DNA of 41,925 nt, taken from assembly GCA_964474245.1 (NCBI GenBank), contig CAYYRY010000002.1, positions 2,340-44,264 of the forward strand. Reading direction: 5' to 3'. The position numbers and the translations under genes are program-made. Below the pieces are notes generated by a model. That model made no database searches. It saw only the letters and a list, made by a program, of their open reading frames with translations, and had not been told where the DNA came from. Source of the DNA: an uncultured Ruminococcus sp. (GTDB taxonomy: Bacteria > Bacillota > Clostridia > Oscillospirales > CAG-272). Of the stretch, positions 1 through 41,925 are shown in pieces. The first letter of the stretch is position 1, and every line of letters begins with the position of its first letter.

Positions 1-2
1 TT

Positions 3-1232
3 GACGAAACGTGGTCTGTCGGTATGCTTTTTGAACATTTGGTTCGCGAAATGAAGCTGTCGCTTGACCGTACCCCTGACATTCTTCCCGTCCTTAAGGA
101 AGCGGGAGTTGTTGACAGTGGCGGAGCCGGCATACTTTATATATTTGAGGGCTTCCTCAAAGCCATCAAGGGAGAAAAGGTAGAGGCTGTTGCGCCTCCC
201 CGTGCTGTGGGAAGTGAGATCGACCTTACTGCCTTCGGCCCCGACAGTGTTATGACCTACGGATACTGTACTGAGCTTCTTCTTCAGCTTCAGAATTCCA
301 AGGTGGATCCGGAAGAGTTTGACCCTGCGGTAATTACCGAATTCCTTCTCGGCATCGGAGATTCCATTGTATCCTTTAAAACAGGTACCATAGTCAAGAT
401 CCACGTGCATACTCTTACTCCGGAAAAGGTACTTGAGTTCTGCAGACAGTTCGGTGAATTCCTTACCTTGAAGATCGAGAATATGTCTGTACAGCATAGC
501 GAAACTCTCGCTGAAAAGAAGGAAGAGCCTAAGGCTCCCGCAGCGCCCGCCAAGAAGGCGAGAACTAAGTTCGGCTACGTTGCTGTAGCAAGCGGAAGCG
601 GCATTGAGAGACTGTTCCTCGACCTTGGCGTAAACTACGTTATCGACGGCGGTCAGACGAAGAATCCGTCTACCTCCGATTTCCTTGAAGCATTTGAGGA
701 GACCAATGCGGACCACATATTCGTGTTCCCCAACAATGGTAACATCATTCTTGCGGCAACACAGGCATCTGAGATATATAAGGATTCCGTGATCCACGTT
801 ATCCCCAGTAAGGATATCGGAATGGGTTACGTTGCGATGTCTACTCTTGATATGTCAAGCGAAGACCCTGATGAGATCACATCTCAGCTTACCGCAGCTA
901 TGGAAAACGTAACTACGGGTAGCGTATCTCCCGCTGTACGTGATGCGGAGCTTAACGGCGTAAAGATCAAGAACGGAGAGTTTATCGGATTTGTCGGTAA
1001 GCAGATGCTTGTTTCAAAGGCTAAGATGACCGAAACGGCTTGCGGACTTGTTGATAAAATGCTTGAGGGCGACGACAAATTTATGCTAACCGTATTCTGT
1101 GGCAGAGACACTGCCGAGGCTGATGCAGCTGTTGTTGAAAGCTACGTTGCCGAAGCTTATCCTGACGTTGAAGTTTACCTTGCCGAAGGGGGACAGGATG
1201 TTTATCCCTTCATCTTCGTTGCAGAAGGTTGA
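3..1232 (+). CDS. yloV: DAK2-domain fusion protein, YloV family (5'-truncated by window edge)
   Basis: The reading frame is open from nt 3 with no upstream stop. The GGAGILYIFEGFL motif and a DegV-like C-terminal half are typical of YloV. Homologues are about 550 aa, so the N-terminus lies outside the window. Confidence 0.78.
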   Translation, partial: DETWSVGMLFEHLVREMKLSLDRTPDILPVLKEAGVVDSGGAGILYIFEGFLKAIKGEKVEAVAPPRAVGSEIDLTAFGPDSVMTYGYCTELLLQLQNSKVDPEEFDPAVITEFLLGIGDSIVSFKTGTIVKIHVHTLTPEKVLEFCRQFGEFLTLKIENMSVQHSETLAEKKEEPKAPAAPAKKARTKFGYVAVASGSGIERLFLDLGVNYVIDGGQTKNPSTSDFLEAFEETNADHIFVFPNNGNIILAATQASEIYKDSVIHVIPSKDIGMGYVAMSTLDMSSEDPDEITSQLTAAMENVTTGSVSPAVRDAELNGVKIKNGEFIGFVGKQMLVSKAKMTETACGLVDKMLEGDDKFMLTVFCGRDTAEADAAVVESYVAEAYPDVEVYLAEGGQDVYPFIFVAEG

Positions 1233-1250
1233 TTTGAAATTGAATAATCA

Positions 1251-1292
1251 GCGCCGTCTGAGGATCTTTGATTCTGCAGACGGTGCTTTTTG
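1251..1292. terminator. Rho-independent terminator between convergent genes
   Basis: Stem GCGCCGTCTG (1251-1260) pairs with CAGACGGTGC (1277-1286), with one G-U pair. It is followed by TTTTT. Confidence 0.6.
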
Positions 1293-1339
1293 TTATGTGT
1301 AAATGAGCCTTAATTACTTATTATCAGCCGGGATTTTTA

Positions 1340-1588
1340 TTATATATTATCGATACCAAGCAACCATTTGACATCTACTTTAAGGATTTCCGATAATACT
1401 TTTAATTCGTAATCGGTAACAAATCTGGTTCCTATCTCTATTCTGCTGATACTGTCACGCTCTATAATTACATTGTTGATTTGAAGACGAGCTGCGAGAT
1501 CGCTTTGAGACAGATGCATAGTAAGTCTGGCTATACGTATTCTTTCGCCGCAAATATTTTTCTTGCCGTTAAAGTCGTAGATTTTCAT
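1340..1588 (-). CDS. XRE-family helix-turn-helix transcriptional regulator
   Basis: The sequence GERIRIARLTMHLSQSDLAARLQ...ISRIE is a classic HTH_3 pattern. I prefer the internal ATG at 1588 (MKIYDF...) over the track start at 1654, which would run into the divergent promoter. Confidence 0.8.
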   Translation of the reverse strand: MKIYDFNGKKNICGERIRIARLTMHLSQSDLAARLQINNVIIERDSISRIEIGTRFVTDYELKVLSEILKVDVKWLLGIDNI

Positions 1589-1641
1589 TTTTACCCTTCT
1601 TTTCTTTTTTTTTGTGTATGTGTTAAAAATAGGAATTTTTC

Positions 1642-1670
1642 TTGACTTTAACATATTTATGTGCTATAAT
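1642..1670 (+). promoter_or_regulatory. Sigma-A-type promoter (TTGACT-17-TGcTATAAT)
   Basis: TTGACT lies at 1642-1647 and TATAAT at 1665-1670, with a 17-nt spacer and an extended -10 TG. It sits in the divergent region between the XRE gene and the 1711 gene. Confidence 0.6.
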
Positions 1671-1710
1671 TGTGTTAAAGATCAGCAAACGATTGAAAAG
1701 GGGAGTTTTT

Positions 1711-2013
1711 ATGAAAAGAATTGTCAGGATATTGTCTTTGTTCTTTTTGATTGGTTCGATCACGTTTATAATATATCAAGCCGGAGTTCTTGAAACATAC
1801 AGATCGGAATTAGCAACGGAATCTGTGACCTCTGAGAGTGGGTATATACCTAATAACAGCATATCAGAGTACGAGAAATTGAGATTGGAAGATATTAAAA
1901 AATGGAAATCGGAACAAGTTAAAGAAGGGATAGGTCATGGCCTTTATATCATAGCTTTTACATCTGCGACAGTGTTTATATCAACTTTTTTTATTAAAAA
2001 GAGAATTGACTGA
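1711..2013 (+). CDS. Small two-TM membrane protein, unknown function
   Basis: The ATG at 1711 is preceded by AAAGGGGAG. There are hydrophobic segments at the N- and C-termini. No family was recognised. Confidence 0.5.
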   Translation: MKRIVRILSLFFLIGSITFIIYQAGVLETYRSELATESVTSESGYIPNNSISEYEKLRLEDIKKWKSEQVKEGIGHGLYIIAFTSATVFISTFFIKKRID

Positions 2014-2062
2014 GTTATAAAAAACAATAGCGATAAAACTTAATATAAAAGGAGACAGCTAA

Positions 2063-2575
2063 ATGAAAGATAAGGATACTTTCGGGAAGGAATTCACAAA
2101 TATTACAAAAGATACATTCGTTGGAGTGTCTCTGTGTGGAAAAACACAGTTGTACACGGTAGAACTAATCATGTTTGCTATAGTGAGCTGGTTTTGGGCT
2201 TTTATTTTCGGATTAAACGTATATCAGACGAAGTTCAATGACAGGCACACCTTTAAAGTCGAGGATATTGAGGTTGTCTTGAAAAATCCCGTGGTGAAAA
2301 CATTGACCTTATTGGGGGTTGCGATGTTTGTTGGAGGGATTTTTGTCCTTTTTTTAATGAAAAACAGCAAAATAACGGTGAAGCACGATCAAATACTCGG
2401 TAATACAAGTTTCGGTAATAAGATAAGTATTTCCGTAAATGACGTTATCGGTGTAAGTTATGGATTGTGTGACAGTATTATTGTTCATACTGTAGCCGGA
2501 AAGATTAGATTTTGGAATATTAATCAAAAAGACAGGGCTTACGAATGTATTAGAAAACTGTTGAGTAACAGATAA
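2063..2575 (+). CDS. Membrane protein with two TM segments and a possible PH-like C-terminal domain, unknown function
   Basis: An AAAGGAG RBS lies upstream of the ATG. Two hydrophobic helices are followed by a beta-rich tail. The bacterial PH-like assignment is a guess. Confidence 0.5.
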   Translation: MKDKDTFGKEFTNITKDTFVGVSLCGKTQLYTVELIMFAIVSWFWAFIFGLNVYQTKFNDRHTFKVEDIEVVLKNPVVKTLTLLGVAMFVGGIFVLFLMKNSKITVKHDQILGNTSFGNKISISVNDVIGVSYGLCDSIIVHTVAGKIRFWNINQKDRAYECIRKLLSNR

Positions 2576-2617
2576 GTTTGGATATATTTCATGTGCTGAA
2601 AAATAAAGAGAACATAT

Positions 2618-2662
2618 AAAAAGACGGCTCGCTATCATGACGGATAGTGAGTCGCCTTTTTA
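2618..2662. terminator. Bidirectional intrinsic terminator
   Basis: A 14-bp stem (2623-2636 pairing with 2643-2656, one mismatch and two G-U pairs) is flanked by an A-run upstream and a T-run downstream. It lies between convergent genes. Confidence 0.6.
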
Positions 2663-2692
2663 TAATGTCATCGATATATTATGGATTCAGCT

Positions 2693-3388
2693 TTACTTAT
2701 AAATATCAATAATGTCGTCTCTGCAGACGATGGAGAAGCTTCTGTTTCTGAGGGTGTTCATAAGATCTTCGTTTGTGACGATGGGATGATCCGTTACGAT
2801 ACCTGCGTCAACGTAGGTGTGTTCTCCGTGGAAGTCGCTGCCTGCGGTGAATATGGGTGCGTCACCGAGGCGGTGCTTGTCCCATTCGGCGGCGAAAAAG
2901 TCGTAATCCGGTATCTTGTCACTCTGACAGTTGAATATCTCATATCCGTCAAGGTACTTTGATTCAACCACGACACAAGATCCGCGACGGGGATGTGCCT
3001 GGATGAAAAGCATACCGGCTTCCTTCGTGCGACGGTACACTTCTTCGGGAGTGCGTGTACATATCTTCATGTCTTCCATGAGAAATTCGCGGTTGATTCC
3101 GTAGATGAGATAATCGTTCCTCGGCTTGTCAAGTCCGACTTCAACACCGAGAAGAACATTGAGCTTATCTCCAGCCGCCTCTTTGGCGCGTTCATACGCT
3201 TCAAATATCAGGTCAACGCATCTTTCATAGCCGCCGAGACGTTCTATTTCGTAGGTCTTCAGGTGGTTGGTCATGACGATGGTATCGATCTTTAGTCTGA
3301 TAAACTTTCTTGCTACTTCATCGGCGGTCAGAAAACCGCATTCACTGCATTCTGCCGAATGACAATGGAGCTCGGTTCTGTAAAGCAT
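2693..3388 (-). CDS. PHP-domain metal-dependent phosphoesterase
   Basis: The N-terminal ELHCHS motif, with later His/Asp motifs (QAHP, GSDFH), is typical of the PHP family. Confidence 0.72.
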   Translation of the reverse strand: MLYRTELHCHSAECSECGFLTADEVARKFIRLKIDTIVMTNHLKTYEIERLGGYERCVDLIFEAYERAKEAAGDKLNVLLGVEVGLDKPRNDYLIYGINREFLMEDMKICTRTPEEVYRRTKEAGMLFIQAHPRRGSCVVVESKYLDGYEIFNCQSDKIPDYDFFAAEWDKHRLGDAPIFTAGSDFHGEHTYVDAGIVTDHPIVTNEDLMNTLRNRSFSIVCRDDIIDIYK

Positions 3389-3418
3389 ATTAAATTCATC
3401 CTTTCAGCAGATTTCCCA

Positions 3419-5578
3419 TTATTTCTTTTTTATGGTAAGTCCGATTCTCTTACGGGCGACGTCAACACTCTTGATTCTGACATTGACACGCATTCCCACG
3501 GAAAGCACCTCGGAGGGATGCTTTATAAAGCGATCCGATATTTCTGAGATGTGGAGAAGGCCGTCCTGGTGAACTCCGATGTCAACGAATGCGCCGAAGT
3601 CAATAACGTTTCTGACGACTCCCGAAAGCTCCATGCCTTCGGTCAGCTCCTCAATGGAGAGAACTCTTTCCTTAAGCTCCGGCGGGGGGAGAGAATCACG
3701 TATGTCGCGTCCGGGCTTCGCAAGCTCCCCGATGATGTCGTTGAGTGTGGGTATGCCGCAGCCAAGCTCTTCAGCAAGCTTTGACGTACCGTAGGACTTT
3801 ACTTCATCGGCAAGACGGGACAGGCCGCCTGCTTTGACTTCACTTGCTGTGTAACCGAATTTTTCGAGAAGGGCGCGGGCAACGCCGTAGGACTCGGGAT
3901 GAACGCCGGTGTTGTCGAGAACCTCGTCGGAATCCGGAACGCGGAGAAATCCTGCCGCCTGTTCATATGCCTTGGCACCGAAACGGGGAACTTTAAGCAC
4001 TTCCGCACGGGTGCGGAACTCTCCGTTGGCATCGCGGTATTTTACGATATTCTTTGCACCGGTCATGTTGATGCCGGCGATATATGAAAGAAGTGAGTAG
4101 GATGCGGTGTTAAGGTCAACTCCGACAGCATTTACGCAGCCTTCGACTACTCCCGAAAGTGCTTCGTCGAGACGGGACTCCTTCATATCGTGCTGATACT
4201 GACCGACACCGATGGACTTGGGATCGATCTTTACAAGCTCAGCGAGGGGGTCCTGCAGACGGCGTGCAATGGATACGGCGCTTCTTTGGGTAACGTCGAA
4301 GTCGGGGAATTCTTCTGCGCCGAGCTTTGATGCCGAATATACCGATGCACCTGCTTCGGAGACTATGATATACTTGGTACCCGTATTCATCTCGCCGAGA
4401 AGCTCAGCAATAAACATCTCGCTCTCACCGGAGGCTGTGCCGTTTCCTATGGCTACAACGTCAACTCCGTAACGGCGGATGAGCCTTTCCGTGATGCGCT
4501 TTGCTTCAGCGATCTTTTCATGGGGTTTTGTGGGATAGATCACTGCAGTATCCACAACGCTTCCCGTGGGAGTGATGACCGCAAGCTTACAGCCTGTTCG
4601 GTATCCGGGGTCATATCCGAGGACGGTCTTGCCCTTGAGAGGTGCGCTCATGAGAAGCCCCTTGAGGTTCTGTGAGAACAGCCCGATGGCTGCCTCGCTG
4701 GCACGTTCAAAAAGCTCTGCGCGTATCTCGCGCTCAACGGAGGGTGAAATGAGTCTGTCGTAGCTGTCCTCAACCGTAGCGCAAAGAAGCTCTGCGACGG
4801 GACTCTTTTTATTCTTAACAACATTTGAGGTGAGGTAATTTACGATAAAGGCACGGTCTACGTTTACCGATACTTTAAGCACACCTTCCTTTTCCGCACG
4901 GTTGAGAGCAAGGATCCTGTGGGAGGGGATCTTGGCTATGGCTTCGCTGTATTCGTAATACTGTGAGTATACGTCGCCGTCGGTGAGCTTTTTGGATTCG
5001 ATAATGCCGTGCTTGGCTGTAAGAGTACGGATGCCTCGACGGTAGTCGGCGTTATCGGAGATGTCCTCTGCAATGATGTCGCAAGCACCTGCCAGAGCTG
5101 CATCAGCATCCGGAACGTCATCGTTTATGAAGCCTTCAGCGACTTCGCGGACGGTGGGGGCGTAGGAGCTTTTTTGCTCCATGATAAGGGATGCCAGAGG
5201 CTCAAGTCCTCGCTCTCTTGCAATGGAGGCACGGGTACGTCTCTTGGGACGGTAAGGACGGTAGATATCATCGATCTCAGTTACTGTTTCTGCGGCTGCA
5301 AGGGCGGACACTATCTCTTCGGTCAGCTTTCCCTGTGCATCTATGAGCTTCTTTACGTCCTCGCGCTTTTCTTCAAGATTGCGGAGATATGTAAGTCTCT
5401 CGGTAAGGCGGCGGAGCTGATCGTCATCAAGACCGCCTGTTACTTCCTTGCGATAACGTGATATAAAGGGGACGGTATTGCCTGCATCGAGAAGCTCAAC
5501 GGCGGCGTCCACCTGATTTAATCTGATATTCAGCTCAAGAGCGAGTTTTTCATTGATGGTCATATGATTGCCTTTCAT
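3419..5578 (-). CDS. tex: Tex-like transcription accessory protein (YqgF/HhH/S1 domains)
   Basis: The 719-aa product has VPFISRYRKE near the N-terminus and a C-terminal S1 domain (GVVRNVIDFGAFVDIG). Length and domain order match Tex. Confidence 0.9.
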   Translation of the reverse strand: MKGNHMTINEKLALELNIRLNQVDAAVELLDAGNTVPFISRYRKEVTGGLDDDQLRRLTERLTYLRNLEEKREDVKKLIDAQGKLTEEIVSALAAAETVTEIDDIYRPYRPKRRTRASIARERGLEPLASLIMEQKSSYAPTVREVAEGFINDDVPDADAALAGACDIIAEDISDNADYRRGIRTLTAKHGIIESKKLTDGDVYSQYYEYSEAIAKIPSHRILALNRAEKEGVLKVSVNVDRAFIVNYLTSNVVKNKKSPVAELLCATVEDSYDRLISPSVEREIRAELFERASEAAIGLFSQNLKGLLMSAPLKGKTVLGYDPGYRTGCKLAVITPTGSVVDTAVIYPTKPHEKIAEAKRITERLIRRYGVDVVAIGNGTASGESEMFIAELLGEMNTGTKYIIVSEAGASVYSASKLGAEEFPDFDVTQRSAVSIARRLQDPLAELVKIDPKSIGVGQYQHDMKESRLDEALSGVVEGCVNAVGVDLNTASYSLLSYIAGINMTGAKNIVKYRDANGEFRTRAEVLKVPRFGAKAYEQAAGFLRVPDSDEVLDNTGVHPESYGVARALLEKFGYTASEVKAGGLSRLADEVKSYGTSKLAEELGCGIPTLNDIIGELAKPGRDIRDSLPPPELKERVLSIEELTEGMELSGVVRNVIDFGAFVDIGVHQDGLLHISEISDRFIKHPSEVLSVGMRVNVRIKSVDVARKRIGLTIKKK

Positions 5579-5596
5579 GGTGATTTTATTTGTGTA

Positions 5597-6310
5597 TTAT
5601 TGTTTTGCCGTGTCTGCAACTTCAAGCAGGGCACGCACTTCATCATCGGTCAGATTTCGCCACTCTCCCCGATTTAAGCTTTCGTCAAGGGTCAGTGTGC
5701 CGAACTTTATTCTTTCAAGGAATTCGATCCCGCTTCCGACAGATGCGAGCATTCTCTTTATCTGATGAAATTTGCCTTCGGTTATGCTGATCGTACCGTC
5801 GTTGGGGGTGTTCATATTAAGCTTTGCAGGGGCACTCACGAAGTCACCGAGATCGACACCCTCTTCGAGAGAACGGATCATGTCGTCACTCAAAGGTTCA
5901 CTGCAACGGAATCGGTATGATTTTGCCACGTGATGCTTGGGCGACAGAAGCATATGGGCGGTGTCTCCGTCGTTTGTTATGAGGAGCAGTCCCACGGTAT
6001 CTATATCAAGTCTTCCGCAGGGAAAGCAGCCTGCCTTTTCATACTCCGGTGGGAGGAGCTTCATTACGGTGTTGTCCGATTTTTCTGTGGAGCTGATGTA
6101 CCCCTCGGGTTTATTCAGCATGACGTAGAAGTTTTTTTGCCAACGGATAGTCTCGCCTCCGTATACGACGGTGTCATGCTCCGGGTCTATATGTACGGAG
6201 GCGGTTTTGACCACCTCTCCGTTTACACTGATCTTCCCGTGCCTGACAGCGGCAGAGCATTCCTTACGGGACAGCTTGCCGATGGTTGTGAAAAATTTGT
6301 CAAGTCTCAT
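5597..6310 (-). CDS. Pseudouridine synthase, RsuA/RluB family, with N-terminal S4 domain
   Basis: MRLDKF...SR S4-like start, GRLDxDTxGLLL catalytic motif (GRLDIDTVGLLLITNDG). Confidence 0.88.
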   Translation of the reverse strand: MRLDKFFTTIGKLSRKECSAAVRHGKISVNGEVVKTASVHIDPEHDTVVYGGETIRWQKNFYVMLNKPEGYISSTEKSDNTVMKLLPPEYEKAGCFPCGRLDIDTVGLLLITNDGDTAHMLLSPKHHVAKSYRFRCSEPLSDDMIRSLEEGVDLGDFVSAPAKLNMNTPNDGTISITEGKFHQIKRMLASVGSGIEFLERIKFGTLTLDESLNRGEWRNLTDDEVRALLEVADTAKQ

Positions 6311-6358
6311 TTTGACTCCGATTTATTTTCCTATGGTTTAATGATATACAGCGGTGTC

Positions 6359-6481
6359 TCAGGACATGGCGAAGTAACATACAACCGCACAAAGCATGAG
6401 CAGTACGGATGCTGTCCCGCCGAAGATCATCCCGATAAGGACACCGCCTATAAATTTATGAAACATATACCAGAACCGCAT
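6359..6481 (-). CDS. Possible 40-aa hydrophobic micro-protein (below the ORF-track cut-off)
   Basis: My own translation gives MRFWYMFHKFIGGVLIGMIFGGTASVLLMLCAVVCYFAMS. A GGAGG lies 4 nt upstream of the ATG, and the ORF fills an otherwise empty gap between two minus-strand genes. Confidence 0.25.
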   Translation of the reverse strand: MRFWYMFHKFIGGVLIGMIFGGTASVLLMLCAVVCYFAMS

Positions 6482-6540
6482 AAGTCCTCCGGGTAAGACT
6501 TTTTCATAGTATTCCCGTATGGCGCGGTGTGATACGTATA

Positions 6541-6870
6541 TTAAAGCTCTTTTGCCGTCAATTCGATGATGAGATCCATGTCGTCACTCTGACCTCTTGG
6601 ATCAAGGGCGGCTTTGTTTCTGCGGATCTCTCCGCAGCGTCTGCATTTGTGGTATATAATGAACCCCTTTTTGGGATCCGGCTCTGTCTTGACTGCATCC
6701 ATGATACCGCCGCAGTCGGATGCACGGTCGCCCGGATTTATGTCAAGGTGTAACGATGCAAGACAGTAGGGGCAGTGATTGCGGGAGGTGTAGCCGAGTG
6801 GCTCTACCTCTTTGCCGCAGGCGGCACAGGTGAAGCCGCTGTCATTTTTCGTGAAGCGTTTGGTCTCCAT
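6541..6870 (-). CDS. RNHCP-domain zinc-ribbon protein
   Basis: It contains a literal RNHCPYC motif plus CxxC pairs. Its ATG overlaps the upstream gene's TAA by 1 nt (TAATG), which suggests translational coupling. Confidence 0.75.
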   Translation of the reverse strand: METKRFTKNDSGFTCAACGKEVEPLGYTSRNHCPYCLASLHLDINPGDRASDCGGIMDAVKTEPDPKKGFIIYHKCRRCGEIRRNKAALDPRGQSDDMDLIIELTAKEL

Positions 6871-8015
6871 TATTTTTTACCTATTCTTTCGGCTTCTGCA
6901 TCGTAAATGCGCTCAAGCTTTCTTGTCATGGCTTCTGCAGTGAATCGTTCTTCAAACATACGTCTTGCACCTTCGCCGAGCCTCAGTCTCAGGTCAGCAT
7001 CATTCATGATGCGGATGATAGCCTCTGCCATTGCGTGGGAATCCTTAATGGGAACGAGGTACCCGTTGACGTCGTTTTCCACCATGTAGGGGTTGCCTCC
7101 GAAGGAGGTGACTACTGCGGGGATGGACAGGCTCATGCCTTCGCCCAGTGCCATTGATGTAGCCTCGGTTCCGTATGAGCAGTTGAGGCACAGGTCGGTG
7201 ACGTGATAATAAGGGGCGAGGTCGGTGATAAATCCTGTGAATATCACATTATCTTCGATACCAAGCGCCTTTGCCTTCGCTTTAAGGACGTCCTCTTCGC
7301 TTCCTCTTCCCATGATGAGTACCTTAATGTTAGGATGAGTTTCAGATATTTCCTTTACGGTGTCAAGGAGGTATGCGTGTCCCTTATAGTGCTCAAGACG
7401 TGCGGCGATACCGCAAACGAAATCTCCGTCGGACAGCTTCAGCTCCGCACGCTTTGCGGCGATCTCCTCCTCGCTGACGTCTCTCAGCGGAAGAACGCCG
7501 TTGACGATAACTGTGATCTTCTTTTCCGATACGCCAGTTTCTGTGAGATTGTCCTTGGCTGAGTCAGCAACCGCGATGATCTGTGTTGCAAGGGTATTGT
7601 TCACGAATCCGTTGATCTGTTTTCCCGGGAAGGTGGTCAGCTTACGGGGCATATCAAAGGTGCAGTGGCGCGTATAGATACGGCTCTTTACACCGCCGAG
7701 GAACGCCGCAAGCTTTGCGGAAAAGGCTGAATGCGTGTGTACTATGTCGGGCTTCTCCTTCTTAAAAAGCTTGATGAACTCAGAAATTGCCGCCATTTCG
7801 AAGGACTTGTCGTGACCGTGCTGAAGAGGTATAACGCGATAGCCTTCGGCTTCTACCTTGGGAGCAAGTGCCGCACCCTCGGGAAGGCATACGGAGATGT
7901 CATACTTGTTTCTGTCAAAGCAACGAAGATAGTTTATAAGGAGCGTGCCTGCTCCTCCAATGTTGGTGTCTGTGAGAATGTGCAGAATTTTTATCTTTTC
8001 CATATTAATCTCCAT
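6870..8015 (-). CDS. Glycosyltransferase family 4 (GT-B, group 1)
   Basis: The N-terminal GGAG loop and a C-terminal E(x7)E-type region (EATSMALGEGMSLSIP) support the call, as does the 381-aa length. The start may instead be the MEKIKIL codon at 8003. Confidence 0.85.
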   Translation of the reverse strand: MEINMEKIKILHILTDTNIGGAGTLLINYLRCFDRNKYDISVCLPEGAALAPKVEAEGYRVIPLQHGHDKSFEMAAISEFIKLFKKEKPDIVHTHSAFSAKLAAFLGGVKSRIYTRHCTFDMPRKLTTFPGKQINGFVNNTLATQIIAVADSAKDNLTETGVSEKKITVIVNGVLPLRDVSEEEIAAKRAELKLSDGDFVCGIAARLEHYKGHAYLLDTVKEISETHPNIKVLIMGRGSEEDVLKAKAKALGIEDNVIFTGFITDLAPYYHVTDLCLNCSYGTEATSMALGEGMSLSIPAVVTSFGGNPYMVENDVNGYLVPIKDSHAMAEAIIRIMNDADLRLRLGEGARRMFEERFTAEAMTRKLERIYDAEAERIGKK

Positions 8016-8090
8016 TCAGCCGGTGGCTGTACAAATAGTAGGATTCGGATGTTCTCAGCTACGTGATGATTTCTCTTGAAGGGGGATGTG

Positions 8091-9635
8091 TCAGCTTTTA
8101 TTTTTCTTGAGAAGGGCACATAGAATGAAGCGTGCTTCTTCAGAACGAAGAATGAAGCTGGCGATAAAGTAAGCGGGAGCCGCTGCCAGAACTGACAGGA
8201 CGATGACGAGTATGTTATTTGTTACATGAGATGAGACGAGCATGATCACGGGGATCATTGCACATGATGATATTATTGACACAGCAACGTCGATTATATC
8301 ACGCAGGTTAAATCTGCAGACGTAAAGCTTGTGAGATACAGCGAGGTTTATGGCAAGATTTAGTACCGTCGAAGCTGCGGTTGCAAGAGCAATGCCTCCG
8401 ACGCCTAGCTTATCAGACAGGAAGATAACGAGTGCGATATTGAATGCCATGGAAACGAGAGAGGAAATCATTGACACCTTGGGCTTTTCAGCAGCGAACA
8501 GAGCCTTGACGATAACCTCGTTTGCTGCCATGAATATCATTCCCACTGCGTATCCTGTGAGGGCGGTAGCCGTCAGCGCGGTATCGGCGGAGGTGAACTC
8601 GCCTCTTTCGTAAACGAGGGAGGTGAACTGAGTTGCCAGCATCATGATGCCTACGGTGATGGGGGCTATGATATACACAAGGGTCTTGACCGATGTGCGC
8701 ATCATCTTCATTGCGCCGTCTCTGTCCCCTTCAGCCTCTGCTCTTGAGAAGAACGGGAACAGAAGGTTGGTTGCTACGAAGGAGAATATACCAACCATCA
8801 TAGTGTAGAGCCTGTTGGCATAACCAATGGCGGTCATGCCTCTGCCATCCTCGATACCTGAGGCAAAACGTGCGTTTATCAGGCTGCAGACCGGTACCGT
8901 CCATGTACCGATGAGGATCGGAATGGAGTTTTTTGCGGCGCGGAGCAGATCGGAATCGAATATTTTTAACGTGGGTCTGTATCGGAAACCGAGACTGTGA
9001 GCCTTGGGCGCCTGAACGAATGCCTGCGCCGCCCAACCGATGACCATGGTAACACCAAGTCCCATAACACCAAAGACTCGGTTGAGGGAGAAGAGATAGG
9101 TGACCATTATTAAATTGGAAACGAGACTTATGAGTGCCGGAAGATTATATTCTCCGAGGGACTGCAGGATGCCGACGTAGGAGAAGGCAAGCCCCGTGAA
9201 TATTATCATTGGGAACATGATGCGCGTCAGCTTTACGGCAAGAGCAGTAGCTTCAACATTGATATCGGGGGCTATGGCTGAAACGAGCGCTTCAGCGAAA
9301 ACGACACCCACCGCGGCAATTACGATACATATTAAAAGGATGAAATTTACGTAGGAATTGGCGAACTTCATGGCATCGTTTTTTCCGCGTCTGACCATGA
9401 TCGAATTGAACACGGGAATGAAAGCCGCGGTGACTACTCCACCGATGACAAGGTCAAAAACCGTGACAGGTAGACGGGATGCGGCCTCATATGCCACAGC
9501 TTCAGTGCCCATGCCGTAGTAGTTGGCAACGAGGATATCTCTGAATAATCCGAGGAATTTTGCTATAACGGTTATTGCCGCCATAATAACGGCATAGCCG
9601 AGGAAGCTCTTGCCTTTTTTTTGCTTGTTTTCCAT
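8091..9635 (-). CDS. murJ: Lipid II flippase MurJ (MviN family)
   Basis: The FLGLFRDILVANYYG N-terminal motif and a polytopic profile fit MurJ. I prefer the start at 9635 (MENKQKK) because the promoter at 9676-9704 lies inside the longer track ORF. Confidence 0.9.
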   Translation of the reverse strand: MENKQKKGKSFLGYAVIMAAITVIAKFLGLFRDILVANYYGMGTEAVAYEAASRLPVTVFDLVIGGVVTAAFIPVFNSIMVRRGKNDAMKFANSYVNFILLICIVIAAVGVVFAEALVSAIAPDINVEATALAVKLTRIMFPMIIFTGLAFSYVGILQSLGEYNLPALISLVSNLIMVTYLFSLNRVFGVMGLGVTMVIGWAAQAFVQAPKAHSLGFRYRPTLKIFDSDLLRAAKNSIPILIGTWTVPVCSLINARFASGIEDGRGMTAIGYANRLYTMMVGIFSFVATNLLFPFFSRAEAEGDRDGAMKMMRTSVKTLVYIIAPITVGIMMLATQFTSLVYERGEFTSADTALTATALTGYAVGMIFMAANEVIVKALFAAEKPKVSMISSLVSMAFNIALVIFLSDKLGVGGIALATAASTVLNLAINLAVSHKLYVCRFNLRDIIDVAVSIISSCAMIPVIMLVSSHVTNNILVIVLSVLAAAPAYFIASFILRSEEARFILCALLKKNKS

Positions 9636-9675
9636 TATACACGACCGTCCCATTTTGTTTATCTGTCTGACTTTA

Positions 9676-9704
9676 ATCTTACCACAAAAAACGGGCGGTG
9701 TCAA
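9676..9704 (-). promoter_or_regulatory. Sigma-A-type promoter for murJ (TTGACA-17-TGgTAAGAT on the minus strand)
   Basis: The reverse complement of 9699-9704 is TTGACA, and the reverse complement of 9676-9681 is TAAGAT. The spacer is 17 nt, with an extended -10 TG. Confidence 0.5.
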
Positions 9705-9818
9705 TGAAAATATACTAAAGTACAGCATACGGTACGTCCGGCGTTTTTTTAGGTGTGTACAGAGGTGCGGTTAAACGAATTATTTTTGTAAGTGTTGCCA
9801 AAAAGTTCGACAATCCTA

Positions 9819-9848
9819 TTGACATCATGTATGAATTAGTGATATAAT
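9819..9848 (+). promoter_or_regulatory. Sigma-A-type promoter (TTGACA-18-TATAAT) with a roughly 130-nt leader
   Basis: TTGACA lies at 9819-9824 and TATAAT at 9843-9848, upstream of the gene at 9982. Confidence 0.55.
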
Positions 9849-9981
9849 TTAAAGGAAAGGTGTCTTGTGCTAAAGCACTTTGCAAAGACGGGGCGTATCC
9901 TTCGTGTACATGCGGGATACACGTGTACCACCCCCATGACAGCGCAGCTCCAATTATGATTCGGAAGGAACGCCACGGATA

Positions 9982-10800
9982 ATGAAGGTGAACGGAAAGA
10001 TACTTTTTTCTTCTCTCAAGGGAGGCGTCGGTAAGTCAACGGCGGCTACTCTTGTGGCGGCATCTCTTGCCGAGGACGGGTACAAGACAGTGCTTGTAGA
10101 TCTTGACTTCCGTTCCAGAAGCCTTGACCTCATATCGGGTGTTACCGACAAGGTCATTTTTACCTTTGATGATTTTCTTCTCGGGAGATGCAGTGCGGAT
10201 GCCGCACTTGTTCCAGTTCTCAAGTGCTCCTCCAAGAAAAATCTCGGCGGAGAGGGACAGCTTCTTCTGTGCCCTGCCTGTGCTGAGACGGTCTTTGAGT
10301 CCGGCGGCGACGATATGTACGCCAAGATCCCCGAGGCTCTCGACAGACTAGTAGCAGAGTCCGGTGCGGATTTCGTTATTTGTGACACCGGTGCAGACAG
10401 CCGTATTCCAACCATAATTGCCGAAGGCTTTGCCACTCTCGCCGTTATCGTTTCGGAGCAAAGCAGAACCTCGGTGAGAGCAGCTGAGGCAACGGCACAA
10501 AGACTGTCAAAGTGTAAGTGCGTTAAGTCTGTGAGACTTTTGATAAATAATTTTGACGTGGAAGCTGCAAGACGCGGCGGAAGGGCGGGTATACTTGAAA
10601 TGATCGACGGATGCTCCGTCAGATGTATCGGAGTCATTCCGGAGGACAGATCCATTGCTGCAAGGCAGGATGCCGGACTTCTCCCCCACAGATCATCCCC
10701 CGTTATCCCGGCTTCACGTAATATTGCAAGACGTATTCAGGGAATTGAAACTCCCCTGTTTTATAAAATGAAAAAAGAAAGGCGCAGAACTGTTCTGTAG
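9982..10800 (+). CDS. MinD/ParA-family P-loop ATPase
   Basis: A deviant Walker A (SLKGGVGKSTAA) is followed by the VLVDLD Walker A' region. No minC or minE is adjacent, so I do not call it a true MinD. Confidence 0.8.
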   Translation: MKVNGKILFSSLKGGVGKSTAATLVAASLAEDGYKTVLVDLDFRSRSLDLISGVTDKVIFTFDDFLLGRCSADAALVPVLKCSSKKNLGGEGQLLLCPACAETVFESGGDDMYAKIPEALDRLVAESGADFVICDTGADSRIPTIIAEGFATLAVIVSEQSRTSVRAAEATAQRLSKCKCVKSVRLLINNFDVEAARRGGRAGILEMIDGCSVRCIGVIPEDRSIAARQDAGLLPHRSSPVIPASRNIARRIQGIETPLFYKMKKERRRTVL

Positions 10801-10833
10801 CTTTAATAATACACACAGAAAGGATACACAACT

Positions 10834-11277
10834 ATGGACATCGCCCTCATTGCCGACGATACTAAAAAAGAACTTATGACTCAATTTTGCATAGCATACT
10901 GCGGAATTCTGTCGAAGCATCATATTTGCGCGACAAGTACCACCGGTAAGTATGTATCCGATGCAACGGGTCTTGATATCGATCTGCTTCTCGCAGGAGA
11001 GCATGGCGGACAGCAGCAGATCACTTCCCGTATTTCCTACAACGAGATCGATATTCTTTTGTATTTCCGCAGTACTACTCCCAATATCAACCGTGAGCTT
11101 GAGGAGTCAGACTATAACCTTCTCCGTATGTGTGACGTTCATAACGTTCCGGTCGCTACCAATATAGCGACTGCGGAGGTCCTTATCTGCGCCCTTGAAA
11201 GAGGAGATCTTGACTGGAGAGAGATCGTAAATCCCCGTTCCGATTACAACCGCCGCCGCCGCGGAATTCTGTATTGA
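10834..11277 (+). CDS. Methylglyoxal-synthase-like (MGS-like) domain protein, catalytic residues substituted
   Basis: It aligns by eye with MgsA (IALIA.D.KK, ATSTTG, GG.QQI, VPVATN). The positions of the catalytic His, Asp and His read D, Q and a non-His residue (see finding). Confidence 0.72.
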   Translation: MDIALIADDTKKELMTQFCIAYCGILSKHHICATSTTGKYVSDATGLDIDLLLAGEHGGQQQITSRISYNEIDILLYFRSTTPNINRELEESDYNLLRMCDVHNVPVATNIATAEVLICALERGDLDWREIVNPRSDYNRRRRGILY

Positions 11278-11289
11278 TTCGGGTACGGT

Positions 11290-11898
11290 ATGAACATGAA
11301 AACAATACTGACACGTGCAGCGGCTATTGTCGCTGCCGTAGTTGTACTGGCACTTCTGACCTCGTGCGGCGTGAAATACGAGGAGTCGGAGATCACGTCG
11401 GCGGCAGCAGAGCTTATTGAGGCTTCTTATGAGATAAACACCATCTACTTCGGCTCGGGACTTCCCGGGGTTAAGTCCGATGATGAAATACTGAAGCATT
11501 ATGAGATTGCCGAGGACAGCCCATACCGCACCGAACAGGAAATCAAAACTGCGACCCTTGCAGTATATACGGAAGACTATTGTGAATATCTCTTCGAAAA
11601 GGCGTTCAGCGGATTTTCCGTTTCTCTCGGAGATGAGGACAGCGTTGATTCCGAGGAGATAATTGATGCAAGATACGTGGAATATGCCGGAAGACTCGTT
11701 ATTCTTCCCATTGATGAAGACGAGATAATGAAGCTTGACCGCACGTATGATACTGCGAATATTAAGGTAGTAAAACAAAAAAACGGCAGAGTTACTCTGT
11801 CGGTGCCGTCCTTCGTAGACGGTGTTCCGGATGAGGATATTACTCTTACCGTTATCAAGACGGATAACGGATGGAGATTTGACAGTCCGACCTATTGA
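11290..11898 (+). CDS. Putative lipoprotein, unknown function
   Basis: A signal peptide ends in the lipobox LTSC. The start could instead be the ATG at 11296. Confidence 0.6.
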   Translation: MNMKTILTRAAAIVAAVVVLALLTSCGVKYEESEITSAAAELIEASYEINTIYFGSGLPGVKSDDEILKHYEIAEDSPYRTEQEIKTATLAVYTEDYCEYLFEKAFSGFSVSLGDEDSVDSEEIIDARYVEYAGRLVILPIDEDEIMKLDRTYDTANIKVVKQKNGRVTLSVPSFVDGVPDEDITLTVIKTDNGWRFDSPTY

Positions 11899-12072
11899 TG
11901 CCTTATGTCCGTCGGCAGCGCCCCTGCTCATGACAGCGGGATTGCGTTGCCGATTTGTTTTTGGACGGCTCCTGACCGACTTTTTATGTGTCCGGTATGT
12001 AGAGACAGACAAGGCAGTACGGAGCTTTAATCAAGATTTCCGCTTCGGCGGAATGAACGGAGACGAAAGTAA

Positions 12073-12858
12073 GTGAACGTTAAGATATTGATGCTTGGTG
12101 ACGTTGTAGGTGTCTGCGGATGCGATTATCTGGCGTCCAAAGGACGGCTCAGACAGTTTGTGCGCGACAATGGGATATCTCTCGTTATAGCAAACGGAGA
12201 AAATTCCGCCGACGGAAACGGCATTACCCCAACCTCTGCAAGAAGCCTGTATGAGGCGGGCGTTGATATAATTACCGGCGGTAATCATACCTTCAGAAAA
12301 AAGAACATCTATTCCATGCTTGACGACGAATCGGGACTTCTGCGTCCTGCCAACTATACATCCCACGCTCCCGGAGTGGGACATATGACGGTGGAGGTAT
12401 TCGGATACAGGATACTTGTAATTAATTTGTCGGGGCAGGTTTATATGGATACCCATATTTCCTCCCCGTTTGAGAAGCTCGACAGTATCCTTTCGTTTGA
12501 GTCGGGACGGTATGATGCTGCTGTTGTGGATATTCACGCAGAGGCCACCAGCGAAAAACTCGCTCTTGCGAGATATGCAGTGAACAGAGTATCGGCAGTT
12601 GCGGGAACTCATACTCATATTCCCACATCAGACGTGCGTATCCTCGGAGGATATACGGGATATATTACAGACCTCGGTATGTGCGGCTCCCATGCAGGGG
12701 TTTTAGGCGTAAGGACCGAGGATATAATAAGAAAATTCCTGTCTCCCTTTCCCGTTACCTTTACTCCTGCTGAGGGAGAAGCTGAGGCGGAGGGGGCTGT
12801 ATTTACCATAGAGCTTCCGAGTGGCAGATGCATTGCCGCGGAAAGCTGCAGATTCTGA
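12073..12858 (+). CDS. ymdB: YmdB-family metallophosphoesterase (2',3'-cyclic-nucleotide phosphodiesterase-like)
   Basis: A GTG start is followed by KILMLGDVVG, then NGENSA.GNG and GGNH motifs characteristic of TIGR00282/YmdB. Confidence 0.85.
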   Translation: MNVKILMLGDVVGVCGCDYLASKGRLRQFVRDNGISLVIANGENSADGNGITPTSARSLYEAGVDIITGGNHTFRKKNIYSMLDDESGLLRPANYTSHAPGVGHMTVEVFGYRILVINLSGQVYMDTHISSPFEKLDSILSFESGRYDAAVVDIHAEATSEKLALARYAVNRVSAVAGTHTHIPTSDVRILGGYTGYITDLGMCGSHAGVLGVRTEDIIRKFLSPFPVTFTPAEGEAEAEGAVFTIELPSGRCIAAESCRF

Positions 12859-12885
12859 TCTTATATAACGAAAGGAAACGCGTGG

Positions 12886-13299
12886 ATGAGTGGAAATGAG
12901 CTTATATACCCCAGCGACGTAATGAGCGAGGAGTCGGCGTCACAGATATCTGCGGCGTCTCTTGCGTATCTCGGAGACTCTGTGCTTGAGGTACTCGTGA
13001 GAGAAAGGCTTGTCAGAGAAGCGGTGAAGAATCCGAGCGTGGTGGCTTTGAAGTACGTAACTGCACCTGCTCAAAGTGATGCATTTGCCAATATAGAGAA
13101 CTCCCTCAGCGAGAAGGAAGATGATATGTTCCGCCGCGGAAGAAACTGTGTACACTCCGGTGTTCCGCGCCATGCAACCCCTTCACAGTACAGAAGAGCA
13201 ACCGGACTTGAAGCTCTGTTCGGATATCTGTACCTGACGGGAAATATGGATAGGGCACGAGAGCTTTTCTCCAAGGCTTATCCTGAGCTTGATAAATAA
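12886..13299 (+). CDS. mrnC: Mini-ribonuclease 3
   Basis: LAYLGDSVLEVLVRE RNase III signature in a ~137 aa protein lacking dsRBD. Confidence 0.85.
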   Translation: MSGNELIYPSDVMSEESASQISAASLAYLGDSVLEVLVRERLVREAVKNPSVVALKYVTAPAQSDAFANIENSLSEKEDDMFRRGRNCVHSGVPRHATPSQYRRATGLEALFGYLYLTGNMDRARELFSKAYPELDK

Positions 13300-13408
13300 A
13301 AAATGTTACCAAAGTATTATATTTTTTGCATATATCTTGATTTTGATATATGAAATATCATATAATAAAGGTAAAGCAGAATTCACCGACTGAAAGGAAT
13401 GTGTAATC

Positions 13409-13669
13409 ATGCCTAAGTTTGAAAATAATAAAACCATTACTTTTTCCATCCGTGAGGAGGAAAGAGACAGAGAACGCCATGCGAAGTTGAGAGCCGTTTA
13501 CGATGCTCTGACAGAAAAGGGATACAATCCCCTTAACCAGATCGCCGGCTATATTCTTACCGAGGACCCCACCTATATAACCAACCACCGAAATGCGAGA
13601 GCCATTATGAGCAAGCTCGACAGAGACGAGCTTCTCAATGCACTTCTCAAAGAATATCTCGGCCTTTAA
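13409..13669 (+). CDS. IreB-family regulatory phosphoprotein (UPF0297)
   Basis: The 86-aa product contains YNPLNQIAGYILTEDPTYITNHRNAR, the hallmark of UPF0297/IreB. A TTGATT-18-TATAAT promoter lies at 13337-13366. Confidence 0.85.
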   Translation: MPKFENNKTITFSIREEERDRERHAKLRAVYDALTEKGYNPLNQIAGYILTEDPTYITNHRNARAIMSKLDRDELLNALLKEYLGL

Positions 13670-13678
13670 GTCTGTTGT

Positions 13679-14695
13679 ATGGAAAAGGTCGTGCTGACCG
13701 AAAGGCTGCAACCCGTGTCAAGACTTGCCTTCGGCTCACTGACTCTCAGTCCCATGCAAACAGCTATGCGGACGGATGAGGCTGCGGATATAATCGCATA
13801 TGCCTTCGAAAGAGGAGTCAACTTCATCGACACGGCACAATACTATAAAAATTACCACATCATACGCCGGGCTTTTGAAAAATACGGAAAGTCCGACGAT
13901 ATTGTGCTGTCTACCAAAAGCTACGCCTACGACAGAGCAACCGCTGAAGCATCACTTGAAGAGGCAAGACGTGAGACCGGACGGGACGTCATAGATATTT
14001 TTATGCTTCATGAGCAGGAGAGCTATGATACGCTCCGCGGTCACTCTGAGGCGCTTGAATACTTTTTCGAGTGCCGTGAAAAGGGACTTATCCGTGCGGT
14101 GGGTGCTTCCATGCATCACGTAGCCGCTGTGAACGGTGTTTCAAGACTTGCCCGAGCACGGGGAATGTTGCTTGACGTGATCCACCCCATATATAATAAA
14201 GCCGGTATCGGCATTGCTGACGGGAAGCTTGATGATATGGCGGCAGCTGTAAAAGAAGTCCATGGAATGGGCGTTGGTGTGTTCGGAATGAAGGCACTTG
14301 CAGGCGGTCACTTATGTGCATCTGCCGCTGAGGCGTTTGACTTTGTTCTCGATTCGGGGTTTGTCGATGCCGTTGCCGTAGGTATGCAGTCCGTGTCCGA
14401 GGTGGATGCCAATATCGAGTATTTCGAATCCCGAAGCTTTTCTGAAAATCATCAAAAGGAGCTTTCAGAAAAGAAACGATACCTTCACGTGGAGGAATAC
14501 TGCGAGGGCTGCGGTGCCTGCGTATCGCGTTGTCCTGTCGGTGCCATGAGGCTTGTTCCGAACAGCACCGCTGATAACACAGATGGCGAATTTGTACACA
14601 GCTATACCCATCATGCAGAGTGTGACAGCGAAAAATGCGTTCTATGCGGATATTGCTCCGGCGTTTGTCCCGTCTTTGCAGTTAAGGTGTACTGA
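13679..14695 (+). CDS. Aldo/keto reductase fused to a 2x[4Fe-4S] ferredoxin domain
   Basis: An AKR-like N-terminus (GVNFIDTAQYY) is followed by two CxxCxxCxxxCP motifs at the C-terminus. Confidence 0.8.
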   Translation: MEKVVLTERLQPVSRLAFGSLTLSPMQTAMRTDEAADIIAYAFERGVNFIDTAQYYKNYHIIRRAFEKYGKSDDIVLSTKSYAYDRATAEASLEEARRETGRDVIDIFMLHEQESYDTLRGHSEALEYFFECREKGLIRAVGASMHHVAAVNGVSRLARARGMLLDVIHPIYNKAGIGIADGKLDDMAAAVKEVHGMGVGVFGMKALAGGHLCASAAEAFDFVLDSGFVDAVAVGMQSVSEVDANIEYFESRSFSENHQKELSEKKRYLHVEEYCEGCGACVSRCPVGAMRLVPNSTADNTDGEFVHSYTHHAECDSEKCVLCGYCSGVCPVFAVKVY

Positions 14696-14799
14696 TGTTC
14701 CTTGAAGTTTACTTGCTTTAACGTGCATTATACATAAGCGGATGCGACATGGAGCATATATGTGAGCTTTACTAAAGTATTATCATTATCGGAGATGCC

Positions 14800-15822
14800 A
14801 TGATCATATATTCTTTGCCTTCTTCGGCAATGTCGGAGAATCTTCCGAGTGGCGCTGTAATAGCCCTCGGTTTTTTCGACGGAGTCCATCTGGGACACCG
14901 TTTAATAATTGATACTGCAAGACGTGAAGCGGACAGGCGCGGAGCAGTTCCGTGCGTCTGGATGATATCGTCCGGCGACAAGGAGTACAAAAGCGGCTCT
15001 CCGTATCTTGTTTGTGAAAGCGAAAAGTCAAATCTTCTGTATGAAGCAGGCGCAAGGTTTGCCGCAGTGTATGATTTTTCTGAGCTTCGTAACCTTGACG
15101 GCGAACATTTCGTATCTGAGATCTTAAAGCGGGAGCTTGGTGCATCCTGTGTCGTGTGCGGCTTTAATTTCAGGTTCGGCAAGGGGGCATCGTGGGACGT
15201 TTGCGATCTTACCCGGATTTGTATGAAGCATGGTATTGACGTGGTAGTGTCTGATGCAGTAACTGACGAGGCGGGAGAATGTATTTCTTCAACCAGAATC
15301 CGACAGTTGATCTCTGAGGGTGAAGTGGCTGAGGCGGCGCTGATGCTCGGAAGACCGTACAGCTTTACTTCGACAGTGCTTGAAGGCAAGAGGCTGGGAC
15401 GCCGACTTGGCTTTCCTACGGTAAATCAGCTTCCGGAGGACGGAAGGCTTATGCCAAAGAGAGGCGTTTATGCAGTTTGCGCGGAGTTTGAGCTTGATGG
15501 TAAGGTGTATTCGTATCCGGGAGCCGCAAACGTAGGCTTTTGCCCGACATTGGCCCGTACGGAGGCGGTATCGACAGACGCCAACGGTACAAAGCCACAT
15601 TCCATAGGTGTGGCGTCTGAAGGACACGCAGTATGTGAAACGTACATTGCAGACTTTAGCGGAGACCTTTACGGTAAGACTGTGAAGATAATGTTTTTGG
15701 AGAGACTTCGCGGAGAGACGAGGTTTGCATCCGTTGATGAGCTCAAGGCACAGATCGGAAATGATGCCGAGAGAGCTGTGAAAATATACAATGAAATTTA
15801 CGGAAAAGGAAAAAATGATTGA
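14800..15822 (+). CDS. ribF: Bifunctional riboflavin kinase / FAD synthetase
   Basis: ALGFFDGVHLGHR FAD-synthetase motif; C-terminal riboflavin kinase motifs (GFPTVN, E.YI.DF). Confidence 0.9.
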   Translation: MIIYSLPSSAMSENLPSGAVIALGFFDGVHLGHRLIIDTARREADRRGAVPCVWMISSGDKEYKSGSPYLVCESEKSNLLYEAGARFAAVYDFSELRNLDGEHFVSEILKRELGASCVVCGFNFRFGKGASWDVCDLTRICMKHGIDVVVSDAVTDEAGECISSTRIRQLISEGEVAEAALMLGRPYSFTSTVLEGKRLGRRLGFPTVNQLPEDGRLMPKRGVYAVCAEFELDGKVYSYPGAANVGFCPTLARTEAVSTDANGTKPHSIGVASEGHAVCETYIADFSGDLYGKTVKIMFLERLRGETRFASVDELKAQIGNDAERAVKIYNEIYGKGKND

Positions 15823-17215
15823 TTCTTATAAAAGATCTGCGGGCGGTCTGCTTTGCAGAATAACGTCAATGCTTATGGCGATGATATTTGTGCTGTCAAT
15901 GACTGCTTTGCCGTTGGCGGCGGAGGAACAGGCGAAAGATGAAGTTGACCCGTATGCTGTTCCCGAAATAGAAGCAGCGCCATATATATATATGTATAAT
16001 TTTGAAAACGACACCGTTCTTCATGAAAAAGGAGATATGAATCTTCCCGTATACCCCACGTCTACCGTGAAGATAATGACGGGAATCGTCGCTATAGAAG
16101 CTCTCGGAGATGAAGTGAAGACCAAGTCTGTCACCGTAACCGAGGAGATGCTTTCAAAGGTGGTGGGTAACAGCGTCGGCTTTATGGCCGGTGAAGTTGT
16201 CACAGCTGAACAGATGCTTTATTCAATGCTTGTGAACAATGCAAACGATGCGGCGATCATCCTTGCTTATATCGTTGCGGGAAACGTTGAGGATTTCGTT
16301 ATCATGATGAACGAAAAAGCTTTTGAGATAGGTGCACGCTCAACGTCATACAGTAACCCGACGGGTATGCACAGCGACTCCATGTACACGACGACTGCCG
16401 ATACGGTGACTCTTGCGAAATATGCCTATAAGAATCCGTACTTCATGGAGATCGTCAGCTCTCAGACATATCTCATGGAAGAGACCAATATGTCCGGATT
16501 CCGCAAGTTGTATAACAGAAATTGCCTTATGTCCAAGTATTACCGAAGCGATTATTTTTATTCGTATGCTATCGGTATGAATGCAGGCTCTACCGTGCAG
16601 GGCGGATATTCGTCCGTTTCCGTTGCCCGCAGTCCCGAGGGAGATCTGACATACCTTTGCGTAATTATGGGCGCACAGGCTGTTGAACCCGAAAATGAGG
16701 GCGGCGAGAAGATTCTGACAAACTACAGCGGTGCCATTTCAATGTTCAACTGGGCGTTCCGTTCCTTTGGGTATAAGGATGTGCTGTCCCAAAAGACCGT
16801 TGTGTGCGAGGTTCCCGTAGGACTTTCATCCACGGCGGATTACGTGACACTCGTTCCGTCGGAAAAGCTGTCGGTGTTCCTTCCCTCAAACATCGATCTG
16901 AAAACTGCGATAAAGGTGACCAGTACCACTGATGAAAACGTAAACGCTCCCATCACAAAAGGACAGAAGTTGGGCAGTGCCAAGGTAATGTACGGAGACG
17001 TAGAACTTGGCAGAGTTGACCTTATAGCAACGTCTGATATCACGAGAAGTGAATTTCTCTTTGCCTTAGAGAGGATCAGCGAGTTTACAAGGAGCAGATT
17101 CTTCATTGCGACTGTGGTTTCAGTAGTTATTCTTTCCATAGTTTACGTACTCGTGCAGGCGAGATCAAGACAGAAGAGACTGCGTTCCCGCGTGCCGAGA
17201 AATTACAGAAAATAA
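15791..17215 (+). CDS. Serine-type D-Ala-D-Ala carboxypeptidase (peptidase S11, PBP5-like) with C-terminal TM anchor
   Basis: It has a signal/TM segment, an STVK (SxxK) active-site motif and an NANDAA (SxN-like) motif, plus a C-terminal hydrophobic anchor. The start is uncertain (15791 or 15817) and overlaps the end of ribF. Confidence 0.85.
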   Translation: MKFTEKEKMIDSYKRSAGGLLCRITSMLMAMIFVLSMTALPLAAEEQAKDEVDPYAVPEIEAAPYIYMYNFENDTVLHEKGDMNLPVYPTSTVKIMTGIVAIEALGDEVKTKSVTVTEEMLSKVVGNSVGFMAGEVVTAEQMLYSMLVNNANDAAIILAYIVAGNVEDFVIMMNEKAFEIGARSTSYSNPTGMHSDSMYTTTADTVTLAKYAYKNPYFMEIVSSQTYLMEETNMSGFRKLYNRNCLMSKYYRSDYFYSYAIGMNAGSTVQGGYSSVSVARSPEGDLTYLCVIMGAQAVEPENEGGEKILTNYSGAISMFNWAFRSFGYKDVLSQKTVVCEVPVGLSSTADYVTLVPSEKLSVFLPSNIDLKTAIKVTSTTDENVNAPITKGQKLGSAKVMYGDVELGRVDLIATSDITRSEFLFALERISEFTRSRFFIATVVSVVILSIVYVLVQARSRQKRLRSRVPRNYRK

Positions 17216-17251
17216 GCTTTTCGGTGAGCTCAAACTTATATTTGTACGTCA

Positions 17252-17286
17252 AAGCGCCCCTCAGGGATATTCCCGGAGAGGCGCTT
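17252..17286. terminator. Bidirectional terminator hairpin between convergent genes
   Basis: AAGCGCCCCTC and GAGAGGCGCTT form inverted arms with one mismatch. The flanking T-run is poor, so confidence is moderate. Confidence 0.4.
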
Positions 17287-17293
17287 GATCGCT

Positions 17294-17998
17294 TTACCGC
17301 CGTACGTCAAATACGTTTGCTTTTCCGTCGGAGACGGTGAAATCTATTTCGAATCCTGCGTATGCCATGGTATATATTCTGTCGTCGTTTTGATATGACG
17401 GACGTGGGTCTTCTGCTAAACAGGCAACTGCGGCGGCACGTTTGTCTTCAGGAAGAAGACGCAGAAGCTCTTCGGGAAAATCCACGGTCAGATGGTGCTC
17501 CTTTTCAAAATCGGCATATCCTCCCACGGCATCCGGACGGCTGTCGGCGAAGGGGAGATAGGGCTTTATGTCGTATATGGGAGTGTTATCAAGAAGGTCT
17601 ACTCCCGAAACATTGAGGACGGTGCCGTACTTTTCGGTCTGCTCTACGGATATCAGCTTAACGCATGAAAGTCCGAGGGAATTGGGACGGAAGGGAGAAC
17701 GGCTGGCGAATACGCCTACCTTGCGGTTGCCTCCGAGACGCGGCGGTCTGACGGTGGGAGACCATGTACCTGAGTTTTCCCTGTTTGCCATGGAAAAGCC
17801 GAAGATAAGCCACAGATGCGAAAAGCTCTCGATCTCGCGGAGCGCGTCGGGATTACGGTATTTGGGTTCAAATATAACGGTACCCGCAAGCTCATTTACC
17901 CTGCCGCTTTGACGGGGGATACCGAACTTGTCCTTGAAGTCGGTTCTGATATGTGCTATGGGCTCTATAGTCAGCTTTTCGCTCATTGTATATCTCAC
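17294..17998 (-). CDS. trmO: tRNA (t6A37-N6)-methyltransferase TrmO (TsaA family)
   Basis: The IAHIRTDFKDKFGIPRQSG start, RPN.LG and DG.P..DIKPY motifs are typical of TrmO. Confidence 0.9.
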   Translation of the reverse strand: MRYTMSEKLTIEPIAHIRTDFKDKFGIPRQSGRVNELAGTVIFEPKYRNPDALREIESFSHLWLIFGFSMANRENSGTWSPTVRPPRLGGNRKVGVFASRSPFRPNSLGLSCVKLISVEQTEKYGTVLNVSGVDLLDNTPIYDIKPYLPFADSRPDAVGGYADFEKEHHLTVDFPEELLRLLPEDKRAAAVACLAEDPRPSYQNDDRIYTMAYAGFEIDFTVSDGKANVFDVRR

Positions 17999-18128
17999 CT
18001 GCCGTACTTTTTTGAATAATTCCGTAGGAATATTCTATCATAATTTTCCCCGAAAGTCCATAGTAAAGATAAAAACTGAGAATAATCAAAAAAATCGAAA
18101 AAATCTGAAACTTTTTTTAATTTAGGTA

Positions 18129-18157
18129 TTGCATTATAAGAAAAAGTGTGATATAAT
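18129..18157 (+). promoter_or_regulatory. Promoter of the tRNA gene (TTGCAT-17-TGaTATAAT)
   Basis: TTGCAT lies at 18129-18134 and TATAAT at 18152-18157, with an extended -10 TG at 18149-18150. Confidence 0.5.
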
Positions 18158-18174
18158 AAACGAGCCTTGAGCAA

Positions 18175-18249
18175 GGCCCGTTGGTCAAGCGGTCAAGACG
18201 CTAGCCTCTCACGCTGGAAACGGGGGTTCGATTCCCCCACGGGTCACCA
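18175..18249 (+). tRNA. tRNA-Glu (anticodon CUC), genomically encoded CCA
   Basis: Hand-folded. The acceptor stem is GGCCCGT/ACGGGTC with one G-U pair. The anticodon stem CTAGC/GCTGG carries the loop CTCTCAC. The T-arm is GGGGG-TTCGATT-CCCCC, with discriminator A followed by CCA. Confidence 0.9.
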
Positions 18250-18255
18250 AAAACG

Positions 18256-18288
18256 AAAGCACTTCGAAAGAAGTGCTTTTCTGTTTTT
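18256..18288 (+). terminator. Intrinsic terminator after tRNA-Glu
   Basis: AAAGCACTTC-GAAA-GAAGTGCTTT is a perfect 10-bp stem with a GNRA-type loop. A T-rich tract follows. Confidence 0.8.
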
Positions 18289-18313
18289 GGAACGATGTGT
18301 TCCGCAAGCGGAA

Positions 18314-18460
18314 CGTGATGCGCACGATCTGCGTGATGTATCCTTCGGACGTGATGTGCGTTGCGCGCGTGAGGCGGAACACATCACATCACTGCGAATG
18401 AAATGAGCAACATCACTGTGCGGAGCACAACATCACTTGACCGTCAGGGCATACATCACT
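18314..18460. repeat. Convergent array of short repeats: 4x CGTGA(T/G)G at exact 18-nt spacing, then 4-5x ACATCACT (the reverse complement of the same core)
   Basis: CGTGATG/CGTGAGG units start at 18314, 18332, 18350 and 18368. ACATCACT occurs at 18386, 18410, 18430 and 18453, with an overlapping CATCAC at 18382. Confidence 0.7.
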
Positions 18461-18513
18461 CTTTACAAACTATCAAATTTAAGTTATAATATGTGTGAAA
18501 ACGAGGTGTTACT

Positions 18514-18886
18514 ATGACAGAATCAAAGCTTAGAACTTTATCTATGGACTTCGCAGTTGAGATTATTGAACTTGTTAAATGCTTAAAATCCCAACACGAA
18601 ACTGTTATTTCAAACCGAATCGGTCGTTCCGGCACGTCCATAGGTGCTAACATCCACGAAGCAAACTACGCTCAGGGCAAAAGACTTTATTTCAAAACTC
18701 GAAATTGCTCTCAAGGAGGCGAGTGAAACAGGTTATTGGCTTGAACTTTTGTACAAGACGAGTTATATAGACGGACAACAGTATAAAGCTCTTTCAGATA
18801 AATGCACTACTATTCGCGTGATGCTTGTTGAATATTGTCCGGATATAAAGGTTATTTTGAACGATGAAAACAACCTTAGGCTATGA
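18514..18886 (+). pseudogene. Four-helix-bundle protein (23S rRNA intervening-sequence protein family), frameshifted
   Basis: Two overlapping track ORFs (frame 1 from 18514, frame 2 from 18644) together give one family-like sequence: ...GTSIGANIHEANYAQGK | KDFISKLEIALKEASETGYWLELL.... The frame switch falls at the A4 run at 18679-18682. Confidence 0.6.
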
Positions 18887-19039
18887 AGCGTGCCTTACGG
18901 CACATTGTGAAAGAATAGTCACGTGTTTCGAAAAACTCTGGACTCGTTTTTTTACTGTCCAATCCGCCCGTTTCTTGCTTTCCCCTCTGAAAACATCAAT
19001 TTTCGTACAATATTCACATAATAAAAATGAAAATAACTG

Positions 19040-19069
19040 TTGACAAAACCATACTGTTTATATTATAAT
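19040..19069 (+). promoter_or_regulatory. Promoter of rpmH (TTGACA-18-TATAAT)
   Basis: TTGACA 19040-19045; TATAAT 19064-19069. Confidence 0.6.
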
Positions 19070-19132
19070 ATGATGTGCCTATCTGCAATTTAGTTAATAA
19101 ATTAAAGTTTAAATAAAATCGGAGGTGTAAGT

Positions 19133-19267
19133 ATGCTTAGAACATATCAGCCCAAGAAGAGACAGAGAAGTAAGGTTCACGGATTCAGAAAGAGAATGGC
19201 AACTGCTGACGGCAGAAAGGTTCTCAAGAGAAGACGCGCTAAGGGTCGCGCTCGCCTGACTCACTAA
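19133..19267 (+). CDS. rpmH: 50S ribosomal protein L34 (below the ORF-track size cut-off)
   Basis: My own translation gives [53 protein letters not shown] lies upstream, and the gene precedes rnpA as expected. Confidence 0.95.
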
Positions 19268-19300
19268 TTGTCGGGTCAGATCGAAGATGATTTGAACATA

Positions 19301-19332
19301 TAACCTCCGCTATCGGAGGTTATTATTCTGTT
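19301..19332 (+). terminator. Hairpin / partial terminator between rpmH and rnpA
   Basis: TAACCTCCG-CTAT-CGGAGGTTA forms a 9-bp stem, followed by TTATTCTGTT. Confidence 0.5.
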
Positions 19333-19392
19333 AAAAGGAAATTGCCGTACTCGTGAATATACCGGCGCAGATTACGGCATAGCGGAATTTTT

Positions 19393-19815
19393 ATGAAGCT
19401 TTATGCACTTAAAGACAATTATTTATTTCAGAAGGCTTACCGTGGAGGCTCAAGAGCCGCTTCGCGCTCTCTTTGCGTTTACGTCCTCCGCGACCGCCGC
19501 GCCGGTCTGATAAAGAAACAAAATCCAACCGGTGAATATCTCAATCGCATAGGTATCTCAGCCTCAAAAAAGATCGGAGGCGCCGTTCAGCGTAACAGAG
19601 CCAAAAGAGTAACCAGAGAAGCGTTCAGACAGATAGGCGTAGAATGCGAAATGAAAAAAGGCTACCTTATAGTAATAGCTCTAAGAATGCCTGCGACGGT
19701 CTTGAAGATGCAGGAAGTGAAACGTGACCTGCGTTATTGCCTTAAGCGTACGGATATGATCACGGATGTGAAAACCGAGCAGACAAAAGAAGACGGTGAA
19801 AAAACTCATGAGTAA
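19393..19815 (+). CDS. rnpA: Ribonuclease P protein component
   Basis: F.K.Y..G... followed by IGISASKKIGGAVQRNRAKR (RNR motif); position after rpmH. Confidence 0.9.
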   Translation: MKLYALKDNYLFQKAYRGGSRAASRSLCVYVLRDRRAGLIKKQNPTGEYLNRIGISASKKIGGAVQRNRAKRVTREAFRQIGVECEMKKGYLIVIALRMPATVLKMQEVKRDLRYCLKRTDMITDVKTEQTKEDGEKTHE

Positions 19816-20122
19816 AGAGAATATTTCTGCTTTTTTCAGGGAAGTATTATGTTTCCCGAGAAGGCTGGTAACTCTCCCCATAAAGTTCTACAGGCGATAT
19901 ATTTCGCCGTTGAAAGGAACTCCCTCATGCCGCTTTACTCCGACTTGTTCCGCATACGCTCTTGAAGCGATCACGGAATGGGGAGTTATTGTGGGACTTG
20001 CACTGTCCGTTTGGCGTGTGCTCAGATGTAATCCCTTTGGCGGATGCGGACACGATCCCGTCCCGAAGAGGAAAAAGAAAAAGGCATCAGGTGATGTCCG
20101 GGACGGATGTGGCGCTGAATAG
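19796..20122 (+). CDS. yidD: Membrane protein insertion efficiency factor YidD
   Basis: FYRRYISPL...CRFTPTCSAYALEAI...RCNPF..GGHDPVP hallmark. The start is uncertain (19796 or 19808). Confidence 0.9.
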   Translation: MKKLMSKENISAFFREVLCFPRRLVTLPIKFYRRYISPLKGTPSCRFTPTCSAYALEAITEWGVIVGLALSVWRVLRCNPFGGCGHDPVPKRKKKKASGDVRDGCGAE

Positions 20123-20284
20123 TGTCCTTATCCGGAAAAGTAAGTCGGCAGTACAGTACTGCACTGATCATGCAGAGCAGTCTGTCGGCGTCCTATCAAA
20201 TTGAGGCTCGACGACTTGTCGCCGTGCCGACTTGCAGGTAACTGCAGGTCTTTATGCCTCAAAGACAAAGAAAGGCAAAAAATT

Positions 20285-21397
20285 ATGTTGGATATTTTAT
20301 ACGTTCCTATGGGCTATATAATGAGATTCGTCTCTCGCCTTACGAACAATAACTATCTTTTCGCAATCCTTTTGTTTGCTCTTGTCATCGAGATCCTTAT
20401 GATCCCCCTTCAGATAAAGCAGCAGAAGAACTCAATTGCTCAGGCAAAGCTTCAGCCTAAGGTCAGAGCAATTACCAAGAAGTACGACGGAAGAAACGAT
20501 CAGGCCTCCATGCAGAAGAAGCAGCAGGAGATCATGGATCTGTATCAGAAGGAGAACTTCAGCCCCTACGGCGGATGTCTCCCCATGCTTATTCAGCTCC
20601 CCGTCGTATTGGCTCTTTACAACGTTATTATGAGCCCCCTCCGCTATATTTGCGGACTTGCAAAGGAAACTATTGCAGCTATTGAGACTGTAGTTGACAA
20701 CTTCGACGTGGCAAACGGTGTTTTCGAGACTATCGAAGCTGCTCAGAAGGCAACGAACACCCAGATCGGACTTATCCAGCGTCTTAAGGATACCGCCCTG
20801 TTCGATAAGTGCGTTTCTGAGGTTCCCGAGCTTGCCGAGGTTACCCTTCCCAACTTTAACATCGGTCCTTTCGACCTGTCTCTCACTCCTAAGTTTGCAG
20901 AGATCAACTGGCTGTGGGTGATCCCGATCGCAGTATTCCTCGGTATGTTCTTCTCAACCAAGATCATGCGTCTCTTCACATATCAGCCTCCCGAAAGCGC
21001 AGATATGCAGAACGGTACGAGCATGAAGATTATGAACACCGTATTTCCCCTGATGTCTGCATGGATTGCATTCGGCGTACCTGCAGCAGTTGGTGTGTAC
21101 TGGTTTATGAGAAACGTTATCTCCGTTGTGGAAAAGTTCATAATCTCAAAGTTTATGCCTATCCCCAAGATCTCCGAGGAGGAGTTCAAGGCGGCGGAGC
21201 GTGAATACGGTGCAAAAGTCAAGGGTAAAAAGGTGAAGACCGAGCGTGACCCCAACAAGCCCCGTCCGAGAAGTCTTCACAGAATCGACTTCGATGACGA
21301 ACCCCTGCCTCCTGCAGTTCCGGATCCTGAACCTGAGACAAGCTCGGATTCAGAGGATGCAGGTGACAGCCCCATTGATAAGGCTCCTTTGAAATAA
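20285..21397 (+). CDS. yidC: YidC/Oxa1-family membrane insertase
   Basis: It has a polytopic 60-kDa-inner-membrane-protein core (PL..KQ..S, GCLPMLIQLPV) and a charged C-terminal tail. I prefer the ATG at 20285 (MLDILY) over the track start at 20201. Confidence 0.9.
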   Translation: MLDILYVPMGYIMRFVSRLTNNNYLFAILLFALVIEILMIPLQIKQQKNSIAQAKLQPKVRAITKKYDGRNDQASMQKKQQEIMDLYQKENFSPYGGCLPMLIQLPVVLALYNVIMSPLRYICGLAKETIAAIETVVDNFDVANGVFETIEAAQKATNTQIGLIQRLKDTALFDKCVSEVPELAEVTLPNFNIGPFDLSLTPKFAEINWLWVIPIAVFLGMFFSTKIMRLFTYQPPESADMQNGTSMKIMNTVFPLMSAWIAFGVPAAVGVYWFMRNVISVVEKFIISKFMPIPKISEEEFKAAEREYGAKVKGKKVKTERDPNKPRPRSLHRIDFDDEPLPPAVPDPEPETSSDSEDAGDSPIDKAPLK

Positions 21398-21423
21398 ATA
21401 AGTAATATATAAGGAAAATTTTT

Positions 21424-22725
21424 ATGAGCGAGACATATACAGTCACCGCCAAAACTGTTGACGAGGCGATAAACCTTGCAAATCAACTTTACGGCGGAAG
21501 AAATAAAGAAATATCTCACGAAATTATTTCTACTCCCAAAAAAGGCTTCCTCGGAATCGGCTCCAAGGACGCAATAATCAGAGTAACCGTAGTGGATACT
21601 GAGGATGACGGACTTAACTCTATCGTAGATGAACTTAAGAACTATAAGTCACAGTCTGCACCTGAGACAGGTTATTATACACCTGCTGAGCCTAAGGCTG
21701 ATAAGAAGCAGGAGCAGAAAAAGCCTGAGCAGAAGAAAAACGAACAGAAGAAGCCCGAGGCGAAAAAAGCCGAGCAGAAGAAGCCTTCGCAGGAAAATAA
21801 GCCTAAAAATGAGCATAAGGTTCCTGCGGAAAACGTTCAGTCTAAGATTGACGTTCAGCCTAAGATTGATAAGAAGGATGATTTCGTAAACGAAGCTCCC
21901 AAGGCTGAAAAGGCTGATAAGAACGAGCAGAACGTAAAGACTCAGAAGCAGGAAAAGAATCACAAGAAGGCAAAGAAGTCTTCCGGTGCGGATAAGAATG
22001 TTAAGGCAGAGAAGGCAGAGAAGCTTGAAACGGCAGAGAAACCTAAGGCTGAAGCTCGCGTCGATGACGTAAAGCTTAAGAATGCAGTGAGCGATGACGA
22101 GATGAAGTTCGCTGTTGAATTCATCAATGCCATGATCGCTAACATGAAGCTGTCCGCAACTGCAGTGCCCGTTGCAGCTCCCGAGGGAGATGAATTCGTT
22201 ATTACTGAAACCGAGACGGTATATCCCGCAGTTGTGATCGACGGAGATGACACCGGTATCCTTATCGGTCATCACGGCGAGACTCTTGATGCGATCCAGT
22301 ATCTTGTAAATCTTGCGCTGTTCAGAAGAAACAGCGGAGAAAAGGGCGGCCGAGAGAACATAAAGATCACCGTGGATATTGAAAACTACCGCGAGAAGAG
22401 AGAGGAAACTCTCCGCGCTCTCGCAAGACGTATGGCTGCCCGTGCTGTGAAGTACAAACGCAACGTCTTCCTTGAGCCCATGAATCCTTATGAGAGACGC
22501 ATCATCCACTCAGAGCTTCAGAGCTATCCCGACGTAGCTACTCATTCCGTAGGTTCCGATACAAACAGGAAGATAATCATTACCTACGAGGGTGCAGATA
22601 AGGCACAGGGAAACAAGAAGCGCGGCAGAAATAACCGCCGTTCTTCCGGACGCTCGGCTGTCTCAAATGAACAGAGTATTCCTCAGGGTATGCCTCTGCC
22701 CACCCTTGACGATATCGAAGAGTGA
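21424..22725 (+). CDS. jag: Jag/KhpB RNA-binding protein (Jag_N, KH, R3H) with a greatly expanded K/E/Q-rich linker
   Basis: N-terminal Jag_N (TAKTVDEAI), C-terminal KH (GHHGETLDAIQYL) and R3H (ERRIIHSEL); position after yidC. Confidence 0.9.
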   Translation: MSETYTVTAKTVDEAINLANQLYGGRNKEISHEIISTPKKGFLGIGSKDAIIRVTVVDTEDDGLNSIVDELKNYKSQSAPETGYYTPAEPKADKKQEQKKPEQKKNEQKKPEAKKAEQKKPSQENKPKNEHKVPAENVQSKIDVQPKIDKKDDFVNEAPKAEKADKNEQNVKTQKQEKNHKKAKKSSGADKNVKAEKAEKLETAEKPKAEARVDDVKLKNAVSDDEMKFAVEFINAMIANMKLSATAVPVAAPEGDEFVITETETVYPAVVIDGDDTGILIGHHGETLDAIQYLVNLALFRRNSGEKGGRENIKITVDIENYREKREETLRALARRMAARAVKYKRNVFLEPMNPYERRIIHSELQSYPDVATHSVGSDTNRKIIITYEGADKAQGNKKRGRNNRRSSGRSAVSNEQSIPQGMPLPTLDDIEE

Positions 22726-22751
22726 TTTTCTGATCTGAAAACATAAATATT

Positions 22752-22800
22752 AATGCAAGGTCTGTCTTATGTGACGGATCTTGCATTTTTTATATTTTTT
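22752..22800 (+). terminator. Intrinsic terminator after jag
   Basis: AATGCAAG (22752-22759) pairs with CTTGCATT (22780-22787). A long T-rich tract follows. Confidence 0.7.
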
Positions 22801-22986
22801 ACGCATAAACTGTTTTTACATGAATTTTCCCGAGGTGAATATACTTATATCATACGGTGAGCAGTATCTTCCGGGTAATTATTAAACGATCTGTTAATTC
22901 GGAATTGCAAATAAATACATATAAATACCATATGGTAAATCATGTGACATTTGTGTTATAATCGGCTACTTTTTGTTTATGAAACC

Positions 22987-23015
22987 TTGACAAATCATGT
23001 AAAATACTGTAGAAT
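22987..23015 (+). promoter_or_regulatory. Promoter of the accessory cluster (TTGACA-17-TAGAAT), with a second TGtTATAAT at 22954-22962
   Basis: TTGACA lies at 22987-22992 and TAGAAT at 23010-23015, with a 17-nt spacer. An upstream extended -10 element is at 22954-22962. Both overlap a repeated AAATCATGT motif. Confidence 0.55.
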
Positions 23016-23121
23016 AGAATATAAGATTTTTTATATGATTGGTAGTTGTGCCCATATGTAAAAAAGTCTTACCCGGATTTATATTTTATACTGATTATTC
23101 ACGTATTAATGGGAGGAAATC

Positions 23122-25188
23122 ATGAAAAGTAATAAAACCAAGATCTGTTCGATTTTTCTGGCAGTTTTGATGCTTCTCGGCTGTGTAATCACCGTCAACG
23201 GAGCTGCAGAACACGCCAATAACAGATATAATGTTGTATTCGTAGTGGATGCCAGCGGTTCTATGTATTCAACAGACCCTGAGGATCTGAGATTCAATGC
23301 AATCAATCTCTTCATAGACCTTTTGGCTGAAACGGGAAACTATCTCGGAGGAGTTGTATTTGCGTCTGAGATAGAGGCAAAGCAGGAGCTCGCTGCCATA
23401 AACAGCCGTGGCGATAAGGATACGATCGCCAATATGCTTACTTCTATAAAAACCGAGGAGTGGACCAATACGGGTGATGCTCTTAATGCTGCAGTGGATA
23501 TCGTAGAAGGCAGCAAGAATGATCTTCCTTCTGTAATCGTGTTCCTCTGCGACGGTAAGACTGAGCTGCCTGACGATAAGGATACAGAGCTGTCTCTTGA
23601 CAAAAAGGCTGAAGCGATTCAGCGAGCAAGAGAGGGAGGTATCCCGATTTACTCAGTATGTCTCAATGCAAACCATAATGCTGACGTTTCTGAGATGGAG
23701 CAGATCTCCAAGGCTACCGGCGGTGAGTTCCGCGAGGTAAATGACGCTGCTGACCTTGTTGATGTATTCAATGCATTCTATAACTTTATCTACGGTACTG
23801 CTACAACAAAGCTCGTGGACGAAGTATTCCCCGCAAACGGAATAGTTGAAAAGGAATTTAAAGTTCCCGGTATAGGCGTAGAAGAAGTTAATATAGTTAT
23901 ATATGGAAGTGTTGCTTCTCTTGACGTCTACCGCCCTGACGGTAAAAAGAGTGAATGTCAGGGAAATAGCGGTGGTGATGAAGGAAATGCAGTAATAAGC
24001 ACTGTCAAGATCACTGACATCCAGGCAGGTACGTGGAAAATAGTAACAAGCGGAGTTCCCGGTGATCAGGTAAAGATCAACATGGTCTTCAATACTGATC
24101 TGAAGGTTGATCTTGACGTGAACAATTCCGGTGTCGGTTCATCCACGGAAGAAGACGTTACTTTCAAGGCTTCTCTCAGCTCCGGCGGCAAAACTGCTTC
24201 TACCGAGGAAGATTATTACGGCTTTTCCGCTAAGCTTCACGTGCTCAATCACCTTGAAGAGGAGCTTGACGTTATCGATATGCCTCTTAACGGTGACCGC
24301 TTTGAGCTGACACGTAAGTTTGACGAGGGTACATATAAGTTTAAGGTTACGGTATCGGGCTTCGATATCACAAAGGAGTCTGCTGTAAGCAATCCATTCA
24401 GAGTAGTAACCGAAATTCCCGAACCCGAATCAGGCGAGAGCATTGAAGACGTGAAGGATGAACTCTTCGCAAACTCTGCTCCCGTTGCAAATGCGAGCAA
24501 GGTTGAAGAGATAGTTTACATCTGGCCTTTCGTTGATTCTTCATTCAGTATCGAGCTTTCAACTCTTGCCACCGATGCAGAAGACAGCACTCTTGATTAT
24601 AAGATCGTTTCCAGCTCATTCATGGAAGGCGATTATGAAATCACCCCCGAAGGTGTACTCACCATTAACCATTTCAGCCTGTCTAAAGGAGCCTTCACCA
24701 TAAAGGCAGTGGACTCCGGAGGACTTTCCTGCGACGTTGAGATCGTAGTGATAAGCCGTAACGTTGGCCTCATGGCACTTATCGGTATCGGTACGGCGGC
24801 GATTATTACCCTTGCGGTGCTCGGCATAATGCTCTATATCCTTCTCAATAAGAGATTCATGGGTGCCTGCTACGTAACTAAGTTTGACGCAGACGGCAAC
24901 TATTACGAGGAAGTAAAGCGCGAAAAGGGTCGCGGTCGTATCCCGCTTTCCGCGTTTGGTATCGGCAATACCGGATTTGACGCTTCCAAGTGCTACTTCC
25001 AGGCGACAGGTAAGGGTCACGTTTACTTCATTACCAATAAGAATGCATACGGTAACGGTATGATCGGTAAGAAGTTTAAGATCGACGGCAGCGGATACGA
25101 TACGGATATTACCGTTGAGCAGTTTGCTCAGTCCGGAATCCGTGTTAAATTCGTAAGCCGACTCAATAATACAAACTTCACGTTCTGA
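23122..25188 (+). CDS. Exported vWA (MIDAS) domain protein with beta-rich ectodomain, single TM anchor and 113-aa cytoplasmic tail domain
   Basis: A GGGAGG RBS precedes the start, and there is a signal peptide. The MIDAS motif DASGS lies at nt 23248-23262, with downstream TNTGDAL and LCDGK. The TM segment is at about nt 24763-24846 and the tail at 24847-25185. Confidence 0.85.
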   Translation: MKSNKTKICSIFLAVLMLLGCVITVNGAAEHANNRYNVVFVVDASGSMYSTDPEDLRFNAINLFIDLLAETGNYLGGVVFASEIEAKQELAAINSRGDKDTIANMLTSIKTEEWTNTGDALNAAVDIVEGSKNDLPSVIVFLCDGKTELPDDKDTELSLDKKAEAIQRAREGGIPIYSVCLNANHNADVSEMEQISKATGGEFREVNDAADLVDVFNAFYNFIYGTATTKLVDEVFPANGIVEKEFKVPGIGVEEVNIVIYGSVASLDVYRPDGKKSECQGNSGGDEGNAVISTVKITDIQAGTWKIVTSGVPGDQVKINMVFNTDLKVDLDVNNSGVGSSTEEDVTFKASLSSGGKTASTEEDYYGFSAKLHVLNHLEEELDVIDMPLNGDRFELTRKFDEGTYKFKVTVSGFDITKESAVSNPFRVVTEIPEPESGESIEDVKDELFANSAPVANASKVEEIVYIWPFVDSSFSIELSTLATDAEDSTLDYKIVSSSFMEGDYEITPEGVLTINHFSLSKGAFTIKAVDSGGLSCDVEIVVISRNVGLMALIGIGTAAIITLAVLGIMLYILLNKRFMGACYVTKFDADGNYYEEVKREKGRGRIPLSAFGIGNTGFDASKCYFQATGKGHVYFITNKNAYGNGMIGKKFKIDGSGYDTDITVEQFAQSGIRVKFVSRLNNTNFTF

Positions 25189-25230
25189 TAAACCTGCTCT
25201 GAGCTTTATAATCTGATACAGGAGACTTCT

Positions 25231-25665
25231 ATGGAGCTTACTTTGATTATCGGATCTCTTGCATTACTGACGATCGTTATCGGTGTTGTGATTGCGGTGT
25301 CGGTGTACCGTGCAGATTCCGGTGGGAGATATATCTGTGAATGCTGTGTAAGCAGATGTGATGCAGAAGGTAAGACAAGTGAAGAAGTCAGACTGAAGGG
25401 AAAGGGCAAGTGCGTTAAGCTTTCAAAGTTCCGTCTTGGGAAAACCGAGCTCGACGAATGCAACTGCCGTTTCATGGCGACGGACGGAGACTTTGCTTGG
25501 TTTGTTTCAGACAAGAAAGTATTTGTTAACGGAACCTATGTAAATAAGATAAAGCTTAGCTGCGACGGATATCCCGTTGAGGTAAAGAAGGAACCGTCTT
25601 CGAAGGAGTGTATCTGTGTAAGATACATACGCAACTCAGGATGGACACAAAATTTTAATTTGTAA
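25231..25665 (+). CDS. Small N-terminally anchored membrane protein whose cytoplasmic domain is paralogous to the vWA protein tail
   Basis: An AGGAG RBS precedes the start, and there is an N-terminal TM segment (LIIGSLALLTIVIGVVIAVSV). The domain aligns position by position with 24847-25185 (see finding). Confidence 0.65.
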   Translation: MELTLIIGSLALLTIVIGVVIAVSVYRADSGGRYICECCVSRCDAEGKTSEEVRLKGKGKCVKLSKFRLGKTELDECNCRFMATDGDFAWFVSDKKVFVNGTYVNKIKLSCDGYPVEVKKEPSSKECICVRYIRNSGWTQNFNL

Positions 25666-25670
25666 ATTCT

Positions 25671-25702
25671 TGCATTGCCGAGGGTAAAAACTCGGCAATG
25701 CA
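25671..25702 (+). other. Perfect 12-bp intercistronic hairpin
   Basis: TGCATTGCCGAG-GGTAAAAA-CTCGGCAATGCA. No T-run follows directly; a T6 run lies about 17 nt downstream. Confidence 0.6.
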
Positions 25703-25741
25703 GGTGAAATATTCAGAAATTTTTTATTAGGAGATATAATT

Positions 25742-28700
25742 ATGTACCAGAAACTTTTGCTTAAAAATGATGGCGGTATCATTGATATTGCTCAGCAGTC
25801 CGAACAGGACAACTGTGCCGTTGTTTGTATCGGTCTCGGCGGTACCGGTGTAGACTGTCTTAAGACACTCAAGGCTAAGATCTATAACAGAGTACGTCCC
25901 GATGATCCCAATGCGGCTGTTCCCAAGTATTCTCACATTAAGTTCCTCGCTGTGGATACTGATAAGACCGGCTTGGAGAAGAGCAATGCGAAAGGCTCGG
26001 ATATCACAAAGATCAACATGGACAACGAGTTCTTTGATCTGTCCTATCCCGGAGATATCAGCAACTTCTTTAAGGCTAACGAAGGCGTTCTTGAGAACAG
26101 ACCCCATAACAAGGAATGGCTGAGACACCAGGATATCAACGTTCTTTCCGCGAAGGCAGGTGCGGGCGGTGTGCGTCAGCTCGGCAGATATCTGCTTATG
26201 GAAAAGGCCACAGACTTTGTATCCAAGGTAAGTAATCTTGTAAATCAGGCAAAGAGCGGTCTTACCAACCCCAAGACCTACATACACGTTTTCAGCGGCA
26301 TTTCCGGCGGTACCGGTGCCGGAACCTTCCTCGACGTATGCTATCTCATCCGTCAGGCACTGACCAACGATGATACAGACAGCTTCATTCTCGGCTACTT
26401 CTTCCTTCCCGACGTTAATATTGCAAACAATCTCGACAAGCAGACAGAGGCATACGTAAAGGTTAACGGATACGCTTCTCTCCAGGACCTTGACTACTGC
26501 ATGAACTTTGAGCGCAACGGTGACAAATGGTCACAGGTTTATAACGGTATCGGTCTTGTTGAAAGTCAGATGCCTCCCGTTGATATCTGCCATCTGATAA
26601 GCGCAAGAGATACAGCAGGTAACGTTATTCCCGGTGCATATAAGTATTCAATGAACGTTGTTACCGATTACTTTATGGACTTCGTTGTTAGGGTCAGCAA
26701 CAACTTCACCATGGAATCTCACATCGCCAACTATACAAATAAGAAGGCAATGATCAACAAGGAATTCGGTGCTACTTATGAGTACTGTGTTCTCGGTGCC
26801 TCCGCTGCGACCCTTCCCTTTAAGGAGGTTCTCACATACCTTGCTTCAGAGATGTTCGGCAAGTTCTCAGGTGTTCAGGACATAGTTCCCGGAAATGCAG
26901 GAACAGATGCATTTATCGCGGCAAACGGTCTTAAATATGACACTCTGTTTGCTCAGCTTGTACAGAGAGCCGATATGTCATTCCCCCTTCCCGACGTTAA
27001 GTGGGGTGACGCAAAGAATAACGACAACCTCACCGTTACGTACTTCACAGACCTTAAGGCAAAGGCTGAGGGTGTTATCGAGAGCAACTATTCAGCAATG
27101 ATCAAGGATATGGAAGGCTACGAGCCTACTGAAGGCAACGTTGATGCATCCAAATCCGTTATTACAAAAATCTATTCTGCACTCAGACTCGTTGCTGCAG
27201 ATCCTCAGAAGGGTCCCTTCTATGCGGCACACCTGCTCCGCAGCACCAGCACAAAGGACCTTATTGCCATTGTTGACGGATATATTGAAGAGGTACAGAA
27301 AAAGTATTCCCAGGAGAACATTCAGGAAGACAGACTCCGTCCCGAGTGGGAAGCATCCCAGACAGATTTCTTCAATAATGCAAGCTGGTTAAACGGCGGC
27401 GGAAAGTACGACAGATACCGCAACGCTACACGTAACCTTATCCTCCATTATACAAAGCTCACTGCATTCCAGAAGATGAAGGACTTCCTTGAAAGACTCC
27501 GCAAGCAGCTTGTAGACCTTGCCGATAACTTCATGGACGTTTTCAGAAACGTAATGAAATCCCTCATCGAAACCTTTGATGCAAACAAGCACTTCCTTGA
27601 GGAGCTTCCCGAAACAACCAACGGATATGAGTTCCCTCTTGCTACTATCAGTCAGCTTAAGGATACCCTTGACCTTACAATCAAGGAAATGGATATTTCC
27701 TCCAAGGCAACTGACTTCCTTAAGATGATGCTCAGCAAAGAAGGAGTCAAGGCTTGGATCAACAGCAATGAAAACGAGATCTACCGTGTAGTCAATAAGT
27801 ACTTCACAACTCTGTTTGCTGAGTACTCAAACAAGACAATGACAAGCTACCTCCAGGATAAGTATCACACCACCAATATGGATCAGCTTGTTATGGAGAT
27901 CCGCAATGACATTATGAATAAGCTTGACCAGAACGCAAATCCCATGTTCTGGACATCCACAGGTTACTCTATTTCAACAGCATCCCATATCGGATACGTA
28001 ACATTCCCCAACGTTTCTACTGAGGTTGATCTTGCTGCTCAGCAGCTTGCTGCATCCAAGCAGACAGGTGAGCTTACCGTAAGAAACAGCACTATTCAGG
28101 ACAGAATTTCCATTATGCGCTGTCTTGTCGGTGTTCCTCTGTTCGGTTATCAGGGTCTCCTTCAGTATGAGGACTCTTCAATCGGAAGCCCCATCATCGG
28201 TAAGCATCTCTATGAGGGTAAGCTCTATACAAACGATGAAGGTAAGAGCGCAACAGGACGTGACTGGAGATTCCTTCCCTCCCCCGTGCCGCTCAGCAAG
28301 ATGAACGCCAGCAACAACAAGGTACTCAGAGATAAGGCAGAAGCTGCTAAGGAAATTTATGAGCTTGCCGAAAAGAAGAATATCATAGCTCAAACTGCTC
28401 CTGATAACTACGGTATCTTTGTAATCAGCGCCGACTTTATGAAGAAGATATACGACGCACGTGATGCTGCTAACGGAAAGACCAAGGTTGAACAGCTTGA
28501 GGCTATCGCTGCAATTAAGGAGCTCATGGAAAGCATTGAGTACGAGCCTAAGAAGGTCGCTATCCCCAATGACGGTGCTACCTCACTTCCTGAGATGAAT
28601 AAGCGAATTATCAGAATCGACCACTTTGCATCATCAATCAAGCTTCAGGAAATGGTAAAAGCTGAAGTTGCAAAGTTCGAAGAGATCGACAAGATCATCG

Positions 28701-29137
28701 CTGAACTTGAGCCTAAGGAAGACAAGGATCTTGTCTCTTACCAGAACGGTATCTTTACCGGTGTTATCAAGATCACAGGTCCCGTAGTTAAGGTTGAAAA
28801 TGAATTCGGTGAGGAAACAGAGCTTTCCGCACCTGCTCATAAGCCTTGCGGTGCGATCCCGCTTTATCAGGCATTCCTCAACTTCAAGAAGCTTGACGCT
28901 GACACCCGCGCATACGTTGCGGAAGAGGCACAGAAGATTCTTGACGTATATCCTCTCAGCGACGATGCTGTAAAGGCGTGCAAGGTTGTATGGGCTCAGC
29001 TTAAGAACATTAAGCTGTTCGTTCAGACTGCTACAAAGATCTGTCCTCATGAGGTTGCAGACCTTAAGAAGTTCCTTCCTGAGCTTAAGGATGCACTTCA
29101 GGTATTTGGTATGACTTATTTTATTGACCTTGAATAA
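25742..29137 (+). CDS. Giant tubulin/FtsZ-like GTPase (Tubulin_2-type), 1131 aa
   Basis: AGGAG RBS. A T1-like loop CIGLGGTG lies at nt 25832-25849, and the tubulin signature SGGTGAG (within HVFSGISGGTGAGTFLDV) lies at nt 26306-26323. A long, mostly helical extension of about 800 aa follows. Confidence 0.8.
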   Translation: MYQKLLLKNDGGIIDIAQQSEQDNCAVVCIGLGGTGVDCLKTLKAKIYNRVRPDDPNAAVPKYSHIKFLAVDTDKTGLEKSNAKGSDITKINMDNEFFDLSYPGDISNFFKANEGVLENRPHNKEWLRHQDINVLSAKAGAGGVRQLGRYLLMEKATDFVSKVSNLVNQAKSGLTNPKTYIHVFSGISGGTGAGTFLDVCYLIRQALTNDDTDSFILGYFFLPDVNIANNLDKQTEAYVKVNGYASLQDLDYCMNFERNGDKWSQVYNGIGLVESQMPPVDICHLISARDTAGNVIPGAYKYSMNVVTDYFMDFVVRVSNNFTMESHIANYTNKKAMINKEFGATYEYCVLGASAATLPFKEVLTYLASEMFGKFSGVQDIVPGNAGTDAFIAANGLKYDTLFAQLVQRADMSFPLPDVKWGDAKNNDNLTVTYFTDLKAKAEGVIESNYSAMIKDMEGYEPTEGNVDASKSVITKIYSALRLVAADPQKGPFYAAHLLRSTSTKDLIAIVDGYIEEVQKKYSQENIQEDRLRPEWEASQTDFFNNASWLNGGGKYDRYRNATRNLILHYTKLTAFQKMKDFLERLRKQLVDLADNFMDVFRNVMKSLIETFDANKHFLEELPETTNGYEFPLATISQLKDTLDLTIKEMDISSKATDFLKMMLSKEGVKAWINSNENEIYRVVNKYFTTLFAEYSNKTMTSYLQDKYHTTNMDQLVMEIRNDIMNKLDQNANPMFWTSTGYSISTASHIGYVTFPNVSTEVDLAAQQLAASKQTGELTVRNSTIQDRISIMRCLVGVPLFGYQGLLQYEDSSIGSPIIGKHLYEGKLYTNDEGKSATGRDWRFLPSPVPLSKMNASNNKVLRDKAEAAKEIYELAEKKNIIAQTAPDNYGIFVISADFMKKIYDARDAANGKTKVEQLEAIAAIKELMESIEYEPKKVAIPNDGATSLPEMNKRIIRIDHFASSIKLQEMVKAEVAKFEEIDKIIAELEPKEDKDLVSYQNGIFTGVIKITGPVVKVENEFGEETELSAPAHKPCGAIPLYQAFLNFKKLDADTRAYVAEEAQKILDVYPLSDDAVKACKVVWAQLKNIKLFVQTATKICPHEVADLKKFLPELKDALQVFGMTYFIDLE

Positions 29138-29223
29138 ATCTTAGGGGTCACGTTCAATAATGTGCGCCTGTCGAGCATTTGTTGGATGTGACCCCGCACA
29201 TTTTATATTCTGAGGAGAAACTA

Positions 29224-31134
29224 ATGAAAACTGTAAAGGAATTAATTCATGCTTCTACCGCATTGCTTACAAATAACGGTATAGGAAGCTCTAATTATTC
29301 AAAGCCCAAATATCCTACCTGCGTTGTTTATTTCGGCAAGCGCAGTCAGCTTTATCATGATGAGCTGATCGGAGATGTTACCCGCGGTTGGGGCGGAAAC
29401 ACCGATTACGTAAAGTTTTATGTGATTGAGGATGTGGAAAGCAAGGTTCTGAAAAACGTACTTAGCGGAGAAGAGCTTTCCGATGAGGACGTCCGCGCGC
29501 AGATCACCGGACTGCTTTCTTCTCAGGATGTGTTCTCCGATATGAGATATGTGTCATTATACTGTGTTATGGATACCACGGATATCAAGGATGTTTCTGA
29601 ATTTGAAAAGTGGTATATGTCAGTGCAATACCTTGAGAAGCTCATAGGTGTTCCGACAACATCAATGCTGATGCTCATACTGAATCAGTCTCTGAATCTG
29701 GCTGAAAATGCGAAGCTTATCACGAAAAAACTCGGAGAGCTTTATGCTTCACCGGAGCTCGGCAGAGAAAATACACATATATATGACTCTGTATTTATTC
29801 TCAGTAACAGACTTAAGGACGGCTCCTTCAAAATATACGACCCGCAGATGGACGGCAACGCTTCTTCCACTCTTTCTTATAAGAACTTTAATCTGCTCGG
29901 CAACGTGATATTGCTCTCAAATACGAGGGATCCTGATTTTGATTCGAGAAAGCACAAGCTTTACGGGAACGATAAGCCTGCGGTCATTGCTTCATACCGT
30001 TATTTGCAGAAGCCTATGAAAGAGATCGTAATGATCGCACTGTCAAGTATCCTCGAGAAGCTTAAAGAGATGATCCTTACATATAATATTGATGCAGATA
30101 TACTTGGAAAGGCACTGAATATTACCTCAGGCCGTTCAAAGCTTCATGAGGAGATCTATACTTCGATCAAGGAGTATCTCCCCAATAATGATTTTATCAA
30201 TTATCTCCCCGGTAAGAGAGAGTCCGTCGGCAGTTTTGTTGACGTAGACCGTTCATCCTATGGATGTCTTCAGATGTTCATTGAGCAGAACCATCTGAAG
30301 ATCGTTAAAGAAAAGCTTGCATCAAACAAAGAATACGAGTACAGGACCATAGTATCCATGCTTTCAAGTAATCTTAATGCTGCTCAGCTTGTTAACGGAA
30401 TTCATGCAGACGTCAGAAAGACCACATACAGTAATGCAGAAATGGGTCTTGCCAACACTGACAGAATGAATGTTTTCCAGAGCATAGACATACAGGTAAA
30501 GCAGATGATCGCAGATGAGCTCAAGGTTCTGATAGACAAAGCCATATCTCAGTCGATTGATAAAGCAACTATGTGTATGGATGCATTCAGAGCACTGTGC
30601 GTTGAGTTCGAAAATGCATATGCGGTTGGAGAAGAAGGTACCCGCAGAAATCTGAAGAGCTTTTACGTTGATAAGATCAACAGATACTACAGTGATATCA
30701 ACAAGGTAAAGGCACTGCTTGTAAAGCTTCTTAACATTGATAACGGTAAGACGGAAATGCTTCAGGTATTAAACGACGAGCTTGTTCGTTTGTTTGAAAG
30801 CGATGCCGTATATAAGTATTCATATGCTCAGGAGCTTATGGCGCGTCTCGGAAGAGCAGGAAATGAACGTGAGATTCAGGAGCAGATCGCAAAGGAGCTT
30901 ATTGAAGGTCTTGAGAACCGCACCTGTTACTACACTAATTCCACGTATCACGGAAGAGTTATGGAAGCATATATGCTCAACACCTCCGATAATGAGGACA
31001 GCTTGACAGTTAAATACCTCAACGCCCGTTCCGATGAAGGTGGAATTACAAGAACGTTCTTTAACACCTGCAGCAACGATGCTGCTGAATCCATGTGGTT
31101 CTATCATTGTACACTTGATAACCTGTTAATGTAA
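29224..31134 (+). CDS. Unknown 636-aa protein, possibly a degenerate (nucleotide-loop-less) paralogue of the tubulin-like GTPase
   Basis: A GAGGAG RBS precedes the ATG at 29224; the track start at 29179 is a TTG inside a hairpin. The weak collinear resemblance is VVYFGKRS vs VVCIGLGGTG, LYCVMDTTD vs HVFSGISGGTG, and SVFILSNRLKDGS vs ICHLISARDTAGN. Confidence 0.55.
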   Translation: MKTVKELIHASTALLTNNGIGSSNYSKPKYPTCVVYFGKRSQLYHDELIGDVTRGWGGNTDYVKFYVIEDVESKVLKNVLSGEELSDEDVRAQITGLLSSQDVFSDMRYVSLYCVMDTTDIKDVSEFEKWYMSVQYLEKLIGVPTTSMLMLILNQSLNLAENAKLITKKLGELYASPELGRENTHIYDSVFILSNRLKDGSFKIYDPQMDGNASSTLSYKNFNLLGNVILLSNTRDPDFDSRKHKLYGNDKPAVIASYRYLQKPMKEIVMIALSSILEKLKEMILTYNIDADILGKALNITSGRSKLHEEIYTSIKEYLPNNDFINYLPGKRESVGSFVDVDRSSYGCLQMFIEQNHLKIVKEKLASNKEYEYRTIVSMLSSNLNAAQLVNGIHADVRKTTYSNAEMGLANTDRMNVFQSIDIQVKQMIADELKVLIDKAISQSIDKATMCMDAFRALCVEFENAYAVGEEGTRRNLKSFYVDKINRYYSDINKVKALLVKLLNIDNGKTEMLQVLNDELVRLFESDAVYKYSYAQELMARLGRAGNEREIQEQIAKELIEGLENRTCYYTNSTYHGRVMEAYMLNTSDNEDSLTVKYLNARSDEGGITRTFFNTCSNDAAESMWFYHCTLDNLLM

Positions 31135-31165
31135 TTGCAGAGCCGTAGGCTGAATGGAGATTGAT

Positions 31166-31819
31166 ATGATGAACGTAAAATTAGTTGATTTTGATAACGA
31201 ACATTACGTTGCAAGTGTTACTCATACCGAAGGTACACTTCAATGGAGATCAGCAGGTAATACTCATCAGATAATCATTCGCGGTGAGTTTGGTGCTGAT
31301 ATTAATTTCGGAGATAAAGAGAAGACGGTCCTTGAACAGTACACAAAGGAGCAGTTCGAAGCGGAAAGAGAGACCAATTATGCCGATGAGCTGCACCTTA
31401 CCATAGTAAAAAAAGGTACGTTTGTGGATAGTTATAACGTAACGGTAACCCCCGCTACGTATGCTGTAATCGGATGCAGCTATGAGCCCGAGACAAATAC
31501 CATTACAGTATATATTCCCACACAGGATTGCCTGTACCAGTGTAAAGTATTCTCACAGGTATCAGTAAGGATCACGCAGGAACCCATAAAGAAAAAGTTT
31601 CTCGGAATTTTCGGTAAGGATGAGAAGCCGTATTATACAATACATATTCCTCCGATCCCCGGATACGTTGACGGAAGTCTTAAGTATACTTTCGACGGCT
31701 GCAAGTATGAGTATCCTATAACCAAGGCAATGCTTGGTCAGAACGTAAGTGTTCCCGCATATAACGGTAAAGCTCCTAAGATAAATGTTTCGGAGAAGAA
31801 CGGCTATAAGATCATATAA
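31166..31819 (+). CDS. Unknown beta-rich 217-aa protein
   Basis: A GGAG lies 6 nt upstream of the ATG at 31166. The gene is tightly packed in the operon. No family was recognised. Confidence 0.55.
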   Translation: MMNVKLVDFDNEHYVASVTHTEGTLQWRSAGNTHQIIIRGEFGADINFGDKEKTVLEQYTKEQFEAERETNYADELHLTIVKKGTFVDSYNVTVTPATYAVIGCSYEPETNTITVYIPTQDCLYQCKVFSQVSVRITQEPIKKKFLGIFGKDEKPYYTIHIPPIPGYVDGSLKYTFDGCKYEYPITKAMLGQNVSVPAYNGKAPKINVSEKNGYKII

Positions 31820-31836
31820 GAAAGAGAGACAAAAAA

Positions 31837-33408
31837 ATGCCCGGAATAGAAATAACCTGCCCTTACTGTTTTTCTAAGTTCGCAGATGATGCAGTTCATT
31901 TCCGAATGGAAACAGTATTTTCTGAAGAAGACCTTGACCCTAAGGGTGAAGGCAGAGACCGTCAGGAAGTTGCAACTGACAGAAGATTTAAAAGCGAAGA
32001 AGTAAAAGCTCAGCTTGCTGAGTATGATCTCAGAGAAAAGTTCGTACCTCATAATGATGAGCCGTACGAAGAATTCTGGAAGACCTATAACGGTACTACA
32101 GAAAAGACGTCTGTCAGCCTTGACGGAAAAACAGCAAAGGTAATGCCTTACCACAGACCTGTGTTCAGCCCCAAATATCCTGATCACAGACAGTATTTCG
32201 GAAAGCCGAATAGTGATAGAGATGTAATAAATGAAAACGGCATGACATATGCTGCATATGACTGTTTCGGTAAGCAGACTCAGCGCAGAGTATGTCCCCA
32301 TTGTCATAATCCTCTGCCGGGTGCATACGGAAAGCATCCCGTGATGTTTATTTCCATAATCGGTATTACCCGTGCCGGTAAGACAGTATATCTGTCACAG
32401 CTTTGTAAATACATATCCCGTCAGCTTGCAGACTTCAATATTTCTGTAACACCTACCTCCATTTATGCAAGAGAATATCTTGAAGATAACCCTGTAGTTA
32501 TGGGCAAAGAGCTTCCCAAAGGTACTCCTAAGGAGCAGCTTCTCCAGCCTCTTTGCTTCGACTTATCATACACCAAAAACGGAATAAATGAGAACAGAAC
32601 TGTCGTATTCTACGATATTGCCGGTGAGAACTGTGATGACATTGCTCTCGAAAAGATCCATAGCTTCGGTCCCTTTATTGAGCACTCCGACGGTATTATC
32701 CTCCTTATCGACCCCGAACAGTTCAAGACCTCAAGTGAGGCAGGAGAACCTACTAAGGTTCTTGATACCATCCACGCATTGTTTGCAAACAAGTCCTCTG
32801 AAGCTGTAAGAAAGCTTCCTCTTGCGATATGCGTATCCAAGGGTGACAAGGTTGCAAACGAAATGATCGGTTCTCCTCTTTACGACGTAGAGAGAATAAT
32901 GGACAGAAACGGCGAGTATGTGACCAAGTTCAATGCACAGAGCTATAACGTCATTCATGACGGAATGAAGCGATTCGTTCAGAATATTGCCAACCCTCTT
33001 TCGGTTACACTCAATACCAAATACGATAACTTCAATTACTTCATCATGTCTGCTATCGGTACCGATACAAAGAAGCTCGAAGGCACCAACCTTGATACTC
33101 CTGCAGGTCCCGTAGTACCTAAGAGAATAATCGAGCCTCTTGTATGGATGCTTCATAAATTTGATTTTATCGGCTGTGAAGGAGAGCTTCATGAGCCTAA
33201 GGACTGGATCTGTGACTGCGACGGTACTAAGCACCGTATCCGTGTAAACCAGTACTGCCCTGTATGTAAGCTGAACAAGGAGAGGACCTGGAAGTGCCCC
33301 GGATGTAAAACTGAAGGTCAAACAGGTGAATGGTGTAATCAGAAGGGCTGTAAGTACAACCGTTTCGGCAAAAAAAGAACTATTTGGGATTCGTTTAAGA
33401 AAAAATAA
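31837..33408 (+). CDS. Zn-ribbon-flanked P-loop GTPase (TRAFAC-like G1/G3/G4 motifs)
   Basis: CPYC (aa 8-11) and CPHC (aa 153-156) lie upstream. G1 GITRAGKT is at nt 32362-32385, G3 DIAG at nt 32614-32625 and G4-like SKGD at nt 32836-32847. The C-terminus is Cys-rich (CDCD...CPVC...CPGC...C..KGC). Confidence 0.75.
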   Translation: MPGIEITCPYCFSKFADDAVHFRMETVFSEEDLDPKGEGRDRQEVATDRRFKSEEVKAQLAEYDLREKFVPHNDEPYEEFWKTYNGTTEKTSVSLDGKTAKVMPYHRPVFSPKYPDHRQYFGKPNSDRDVINENGMTYAAYDCFGKQTQRRVCPHCHNPLPGAYGKHPVMFISIIGITRAGKTVYLSQLCKYISRQLADFNISVTPTSIYAREYLEDNPVVMGKELPKGTPKEQLLQPLCFDLSYTKNGINENRTVVFYDIAGENCDDIALEKIHSFGPFIEHSDGIILLIDPEQFKTSSEAGEPTKVLDTIHALFANKSSEAVRKLPLAICVSKGDKVANEMIGSPLYDVERIMDRNGEYVTKFNAQSYNVIHDGMKRFVQNIANPLSVTLNTKYDNFNYFIMSAIGTDTKKLEGTNLDTPAGPVVPKRIIEPLVWMLHKFDFIGCEGELHEPKDWICDCDGTKHRIRVNQYCPVCKLNKERTWKCPGCKTEGQTGEWCNQKGCKYNRFGKKRTIWDSFKKK

Positions 33409-33460
33409 ACCGAAGCATCGATTTTAATTATTAACTATATTACAGGAAAGGATAATTAGA

Positions 33461-35824
33461 ATGAAATATCAGCAGATATGTTATACAAGACTGAATGATA
33501 TCGTAGGCGGAACGCAGGTAGGATTTACAACCTTTAATTCTTCTCCTGATATACCTGAAGATGTTGTCGAGTATTTCAAAGGAACACAAAGTGGTAACCA
33601 GGGCGAGAAATGGCCGATAGACAAAGGTCAGGCTGTTGTCTGGCAGTTTGTTGCAGACGAAAAAAGCAAAACCGTATTTAATACAAGAGTTCTCTTCGAT
33701 ACAGCACTAAAAGACGATAAAGACAAAGACAGTCGCGGAACCATATTCTCTCACTCATTCATATTTCCCATGGAGGATTTCATAAGAGATCCCCAAAGCG
33801 TGCTGAACGTGGATGACAGCAACTATGGTTTTGACCGTAAAAGCACAGAGACTATTCCGCAGGAGCTTGTAAGAACCGAAACTCTTTCTCTTGAGGAATG
33901 CGTTGAATCTTTAGGTATGGATTCAAAAAGTTACTCAAAGCTTGTTTATGCTGTATATAAGTTCCTGACCGATAAAGCCAATAAACCTCTTCATATTATC
34001 TGCGATAATTCAAATGAGAGTATCATCAGGTACATGGTATGTATTTATGCGGCACTTCCGTTTGAATTCAGAAAGAAAATAACTTTCCAAAGCAGCAATA
34101 TCGGAAGAATTCACACTATCAACAGAACGATAATCTTTGAAAACGAATTAAGTAATTACAATGATTATTATATTGAGCCTGTTTCCTCCGAAAACAACTT
34201 TATGACCACCGCTGTGGAGAAAAAGATATCCAAGTACGATTTTATAAAAATCGTGCCTGAAAATTATGCATCAGGTCAGAATTTTGATGAATTATTCAAA
34301 GCCATAGCAAATAAGCTCGCTCTGTTTGACAGTGCAGCGACCACAAAACTGGAGCTTTATAAGATTGCGTACAATTTGCTTCTGGATGACACCAATGACG
34401 GTTCGGTAATGACACCGGAAGATCTCCAGGATCGCTTATATGAATTGCTTCTTTCGGTAGACCATCCGTTTATTGACAGACAGATCCAGTTTGTGCTCGG
34501 TGATATCATAGAGTACAAGTTTGATCTCAGTGATGCCATCGCAGAGGTGCTCGGCCGTAAGCTTGCAGTAACAGAGGACAGAGATCTTCTCGAATGCGGT
34601 TACAGATACAACTTCGGCAGAATCAGCAGAATGGATATTGATGAAGGCGTAAAGTATCTGAATGACGTATACGGAGACCGCACGTCTGAGGCATTCATTC
34701 AGATAAGGTCACTTCTCAATGAAGACGATAAGGGCAAAGAAATTCTGTCACGATTCTATACCAAGTACGTTGCCGCTGAAGTCGTAGCTGACAGAGATAA
34801 TATAATCGCTTTCTATGACGAGACCAAGGATCTTGCAGACAGAAGTAAGGTCGTGCTGTCCATAGAGAATTTTGTCCGTGTATATCTGAAGGCAGAGGTA
34901 GAGCTTACCGATGACCCCAAAGCGCTGCTTGCTGAAGCAGAATATATACTGTCTCAGGTTCTTGCAGATCAGCCGGATATGTGTGCAAAGATCTTAGAAT
35001 ATGTAAAGCTTCTATATTGGAATAACCTTAAGTTTGAGAACATAAGCTTTGCTCCCGACAGCGGTTATGAAGGCGTGCGTCTCGATAATAATAAGAAGTG
35101 CAATATAGTGTTCACTCTTATCGATATCTTCGAATACTTCAAGAATTCAGATATTGTAAGTCTTGCTCCCGTTGTAAACACATTCAAGCCCTCTGAGCTT
35201 GGATTAGGACAGTCCGAGTATGCCGTCGCAATTCAGAAGCTTCATAATGAATGTATTGCATATATCAATGCATACGGAGATTCAAATGCGGATATGGACA
35301 GATGGATACTCGTATCATTGCCGCTTGTTTACATTAAGAAAAGCCCGGCATCATTCTTAATTGACAACAATATCGTATCCGTATGCGAAAACTTCGAGGA
35401 AGCCTACCTTAACTCTGCTTTCCTGAGCAGCGAAAACAATCACGAGCTGTTCAAGGGATGGATGGAGCAGTATGCCGATGCAAAGCTTGAAAACTCTGAG
35501 ATCGCTGCAGAGATTCTCAAAACGATCAAGATGAACGAGAAGAGAATTGAAAATGAGAGACGTCAGGCGGCAAAAGAGTACAAGAAGGCAGAGAAGGAAA
35601 GAGCAAGAGAAGAAAAAGAGCTTCTGAAAGCACAGAAAAAAGCTGAAGCTGATGCTGAAAAGCTTGAAAAAGAGCGTCAGAAGGCTGTTCGTAAAAATGC
35701 TGAGTCAGATCCTTTCAATACAGAGGACACTACTGAAAAGCCGAAGTCGATATTCAATAAGCTGTTTGGCGGTTTAAAACAGAAAAAGAATAACGACGAC
35801 GATTTCGGAGGAAATGAAGATTGA
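33461..35824 (+). CDS. 787-aa protein with GAP1-like (GTPase-associated protein) N-terminus and a K/E-rich coiled-coil tail
   Basis: The N-terminal pattern MKYQQICYTR...GG.QVGFTTFNSS resembles, from memory, the QL.YTS...G..GFQ start of GTPase-associated proteins. The C-terminus is a charged heptad-like segment (ERRQAAKEYKKAEKERAREEKELLKAQKKAEADAEKLEKERQKA). Confidence 0.5.
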   Translation: MKYQQICYTRLNDIVGGTQVGFTTFNSSPDIPEDVVEYFKGTQSGNQGEKWPIDKGQAVVWQFVADEKSKTVFNTRVLFDTALKDDKDKDSRGTIFSHSFIFPMEDFIRDPQSVLNVDDSNYGFDRKSTETIPQELVRTETLSLEECVESLGMDSKSYSKLVYAVYKFLTDKANKPLHIICDNSNESIIRYMVCIYAALPFEFRKKITFQSSNIGRIHTINRTIIFENELSNYNDYYIEPVSSENNFMTTAVEKKISKYDFIKIVPENYASGQNFDELFKAIANKLALFDSAATTKLELYKIAYNLLLDDTNDGSVMTPEDLQDRLYELLLSVDHPFIDRQIQFVLGDIIEYKFDLSDAIAEVLGRKLAVTEDRDLLECGYRYNFGRISRMDIDEGVKYLNDVYGDRTSEAFIQIRSLLNEDDKGKEILSRFYTKYVAAEVVADRDNIIAFYDETKDLADRSKVVLSIENFVRVYLKAEVELTDDPKALLAEAEYILSQVLADQPDMCAKILEYVKLLYWNNLKFENISFAPDSGYEGVRLDNNKKCNIVFTLIDIFEYFKNSDIVSLAPVVNTFKPSELGLGQSEYAVAIQKLHNECIAYINAYGDSNADMDRWILVSLPLVYIKKSPASFLIDNNIVSVCENFEEAYLNSAFLSSENNHELFKGWMEQYADAKLENSEIAAEILKTIKMNEKRIENERRQAAKEYKKAEKERAREEKELLKAQKKAEADAEKLEKERQKAVRKNAESDPFNTEDTTEKPKSIFNKLFGGLKQKKNNDDDFGGNED

Positions 35825-37287
35825 ACGTAGATAAATTGATGGAGACCGGCAATGTGTATTACAGTCTCTGCAGTGGGTATAACTTCTATGTTTTGGCATC
35901 ACGTCAAAAGTATAAGATATTCGGAAAAGAAAAGAACGTTATACAGCACATAAAAACAGGTGAGTATTTTTATGTTTCTGAGTTTCCTGAAGATCTGAAT
36001 CGTACTTTTGACCTGAATTACTGGGTCAAACTTATTAGAAATCCTGTTGACTTAAAACATTTCATATGGCCGGTAGACGTAATTGAGTGGGATGCGACAG
36101 ACAAAAATAACGTGAAATACGCCCTTGTATTCCCGAATCGTGCGCTTCCTGTTTATGATGATTTTGCAAATACTTTAAAAAACGGTATGGATGTCAATTT
36201 TGACGTTCCGTGGGTGAGAAAGATCATCAAGGATTTTCTTGATGCTTGGTGTAATTTTCATTCCAAGGGATATGCATATCATGCATTTTCCAAAGGAAAT
36301 ATGTTCTATAACCGTGATAAAATGGAGGTTATGTTCGATTTCAGCTTCCTGACTCAAAGAACAGACACCCTCTATGAGAAAAAGTTTATCAATCCGGAAT
36401 ATATTACCCCCGACTATGCGGATCCGTATTACTATTATAAGCATAATGCTAATCAAATGGACCTCGCATCGGACTATTATACCGTAGCAGTATTTTTGTT
36501 CAAGCTGTTGATCGGACGTCTTCCGTATGAGGGTAAGGTATTTGATAACGTTGCGAATACTACCGAAACAGAGCATAATACCTGGATAAAAAGATATCAT
36601 AAGAATTCGTATTTTATCTTTGATACGAAAGATGATACTAACCGTATCGGCGGTGAATTCGGATTTGCTGATGAGTTGGTATACGAAAACCGTTGGTTGG
36701 GACTTTCGGAAAACGTCAGAAACATGTTCCATAACGTATTCCAGACAGCCAATGCTCTCAGAACGACAGAAGAATTGTACTATTATACTCCGAAGCAGTG
36801 GCTGGATGCATTGTTTGGAGAGACGGATGATGTTCCCCTTCACTACAGAGAAGCTCAGCTTGAGGAGGTAACGAAAATTTCAGTGCCTCTGAAGACCTCG
36901 GTACCAAGCAAAGTCAGTGTTCCGAAAAAGCCTGAGATCCTCAAAAAGGTAGCTCCCGTTTCCCCTGCTAAAAAAACGTCTGCGGAACCCGAAGTAAAGG
37001 TTACTGCCAGCCCTGTAGCTCCTAAGCCTCAGCCCAAGGCTCAGCCTGCGTCCACCTCAAACGAGTCGGAACCTAAGCAGACAGAAGTGAAGTTTACTCC
37101 GGTATTTCCTAAATCGGATACTTCATCTGAAGTTGATGCCCGCCGTAAGCTGATTTTCGATCTTAAATCAAAATTAGATGCTGTGAAAACGCCTGCTCCG
37201 ATGACCGAGGAAGGCAAGGCGCTTTTGACGAAAATGGTAACAATTCTTAATACGGCTATAAAATCCGGTAAAATTGCTAATAAGTAA
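35821..37287 (+). CDS. Protein-kinase-fold protein lacking the catalytic Asp (predicted pseudokinase) with a P/K/A/S-rich disordered tail
   Basis: The start overlaps the upstream stop (TTGA); the alternative ATG is at 35839. FHSKGYAYHAFSKGNMFY (nt 36277-36300) takes the place of H.DLKP.N. FDFS (36334-36345) takes the place of DFG, and DLASDYYTVAVFLFKLLIGRLPYEG resembles subdomain IX-X. Confidence 0.6.
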   Translation: MNVDKLMETGNVYYSLCSGYNFYVLASRQKYKIFGKEKNVIQHIKTGEYFYVSEFPEDLNRTFDLNYWVKLIRNPVDLKHFIWPVDVIEWDATDKNNVKYALVFPNRALPVYDDFANTLKNGMDVNFDVPWVRKIIKDFLDAWCNFHSKGYAYHAFSKGNMFYNRDKMEVMFDFSFLTQRTDTLYEKKFINPEYITPDYADPYYYYKHNANQMDLASDYYTVAVFLFKLLIGRLPYEGKVFDNVANTTETEHNTWIKRYHKNSYFIFDTKDDTNRIGGEFGFADELVYENRWLGLSENVRNMFHNVFQTANALRTTEELYYYTPKQWLDALFGETDDVPLHYREAQLEEVTKISVPLKTSVPSKVSVPKKPEILKKVAPVSPAKKTSAEPEVKVTASPVAPKPQPKAQPASTSNESEPKQTEVKFTPVFPKSDTSSEVDARRKLIFDLKSKLDAVKTPAPMTEEGKALLTKMVTILNTAIKSGKIANK

Positions 37288-37296
37288 AGCCCTATG

Positions 37297-37379
37297 CTTG
37301 TTTACATAATAAACAAGAGAGGTATGACTGACAACAAAATTTTAAGGTGTTTATGAGACTGCTTCAGGGTAGTCTCATA
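37297..37379 (+). other. Two perfect hairpins in the 134-nt gap after the kinase-like gene
   Basis: CTTGTTTA-CATAA-TAAACAAG lies at 37297-37317 and TATGAGACT-(10 nt)-AGTCTCATA at 37352-37379. Neither has a T-tail. Confidence 0.5.
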
Positions 37380-37421
37380 GGCACAACGAAAATACTGCCA
37401 AAGTGCAGAATGGAGAGAAAT

Positions 37422-38537
37422 ATGGATTTCGGAGCTATAACCAACCGAATTACAAAAAACCGAATTGGGAATTACGAAGCCAAAGACGGTTCTGCAGTAA
37501 GTGTCCAGCTGAGAAATTTGATAGCACAGCATGGCTACGATATATTCAAGGATAAGACTGCTCTGACAGAAGAAATACAGAAGTTCACGCTGTCAAACAC
37601 ACTGAAGAGTCAGCTTACCCTGGTTTTCAGTTGCAGTACGCTTTCTGATTTTATTCTCAATTCCAAGTCAGACCTGAATATGGTCGATATCGATAACGTT
37701 GTTCACAGTGTTGTATCCTCCACAGGATTGACTTACGACTGTGCCATTTCAATAATCGCTGATACTTTTGATGCCTGCGGTTTGAGATTCGCAATAGAAT
37801 ACGGTCCCAAATTGGTAGACGGTACCGTGAAGAACGGACTCTCAGCAATGATGCCTTCGGGCGTGGCTGAAGCTGAGATCAAAAAGACTCAGGAAATGTA
37901 CAACAAGTTTAATTCCACCTACGCTAACGGTATTCAGATAGCGCAGAAGGAACAGGCAAAGAATGAAGCCACAGCGGTCGTAAACGCAATGAACCGTCTG
38001 TGTTCCGCAGGGCTTGCGGAAGGCTATTATTTGCTTGGCAGATGCTATGCTTTTGGAGAGTGTTGTACCAACGTGGATTCCAAAAAGGCACTTGAATATA
38101 TGAAGATAGCTGCAGATAAGGGCCACGTAGCAGCAGCCGGATATCTTGGTGATATGTATTATGAGGGAGATGCGTTTACCAGAGACTATACCCTTGCTCA
38201 TCATTACTATACCCGTCCCGGCACCAAGGCGCTCGGTAAAAAGCAGCAGGATGCCCTGAAGGATATCTATAAACAGGGTGGTGCAAACAAACTTACCATG
38301 ATATTCTCCGGTATCGTGTTTGCACTTATGATCGCTTTTGTTGTGTTCTTCCACGAAGGCATCTTCTCAGGCTCAAGCAGACTGGTAGTAGGCATTATTA
38401 TGCTTGTTTTGTCACTGGTGCCTCACGTAATTGTGATTCAATACAGTATACTTAATAAATATAACGGTATGCGTTGGCTTCTTATGATACAGTTCTTTAT
38501 CTGGGCACTGTATGCGTTTATTTTGGTTCTTGCATAA
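37422..38537 (+). CDS. Sel1-like-repeat protein with three C-terminal TM helices
   Basis: I prefer the ATG at 37422, which has GGAGAG upstream. Sel1-type repeats are AGLAEGYYLLGRCYAFGE...ALEYMKIAADKGHVAAAGYLGDMYYEG...LAHHYY. Three hydrophobic helices lie at the C-terminus. Confidence 0.7.
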   Translation: MDFGAITNRITKNRIGNYEAKDGSAVSVQLRNLIAQHGYDIFKDKTALTEEIQKFTLSNTLKSQLTLVFSCSTLSDFILNSKSDLNMVDIDNVVHSVVSSTGLTYDCAISIIADTFDACGLRFAIEYGPKLVDGTVKNGLSAMMPSGVAEAEIKKTQEMYNKFNSTYANGIQIAQKEQAKNEATAVVNAMNRLCSAGLAEGYYLLGRCYAFGECCTNVDSKKALEYMKIAADKGHVAAAGYLGDMYYEGDAFTRDYTLAHHYYTRPGTKALGKKQQDALKDIYKQGGANKLTMIFSGIVFALMIAFVVFFHEGIFSGSSRLVVGIIMLVLSLVPHVIVIQYSILNKYNGMRWLLMIQFFIWALYAFILVLA

Positions 38538-38545
38538 TAGGGGGA

Positions 38546-40162
38546 ATGAAAATGACACAACTGAAACACATTAAAAATTTGGGAATCAGCCTTGTTTTTG
38601 CGGCGATTCTGATCTACGTACTCATTCTCAACCCCTCAACAGTAGGCTTGGTTTCAGCAGTAGTTGCAATCGGTCTGCTTCTTCTGATCGCATTTGCATT
38701 TAACAAAAATCAGATGGTCGTTCAGAAGTTTGATATGTACATATTAGTCACCTTTTTTGGCTATTACGCAATCAACTACCTGAATATGATAGAGACCTTT
38801 TCCGCAAACGTATTTGTGGGATCAATGGAGAATTACGAGGCTTTCCAGATCATATTGCTGATCGTCTCGATAATCCTTGGACTGGTGTTCAATGCAATAG
38901 GCGAAAACAGAGTAACAACGATCGCTAAGGTTATATTCAAGACCATCGGAGTATTACTCCCACCTATGGGATTATCCGTCTTTTGCTGGGGAGGCTTCTC
39001 AGCAAGTAATCTTGAAGCTCTTCTGTTTATCGGCGTTGTATGTGCGCTGATCGCATTTGCAAGAGGCGTCAGAACTGGTGATGCCACTGAGATCAGAAGA
39101 CCCATGCGCATAGCGTTGTGGCTTGGTATTTTTACTGTTCTGATATCGGTATTCTTCCCGTACTATGAGATCGATTCCCGTTATTTCATATCATATTTTT
39201 CATCAATACTGCTTAGATGGTATATAGTACTGATCCTTTCACTTATCTTGCTTTCAACTATTGTCATCGGAATAAGACAATCCAACAATAAGGTTGATAC
39301 AGACGGTTTGTTTTTGATCGGTCTTCTCGGCCTTCTCTGGGTAGCTAAGGCGGCTGTGTACTTCTACTTCATCTTCAGCTGGATCGCAATATGTGTATAC
39401 CTGGTCTTAATGATCGGCTTCTTCAACCGTTTTGCCAAGCGTAAAAACAACAATTCCGCGGAAGTATCCCTTTACTCATCAATCGGTAAGAATGAGTTCT
39501 GGTGGATCATAATTGCAGCAGTAAGTATCGTCGCAGCAGTGTTCTTTATCAATAAGGGATACATATTCTTAGCGCTGTCACTTGGTATCGGTGCATTTGT
39601 TGTTTCGCATATTCATAAATTGGTTACAGGCTGGGTAAGCGAAGCCGTATACTGGGTATCTCTACTGTTTGCCGTTGCGTTTTCTGCGTGTATGTTAGCC
39701 GTACAAAACGGCTACAGCCCTGTCAAGATAGGTATTATCGCTGCACTGTTTATTTTCTCAGCTATCGTTATGGTACTTCTGTGTCATAATAACTCTATCG
39801 GTAAGAATAAGTTCAAAGCAGGCAAGATAGCAATGGTGCTCGTATTTGCATTACTCGTAGTAATTCCCGCATACAAGGGCGGATCTCATATCGAGATGGA
39901 GATATATGACGGCGACGGAAGTTATGATCCTGCGATATCTTTCGAAGCGGTAGCGGACGGCAAGAATAATGAAATTGTCGGTATGAGATACGTTTGGTCA
40001 GATTCCTTTATGTACGATCAGGGTGCCATGACGGTATCCTCCTCCAATGACGAGTATATGATCATTGAAAACAGACATTTGATAGTTTGGACAATGGACA
40101 GCAACGGCATTGAAACAAGAAGTGACTATTGGTTTGCTCCGGATCATTTACCCCATCGATAA
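38546..40162 (+). CDS. Polytopic (about 12 TM) membrane protein with a roughly 100-aa soluble C-terminal domain, unknown function
   Basis: It starts 8 nt after the Sel1 gene stop, at ATG 38546 or 38552. There are successive hydrophobic helices. No transporter family was recognised. Confidence 0.7.
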   Translation: MKMTQLKHIKNLGISLVFAAILIYVLILNPSTVGLVSAVVAIGLLLLIAFAFNKNQMVVQKFDMYILVTFFGYYAINYLNMIETFSANVFVGSMENYEAFQIILLIVSIILGLVFNAIGENRVTTIAKVIFKTIGVLLPPMGLSVFCWGGFSASNLEALLFIGVVCALIAFARGVRTGDATEIRRPMRIALWLGIFTVLISVFFPYYEIDSRYFISYFSSILLRWYIVLILSLILLSTIVIGIRQSNNKVDTDGLFLIGLLGLLWVAKAAVYFYFIFSWIAICVYLVLMIGFFNRFAKRKNNNSAEVSLYSSIGKNEFWWIIIAAVSIVAAVFFINKGYIFLALSLGIGAFVVSHIHKLVTGWVSEAVYWVSLLFAVAFSACMLAVQNGYSPVKIGIIAALFIFSAIVMVLLCHNNSIGKNKFKAGKIAMVLVFALLVVIPAYKGGSHIEMEIYDGDGSYDPAISFEAVADGKNNEIVGMRYVWSDSFMYDQGAMTVSSSNDEYMIIENRHLIVWTMDSNGIETRSDYWFAPDHLPHR

Positions 40163-40168
40163 TCTTGT

Positions 40169-40214
40169 ATTCGCAAATAAAAAATGATTGCCATTCGCAA
40201 ATAAAAAATGATTG
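40169..40214 (+). repeat. Tandem direct repeat, 2 x 22 nt (ATTCGCAAATAAAAAATGATTG), 24-nt period
   Basis: The copies lie at 40169-40190 and 40193-40214 and are identical. They sit immediately upstream of the lipoprotein gene RBS. Confidence 0.9.
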
Positions 40215-40224
40215 AGAGTAAATT

Positions 40225-40767
40225 ATGAAAAGGATAATTAAAATTACGGCTGTAATTCTTATTCTTGCTGTTATGGCAACATTGATGGCGGGATGCGAAG
40301 CTGATGAGAAAAAGCCCGGACCCGAAGTCGGAAAATGGCACGCGGAAGTAAAGATCAAGGATCTCGGAAGCTCCATGTCTGATGAAGATAAGGCTATTCT
40401 TGCAATGCTTGCGGGTAATATCATGTTTGAGGTAGACGTAGAGTTTGCCGAAAACGGTACGTTTTCGTATTTCATGAATACAGATAAGCTTGAATCAGCC
40501 GTATCCAATTCGTTTACAACTATTTTAGGCTTTATGCTCAATTTCGACATATCGCTGTTTGTAGATAGGATCGTTGAAGCGGTGTTGCAGGATATGATAA
40601 AAACGTCCAATTATGCATTTTCCGGTGAATATGCAACGTCTGAAAGTGAACTGATCACTGCCACCGATTCATCCGGCTTCAACATATACTTTAAAGTATA
40701 TGGCGGTAGCTTGGTACAGGTAAATGATAACGGTGATAAGATACTGACCTTTACAAAAGCTGAATAG
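40225..40767 (+). CDS. Putative lipoprotein, unknown function
   Basis: A signal peptide ends in the lipobox LMAGC. GAGAG lies upstream of the ATG. Confidence 0.65.
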   Translation: MKRIIKITAVILILAVMATLMAGCEADEKKPGPEVGKWHAEVKIKDLGSSMSDEDKAILAMLAGNIMFEVDVEFAENGTFSYFMNTDKLESAVSNSFTTILGFMLNFDISLFVDRIVEAVLQDMIKTSNYAFSGEYATSESELITATDSSGFNIYFKVYGGSLVQVNDNGDKILTFTKAE

Positions 40768-40775
40768 CACAAACA

Positions 40776-40806
40776 AAGAGGCTGACTTGATCAGTCTCTT
40801 TATTTG
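40776..40806 (+). terminator. Intrinsic terminator ending the first cluster
   Basis: AAGAGGCTGA-CTTGA-TCAGTCTCTT forms a 10-bp stem with one G-U pair. TATTTG follows. Confidence 0.65.
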
Positions 40807-40851
40807 TAAAAGAATATTCACACGTTTGAATAGAATTATGGTATAATATCA

Positions 40852-40980
40852 ATGAAGAAGAAAATCGACCACTTTGTCCGTTCTCCCCGTTTGCAGGAGA
40901 TAGTAAAGCATGAGCTTGACAAGATAAACGAGATAGAACAGATTCTTAAAGACCTCGAGGATGCTGACGATATCATTTAA
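40852..40980 (+). CDS. Possible 42-aa acidic helical micro-protein (below the track cut-off)
   Basis: My own translation gives MKKKIDHFVRSPRLQEIVKHELDKINEIEQILKDLEDADDII. The ATG lies only 4 nt after a TGgTATAAT element (40839-40847), so the mRNA would be near-leaderless. No SD sequence is present. Confidence 0.25.
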   Translation: MKKKIDHFVRSPRLQEIVKHELDKINEIEQILKDLEDADDII

Positions 40981-41106
40981 AAGTAATTCCCATAATTACG
41001 CTTAATATGATATAATACTTACACACGTCAAAGTGCGTCACTCGGGTATTTTAAGTTGCAAACCGATTGAGTGAAAAACAAATTCTGATACTGTAAGGAG
41101 AAAACC

Positions 41107-41925
41107 ATGAACCAATTACTTAGGTTACGATCCGGCGGCGGAATACAGATACCGAATATTCATGTTGAACAGGGCATACCAACGGTATGTATCGGTCTCG
41201 GAGGTGCGGGAACCGATTGCTTGAATATGCTGAAATCAAAGGTATATGATACCGTTATTCCCGATGATCCTGACGTAAGAGCGCCGATTTATTCTAAGAT
41301 AAAGTTTTTGGCTGTCGATTTTAACAGACCACGTATTGAACGCGAATGGAATCGCAATAAATTAGCAATTGATCCTGACAGAGAGTTTTTCGACTTATCC
41401 CATTACAGCGTTGTAGAAGAAATAAGAAACAACCACGAGCTGATAGATGCCGATCCGTGCTACAGAGATTGGTTTCGCAGTACTGAGCTTGTATCACTTG
41501 GTGGTAATCAGCTGAGTCCTGTCAGACAAAGCGGAAGGTACTTGTTCATGAAAAAAGTACCGGAATTCATTAATGCAGTGATGCGTGAGATAGATTATGC
41601 TGTCAGATCACACCACTCACGCAATGTAAATATCCACATTTTCTGCGGACTTTGCGGTAAAACAGGCTCCGGAATATTTCTTGATGTATGCTATCTTTTA
41701 CAGCACGCGTTGGATATGCTTGGATACGAAGGCACAATATTCGGATATTTCTTCCTTCCTGAGGTTATTATTGCAAATCATGTCGACGATGATACTAAAA
41801 GATACCTCAAGGTGTACGGCTATGCCGCCCTTCAGGAGCTTGATTATTGCATGAGCTTCGACAGTAACGGAGACAAATGGTCACAGCTTTATCCTTATGT
41901 CGGTAAGATAGAAAGCACCCGTCGT
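41107..41925 (+). CDS. Second tubulin/FtsZ-like GTPase paralogue (3'-truncated by window end; not in the ORF track)
   Basis: An AAGGAG RBS precedes the start, and 273 codons are open to the last base. CIGLGGAG is at nt 41194-41211 and HIFCGLCGKTGSGIFLDVCYLL has its signature at nt 41653-41673. Long collinear matches to the 25742 gene include IKFLAVD, FGYFFLP and NGDKWSQ. Confidence 0.8.
   Translation, partial: MNQLLRLRSGGGIQIPNIHVEQGIPTVCIGLGGAGTDCLNMLKSKVYDTVIPDDPDVRAPIYSKIKFLAVDFNRPRIEREWNRNKLAIDPDREFFDLSHYSVVEEIRNNHELIDADPCYRDWFRSTELVSLGGNQLSPVRQSGRYLFMKKVPEFINAVMREIDYAVRSHHSRNVNIHIFCGLCGKTGSGIFLDVCYLLQHALDMLGYEGTIFGYFFLPEVIIANHVDDDTKRYLKVYGYAALQELDYCMSFDSNGDKWSQLYPYVGKIESTRR

Follow-up and report, generated by a model that had tools for sequence, protein, structure and literature searches.

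A tubulin-like GTPase gene cluster of an uncultured Ruminococcus, very probably an FtsZl1-vWA operon of the GAP1-N2-type DO-GTPase systems

The window, the whole stretch of 41,925 nucleotides from an uncultured Ruminococcus sp. that was analysed, contains a cluster of eleven co-directional ORFs. An earlier reading made without database searches (the sequence-only reading) had described them, and all eleven were found on the + strand in the positions it gave (Table 1). The mechanical starts of ORF4, ORF9 and ORF10 are probably too early. For ORF4 the start at 29224 is likelier, with an RBS present and in agreement with the gene as called in the database (636 aa); for ORF9 it is 37422 rather than 37347, and for ORF10 38546 or 38552 rather than 38474. 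With the revised starts the gaps of 8-134 nt described earlier hold, together with one 4-nt overlap.

Table 1. Genes and putative signals of the cluster, in order along the window
Feature	Position	Strand	Remarks
jag terminator	22752-22787		within intergenic region 22726-23121, before the promoter-like site
Promoter-like site TTGACA-17-TAGAAT	22987..23015	+	upstream of the cluster; 11/12 positions match; consensus match only
V (ORF1), exported vWA protein	23122..25188	+	signal peptide, vWA, one TM helix, cytoplasmic tail
t (ORF2), small protein, one TM helix and tail	25231..25665	+	paralogous to TM segment and tail of V
T (ORF3), FtsZl1/Tubulin_2, 1131 aa	25742..29137	+	PF13809 E = 3.8e-60
4 (ORF4), 636 aa	29224..31134	+	system-specific; mechanical ORF starts 29179
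5 (ORF5), 221 aa	31154..31819	+	small, conserved; strand-rich by eye
G (ORF6), Zn-ribbon DO-GTPase (TRAFAC)	31837..33408	+	PF19993 DO-GTPase2 E = 5.1e-14
P (ORF7), GAP1 (GTPase-associated protein 1)	33461..35824	+	GAP1-M E = 1.2e-5
K (ORF8), kinase-fold protein, degenerate active site	35821..37287	+	Pkinase E = 7.9e-6
S (ORF9), Sel1-repeat protein	37422..38537	+	Sel1 E = 6.7e-10; ~3 C-terminal TM helices
M (ORF10), polytopic membrane protein	38546..40162	+	~12 TM helices
L (ORF11), predicted lipoprotein	40225..40767	+	lipobox LMAGC (aa 20-24)
Terminator-like hairpin, then UUUAUUUGU	40769..40807	+	after ORF11; U-rich tract
T2, 5' part (273 aa) of second FtsZl1/Tubulin_2 paralogue	41107..41925	+	cut by window end

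The operon structure proposed earlier is borne out by the tight spacing and overlaps, one promoter-like site and one terminator. The putative promoter, which had been called strong, gave the best score in a scan for sigma-70-like sites covering 22500-41925 (19 kb). The downstream terminator noted earlier was also found; the hairpin has a folding energy of -17.9 kcal/mol, better than that of every one of 200 shuffled sequences (z = -5.3). The system does not end at 40767 as had been claimed, since a second Tubulin_2 paralogue begins at 41107, beyond that interval. An RBS of its own and, at 40987-41016, a promoter-like site precede this gene (T2); a gene of this type is placed after M also in another locus (L010). 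T2 is part of the system although it lies outside the interval first considered.

Nearly all domain calls of the sequence-only reading hold. In V a vWA domain with MIDAS, a single-TM anchor and a cytoplasmic tail are supported by the Pfam VWA match (E = 5.5e-16), the intact MIDAS DASGS at aa 43-47 and the TM helix at aa 550-575. A beta-sandwich (Ig-like) region occupies ~230-540, and the conserved tail (aa 576-688) comprises ~110 aa. The V family matches Hemicentin-GBD-like, Big_9, Filamin and PKD; fn3 and YtkA were sought in the family without a match, the only matches being to Ig-like beta-sandwiches. The tail paralogy between the first two genes was recovered by hhalign (ORF1 551-677 against ORF2 1-132, probability 98.4%). 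The t gene duplicates the part of V made up of its TM segment and tail; it is lineage-specific, and such small genes were found in only ~3 loci.

The 1131-aa protein T is tubulin/FtsZ-like, as had been proposed from the letters. It consists of an FtsZ-like two-domain core (~25-380), coiled-coil helices (~507-621) and alpha/beta C-terminal domains, and its GTP-binding loops are intact (GLGGTG at 31-36 and SGGTGAG at 188-194). The loop after the core helix carries the conserved CMNFExNGDKW (254-263). Besides the Tubulin_2 match, the AF2 model (pLDDT 84.7, pTM 0.71) gave FtsZ, CetZ, tubulin and TubZ as top Foldseek matches, with a best E of 5.6e-6 and a moderate TM(target) of ~0.5 over ~350 aligned columns. 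The predicted fold of residues ~25-380 aligns with whole FtsZ chains, and T keeps the T1 and T4 glycine loops and acidic residues in the loop after the core helix. It differs from these proteins in its low identity (10-14%), in ~750 residues additional to FtsZ and tubulin, and in having no linkage to division or plasmid partition genes. A sequence search of PDB with T gave no match, and no Pfam match to FtsZ_C or Tubulin_C was found. FtsZ, TubZ, CetZ and tubulin are polymerising GTPases with solved structures, whereas polymerisation of T is a predicted property only; Makarova and Koonin (2010; PMC2875224) found the T6-H7 region not alignable and doubted filament formation by FtsZl1. Many loci carry T paralogues, with one to four copies per locus.

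The gene for protein 4 directly follows T in 55 of 59 loci. Its family has 236 cluster representatives among 1.84 billion proteins, essentially all of ~620-670 aa. Pfam and PDB searches gave no match to protein 4, the AF2 model is poor (pLDDT 62.6) and hhalign detected no likeness to tubulin (probability 1.3%). Protein 5 is present in 70 loci and had no match in Pfam or PDB.

The Zn ribbons and the G1, G3 and G4 motifs claimed earlier for the P-loop GTPase are all intact in G, which also matches DO-GTPase1 (E = 1.9e-5). The ribbon motifs are CPYC (8-11) and CPHC (153-156), and the GTPase motifs are G1 GITRAGKT (176-183), a Walker B with Glu, DIAGE (260-264), and G4 SKGD (334-337). In 45 relatives these motifs are conserved, the Walker-B Glu and the N-terminal ribbon among them; the extra C-terminal ribbons (~459-508) are lineage-specific. 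The P gene lies directly downstream of G. That P is GAP1-like, as first suggested, is supported by a GAP1-M match above the cut-off (25.9 bits, cut-off 24) and by matches across the ORF7 family, in which GAP1-N2 was found in 9 and GAP1-M in 5 of 23 members. The window's own ORF7 had no GAP1-N2 match at E <= 0.01. A highly polar, K/E-rich extension forms the C-terminus of P (~aa 699-787).

The Pkinase match of K is below the gathering score and the matches to PD-T4-6 are weak. The lack of the catalytic Asp described earlier for the kinase fold is confirmed, K having YHAFSKGN (153-160) in place of HRDLKPxN; FDFS (172-175) takes the place of the DFG region, and the N-lobe Lys shows no conservation. 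Most relatives in the family alignment retain the Asp, and His and Arg replace the catalytic-loop Lys and Asn. The C-terminal tail is of low complexity and rich in P, A and K. K is present in 45 loci, and S in 37, each time after K. S, M and L agree with the membrane trio of Sel1 protein, ~12-TM protein and lipoprotein proposed earlier. M, with a C-terminal domain of ~90 aa outside the membrane, was alignable in only 7 loci; in 23 of 28 loci, however, the gene after S encodes a polytopic membrane protein on the same strand. L is lineage-specific with homologues in only 2 loci, and a Pfam search with it gave no match.

The genes 4-5-G-P follow T in the same order in 55 of 59 non-redundant loci, the remaining four showing split ORFs, and all 58 of 58 loci have V upstream of T. 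The cluster is a functional unit and not a chance juxtaposition: a gene order not conserved elsewhere, named earlier as what would refute the system, is decisively contradicted. The gene order is conserved in ~60 species, and among the loci that extend 9.9 kb or more downstream, 18 continue with K-S. The window order, V-T-4-5-G-P-K-S-M, has a sister subtype V-T-4-5-G-P-V2, with a second, multi-TM vWA where the window has K-S-M. The window subtype, with pseudokinase, Sel1/TM and polytopic protein replacing the second vWA, is common. Matches were obtained from Clostridia, Bacilli and Actinobacteria, and the carriers are mainly anaerobes of gut, rumen and mouth. They are very sparsely distributed: a pattern scan of 185,579 species genomes gave 247 relatives.

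The cluster is very probably the FtsZl1-vWA operon, that is, the tubulin-containing GAP1-N2-type DO-GTPase system. The claim that it was undescribed fails, since the same gene set was listed in 2010 and in 2020, in papers that the sequence-only reading cited while missing that they covered it. Makarova and Koonin (2010; Biol Direct 5:33; PMC2875224) listed the core as the FtsZl1-vWA operon; they gave the set vWA-FtsZl1-B8-B9-GTPase-B5 for Brevibacillus brevis and Clostridium kluyveri and remarked that protein kinases often accompany it. V-T-4-5-G-P of the window matches in order and sizes their B. brevis listing, vWA(597)-FtsZl1(1129)-B8(782)-vWA(424)-B9(211)-GTPase(421)-B5(832). Protein 4 corresponds to family B8 by operon position and size only, and protein 5 and P to B9 and B5, respectively, by size and position only. 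Shared with the published operon are the FtsZ-like N-terminal domain, a GGGTG-type signature, the coiled coil and a helical C-terminal region, and among the partners membrane proteins, protein kinases, a vWA with intact MIDAS and a diverged GTPase fused to Zn-binding domains. The window differs in lacking the internal 424-aa vWA gene and in adding t, the pseudokinase, the Sel1/TM protein, the polytopic protein, the lipoprotein and, behind them, a second tubulin gene.

Kaur, Burroughs, Iyer and Aravind (2020; eLife 9:e52696; PMC7159879) described a tubulin theme of the GAP1-N2-type GTPase-centric conflict systems, with carriers only in Firmicutes and Actinobacteria, which agrees with the distribution found here. 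Two vWA genes occur in the Firmicutes form, a multi-TM one and one with a YtkA fusion, and a FNIII-repeat component is said to define GAP1-N2 systems. The kinase theme of the same paper is actinobacterial, with an active kinase and PP2C and no tubulin link. The window agrees with the GAP1-N2 systems in the Zn-ribbon DO-GTPase with Walker-B Glu, the GAP1 of an N2-type family immediately downstream, at least two tubulin copies with coiled coils and the extracellular vWA; the polar C-terminal extension of GAP1 is shared with the Firmicutes form. It differs from that form in having one vWA gene, and K-S-M after GAP1. The published two-vWA form is the sister subtype V-T-4-5-G-P-V2. Against membership of the described system are the lack of fn3, of GAP1-N2 in the window's ORF7 and of more than a single vWA gene. 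No experimental paper or solved structure for the system was found.

An NTPase switch with a vWA and variable partners also characterizes the MoxR-vWA ternary conflict systems of the Aravind group, and the TerY-P triads consist of vWA, kinase and phosphatase. The window likewise pairs an NTPase switch with a vWA, and a vWA with a kinase-fold protein, but without a MoxR AAA+ ATPase or PP2C, with the vWA extracellular and the kinase degenerate.

Behind jag, the block occupies a place that in relatives is taken by mnmE or rsmG; none of 80 jag loci had the system. Its GC content is below that of the flanks (43.0% against 47-49% upstream), and GC3 is 0.457 against 0.523 (p = 8e-4). The flanks vary by species, their 145 ORFs matching 107 Pfam families; some loci adjoin an integrase with CTD6/MC2 genes, others TIR and PARG genes. 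The identity of accessory proteins is only 22-26% where that of T is 32%. The GC, the jag insertion, the variable flanks, the T expansion and the divergence of accessory proteins suggest an accessory, horizontally acquired character. The window cluster is borne by neither a phage nor a plasmid. Phage records do not contain the system, 2.9 million viral contigs contained only one distant relative, and on plasmids there are only distant FtsZl1 relatives, on Thermus and Meiothermus megaplasmids. PADLOC matched no system to the cluster, the flanks are mostly housekeeping genes with scattered defence-model matches and no clear defence-island signal, and no recognisable toxic effector was found among the cluster products. 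The lack of a PADLOC match, a defence-island signal, a toxic effector and phage records speaks against a conflict or defence reading.

The best overall explanation, with a probability of roughly 0.5, is a described system in which a GTP switch gates an assembly under a receptor, with a conflict or surveillance role. V exposes the MIDAS vWA and Ig-like domains outside and carries the ~110-aa tail inside. The DO-GTPase and its cognate GAP1 may form a switch or threshold set by nucleotide; the pseudokinase and the Sel1 protein would serve as membrane scaffolds, and the switch would gate the assembly of T and proteins 4 and 5 beneath the receptor tail. A surface event registered by the vWA, for example a ligand, a phage or damage to the envelope, could in this way be linked to a cytoplasmic polymer, which would itself be the output because no enzymatic toxin is encoded. 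Switch-gated, membrane-proximal assembly of the tubulin-like protein is slightly favoured; a conflict or defence role is more tentative, at somewhat less than even odds. The likeliest role would be a response of conflict or surveillance type, encoded on an accessory island acquired horizontally.

A rather unlikely explanation is a membrane-remodelling or vesicle-biogenesis machine, in which an FtsZl1 polymer and membrane proteins would reshape the cytoplasmic membrane in normal cell biology, with the GTPase/GAP1 pair setting the timing and the vWA protein anchoring to the wall. Such a function was predicted by Makarova and Koonin (2010; PMC2875224) and is consistent with five of the eleven products being membrane-anchored or exported (V, t, S, M and L), with a polytopic membrane protein conserved in position, with the predicted FtsZ-like fold of T and with the lack of a toxin and of a defence-island signal. 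Against it stand the very sparse distribution, the insertion in the conserved jag-mnmE/rsmG neighbourhood, the deviant GC, the fast divergence of accessory proteins and the expanded T paralogues, all of which would be less expected of core cell biology than of an accessory trait.

An integrin-like or focal-adhesion-like surface device is improbable. The MIDAS vWA would bind a ligand on host, mucus or neighbouring cell, and inside the cell the small GTPase switch and cytoskeletal polymer would gather the adhesin or set its position. The analogy is with the gliding focal adhesions of Myxococcus, which combine MglA/MglB, MreB and the vWA adhesin CglB. The topology of V (extracellular MIDAS, Ig-like stalk, single TM, short conserved tail), the joint encoding of GTPase, partner and cytoskeletal protein, and the gut, rumen and oral carriers are compatible with such a device, but the resemblance to the Myxococcus proteins is architectural and without homology. 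The cluster also contains no sortase, pilin or other adhesin hallmark, and the second vWA between TM helices, in place of K-S-M in the other subtype, is not an obvious adhesin design.

That eleven unrelated genes share one strand by chance has a negligible probability and is rejected: nothing but the few detectable homologues of ORF10 and ORF11 elsewhere favours it, and it is refuted by the V-T-4-5-G-P order, kept in essentially every locus with enough sequence in two phyla with differing flanks, and opposed by the small ORF4 family of nearly uniform length.

The eleven-gene cluster adds a member to a known predicted system that is experimentally untouched, and it belongs to a common, under-described subtype of that system; full-text literature searching found no experimental study of the system. 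The sequence-only reading had proposed it as a candidate undescribed system, which is not supported, as the gene set is covered computationally in two publications (PMC2875224, PMC7159879). Makarova and Koonin defined FtsZl1 and listed as its operon partners MIDAS-vWA proteins, diverged Zn-binding GTPases, protein kinases and lineage-specific families (PMC2875224). Their supplementary tables give the Brevibacillus brevis operon as vWA(597)-FtsZl1(1129)-B8(782)-vWA(424)-B9(211)-GTPase(421)-B5(832), with similar sets for Clostridium kluyveri and Ruminococcus lactaris (PMC2875224). The gene order and sizes of these operons match V-T-4-5-G-P of the window (V, the vWA protein ORF1; T, the tubulin-like ORF3; 4 and 5, ORF4 and ORF5; G, the GTPase ORF6; P, the GAP1-like ORF7). 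The cluster likewise combines a MIDAS-vWA protein and a diverged Zn-binding GTPase with a kinase-fold protein, protein kinases being frequent in FtsZl1 operons.

ORF calling of the window returned the eleven forward-strand ORFs where the sequence-only reading had placed them. The mechanical starts of ORF4, ORF9 and ORF10 are probably too early, and with revised starts the gaps of 8-134 nt and the 4-nt overlap of ORF7 and ORF8 were reproduced. The Rfam scan found no leader RNA in the 396-nt intergenic region upstream of the cluster. The end of the system had been set at 40767; this was too short, because a second Tubulin_2/FtsZl1 paralogue, T2, starts downstream of that position. The T4 loop of T2 is CGKTGSG, compared with SGGTGAG in ORF3. 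In Ruminococcaceae AB4001 the placement is the same: a tubulin of ~970 aa comes after the polytopic membrane protein, next come a Zn-ribbon and a Sel1 protein, and beyond them lie cell-wall genes that are unrelated.

Revised gene starts, signals and downstream genes of the cluster (window positions)
Feature	Position	Strand	Remarks
jag terminator	22752-22787		
Promoter-like site TTGACA-17-TAGAAT	22987-23015		Best match within 22500-41925; just 3' of the jag terminator
ORF4, likelier start	29224	+	GAGGAG RBS at this start; a 636-aa database gene call agrees
ORF9, likelier start	37422	+	
ORF10, likelier start	38546 or 38552	+	
Terminator-like hairpin	40769-40807		-17.9 kcal/mol, z = -5.3; followed by a U-rich tract
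42-aa ORF	40851-40979	+	Between the terminator and T2
T2, second Tubulin_2/FtsZl1 paralogue	41107-41925	+	273 aa seen; continues past the window end

The tubulin-like ORF3 matches Pfam PF13809 (Tubulin_2) at 3.8e-60 over residues 28-373, and its GLGGTG and SGGTGAG motifs are invariant or nearly so among 24-45 relatives. The AF2 model (pLDDT 84.7, pTM 0.71) aligns in Foldseek with its N-terminal ~350-380 residues to entire FtsZ chains, which are the top matches (E down to 5.6e-6, TM(target) ~0.5, ~350 columns), and also to CetZ, tubulins and TubZ. Because the alignment spans entire FtsZ chains, both FtsZ domains seem to be present in the modelled protein. The FtsZ-like part is followed by two long coiled-coil helices (507-546 and 552-621) and then by alpha-rich domains with some strands (pLDDT 80-93). 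ORF3 therefore has the architecture that defines FtsZl1, an N-terminal FtsZ/tubulin-like GTP-binding domain with a GGGTG(S/T)G-type signature, an extended coiled coil and a mostly helical C-terminal region. The family alignment also shows conservation of CMNFExNGDKW (254-263), the loop that follows the core helix; it contains acidic residues, among them the conserved E257 and D261, and is compatible with a T7-like activating loop. No sequence-level relative in the PDB was found for ORF3, ORF4, ORF5, the GTPase or the GAP1 protein.

The domain interpretation of the remaining proteins in the sequence-only reading was correct as judged by Pfam, sequence reading and family alignments. ORF1 (VWA, 5.5e-16) carries a signal peptide, the MIDAS motif DASGS and a single TM helix with a ~110-aa tail. 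ORF2 is homologous to this TM-plus-tail part of ORF1 (551-677; hhalign 98.4%), and the all-against-all profile comparison found no other detectably related family pairs within the cluster. ORF6 matches DO-GTPase2 (PF19993, 5.1e-14) in preference to DO-GTPase1 and has the motifs CPYC...CPHC, GITRAGKT, DIAGE and SKGD, conserved in the family as YDIAGE, GITxAGKT, SKxD and CPYC...CPHC. At ~459-508 of ORF6 (window 33211-33360) an extra C-terminal cluster of Cys-x2-Cys Zn-ribbon motifs is inserted that most relatives lack; these carry a single short CPxC...C..C element instead. ORF7 matches GAP1-M just above the cut-off (1.2e-5, 25.9 bits against 24). The window's own ORF7 gave no GAP1-N2 match and GAP1-C was not detected; within the ORF7 family GAP1-N2 is matched in 9 of 23 members (best 7.8e-5) and GAP1-M in five.

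ORF8 matches Pkinase below the gathering cut-off (7.9e-6). It has YHAFSKGN in place of HRDLKPxN, followed by FDFS; the family consensus is YxD[FI]HLSR and the N-lobe Lys is not conserved. The HRDxKxxN loop, DFG and N-lobe Lys of an active Hanks-type Ser/Thr kinase were not found in ORF8. Three TM helices lie at the C-terminus of ORF9, which matches Sel1 (6.7e-10); ORF10 is predicted to span the membrane about 12 times, and ORF11 has a lipobox. No Pfam family was found for ORF2, ORF4, ORF5, ORF10 or ORF11. The ORF4 family is tiny and uniform, with 236 representatives among 1.84 billion proteins and only 7 sequences in a word-indexed homologue search. A degenerate second tubulin, suggested by a decayed T1/T4-like N-terminus seen by eye, was rejected as unsupported for ORF4: the profile-profile probability was 1.3% and stayed below 30% in the all-against-all comparison, the AF2 model was of poor quality (pLDDT 62.6), Foldseek gave no match at E <= 0.001, and the top match, the LeoA dynamin at TM 0.15, is not credible.

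ORF3 has at least 1150 homologues (E <= 1e-5, among 8000 candidates scored) in Clostridia, some Bacilli and Actinobacteria, in size classes of ~1130 aa and ~1000 aa. A scan with one genome per species gave 247 relatives, of which 78 loci were kept; ORFs were called in all of these, and each window protein served as the seed of iterative HMM searches. Gene order hardly varies and reads V - T (1-4 paralogues) - 4 - 5 - G - P. V lies upstream of T in 58/58 loci. Of the 59 non-redundant loci that extend 7.5 kb or more downstream, 55 have 4-5-G-P directly after T and four have split ORFs. The same neighbours thus recur across loci and the operon is co-inherited as a block, in agreement with the single system proposed from the sequence. 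Three to four tandem tubulin paralogues per locus are found in L008 (Bifidobacterium callimiconis), L028, L053, L055, L060 and L079, the extra copies usually lying between V and the main T gene, which suggests that the polymer subunit has been duplicated repeatedly.

Downstream of the core there are two alternative tails. One consists of the kinase-fold and Sel1 genes (K-S), usually followed by a polytopic membrane protein (M; 23/28 loci), as in the window; ORF10 itself is alignable in seven loci and ORF11 in two. The other is V2, a multi-TM protein of ~390 aa whose MIDAS vWA domain sits between TM helices at either terminus. The V2 gene follows GAP1, in place of the window's K-S-M module, in L025, L030, L031, L033, L038, L040, L042, L043, L046, L049, L052, L060, L062, L065, L068 and L070.

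This division bears on the second published description. Kaur et al. defined DO-GTPases and GAP1 and divided the systems by GAP1-N type (PMC7159879). Their GAP1-N2 tubulin theme, restricted to Firmicutes and Actinobacteria, comprises a pair of coiled-coil tubulins, vWA proteins that are extracellular and a GAP1 with a polar extension at its C-terminus (PMC7159879). ORF6 has the features of a DO-GTPase (TRAFAC, Walker B Glu, usually N-terminal Zn ribbon(s)), and its single gene is allowed, because 38% of the published systems have two GTPase genes (PMC7159879). GAP1 lies directly downstream of the GTPase in the window as in the published systems. The published GAP1 comprises an N2-type N domain, an M domain and a C domain, of which the M domain gave a match in the window's ORF7. 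The tubulin pair corresponds to ORF3 and T2, and the GAP1 extension to the K/E-rich residues ~699-787 of ORF7. The published systems also include a protein with rapidly evolving FNIII repeats, whereas the V and ORF5 families gave no fn3 matches; the V family matches other beta-sandwich domains (Hemicentin-GBD-like in 19/23, Big_9, Filamin, PKD and Cadherin_4), which may be the same module. In the Firmicutes theme there are two vWA genes, a YtkA fusion and a multi-TM protein whose vWA domain is extracellular. The window, seen only up to the truncated T2, has instead a single vWA gene with a signal peptide and one TM helix, and no YtkA match was found in V or ORF5. It is the V2 subtype that corresponds to the Firmicutes description; the K-S-M subtype of the window is a common sister form with an extra module not found described for the tubulin theme.

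The cluster lies downstream of rnpA-yidD-yidC-jag and other housekeeping genes. None of 80 metagenomic loci with Jag relatives carries the system, and among the annotated loci the gene after jag is mnmE in four and rsmG in two; by this comparison of gene order the cluster is an insertion after jag. Its GC content is 43.0% against 47-49% upstream, and its GC3 0.457 against 0.523 (p = 8e-4). Carriage by phages or plasmids was rejected: phage records gave no match to the system, viral contigs gave one distant match only, the system being essentially absent there, and plasmids gave three distant FtsZl1 matches on Thermus and Meiothermus megaplasmids. A catalogued anti-phage system was rejected as well, PADLOC-DB v2 recognising none in the cluster and giving only weak domain-level matches to PD-T4-6, PglW and Csn2. 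The three nearest upstream genes of 50-odd other loci, compared with Pfam and PADLOC, are heterogeneous and mostly housekeeping, with two integrases and scattered PADLOC-model matches, and are therefore not decisive on a defence-island context. Strong matches to the PD-T4-6 model occur in two members of this upstream set (best 2.7e-39). The system adjoins a tyrosine integrase with CTD6, MC2 and AAA_23 genes in a metagenomic locus (L001:1696-7259) and TIR_2 and PARG-like genes in Butyrivibrio sp. AE2032 (L002:1501-7738); these two neighbourhoods are suggestive of conflict or mobile elements but are not general.

What the sequence analysis establishes is a block of co-inherited genes. It encodes a MIDAS receptor outside the cell whose tail in the cytoplasm is conserved, and an FtsZ-fold protein in which the GTP loops are intact. 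The Zn-ribbon GTPase, partnered by GAP1, also retains its motifs; the kinase fold is degenerate, and the Sel1 and polytopic proteins are anchored in the membrane. The GTPase/GAP1 pair may gate membrane-proximal assembly of the tubulin-like protein and its partners ORF4 and ORF5 beneath the receptor tails, with the pseudokinase and Sel1 protein as putative scaffolds and the polymer as the output. Three roles are possible: conflict or surveillance, as in Kaur et al.; membrane remodelling, as in Makarova and Koonin; and an adhesion-type coupling of the surface to a cytoskeleton. The first is slightly favoured because of the sparse distribution, island character, paralogue expansion and accessory proteins that evolve fast, but the three are inseparable by sequence data alone.

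That the K-S-M subtype is a genuine outside-in signalling device, with a receptor-gated polymer of a tubulin homologue as effector, is given roughly one chance in four. The extracellular MIDAS vWA domain would sense a ligand or damage and the conserved cytoplasmic tail would relay the signal, ORF2 acting as co-receptor or decoy. The signal would pass to the pseudokinase/Sel1 scaffold and the DO-GTPase/GAP1 switch, which would license polymerisation of the tubulin homologue at the membrane, the polymer possibly causing division arrest, envelope sealing or remodelling during phage attack. If true, such a polymer would be the first of the tubulin family in bacteria to be gated by a receptor, and the device a prokaryotic analogue of integrin-to-cytoskeleton coupling. 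FtsZl1/Tubulin_2 is the most divergent branch of the tubulin superfamily, and after 15 years no experiment, solved structure or assigned function was found for it. The locus is a compact example from a gut Firmicute, complete save for the truncated T2 gene. The nucleotide-binding motifs of both GTPases and the MIDAS site are intact in it, which makes it a reasonable candidate for reconstitution. The gain of the survey is incremental and concerns a known predicted system, not a novel type of system. The survey narrows the published picture to the invariant core V-T-4-5-G-P, tells apart the K-S-M and multi-TM vWA membrane modules, and finds that the block behaves as an inserted accessory island.

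An extra kinase-family gene lies upstream of V in three loci (L049:5390-6451, L069:5421-6749 and L070:4249-5574). The catalytic-loop motifs of the L069 copy look more canonical (QDVNAGN ... CDNDN) and are absent in the other two. The only record of the 78 loci outside Firmicutes and Actinobacteria, L045, is labelled Tidjanibacter massiliensis (Bacteroidota); as a contig of 12.6 kb from a binned assembly, it may reflect mis-binning instead of a true transfer. In the window the sole Rfam match is a tRNA-Glu (anticodon CTC) at 18175-18249 (+), which lies 5 kb from the cluster and is no obvious integration site for it; the stretch around this tRNA (18000-19390), upstream of rnpA, is low in GC and poor in ORFs. 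Positions 1001-3000, between a FakA-like gene and a PHP-domain gene, are also low in GC (37-39%) and contain ORFs without assignment at 1340-1654 (-), 1642-2013 (+) and 2063-2575 (+); this region may be another small insertion.

Follow-up and report, generated by a model that had tools for sequence, protein, structure and literature searches.

In the window, a stretch of 41,925 nucleotides from an uncultured Ruminococcus sp., at least 12 genes on one strand form an operon that begins at about 23.0 kb and runs past 41.9 kb. The genes follow one another at short distances, and a terminator precedes the cluster, with none found within it. The operon adjoins the housekeeping genes rnpA, yidC and jag. 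The following features were annotated (evidence in brackets):

22752-22787: strong terminator-like hairpin after jag (consensus match only)
22987-23015, + strand: best promoter-like site ahead of the operon, TTGACA-17-TAGAAT, 11/12 (consensus match only)
23122-25188, + strand: membrane vWA protein, 688 aa (Pfam VWA E 5.5e-16, hydropathy scan, sequence)
25231-25665, + strand: 144-aa protein, N-terminal TM segment and cytoplasmic domain (BLASTP, TM scan)
25742-29137, + strand: gene of the 1131-aa FtsZl1/Tubulin_2 protein, long 'A' paralog, stop included (ORF list, translation, Pfam, AF2, Foldseek)
29224-31134, + strand: conserved, fast-evolving protein with no recognised fold (database gene call, 636 aa from ATG 29224)
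31154-31819, + strand: 221-aa protein, no assigned function (no family match)
31837-33408, + strand: DO-GTPase2, 523 aa (Pfam PF19993 E 5.1e-14)
33461-35824, + strand: GAP1 (GTPase-associated protein 1), 787 aa (Pfam GAP1-M E 1.2e-5, 25.9 bits against a cut-off of 24)
35821-37287, + strand: kinase-like protein, 488 aa (Pfam Pkinase 25.9 bits, below the cut-off of 31.7)
37347-38537, + strand: Sel1-repeat protein, three C-terminal TM segments (Pfam Sel1 E 6.7e-10, TM scan)
38546-40162, + strand: polytopic membrane protein, about 14 TM segments and a C-terminal soluble domain (TM scan)
40225-40767, + strand: 180-aa putative lipoprotein, signal peptide followed by Cys (sequence)
40852-40980, + strand: 42-aa ORF resembling residues 958-994 of the 1131-aa protein (BLASTP E 7e-10, 49% identity)
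41107-41925, + strand: start of a second Tubulin_2 paralog, 273 aa visible, cut by the window end (BLASTP, frame translation)

In the predicted layout of the vWA protein, a signal or TM segment (residues 8-26) precedes an extracellular vWA domain whose MIDAS motif is intact (DASGS...T...D); a beta-rich region and a TM segment (553-571) follow, and the last 115 aa or so form a cytoplasmic tail. The 144-aa protein is a paralog of the TM segment and tail of this vWA protein (BLASTP E 1e-21, 31% identity). No Pfam or PADLOC assignment was obtained for the 636-aa protein and its AF2 model is poor; the TTG start listed for its gene at 29179 has no ribosome-binding site. DO-GTPase2 carries two N-terminal Cys-pair motifs of zinc-ribbon-like appearance, a Walker A motif (GITRAGKT), DIAGE and SKGD motifs and a Cys-rich C-terminus, while GAP1 ends in a polar, K/E-rich tail. 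The kinase-like protein, which gave weak PADLOC matches to PD-T4-6 and has a P/K/A-rich low-complexity tail, is probably inactive, since its sequence reads HAF where the HRD motif is expected. The true start of the Sel1-repeat gene is probably downstream of the listed GTG.

The 1131-codon reading frame at 25742-29137 was borne out by the ORF list and the translation, and starts with an ATG preceded by an AGGAG ribosome-binding site. A sequence-only reading had taken its product for a tubulin/FtsZ-like GTPase and had proposed a Tubulin_2 profile search and a structure comparison as checks, both of which support it. Residues 28-373 match Pfam Tubulin_2 (PF13809) with an E-value of 3.8e-60 and 204.5 bits against a cut-off of 27, well outside what chance would give. 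When the AF2 model (pLDDT 89.9, pTM 0.76) was compared with the PDB by Foldseek, the top 50 matches were solely FtsZ, CetZ and tubulin (50/50, probability 1.00, best E 4.9e-6), with no rival Rossmann family among them. These alignments cover about 345-365 columns on FtsZ chains of about 305-335 residues, with a TM score of about 0.5 normalised by target and identities to FtsZ, CetZ and tubulin of 9-14%. On these data the 1131-aa protein is a distant relative of tubulin and FtsZ.

Sequence-only searches of the protein against solved structures retrieved no FtsZ or tubulin, so that it is the Pfam family, the motifs and the predicted structure that carry the link to these proteins. This null result would also fit a non-tubulin Rossmann-type domain whose glycine motifs resemble those of tubulin by accident. 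Such an identity is next to inconceivable; it is refuted by the strong Tubulin_2 profile match, by the exclusive structural matches and by the five loops T1 to T5, which stand in the correct order together with an FtsZ-like 'DTD' S2 motif. In a search of BFVD, phage tubulin and FtsZ led the list, with no match reaching an E-value of 1e-3 and all weaker than those to FtsZ in the PDB. The fold and the lead of phage tubulins in this list could suggest a divergent cell-division FtsZ, or a plasmid or phage segregation tubulin of the TubZ/PhuZ type, but we consider this highly improbable, also in view of the weakness of the BFVD matches. It is effectively refuted by the scores for TIGR00065 ftsZ (13.3 bits against a cut-off of 295) and PF00091 (18.6 bits against 33), by the absence of FtsZ_C and Tubulin_C domains, and by the neighbourhood of the gene, in which division, segregation or phage genes were not found.

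The protein does not found a new class; it belongs to the known FtsZl1 family (Pfam Tubulin_2) and is typical of it. A profile search yielded 5415 FtsZl1/Tubulin_2 cluster representatives at 50% identity, many with an identical full-length architecture, which is seen again in more than 100 of them. The class had been described as essentially without experimental characterisation; this holds to the extent that no experiments on GTP binding, polymerisation or role of any member were found in the literature searched, but the family itself had been described computationally in 2010 and 2020. The nucleotide-binding region of the 1131-aa protein contains the following elements:

25814-26881, + strand: tubulin/FtsZ-fold nucleotide-binding region, residues 25-380, S1 to about H9 (Pfam, AF2 element order, Foldseek)
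25832-25849, + strand: T1 loop GLGGTG, residues 31-36 (sequence; G31, G33, G34, T35 and G36 91-96% conserved, n=145)
26159-26188, + strand: T3-like loop GAGGVRQLGR, residues 140-149 (motif table; R145, Q146 and R149 conserved, family 93-96%)
26297-26323, + strand: T4 signature loop G-ISGGTGAG, residues 186-194 (sequence, family conservation)
26393-26419, + strand: T5-like segment GYFFLPDVN, residues 218-226 (motif table; P223 98%, D224 94% conserved)
26636-26749, + strand: H7-like helix 299-315, variable T7-position loop 316-323, H8-like helix 324-336 (DSSP, column statistics, motif table)

Conservation was computed over 145 family representatives sharing at most 50% identity. At this level of divergence the residues of loops T1, T3, T4 and T5 are 85-98% conserved, the same range being found for G186, G189, G190, T191, G192 and G194 of the T4 loop, which argues for selection on nucleotide binding. 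By manual alignment to E. coli FtsZ, the T3-like loop appears equivalent to the FtsZ motif GLGAGANPEVGR. The strings CIGLGGTG (residues 29-36) and SGGTGAG (residues 188-194) had been read correctly from the sequence, but the coordinates given with them had not: nt 25832-25849 span only GLGGTG (residues 31-36) and nt 26306-26323 span GGTGAG (residues 189-194), the 5' ends being shifted by one or two codons.

The positions of T1, T3, T4 and T5, the fold and the topology of the core helices are shared with FtsZ, CetZ and tubulin (PF00091). In contrast to these proteins, the 1131-aa protein has inserts between T1 and T4, a conserved beta-hairpin insert (residues 259-275) and about 750 additional residues, and lacks both the NxDxxD/E motif of T7 and a recognisable FtsZ_C or Tubulin_C domain. 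That no T7 synergy loop could be recognised was thus confirmed in the model and in the family alignment. The loop at the T7 position varies in length (positions 319-322 are gapped in 16-40 of the 145 representatives) and contains no conserved acidic residue across the 145, whereas the H8-like helix that follows retains H327 (60%) and N330 (76%). Judged from this loop, the canonical in-trans T7 hydrolysis of FtsZ and tubulin is unlikely, and polymerisation-coupled hydrolysis, the hallmark of their dynamics, may not occur because the canonical loop is absent. R145, Q146 and R149 of the T3 loop would be candidate in-cis replacements for T7 in any GTP hydrolysis.

Canonical longitudinal contacts and hydrolysis require the T7 loop, which this protein lacks; it may therefore bind GTP without polymerising and act as a nucleotide-dependent dimer or scaffold, a switch and not a filament. 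The variable, non-acidic loop favours this possibility, as does the very large extension, which could hinder lateral or longitudinal packing, and Makarova and Koonin likewise considered FtsZl1 possibly unable to form filaments (PMC2875224). On the other hand, the AF2 model shows an S7-like strand and helices resembling H7 and H8, and tandem or paired Tubulin_2 paralogs are the rule across the family, which fits the formation of hetero-oligomers. Moreover, the divergent tubulins TubZ and PhuZ polymerise although their interfaces are unusual. We therefore regard a purely non-polymerising protein as a tentative and rather unlikely alternative to assembly.

The nucleotide-binding region is followed by the extension, with three groups of features:

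27260-27604, + strand: two consecutive long helices, 507-546 and 552-621, in the helical region 381-747 (AF2, pLDDT about 90)
27983-28291, + strand: conserved alpha/beta module, residues 748-850 (AF2, alignment)
28292-29134, + strand: C-terminal accessory modules, residues 851-990 and 991-1131 (gap analysis of alignment A1, representative length classes)

As had been noted from the translation, about 800 extra residues are mostly helical, which is consistent with the AF2 secondary structure. Helices 507-546 and 552-621 probably pack as an antiparallel hairpin and agree with the coiled coil reported for FtsZl1. The module 748-850 (E748-756, H760-771, E779-783 and E788-798, with invariant P756, R788, G820 and E825) is the best-conserved part of the extension, with a mean majority frequency of 0.52, and many relatives stop at about residue 850. 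Of the two accessory modules, 991-1131 is absent from paralogs of about 1000 aa. Both are helical, with small beta elements near 880-890 and 1009-1029, and helical bundles occur in the extension of the AF2 model. In view of the profile and structure searches, the earlier description of a nucleotide-binding, possibly polymerising module joined to a large scaffold is a reasonable one.

The FtsZl1 family was described computationally by Makarova and Koonin (2010, Biol Direct 5:33, PMC2875224). The 1131-aa protein shares with it the N-terminal domain, the coiled coil, the helical C-terminus and a T6-H7-T7 region that is not canonical by sequence. Its operon likewise contains a vWA protein, a divergent P-loop GTPase and a kinase-like protein, and lies in a normal chromosome context without replacing FtsZ. 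No essential difference was found; the window operon has no OmpA partner, which is expected because the host is of Gram-positive type. The AF2 model keeps H7-like, H8-like and H9-like helices and an S7-like strand in addition to what was aligned in 2010, which suggests that the sequence comparison of that year could align less of the tubulin core than the protein has kept.

Kaur, Burroughs, Iyer and Aravind (2020, eLife 9:e52696, PMC7159879) placed Tubulin_2 proteins within DO-GTPase/GAP1 systems and predicted a role in biological conflict for DO-GTPase-centric systems of the GAP1-N2 type. The operon matches their firmicute tubulin-containing GAP1-N2 GTPase-centric predicted conflict system. 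[quoted passage not shown] The GAP1-N2 domain and the FNIII-repeat protein expected for that system were undetected in the window by Pfam. The second vWA protein of the system (a YtkA fusion) does not occur in the window, whose end falls within the system. The window operon includes a kinase-like gene, whereas Kaur et al. assign active kinases to a separate actinobacterial theme (PMC7159879).

Synteny was counted over 81 related loci, the counts for the 636-aa protein, the 221-aa protein and GAP1 being positional or from tblastn. The vWA protein adjoins the tubulin-like gene in 72 of the 81 and DO-GTPase2 is present in 68; the 636-aa protein occupies an identical position in 52 and the 221-aa protein in 25 (tblastn), and GAP1 was found in 39 (tblastn). 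Dozens of loci from Clostridia, Coriobacteriia, Bifidobacterium and Streptococcus suis preserve the order vWA, tubulin-like, 636 aa, 221 aa, DO-GTPase2, GAP1, kinase-like and Sel1. The polytopic membrane protein has a counterpart at a matching position in loci L002, L005 and L083, the last of which has a 180-aa gene where the window has the putative lipoprotein. The tubulin-like protein is the best-conserved component of the operon, and the accessory proteins of related loci diverge more quickly than this core.

Operons of FtsZl1 with vWA proteins, GTPases and membrane proteins were originally proposed to act in membrane remodelling (PMC2875224). Accordingly, the operon could encode a housekeeping or facultative envelope cytoskeletal machine, in which filaments, in concert with the vWA and membrane proteins, shape or remodel the membrane and no conflict is involved. 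Five operon products in the window have TM segments or a lipoprotein signal, and yidC and jag mark a housekeeping region next to it. No obvious toxic effector (nuclease or known pore-former) was seen in the window, and PADLOC has no model for the tubulin-like protein, the DO-GTPase or GAP1, so that a defence role of the operon is a prediction. However, the location is not conserved, with rnpA, yidC and jag beside the system in none of the 81 related loci, and the distribution of the Tubulin_2 family is patchy, with several paralogs per genome (up to three). Fast accessory genes, fragments and a probable pseudokinase are traits of mobile conflict cassettes and not of core cell biology. TIR, PARG and T4SS coupling-protein genes lie close to related loci, and these neighbours, together with the non-conserved flanks, the paralogs and the traits just named, hint at a mobile or conflict role. 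A membrane machine without such a role is thus doubtful.

On balance, and with somewhat better than even confidence, we favour an FtsZl1 GTP-binding protein that works in a membrane-proximal assembly within a conflict operon of the GAP1-N2 type. We infer that its most likely activity is a GTP-dependent membrane assembly controlled by a vWA sensor and a GTPase/GAP1 switch. The single-pass vWA protein would use its MIDAS site to bind a ligand outside the cell or in the envelope, and its cytoplasmic tail and the adjoining tail-only paralog would relay the signal inward. DO-GTPase and GAP1 may then serve as a GTP-dependent switch or threshold, upon which the tubulin-like protein, probably with the paralog at the operon end, would bind GTP and assemble close to the membrane into an oligomer or filament. 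Other components may be recruited to this assembly, or spaced within it, by the helical stalks and C-terminal modules.

The second paralog, which like the operon setting had not figured in the sequence-only reading, aligns with residues 1-275 of the 1131-aa protein (BLASTP E 3e-71, 43% identity). Its T1 loop is intact, while T3 (GGNQLSPVRQSGRY) and T4 (GLCGKTGSG) are altered. Two diverged paralogs in one operon are likewise found for alpha/beta-tubulin and BtubA/B, and the altered loops recall tubulin pairs with non-equivalent nucleotide sites; the comparison, including that with a heterodimer, is an analogy only. The closest ortholog of the second paralog, P0066, retains GGTGSG, and the loop degeneration is lineage-specific. 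In locus L083 the orthologous position is occupied by a Tubulin_2 gene of 972 aa.

The ORF at 25742-29137 (+), which opens with an ATG behind an AGGAG ribosome-binding site and runs for 1131 codons, encodes a member of the Tubulin_2 family. The Pfam model PF13809 matches residues 28-373 of the product with 204.5 bits (cut-off 27; E 3.8e-60), and the alignment takes in profile positions 1-352 of 356. The sequence-only reading had proposed a tubulin/FtsZ-like GTPase from a pair of glycine motifs and had named this profile as a check; given a match of this significance, the pair is not a product of chance. Both strings were read correctly (CIGLGGTG, residues 29-36; SGGTGAG, residues 188-194), but the nucleotide ranges quoted for them span only the last six codons and are off by 1-2 codons. 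The protein likewise corresponds to FtsZl1, which was defined by the same architecture and context (Makarova and Koonin 2010, PMC2875224). [quoted passage not shown] The signature loops T1 (GLGGTG, 31-36) and T4 (SGGTGAG, 188-194) are both conserved family-wide. FtsZl1 operons contain genes for a vWA-domain protein and a divergent P-loop GTPase, often together with a protein kinase gene; here a vWA gene lies upstream of 25742-29137, and a DO-GTPase2 gene and a kinase-like gene lie downstream.

The classical FtsZ models stayed under threshold, with 18.6 bits for PF00091 (cut-off 33) and 13.3 bits for TIGR00065 (ftsZ; cut-off 295.2). Sequence searches against solved structures, run with the protein alone and with a profile of 53 sequences, returned no FtsZ or tubulin and nothing but coiled-coil noise (RGS5 and CHMP1B, for example), with E values no lower than 0.045. 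The full-length structure was therefore predicted with AF2 from an alignment of the protein with 52 homologs (33-64% identity), which gave a mean pLDDT of 89.9 and a pTM of 0.76. A Foldseek search of this model against the PDB yielded 75 matches at E ≤1e-3, of which the best 50 consist solely of FtsZ, CetZ or tubulin, headed by Staphylococcus aureus FtsZ (6kvq, E 4.9e-6). These matches have a probability of 1.00, about 345-365 alignment columns and a target-normalised TM of about 0.5. In the BFVD, phage tubulin and FtsZ proteins also head the list, yet they are weaker. No non-tubulin Rossmann family, the outcome named in the sequence-only reading as contradicting it, was encountered in the profile searches or among the best 50 PDB matches, and the predicted model has the fold of the tubulin/FtsZ GTPase domain. 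We regard family membership and fold as settled. The interpretation of the sequence-only reading is thus supported, and the protein is a further member of a family that has been described computationally and, in the literature searched, is experimentally untouched.

The anatomy of the protein was derived from the order of AF2 secondary structure elements, from motifs tabulated for 116 homologs and from a set of 145 representatives sharing ≤50% identity. Loop equivalences to FtsZ were read manually against the E. coli protein, because hhalign of the N-terminal profile with the single E. coli FtsZ sequence gave no meaningful alignment.

Elements of the nucleotide-binding region (residues of the 1131-aa protein)
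S1-T1: GLGGTG (31-36)
S2: FLAVDTD, like FtsZ 'NTD'
T3-like loop: GAGGVRQxGR, like FtsZ GAGANPEVGR, with conserved R145, Q146 and R149
S4-T4: GGGTG(A/S)G
S5-T5: GYFFLPDVN
259-275 (window 26516-26566): conserved beta-hairpin insert NGDxWxQxY, between an H5-like helix and an S6-like strand
299-315: H7-like helix, AYxYAMNVV
316-323: variable loop in the T7 position
324-336: H8-like helix
348-357: S7-like strand
360-380: H9-like helix

The T1 to T5 residues are 85-98% conserved among the 145 representatives. The beta-hairpin insert has no counterpart in FtsZ, and its Q265 (90%) and Y267 (97%) are retained across the family; it could form a partner-binding or lattice surface. As the sequence-only reading had remarked, a canonical T7 loop is not recognisable. 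Residues 316-323 vary in length among the 145 representatives (up to 40 with gaps, and inserts of up to about 15 residues) and contain no conserved acidic residue. The NxDxxD/E synergy motif was not found between H7 and H8, at the position indicated by the predicted order of secondary structure, and only H327 (60%) and N330 (76%) nearby are moderately conserved.

Modules of the C-terminal extension (residues of the 1131-aa protein)
381-506: helical segments
507-546 and 552-621: two long helices, interpreted as a hairpin
636-731: helical bundle
748-850: alpha/beta module, better conserved than the rest of the extension; P756, R788, G820 and E825 are invariant
851-990 and 991-1131: two mostly helical modules

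In the AF2 model, helical bundles extend to residue 1125. The last module (991-1131) is absent from the paralogs of about 1000 aa, and many relatives terminate near residue 850, which together suggest a core of residues 1-850 with accessory modules. After the S7-like and H9-like elements (348-380), a helical region of about 370 aa leads to a strand-helix-strand-strand unit at 748-798. Its elements (strand 748-756, helix 760-771, strands 779-783 and 788-798) have the order and spacing of FtsZ S8-H10-S9-S10. On this order of predicted elements we hypothesise that the helical region may have been inserted into the C-terminal domain of a tubulin. Pfam lends this no support, with no FtsZ_C or Tubulin_C match in the whole protein, in segment 748-835 or in constructs with the putative insertion deleted.

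The tubulin-like gene belongs to a long operon. From 23122 onwards every gene lies on the + strand and gaps are short.

Features of the operon and its upstream flank (window coordinates; genes in order)
18175-18249: tRNA-Glu(CTC)
19133-19267: rpmH (44 aa)
19393-22725: rnpA, yidC and jag
22752-22787: terminator-like hairpin of 15 bp, after jag
22987-23015: best promoter-like site of the region
from 23122 (+): 688-aa vWA protein; signal/TM segment, extracellular vWA domain (DxSxS...T...D MIDAS intact), TM segment at residues 553-571, cytoplasmic tail (residues 572-688)
25231-25665 (+): 144-aa TM protein, a paralog of the vWA TM segment and tail encoded at 24775-25185 (+) (31% identity, E 1e-21)
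25742-29137 (+): tubulin-like protein
from ATG 29224: 636-aa protein with no family assigned
next (+): 221-aa protein
next: DO-GTPase2 (PF19993), with two N-terminal zinc-ribbon-like motifs, GITRAGKT, DIAGE and SKGD
next: GAP1 (GAP1-M), with a K/E-rich tail
35821-37287 (+): kinase-like protein, with HAF for HRD and a long P/K/A-rich tail
next: Sel1 protein with three TM segments
next: membrane protein with about 14 TM segments
next: lipoprotein
40852-40980 (+): 42-aa ORF similar to residues 958-994 of the tubulin-like protein (49% identity, E 7e-10)
41107-41925 (+): second Tubulin_2 paralog, running off the window, 43% identical over 273 aa to residues 1-275

Housekeeping blocks of the tRNA-Glu/rpmH/rnpA/yidC/jag type usually lie near the replication origin; within the window, the count of DnaA boxes near rpmH and rnpA is not above chance for an oriC-type cluster. 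Two adjoining ORFs of 70 and 80 aa at 18514-18886 (+) may represent a frameshifted four-helix-bundle '23S rRNA intervening-sequence protein'.

The tail domain shared by the vWA protein and the 144-aa protein has no family assignment and is Cys-rich in the 144-aa copy; it is a candidate for the part that contacts cytoplasmic components. In Pseudolactococcus a short Tubulin_2 ORF occupies the position of the 144-aa ORF, and the latter was considered as its remnant; this was rejected, the ORF being instead a paralog of the vWA tail. For the 636-aa gene, an alternative TTG start at 29179 lacks a ribosome-binding site, while ATG 29224 follows a GAGGA and fits the database call of 636 aa. A reading of its product as a degenerate tubulin found no support: BLASTP gave no match and the HMM-HMM probability against Tubulin_2 was 0.3%. 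The AF2 model from seven close homologs is poor (pLDDT 62.6), and a relationship to the bacterial dynamin LeoA, the best Foldseek match (E 1.3e-3, TM 0.15, rmsd 24 Å), is unconvincing. The kinase-like protein scores under the Pfam Pkinase threshold and carries HAF where HRD is expected, and is therefore probably a pseudokinase. The 42-aa ORF is a gene fragment or, alternatively, a short independent copy of a single C-terminal helix pair. In the second Tubulin_2 paralog, T3 is rewritten and T4 reads GLCGKTGSG, with K in place of G190, so its nucleotide site may be impaired; its closest ortholog keeps GGTGSG.

Proteins of the window were compared by tblastn with 81 related loci, where gene order and spacing are the same.

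Window proteins with a match among the 81 related loci
vWA: 72
DO-GTPase: 68
636-aa protein: 52
GAP1: 39
kinase-like protein: 39
Sel1 protein: 27
yidC/jag: 0

Since the order is kept while yidC and jag adjoin it in none of these loci, the cassette moves between chromosomal sites. Of all components, the tubulin-like protein is conserved best; for instance, in one related locus (L001) it shows 50% identity versus 23-44% for the others. Loci often carry two or three tubulin-like paralogs. The closest complete relative (L083) has the same gene order up to and including the lipoprotein gene and the second tubulin-like gene, which encodes 972 aa. Past that gene are two small genes, a 1320-aa protein (L083 13856-17818; kinase, faint NB-ARC, TPR) and a T4SS coupling-protein fragment. 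The system may continue far past the end of the window and may lie close to remnants of a conjugative element. In Pseudolactococcus hodotermopsidis (loci L002 and L013, 2289-3437), a 382-aa ORF with the N-terminal Tubulin_2 part only lies between the vWA and full-length genes. Over 362 residues it shares 72% identity with the window protein, and its full-length neighbour has the same identity over the N-terminal 379 residues and 61% overall; the ORF looks like a partial duplication.

Operons containing tubulins have been assigned to 'GAP1-N2-type DO-GTPase-centric systems', the firmicute version of which is described as comprising two genes for tubulin with coiled coil, vWA proteins and a polar-tailed GAP1 (Kaur et al. 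2020, PMC7159879). The window has the same order of DO-GTPase followed by GAP1, as PF19993 (DO-GTPase2) matches with 52.9 bits (cut-off 27) and PF20014 (GAP1-M) matches the next gene with 25.9 bits (cut-off 24). The firmicute tubulin theme is also reproduced, with the second tubulin gene at 41107, a TM-anchored extracellular vWA domain and a K/E-rich GAP1 tail. A GAP1-N domain was not found by Pfam in the window GAP1 even at E up to 5, and we deduce its N2 type solely from the DO-GTPase2 subtype and the accompanying tubulin genes. The published system also has a protein with fast-evolving FNIII repeats; no operon product matches FN3, and candidates for this component are the 221-aa protein and the extracellular, beta-rich part of the vWA protein. 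The second vWA protein of that system, fused to YtkA, is present neither in 23.0-41.9 kb nor downstream in L083; the window ends inside the system, and such a protein could lie beyond its end.

We infer for the 1131-aa protein and its operon a function in which the tubulin-like proteins would assemble in a GTP-dependent manner, as a hetero-oligomer or filament, near the membrane. The vWA sensor would act upstream, through its own tail and the tail-only 144-aa paralog, and DO-GTPase together with GAP1 would act as a switch. T1 to T5 are strongly conserved, which speaks for nucleotide binding, and GTP-dependent assembly of this kind is consistent with the pairing of paralogs, the preserved H7/H8/S7/H9 core and the long stalk. 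In one main rival, the protein would be a switch or scaffold that does not polymerise. Because a canonical T7 loop is absent, any GTP hydrolysis by the protein would probably employ other residues, for which the conserved R-Q-x-x-R of T3 (R145, Q146, R149) is a candidate. The other main rival is membrane remodelling with no role in conflict. A membrane-remodelling machine was proposed for FtsZl1 by Makarova and Koonin 2010 (PMC2875224), and regulated assembly of cytoskeleton-like complexes in biological conflict was predicted by Kaur et al. 2020 (PMC7159879). PADLOC-DB 2.0 gave no match for the tubulin-like protein, vWA, DO-GTPase or GAP1 and no defence-system assignment for any operon protein; its only matches were weak ones to Csn2 (E 7e-4) and, for the kinase-like protein, to PD-T4-6 kinases (E 7.6e-6).

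Assembly of the tubulin-like proteins can be given a more specific form. A complete two-domain tubulin core would be split by the helical insertion of about 370 residues, with strands 748-798 completing the C-terminal sheet; A/B hetero-oligomers (A being the 1131-aa paralog) would form, and in-cis hydrolysis by T3 (R145, Q146, R149) would replace in-trans hydrolysis by T7. Taken jointly, these propositions are improbable. If true, they would constitute a distinct mechanism of assembly and hydrolysis in the tubulin superfamily, employed by the assembling effector of a membrane-triggered immune-like system.

The family is large. A word-indexed search found 1150 relatives of the 1131-aa protein at E <1e-5, the closest with 64% identity; most of the best 120 have a length of 1110-1170 aa and a query coverage of 93-100%. 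An exhaustive profile search of 1.84 billion cluster representatives gave 5415 at E ≤1e-3 (clusters at 50% identity), including 3051 at ≤1e-10 and 874 at ≤1e-30, and among the best 150, over 100 match along the entire length. Matches in genomes come from Oscillospiraceae, Lachnospiraceae, Butyrivibrio, Coriobacteriia/Olsenella, Bifidobacterium, Pseudolactococcus hodotermopsidis and Streptococcus suis, many of them from metagenome-assembled genomes of termite, rumen and gut.

Within the tubulin superfamily, FtsZl1/Tubulin_2 ranks as one of the most divergent branches. Its T6-H7 region and C-terminal domain were noted as not alignable by Makarova and Koonin 2010 (PMC2875224), and a 2023 phylogeny included Tubulin_2 sequences as an outgroup only. 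In agreement with the claim of essentially no experimental characterisation, the literature searched on FtsZl1, Tubulin_2 and DO-GTPase systems contained no experimental study, 15 years after the description of the family. GTP binding and assembly with no T7 loop, if demonstrated, would widen knowledge of tubulin-type polymers, and the role of the vWA/DO-GTPase/GAP1 operon would be a test of a prominent prediction on immune-like bacterial systems. The window locus adds little to hundreds of equivalent loci, which also occur in cultured strains (Butyrivibrio sp. AE2032, Bifidobacterium callimiconis, Streptococcus suis and Olsenella). Its merit is that of a clean, complete-looking example with the promoter-proximal end intact.

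Follow-up and report, generated by a model that had tools for sequence, protein, structure and literature searches.

Does the tubulin-like gene cut off at the edge of the window, by which we mean the whole 41,925-nt stretch of DNA from an uncultured Ruminococcus sp. analysed here, open a second gene cassette, or does it belong to the cluster of tubulin, GTPase and GTPase-associated genes that precedes it? And what would the loss of a signature glycine mean for a protein of this family? An earlier note on this DNA had proposed a second, diverged cassette. Our analysis points instead to a single system with an accessory second tubulin, probably a non-catalytic one.

The tubulin-like gene at the window edge

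The gene, here called T2, begins with an ATG and stays open for 273 sense codons, with zero stops up to the window edge, whereas the other five frames across the same stretch hold 10-23 stops each; at the base composition of T2 such a stop-free run has a chance probability of about 3e-8. Its product matches the Pfam family Tubulin_2 (PF13809; 109.6 bits against a cut-off of 27, E=2.6e-31), residues 27-257 falling on profile positions 1-241 of 356, and BLASTP aligns it with the N-terminus of the primary tubulin of the window at 119/275 identities (43%, E=3e-71). The open tubulin-like frame with an AAGGAG ribosome-binding site (RBS), as claimed in the earlier note, is thus borne out. So is the collinearity of the two proteins, since the peptide pairs quoted for it are all present (CIGLGGAGTDCL/CIGLGGTGVDCL, HIFCGLCGKTGSGIFLDVCYLL/HVFSGISGGTGAGTFLDVCYLI and FGYFFLPEV/LGYFFLPDV), with IKFLAVD and NGDKWSQ identical in both. 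The blocks FLDVCY, GYFFLP, LDYCM and NGDKWSQ are intact in T2, the last of these coming directly after the core helix predicted by the AF2 model.

Profile searching against PDB sequences was uninformative, all matches being spurious coiled-coil ones, and the fold was therefore tested by structure prediction. With the AF2 model of residues 1-420 of the primary tubulin (pTM 0.76), all top 50 Foldseek matches were FtsZ, CetZ, tubulin, TubZ or BtubA (best E ~1e-6). The model of the T2 fragment (pLDDT 78, pTM 0.81) has the same order of secondary structure elements and is confident outside the T3 loop, with pLDDT <50 at residues 131-138. In a structure search with this truncated model the top matches were tubulin, TubZ and FtsZ, at E values of only 6e-3 to 0.1 and interspersed with Rossmann-fold dehydrogenases.

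The two tubulin genes of the window share 53% nucleotide identity and 35% identity at third positions, with a dN of 0.54 and a saturated dS of about 2.1, which agrees with the proposal that T2 is an old paralogue. We rejected a recent duplication of the primary gene on the basis of the third-position identity and of the phylogeny suggested in the earlier note, in which the two copies do not pair (0% bootstrap) and the placement of T2 is unstable. GC3 is 0.418 in T2 and 0.526 in the primary gene. Omega between them is roughly ≤0.25, and T2 appears to be held by purifying selection, which makes it unlikely to be a pseudogene. No orthologue of T2 was found in the collections searched, the closest protein in a library of 1.84 billion representatives being 47% identical. 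The related-locus search found no T2 relatives in genome contigs or in viral contigs, an exact look-up of two complete window proteins gave no identical record, and an exact 57-mer from the window had 0 matches in metagenome contigs.

Upstream of T2 we found everything that had been described there: a terminator, a micro-ORF, a promoter-like element at 41008-41016 and no vWA gene directly before T2 (Table 1). The terminator-like hairpin folds with a dG of -17.9 kcal/mol (z=-4.96), and 0/200 shuffles fold equally well. The micro-ORF is 49% identical over 37 aa to residues 958-994 of the primary tubulin (E=7e-10 pairwise; E=1e-5 by tblastn across the whole window) and 52% identical over 25 aa to the end of the distal tubulin of Ruminococcaceae bacterium AB4001; it is without an RBS, and its sole -10-like element ends 5 nt 5′ of the ATG. 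By this similarity it is the leftover 3′ end of another tubulin-like gene. An Rfam scan yielded a single tRNA and no match in the T2 leader. Collectively our data indicate that T2 is, as judged from its sequence, a genuine, old and strongly diverged FtsZl1/Tubulin_2 paralogue that departs from the canonical signature and has putative transcription signals of its own.

Table 1. Features of the preceding gene cluster and of T2, in order of position in the window.
Feature	Position	Strand	Basis or remark
Membrane-anchored vWA protein, first system gene	23122-25188	+	Pfam VWA E=5.5e-16
144-aa paralogue of vWA TM and C-terminal domain	25231-25665	+	30% identity, E=7e-19 to vWA residues 556-687
Primary FtsZl1/Tubulin_2 protein (primary tubulin), 1131 aa	25742-29137	+	Pfam Tubulin_2 E=3.8e-60
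Conserved 651-aa protein	29179-31134	+	In 42/77 loci, directly after primary tubulin; no Pfam match
Conserved 221-aa protein	31154-31819	+	Same position in 24/77 loci
DO-GTPase with N-terminal zinc ribbon	31837-33408	+	Pfam DO-GTPase2 PF19993 E=5.1e-14; N-terminal CxxC pair
GAP1 (GTPase-associated protein 1), polar K/E-rich C-terminal tail	33461-35824	+	GAP1-M 25.9 bits, cut-off 24
Protein-kinase-like protein	35821-37287	+	Pfam Pkinase E=7.9e-6, below gathering score; weak PADLOC PD-T4-6 kinase matches
Sel1-repeat protein, C-terminal TM segments	37347-38537	+	Pfam Sel1 E=6.7e-10; AB4001 homologue in same position
Multi-pass membrane protein	38474-40162	+	35% identity to gene preceding AB4001 distal tubulin
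180-aa lipoprotein-like ORF, signal peptide then Cys	40225-40767	+	Sequence
Intrinsic-terminator-like hairpin and U-rich tail, between upstream operon and T2 unit	40775-40807 (hairpin 40775-40801)	+	Folding
42-codon micro-ORF, tubulin-like 3′-end relic	40852-40980	+	Homologous part 40861-40971
Promoter-like site TTCCCA, 18 nt spacer, TG-n-TATAAT (TGATATAAT at 41008-41016)	40987-41016	+	10/12 consensus matches with TG extension; consensus only
AAGGAG ribosome-binding site	41095-41100	+	Read from sequence; 6 nt 5′ of T2 ATG at 41107
T2, second FtsZl1/Tubulin_2 gene, first 273 codons, cut by window edge	41107-41925	+	BLASTP, Pfam, AF2
T1-loop motif GLGGAG (in IGLGGAG)	41194-41211	+	Thr to Ala; aligned to FtsZ GVGGGG
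T3-loop region GGNQLSPVRQSGRY	41500-41541	+	Consensus A-G-G to L-S-P; aligned to FtsZ GLGAGANP
T4 tubulin signature GKTGSG	41656-41673	+	K185 is codon AAA at 41659-41661; aligned to FtsZ G107

The nucleotide-pocket loops

The primary tubulin carries canonical T1, T3 and T4 loops (GLGGTG, AGAGG and GGTGAG). The loop assignments come from a weak hhalign alignment to E. coli FtsZ (probability 30%, E=5.5e-4), which pairs GLGG(T/A)G with the T1 loop, AGAGG with T3 and GGTGSG with T4, K185 of T2 falling opposite G107. The change of the signature from GGTGAG to GKTGSG, to which the earlier note had drawn attention, was confirmed by the AAA codon of K185. T2 departs from the canonical T4 signature GGTG[SA]G at this one residue and keeps the others. 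Glycine occupies the position in 137/164 family members and lysine in T2 alone; none of the other members carries it (about 260 inspected, from alignments of 164 and 95), and the degenerate pattern GKTGSGxFLDVCY gave 0 matches in JGI metagenome contigs. Since AAA is two base changes away from any glycine codon, a single-base sequencing error is ruled out.

The threonine of the T1 loop is present in 141/164 members, the alanine of T2 being found in 5 others, and T2 keeps every glycine of this loop. Over the 54 columns with ≥90% conservation, T2 retains 48 and deviates at 6, against a member median of 1. These deviations include T35A in the T1 loop, G182K in T4 and N218I in the conserved PDVN block, and the T3 change comes in addition to the six. 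A lysine placed before the threonine might touch phosphate in the manner of the GK[ST] of P-loops, and nucleotide binding could then be kept.

Loop changes of this kind recur in other extra copies. The T4 loop is canonical in 64/65 primary copies but in only 9/19 accessory ones (Fisher p=3e-7), and the T3 loop in 61/65 and 8/19 respectively (Fisher p=4e-6), counts in which the copies share ancestry and are phylogenetically non-independent. Among independent representatives at 50% identity, canonical T4 loops were found in 39/57 short forms compared with 71/77 long forms (p=5e-4), and canonical T3 loops in 22/57 compared with 57/77 (p=4e-5). By these counts the extra tubulin copies in vWA/FtsZl1/DO-GTPase/GAP1 systems frequently carry eroded phosphate-binding loops. 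Canonical loops persist in about half of the accessory copies, hence ‘accessory’ does not mean ‘inactive’.

The preceding gene cluster and its relatives

The cluster that precedes T2 (23122-40767; Table 1) opens with a vWA gene, a component detected in 70/77 related loci and located directly 5′ of the tubulin gene in every locus whose gene order was read. Weak matches of the 651-aa protein to Csn2 (E ~6e-4) were taken as spurious. PADLOC (v2) matched neither of the two tubulins, nor the vWA protein, the GTPase or GAP1. In the window GAP1 no GAP1-N1 or GAP1-N2 match to Pfam was seen even at E up to 1, and we infer an N2 subtype from the tubulin context. The lipoprotein-like ORF has no homologue in AB4001; homology to the C-terminus of the AB4001 TM protein was considered for it and rejected, as there is no similarity.

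We assign the cluster to the Firmicutes ‘tubulin theme’ of GAP1-N2-type GTPase-centric conflict systems, with a presumed role to match. Two tubulin genes are typical of such Firmicutes DO-GTPase/GAP1 systems (Kaur, Burroughs, Iyer, Aravind 2020, eLife 9:e52696, PMC7159879), which also bears out the earlier statement that paralogous copies are typical of diversifying systems. The window shares with this theme a zinc ribbon-DO-GTPase, a polar-tailed GAP1, the two tubulin genes, a vWA protein with an extracellular vWA domain and TM segments, and many TM components. It differs in showing one vWA gene (23122-25188), although another may lie past the window edge, rather than the two, one fused to YtkA, that Kaur et al. 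2020 describe, with no YtkA match; in a second tubulin that is distal (15 kb away, with its own promoter-like site) rather than adjacent; in a kinase-like gene, kinases being assigned by those authors to the actinobacterial theme; and in a GAP1-N2 domain that Pfam does not detect.

T2 resembles FtsZl1, the family of Makarova and Koonin 2010 that corresponds to Tubulin_2, in its HMM match, its T1/T4-loop blocks and its FLDVCY and GYFFLP motifs, and the vWA, Ser/Thr-kinase-like and divergent GTPase genes of the window are the context described for FtsZl1. It differs from the family in the glycine to lysine change of the signature, the unconserved T3 loop and the threonine to alanine change of the T1 loop. 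For vWA/FtsZl1/DO-GTPase/GAP1 systems membrane remodelling was predicted in 2010 and biological conflict in 2020, while polymerisation of FtsZl1 proteins was itself doubted by Makarova and Koonin 2010; we found no experimental study of these systems in the literature.

AB4001 (loci L006 and L011) is the only fully syntenic relative and repeats the gene order of the window: vWA, 144-aa paralogue, primary tubulin, 651-aa protein, 221-aa protein, DO-GTPase, GAP1, kinase, Sel1, TM protein and distal tubulin, the two tubulin genes lying ~15 kb apart on one strand. Its distal tubulin (JHXJ01000005.1; L011:9992-12895; 967 aa) follows the kinase, Sel1 and TM genes as T2 does, on the same strand, and is degenerate where T2 is (T3 YNAGRN, T4 GNTGGG). 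However, it is much younger, with 60% identity to its own primary copy over 998 aa compared with 43% in the window; it stands apart from T2 in trees, and orthology of the two was rejected (0% bootstrap in both respects). Its locus is also without the lipoprotein gene and relic that intervene in the window. In 100% of bootstraps the two AB4001 tubulins form a sister pair, and L026, L069, L008 and L010/L028 behave similarly. Systems with several tubulin genes are common: two to four occur in L008, L010, L020, L026, L028, L034, L040, L069, L070 and L073, and likewise in L078 and L080. In most related loci one tubulin gene was seen in the flanking DNA fetched (10 kb).

The probable place of T2 in the system

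We think it unlikely that T2 is the first gene of another, diverged system, or part of a separate neighbouring module whose other genes lie beyond the window edge. Its terminator-bounded unit with a promoter-like site would fit such a reading, as would its distance from the primary tubulin in the tree and in GC3; moreover, a short extra tubulin lies upstream of a full vWA, tubulin, DO-GTPase system in L078/L079, and in L054 a degenerate-T3 tubulin follows TIR-TPR and HD genes with no DO-GTPase detected within 10 kb upstream. In syntenic AB4001, however, the distal tubulin is followed not by a second GTPase/GAP1/kinase set but by a pair of small accessory genes (Zn-ribbon protein and Sel1-like protein) and, beyond them, by housekeeping genes (hydrolase, Mur ligase, Ddl and M15 peptidase), and two separate DO-GTPase or GAP1 matches were found in 0/77 related loci in the DNA fetched (≤10 kb on each side of the tubulin match). 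These results leave the proposed second cassette unsupported. Furthermore, the vWA gene that stands directly 5′ of the first cluster tubulin in related systems is absent before T2, and Kaur et al. reckon two tubulin genes as one system.

It is still less probable that T2 is a superfluous duplicate turning into a pseudogene, with loops that have changed under relaxed constraint. The number of conserved columns lost and the relic of another tubulin gene directly upstream are what decay might leave behind, and shortened or decayed copies do exist, in L001 (382 aa), L024 (fragments), L028 (603 aa) and AB4001, whose distal tubulin has internal and C-terminal deletions. Against this, neutral decay over a time long enough to saturate synonymous sites would be expected to break the frame, yet T2 is open throughout and keeps most of its conserved columns at a low omega, with a strong RBS and a model that is confident except at the T3 loop.

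We give equally little credence to T2 as a fully active GTPase, or one of changed nucleotide specificity, in an obligate heterodimer with the primary tubulin. Mutants of the FtsZ signature, such as ftsZ84, alter nucleotide use, and the lysine of T2 might contact phosphate. As in alpha/beta-tubulin and BtubA/BtubB, a single system holds a pair of paralogues whose nucleotide pockets differ, canonical in one and altered in the other, and NGDKWSQ is identical in the two. With one degenerate pocket, the heteropolymer raised in the earlier note is plausible to that extent. Here, however, the paralogues cluster by genome, as in AB4001, rather than as an ancient orthologous pair conserved across taxa; the genes are 15 kb apart in separate predicted transcription units, unlike the adjacent, co-transcribed btubA and btubB; and in most related loci one tubulin gene was seen in the 10 kb flanks fetched.

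We therefore regard it as probable that T2 is an accessory second FtsZl1/Tubulin_2 paralogue of the 23122-40767 system, with diverged phosphate loops, and a non-catalytic partner of the primary tubulin. T2 lies at the distal end of the cluster in what appears to be its own transcription unit, the core of its GTPase domain kept and its T1, T3 and T4 loops changed. Such a protein would bind or hydrolyse GTP poorly or differently, and might co-assemble with the primary tubulin, cap or nucleate its assembly, or serve as a decoy subunit. It may in this way tune a GTP-dependent assembly that is thought to be set off by the DO-GTPase/GAP1 switch.

A bolder and distinctly speculative extension is that extra FtsZl1 copies, of which T2 would be the extreme, are GTPase-dead ‘pseudo-tubulins’, each paired with a canonical copy to give one hydrolysing and one non-hydrolysing site per longitudinal interface, in a polymer under the control of the DO-GTPase/GAP1 switch. 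If this were true, bacteria would have repeatedly and convergently reinvented the logic of alpha/beta-tubulin, and the pseudo-tubulins would serve to cap, seed or gate a polymer triggered in immunity or under stress.

The two-tubulin arrangement has already been described; what is added here is the pattern of loop erosion in the extra copies. For annotation, this cautions against taking a distal tubulin gene for a new system. The vWA/FtsZl1/DO-GTPase/GAP1 systems occur widely in gut Firmicutes and Actinobacteria, and repeated loop loss under selection would offer a testable handle on divergent tubulin assembly from catalytic and non-catalytic subunits, for which T2 and the AB4001 pair may serve as natural mutants.

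The second tubulin-like gene

At the window edge the earlier note described an open frame, T2, as a tubulin-like paralogue of the primary FtsZl1/Tubulin_2 protein, T1, and this description held in every respect that we could follow. The frame runs for 273 codons without a stop, with an AAGGAG ribosome-binding site at 41095-41100, 6 nt before its ATG. Each of the five other frames has 10-23 stops over the same interval, whose base composition gives a probability of ~3e-8 for an open frame this long. The product matches Pfam Tubulin_2 (PF13809) with 109.6 bits (cut-off 27) and is collinear with the first 275 residues of T1 (119/275 identities, E=3e-71); all the peptide pairs quoted for the two proteins are present. 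The mutated signature is GKTGSG, in which Lys185 is encoded by AAA (41659-41661), at least two substitutions from every Gly codon. Identity to T2 does not exceed 47% for any protein among 1.84 billion library representatives.

T2 and T1 share 53% nucleotide identity, falling to 35% at third positions, with a dN of 0.54 and a saturated dS of ~2.1. From these values we infer an old duplication, as the note had held, rather than a recent one, with T2 kept by purifying selection for most of the time since. The phylogeny of the paralogues, proposed as a check, fits old divergence in that T2 is never sister to T1. Paralogues of one genome usually cluster together in this tree, as does the pair from Ruminococcaceae bacterium AB4001 (100% bootstrap). 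T2 pairs neither with T1 nor with the distal AB4001 copy in any replicate, and its position is not stable: it is sister to the AB4001 pair in 37% of replicates, to the Lachnospiraceae sequence L054 in 27%, and in 16% to the T1 subclade. It is a long-branch lineage that falls within or near the clade containing T1.

The terminator, micro-ORF and promoter element reported 5' of T2 are all present as sequence features. The micro-ORF is homologous to T1 residues 958-994 (49% over 37 aa; E=7e-10 pairwise, E=1e-5 in a search of the whole window) and to the extreme C-terminus of the short AB4001 distal copy, and has no ribosome-binding site. Probably a third tubulin gene was lost here and this is what remains of its 3' end; a domesticated mini-protein is less likely. 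As such a relic, it would show that tubulin copies were once gained and lost at this junction.

Features of the gene cluster and of the region leading into T2
Feature	Position	Strand	Remarks
Membrane vWA protein (gene 1)	23122-25188	+
144-aa protein (gene 2)	25231-25665	+	Paralogue of TM + C-terminal domain of vWA protein
T1 (gene 3)	25742-29137	+	Tubulin_2, 1131 aa
Conserved proteins of 651 and 221 aa (genes 4-5)		+	No assigned function
DO-GTPase (gene 6)		+	Zinc ribbon
GAP1 (gene 7)		+	GAP1-M match, K/E-rich tail
Kinase-like protein (gene 8)	35821-37287	+
Sel1/TM protein (gene 9)	37347-38537	+
Multi-TM protein (gene 10)	38474-40162	+
Lipoprotein-like ORF (gene 11)	ends 40767	+	Last in cluster
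11-bp hairpin + U-rich tail	40775-40807	+	dG -17.9 kcal/mol, z=-4.96
Micro-ORF	40852-40980	+	42 codons; homology to tubulin-like C-terminal region
Promoter-like site	ends 41016	+	TTCCCA-18-TGATATAAT; consensus-like match
T2	41107-41925	+	Cut by window edge

Gene cluster and related loci

The window is bacterial chromosome, since housekeeping genes (including FakA, Tex, MurJ, RibF, a PBP5-type carboxypeptidase, YidC and Jag) and a tRNA-Glu fill positions 1-22700. One co-oriented cluster then spans 23122-40767. The G+C content drops from 0.47-0.51 in the housekeeping part (4000-18000) to 0.41-0.46 across the cluster (22000-41925), and GC3 is lower in T2 (0.418) than in T1 (0.526); both shifts would fit an accessory island with a mixed history.

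The 144-aa ORF between the vWA gene and T1 is 30% identical to the vWA protein (E=7e-19) and corresponds to its TM segment and cytoplasmic C-terminal domain, standing alone; a second system component therefore also has a partial extra copy. The kinase-like protein scores 25.9 bits, under the Pfam Pkinase threshold of 31.7, and weakly matches PADLOC PD-T4-6 kinase models (E=7.6e-6). The Sel1/TM and multi-TM ORFs overlap by 64 nt as listed, and the TTG listed as start of the latter was probably set too far 5'.

Scanning GTDB species genomes with a profile gave 77 loci. Oscillospiraceae, Lachnospiraceae and further Clostridia supply most of them, and others come from Bifidobacterium, Atopobiaceae and Streptococcus suis. 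In tblastn searches with the window's proteins the order vWA, tubulin, 651-aa protein, 221-aa protein, DO-GTPase, GAP1, kinase is kept across loci. The entire window architecture was found in one genome, AB4001 (L006 plus L011), where the vWA gene is followed by the 144-aa paralogue, T1, the 651- and 221-aa proteins, DO-GTPase, GAP1, kinase, Sel1, TM protein and a second tubulin gene (967 aa, same strand, ~15 kb 3' of the first). Genes for a Zn-ribbon protein, a Sel1-like protein, an alpha/beta hydrolase, Mur ligase, Ddl and an M15 dipeptidase come next, with no second GTPase/GAP1/kinase set after the distal tubulin gene. Two to four tubulin genes occur in many of the loci (L008, L010, L020, L026, L028, L034, L040, L069, L070 and L073). 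The extra copy may lie between the vWA gene and the primary tubulin (L080) or 5' of the vWA gene (L078); it is distal in AB4001 and the window, and probably also in Ruminococcaceae bacterium P7 and L012.

Pseudolactococcus hodotermopsidis (NZ_BLLI01000026.1; L001:2289-3517) has a cut-down 382-aa copy, P0002, 5' of the full system. This copy shares 72% identity with T1 residues 1-362, and part of a vWA C-terminus comes after it, as if the vWA/tubulin junction had been partly duplicated in tandem. Short stand-alone Tubulin_2 genes, both with GATGSG, are found at L078:10001-11344 (P0008, 447 aa), behind a divergent HTH gene, and at L080:10001-11398 (P0009, 465 aa), and this type recurs beside full systems in many metagenome contigs. 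L080 further has a gene for a T4SS coupling protein, 5 kb upstream, which hints at a mobile element. In P7 an IS21-type element (rve integrase + IstB; L038:5159-7425) sits within the extended island, where it separates genes for Zn-ribbon surface proteins (PASTA/YARHG, BspA-LRR) from a distal tubulin gene that lies 30 kb 3' of the primary one. By tblastn identity, T2 is closest (45%) to a tubulin-like gene of 1147 aa whose T3 loop is degenerate, in a Lachnospiraceae MAG (JBGUJH010000106.1; L054:120-13429). That gene is preceded by TIR, TIR-Sel1-TPR, TPR and HD-domain genes, DO-GTPase and GAP1 not being detectable in the 10 kb upstream, and may belong to a different tubulin-containing defence module.

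Nucleotide-binding loops of primary and accessory copies

The loops were placed with hhalign, using the family profile against E. coli FtsZ; in this weak match (probability 30%, E=5.5e-4) IGLGGTG falls on the FtsZ T1 loop, AGAGG on the T3 loop (GLGAGANP) and GGTGSG on the T4 signature, with Lys185 opposite G107. An AF2 model of T1 residues 1-420 (pTM 0.76) matched solely FtsZ, CetZ, tubulin, TubZ and BtubA in a Foldseek search of the PDB (E ~1e-6). The T2 fragment model (pLDDT 78, pTM 0.81) has the same order of secondary structure, with low confidence at the N-terminus and T3 region only; its tubulin/FtsZ matches are weaker than those of T1.

The Lys185 column has Gly in 137 of 164 aligned members; the remainder show A, S, V, N, M or one of a few further residues, and T2 alone has Lys. 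T2 deviates at 6 of the 54 columns conserved at >=90% (median among members 1), being altered in the T1, T3 and T4 loops and the PDVN block and retaining FLDVCY, GYFFLP, LDYCM and NGDKWSQ. We defined the primary copy as the last tubulin gene before those for the 651-aa protein and DO-GTPase, and every other copy as accessory. T4 was canonical in 64/65 primary and 9/19 accessory copies (Fisher p 3e-7) and T3 in 61/65 and 8/19 (p 4e-6), counts that are phylogenetically non-independent. A context-free check on 50%-identity representatives agreed in trend: T4 was canonical in 39/57 forms of 700-1049 aa versus 71/77 of >=1050 aa (p=5e-4), and T3 in 22/57 versus 57/77 (p=4e-5). In these representatives a non-canonical T3 accompanies a non-canonical T4 in 22/24 cases. 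The AB4001 distal copy has YNAGRN and GNTGGG and lacks ~32 residues before T3. Substitutions bring in a wide variety of residues (A, S, N, L, V, M, E, K), a diversity that speaks for numerous independent events.

Proposed role of T2

The vWA, kinase and divergent GTPase genes described around the FtsZ-like 1 family (Makarova and Koonin 2010, PMC2875224) are also the neighbours in the window cluster. Such clusters were later defined as GAP1-N2-type DO-GTPase conflict systems, whose Firmicutes versions have two tubulin-domain protein genes (Kaur et al. 2020, PMC7159879). One system is therefore expected to include a second tubulin gene. We found no experimental work on these vWA/FtsZl1/DO-GTPase/GAP1 systems in the literature. 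FtsZl1 proteins are not known to polymerise, and the system's function is a prediction only.

T2 is best explained as a separately transcribed accessory tubulin-like paralogue of the same system with an eroded nucleotide-phosphate pocket. The earlier note had taken it for the start of a second, diverged cassette. This is probably wrong: the AB4001 distal tubulin comes without a second GTPase/GAP1/kinase set, none of the loci has two separate DO-GTPase or GAP1 matches (in fetched DNA of at most 10 kb each side of the tubulin match), and one Firmicutes system is expected to hold two tubulin genes, so that a second cassette or independent module is unlikely. Still less probable is a decaying duplicate, given the intact frame and low dN/dS of T2. 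We would give no better chance to T1 and T2 forming a fully active obligate alpha/beta-like pair, as the duplications are lineage-specific and the two genes are transcribed separately.

In polymers of the tubulin superfamily the nucleotide reportedly lies where the T1-T6 face of one subunit meets the T7 face of the following subunit (Nogales et al. 1998; Lowe and Amos 1998). From this arrangement we infer that the accessory paralogue T2 would be a poorly hydrolysing partner of T1. It may assemble together with T1, or cap, seed or titrate it, and would thereby tune an assembly proposed to be under DO-GTPase/GAP1 switch control.

Neither the gene family nor the system is new, and two tubulin genes per system were already known. 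T2 is a new and unusually divergent FtsZl1/Tubulin_2 member, and neither the preferential loss of canonical T3 and T4 loops in extra copies nor a distal location of the second copy is stated in the literature consulted on these systems. The T2 paralogue offers a usable hypothesis on how these tubulins may assemble.
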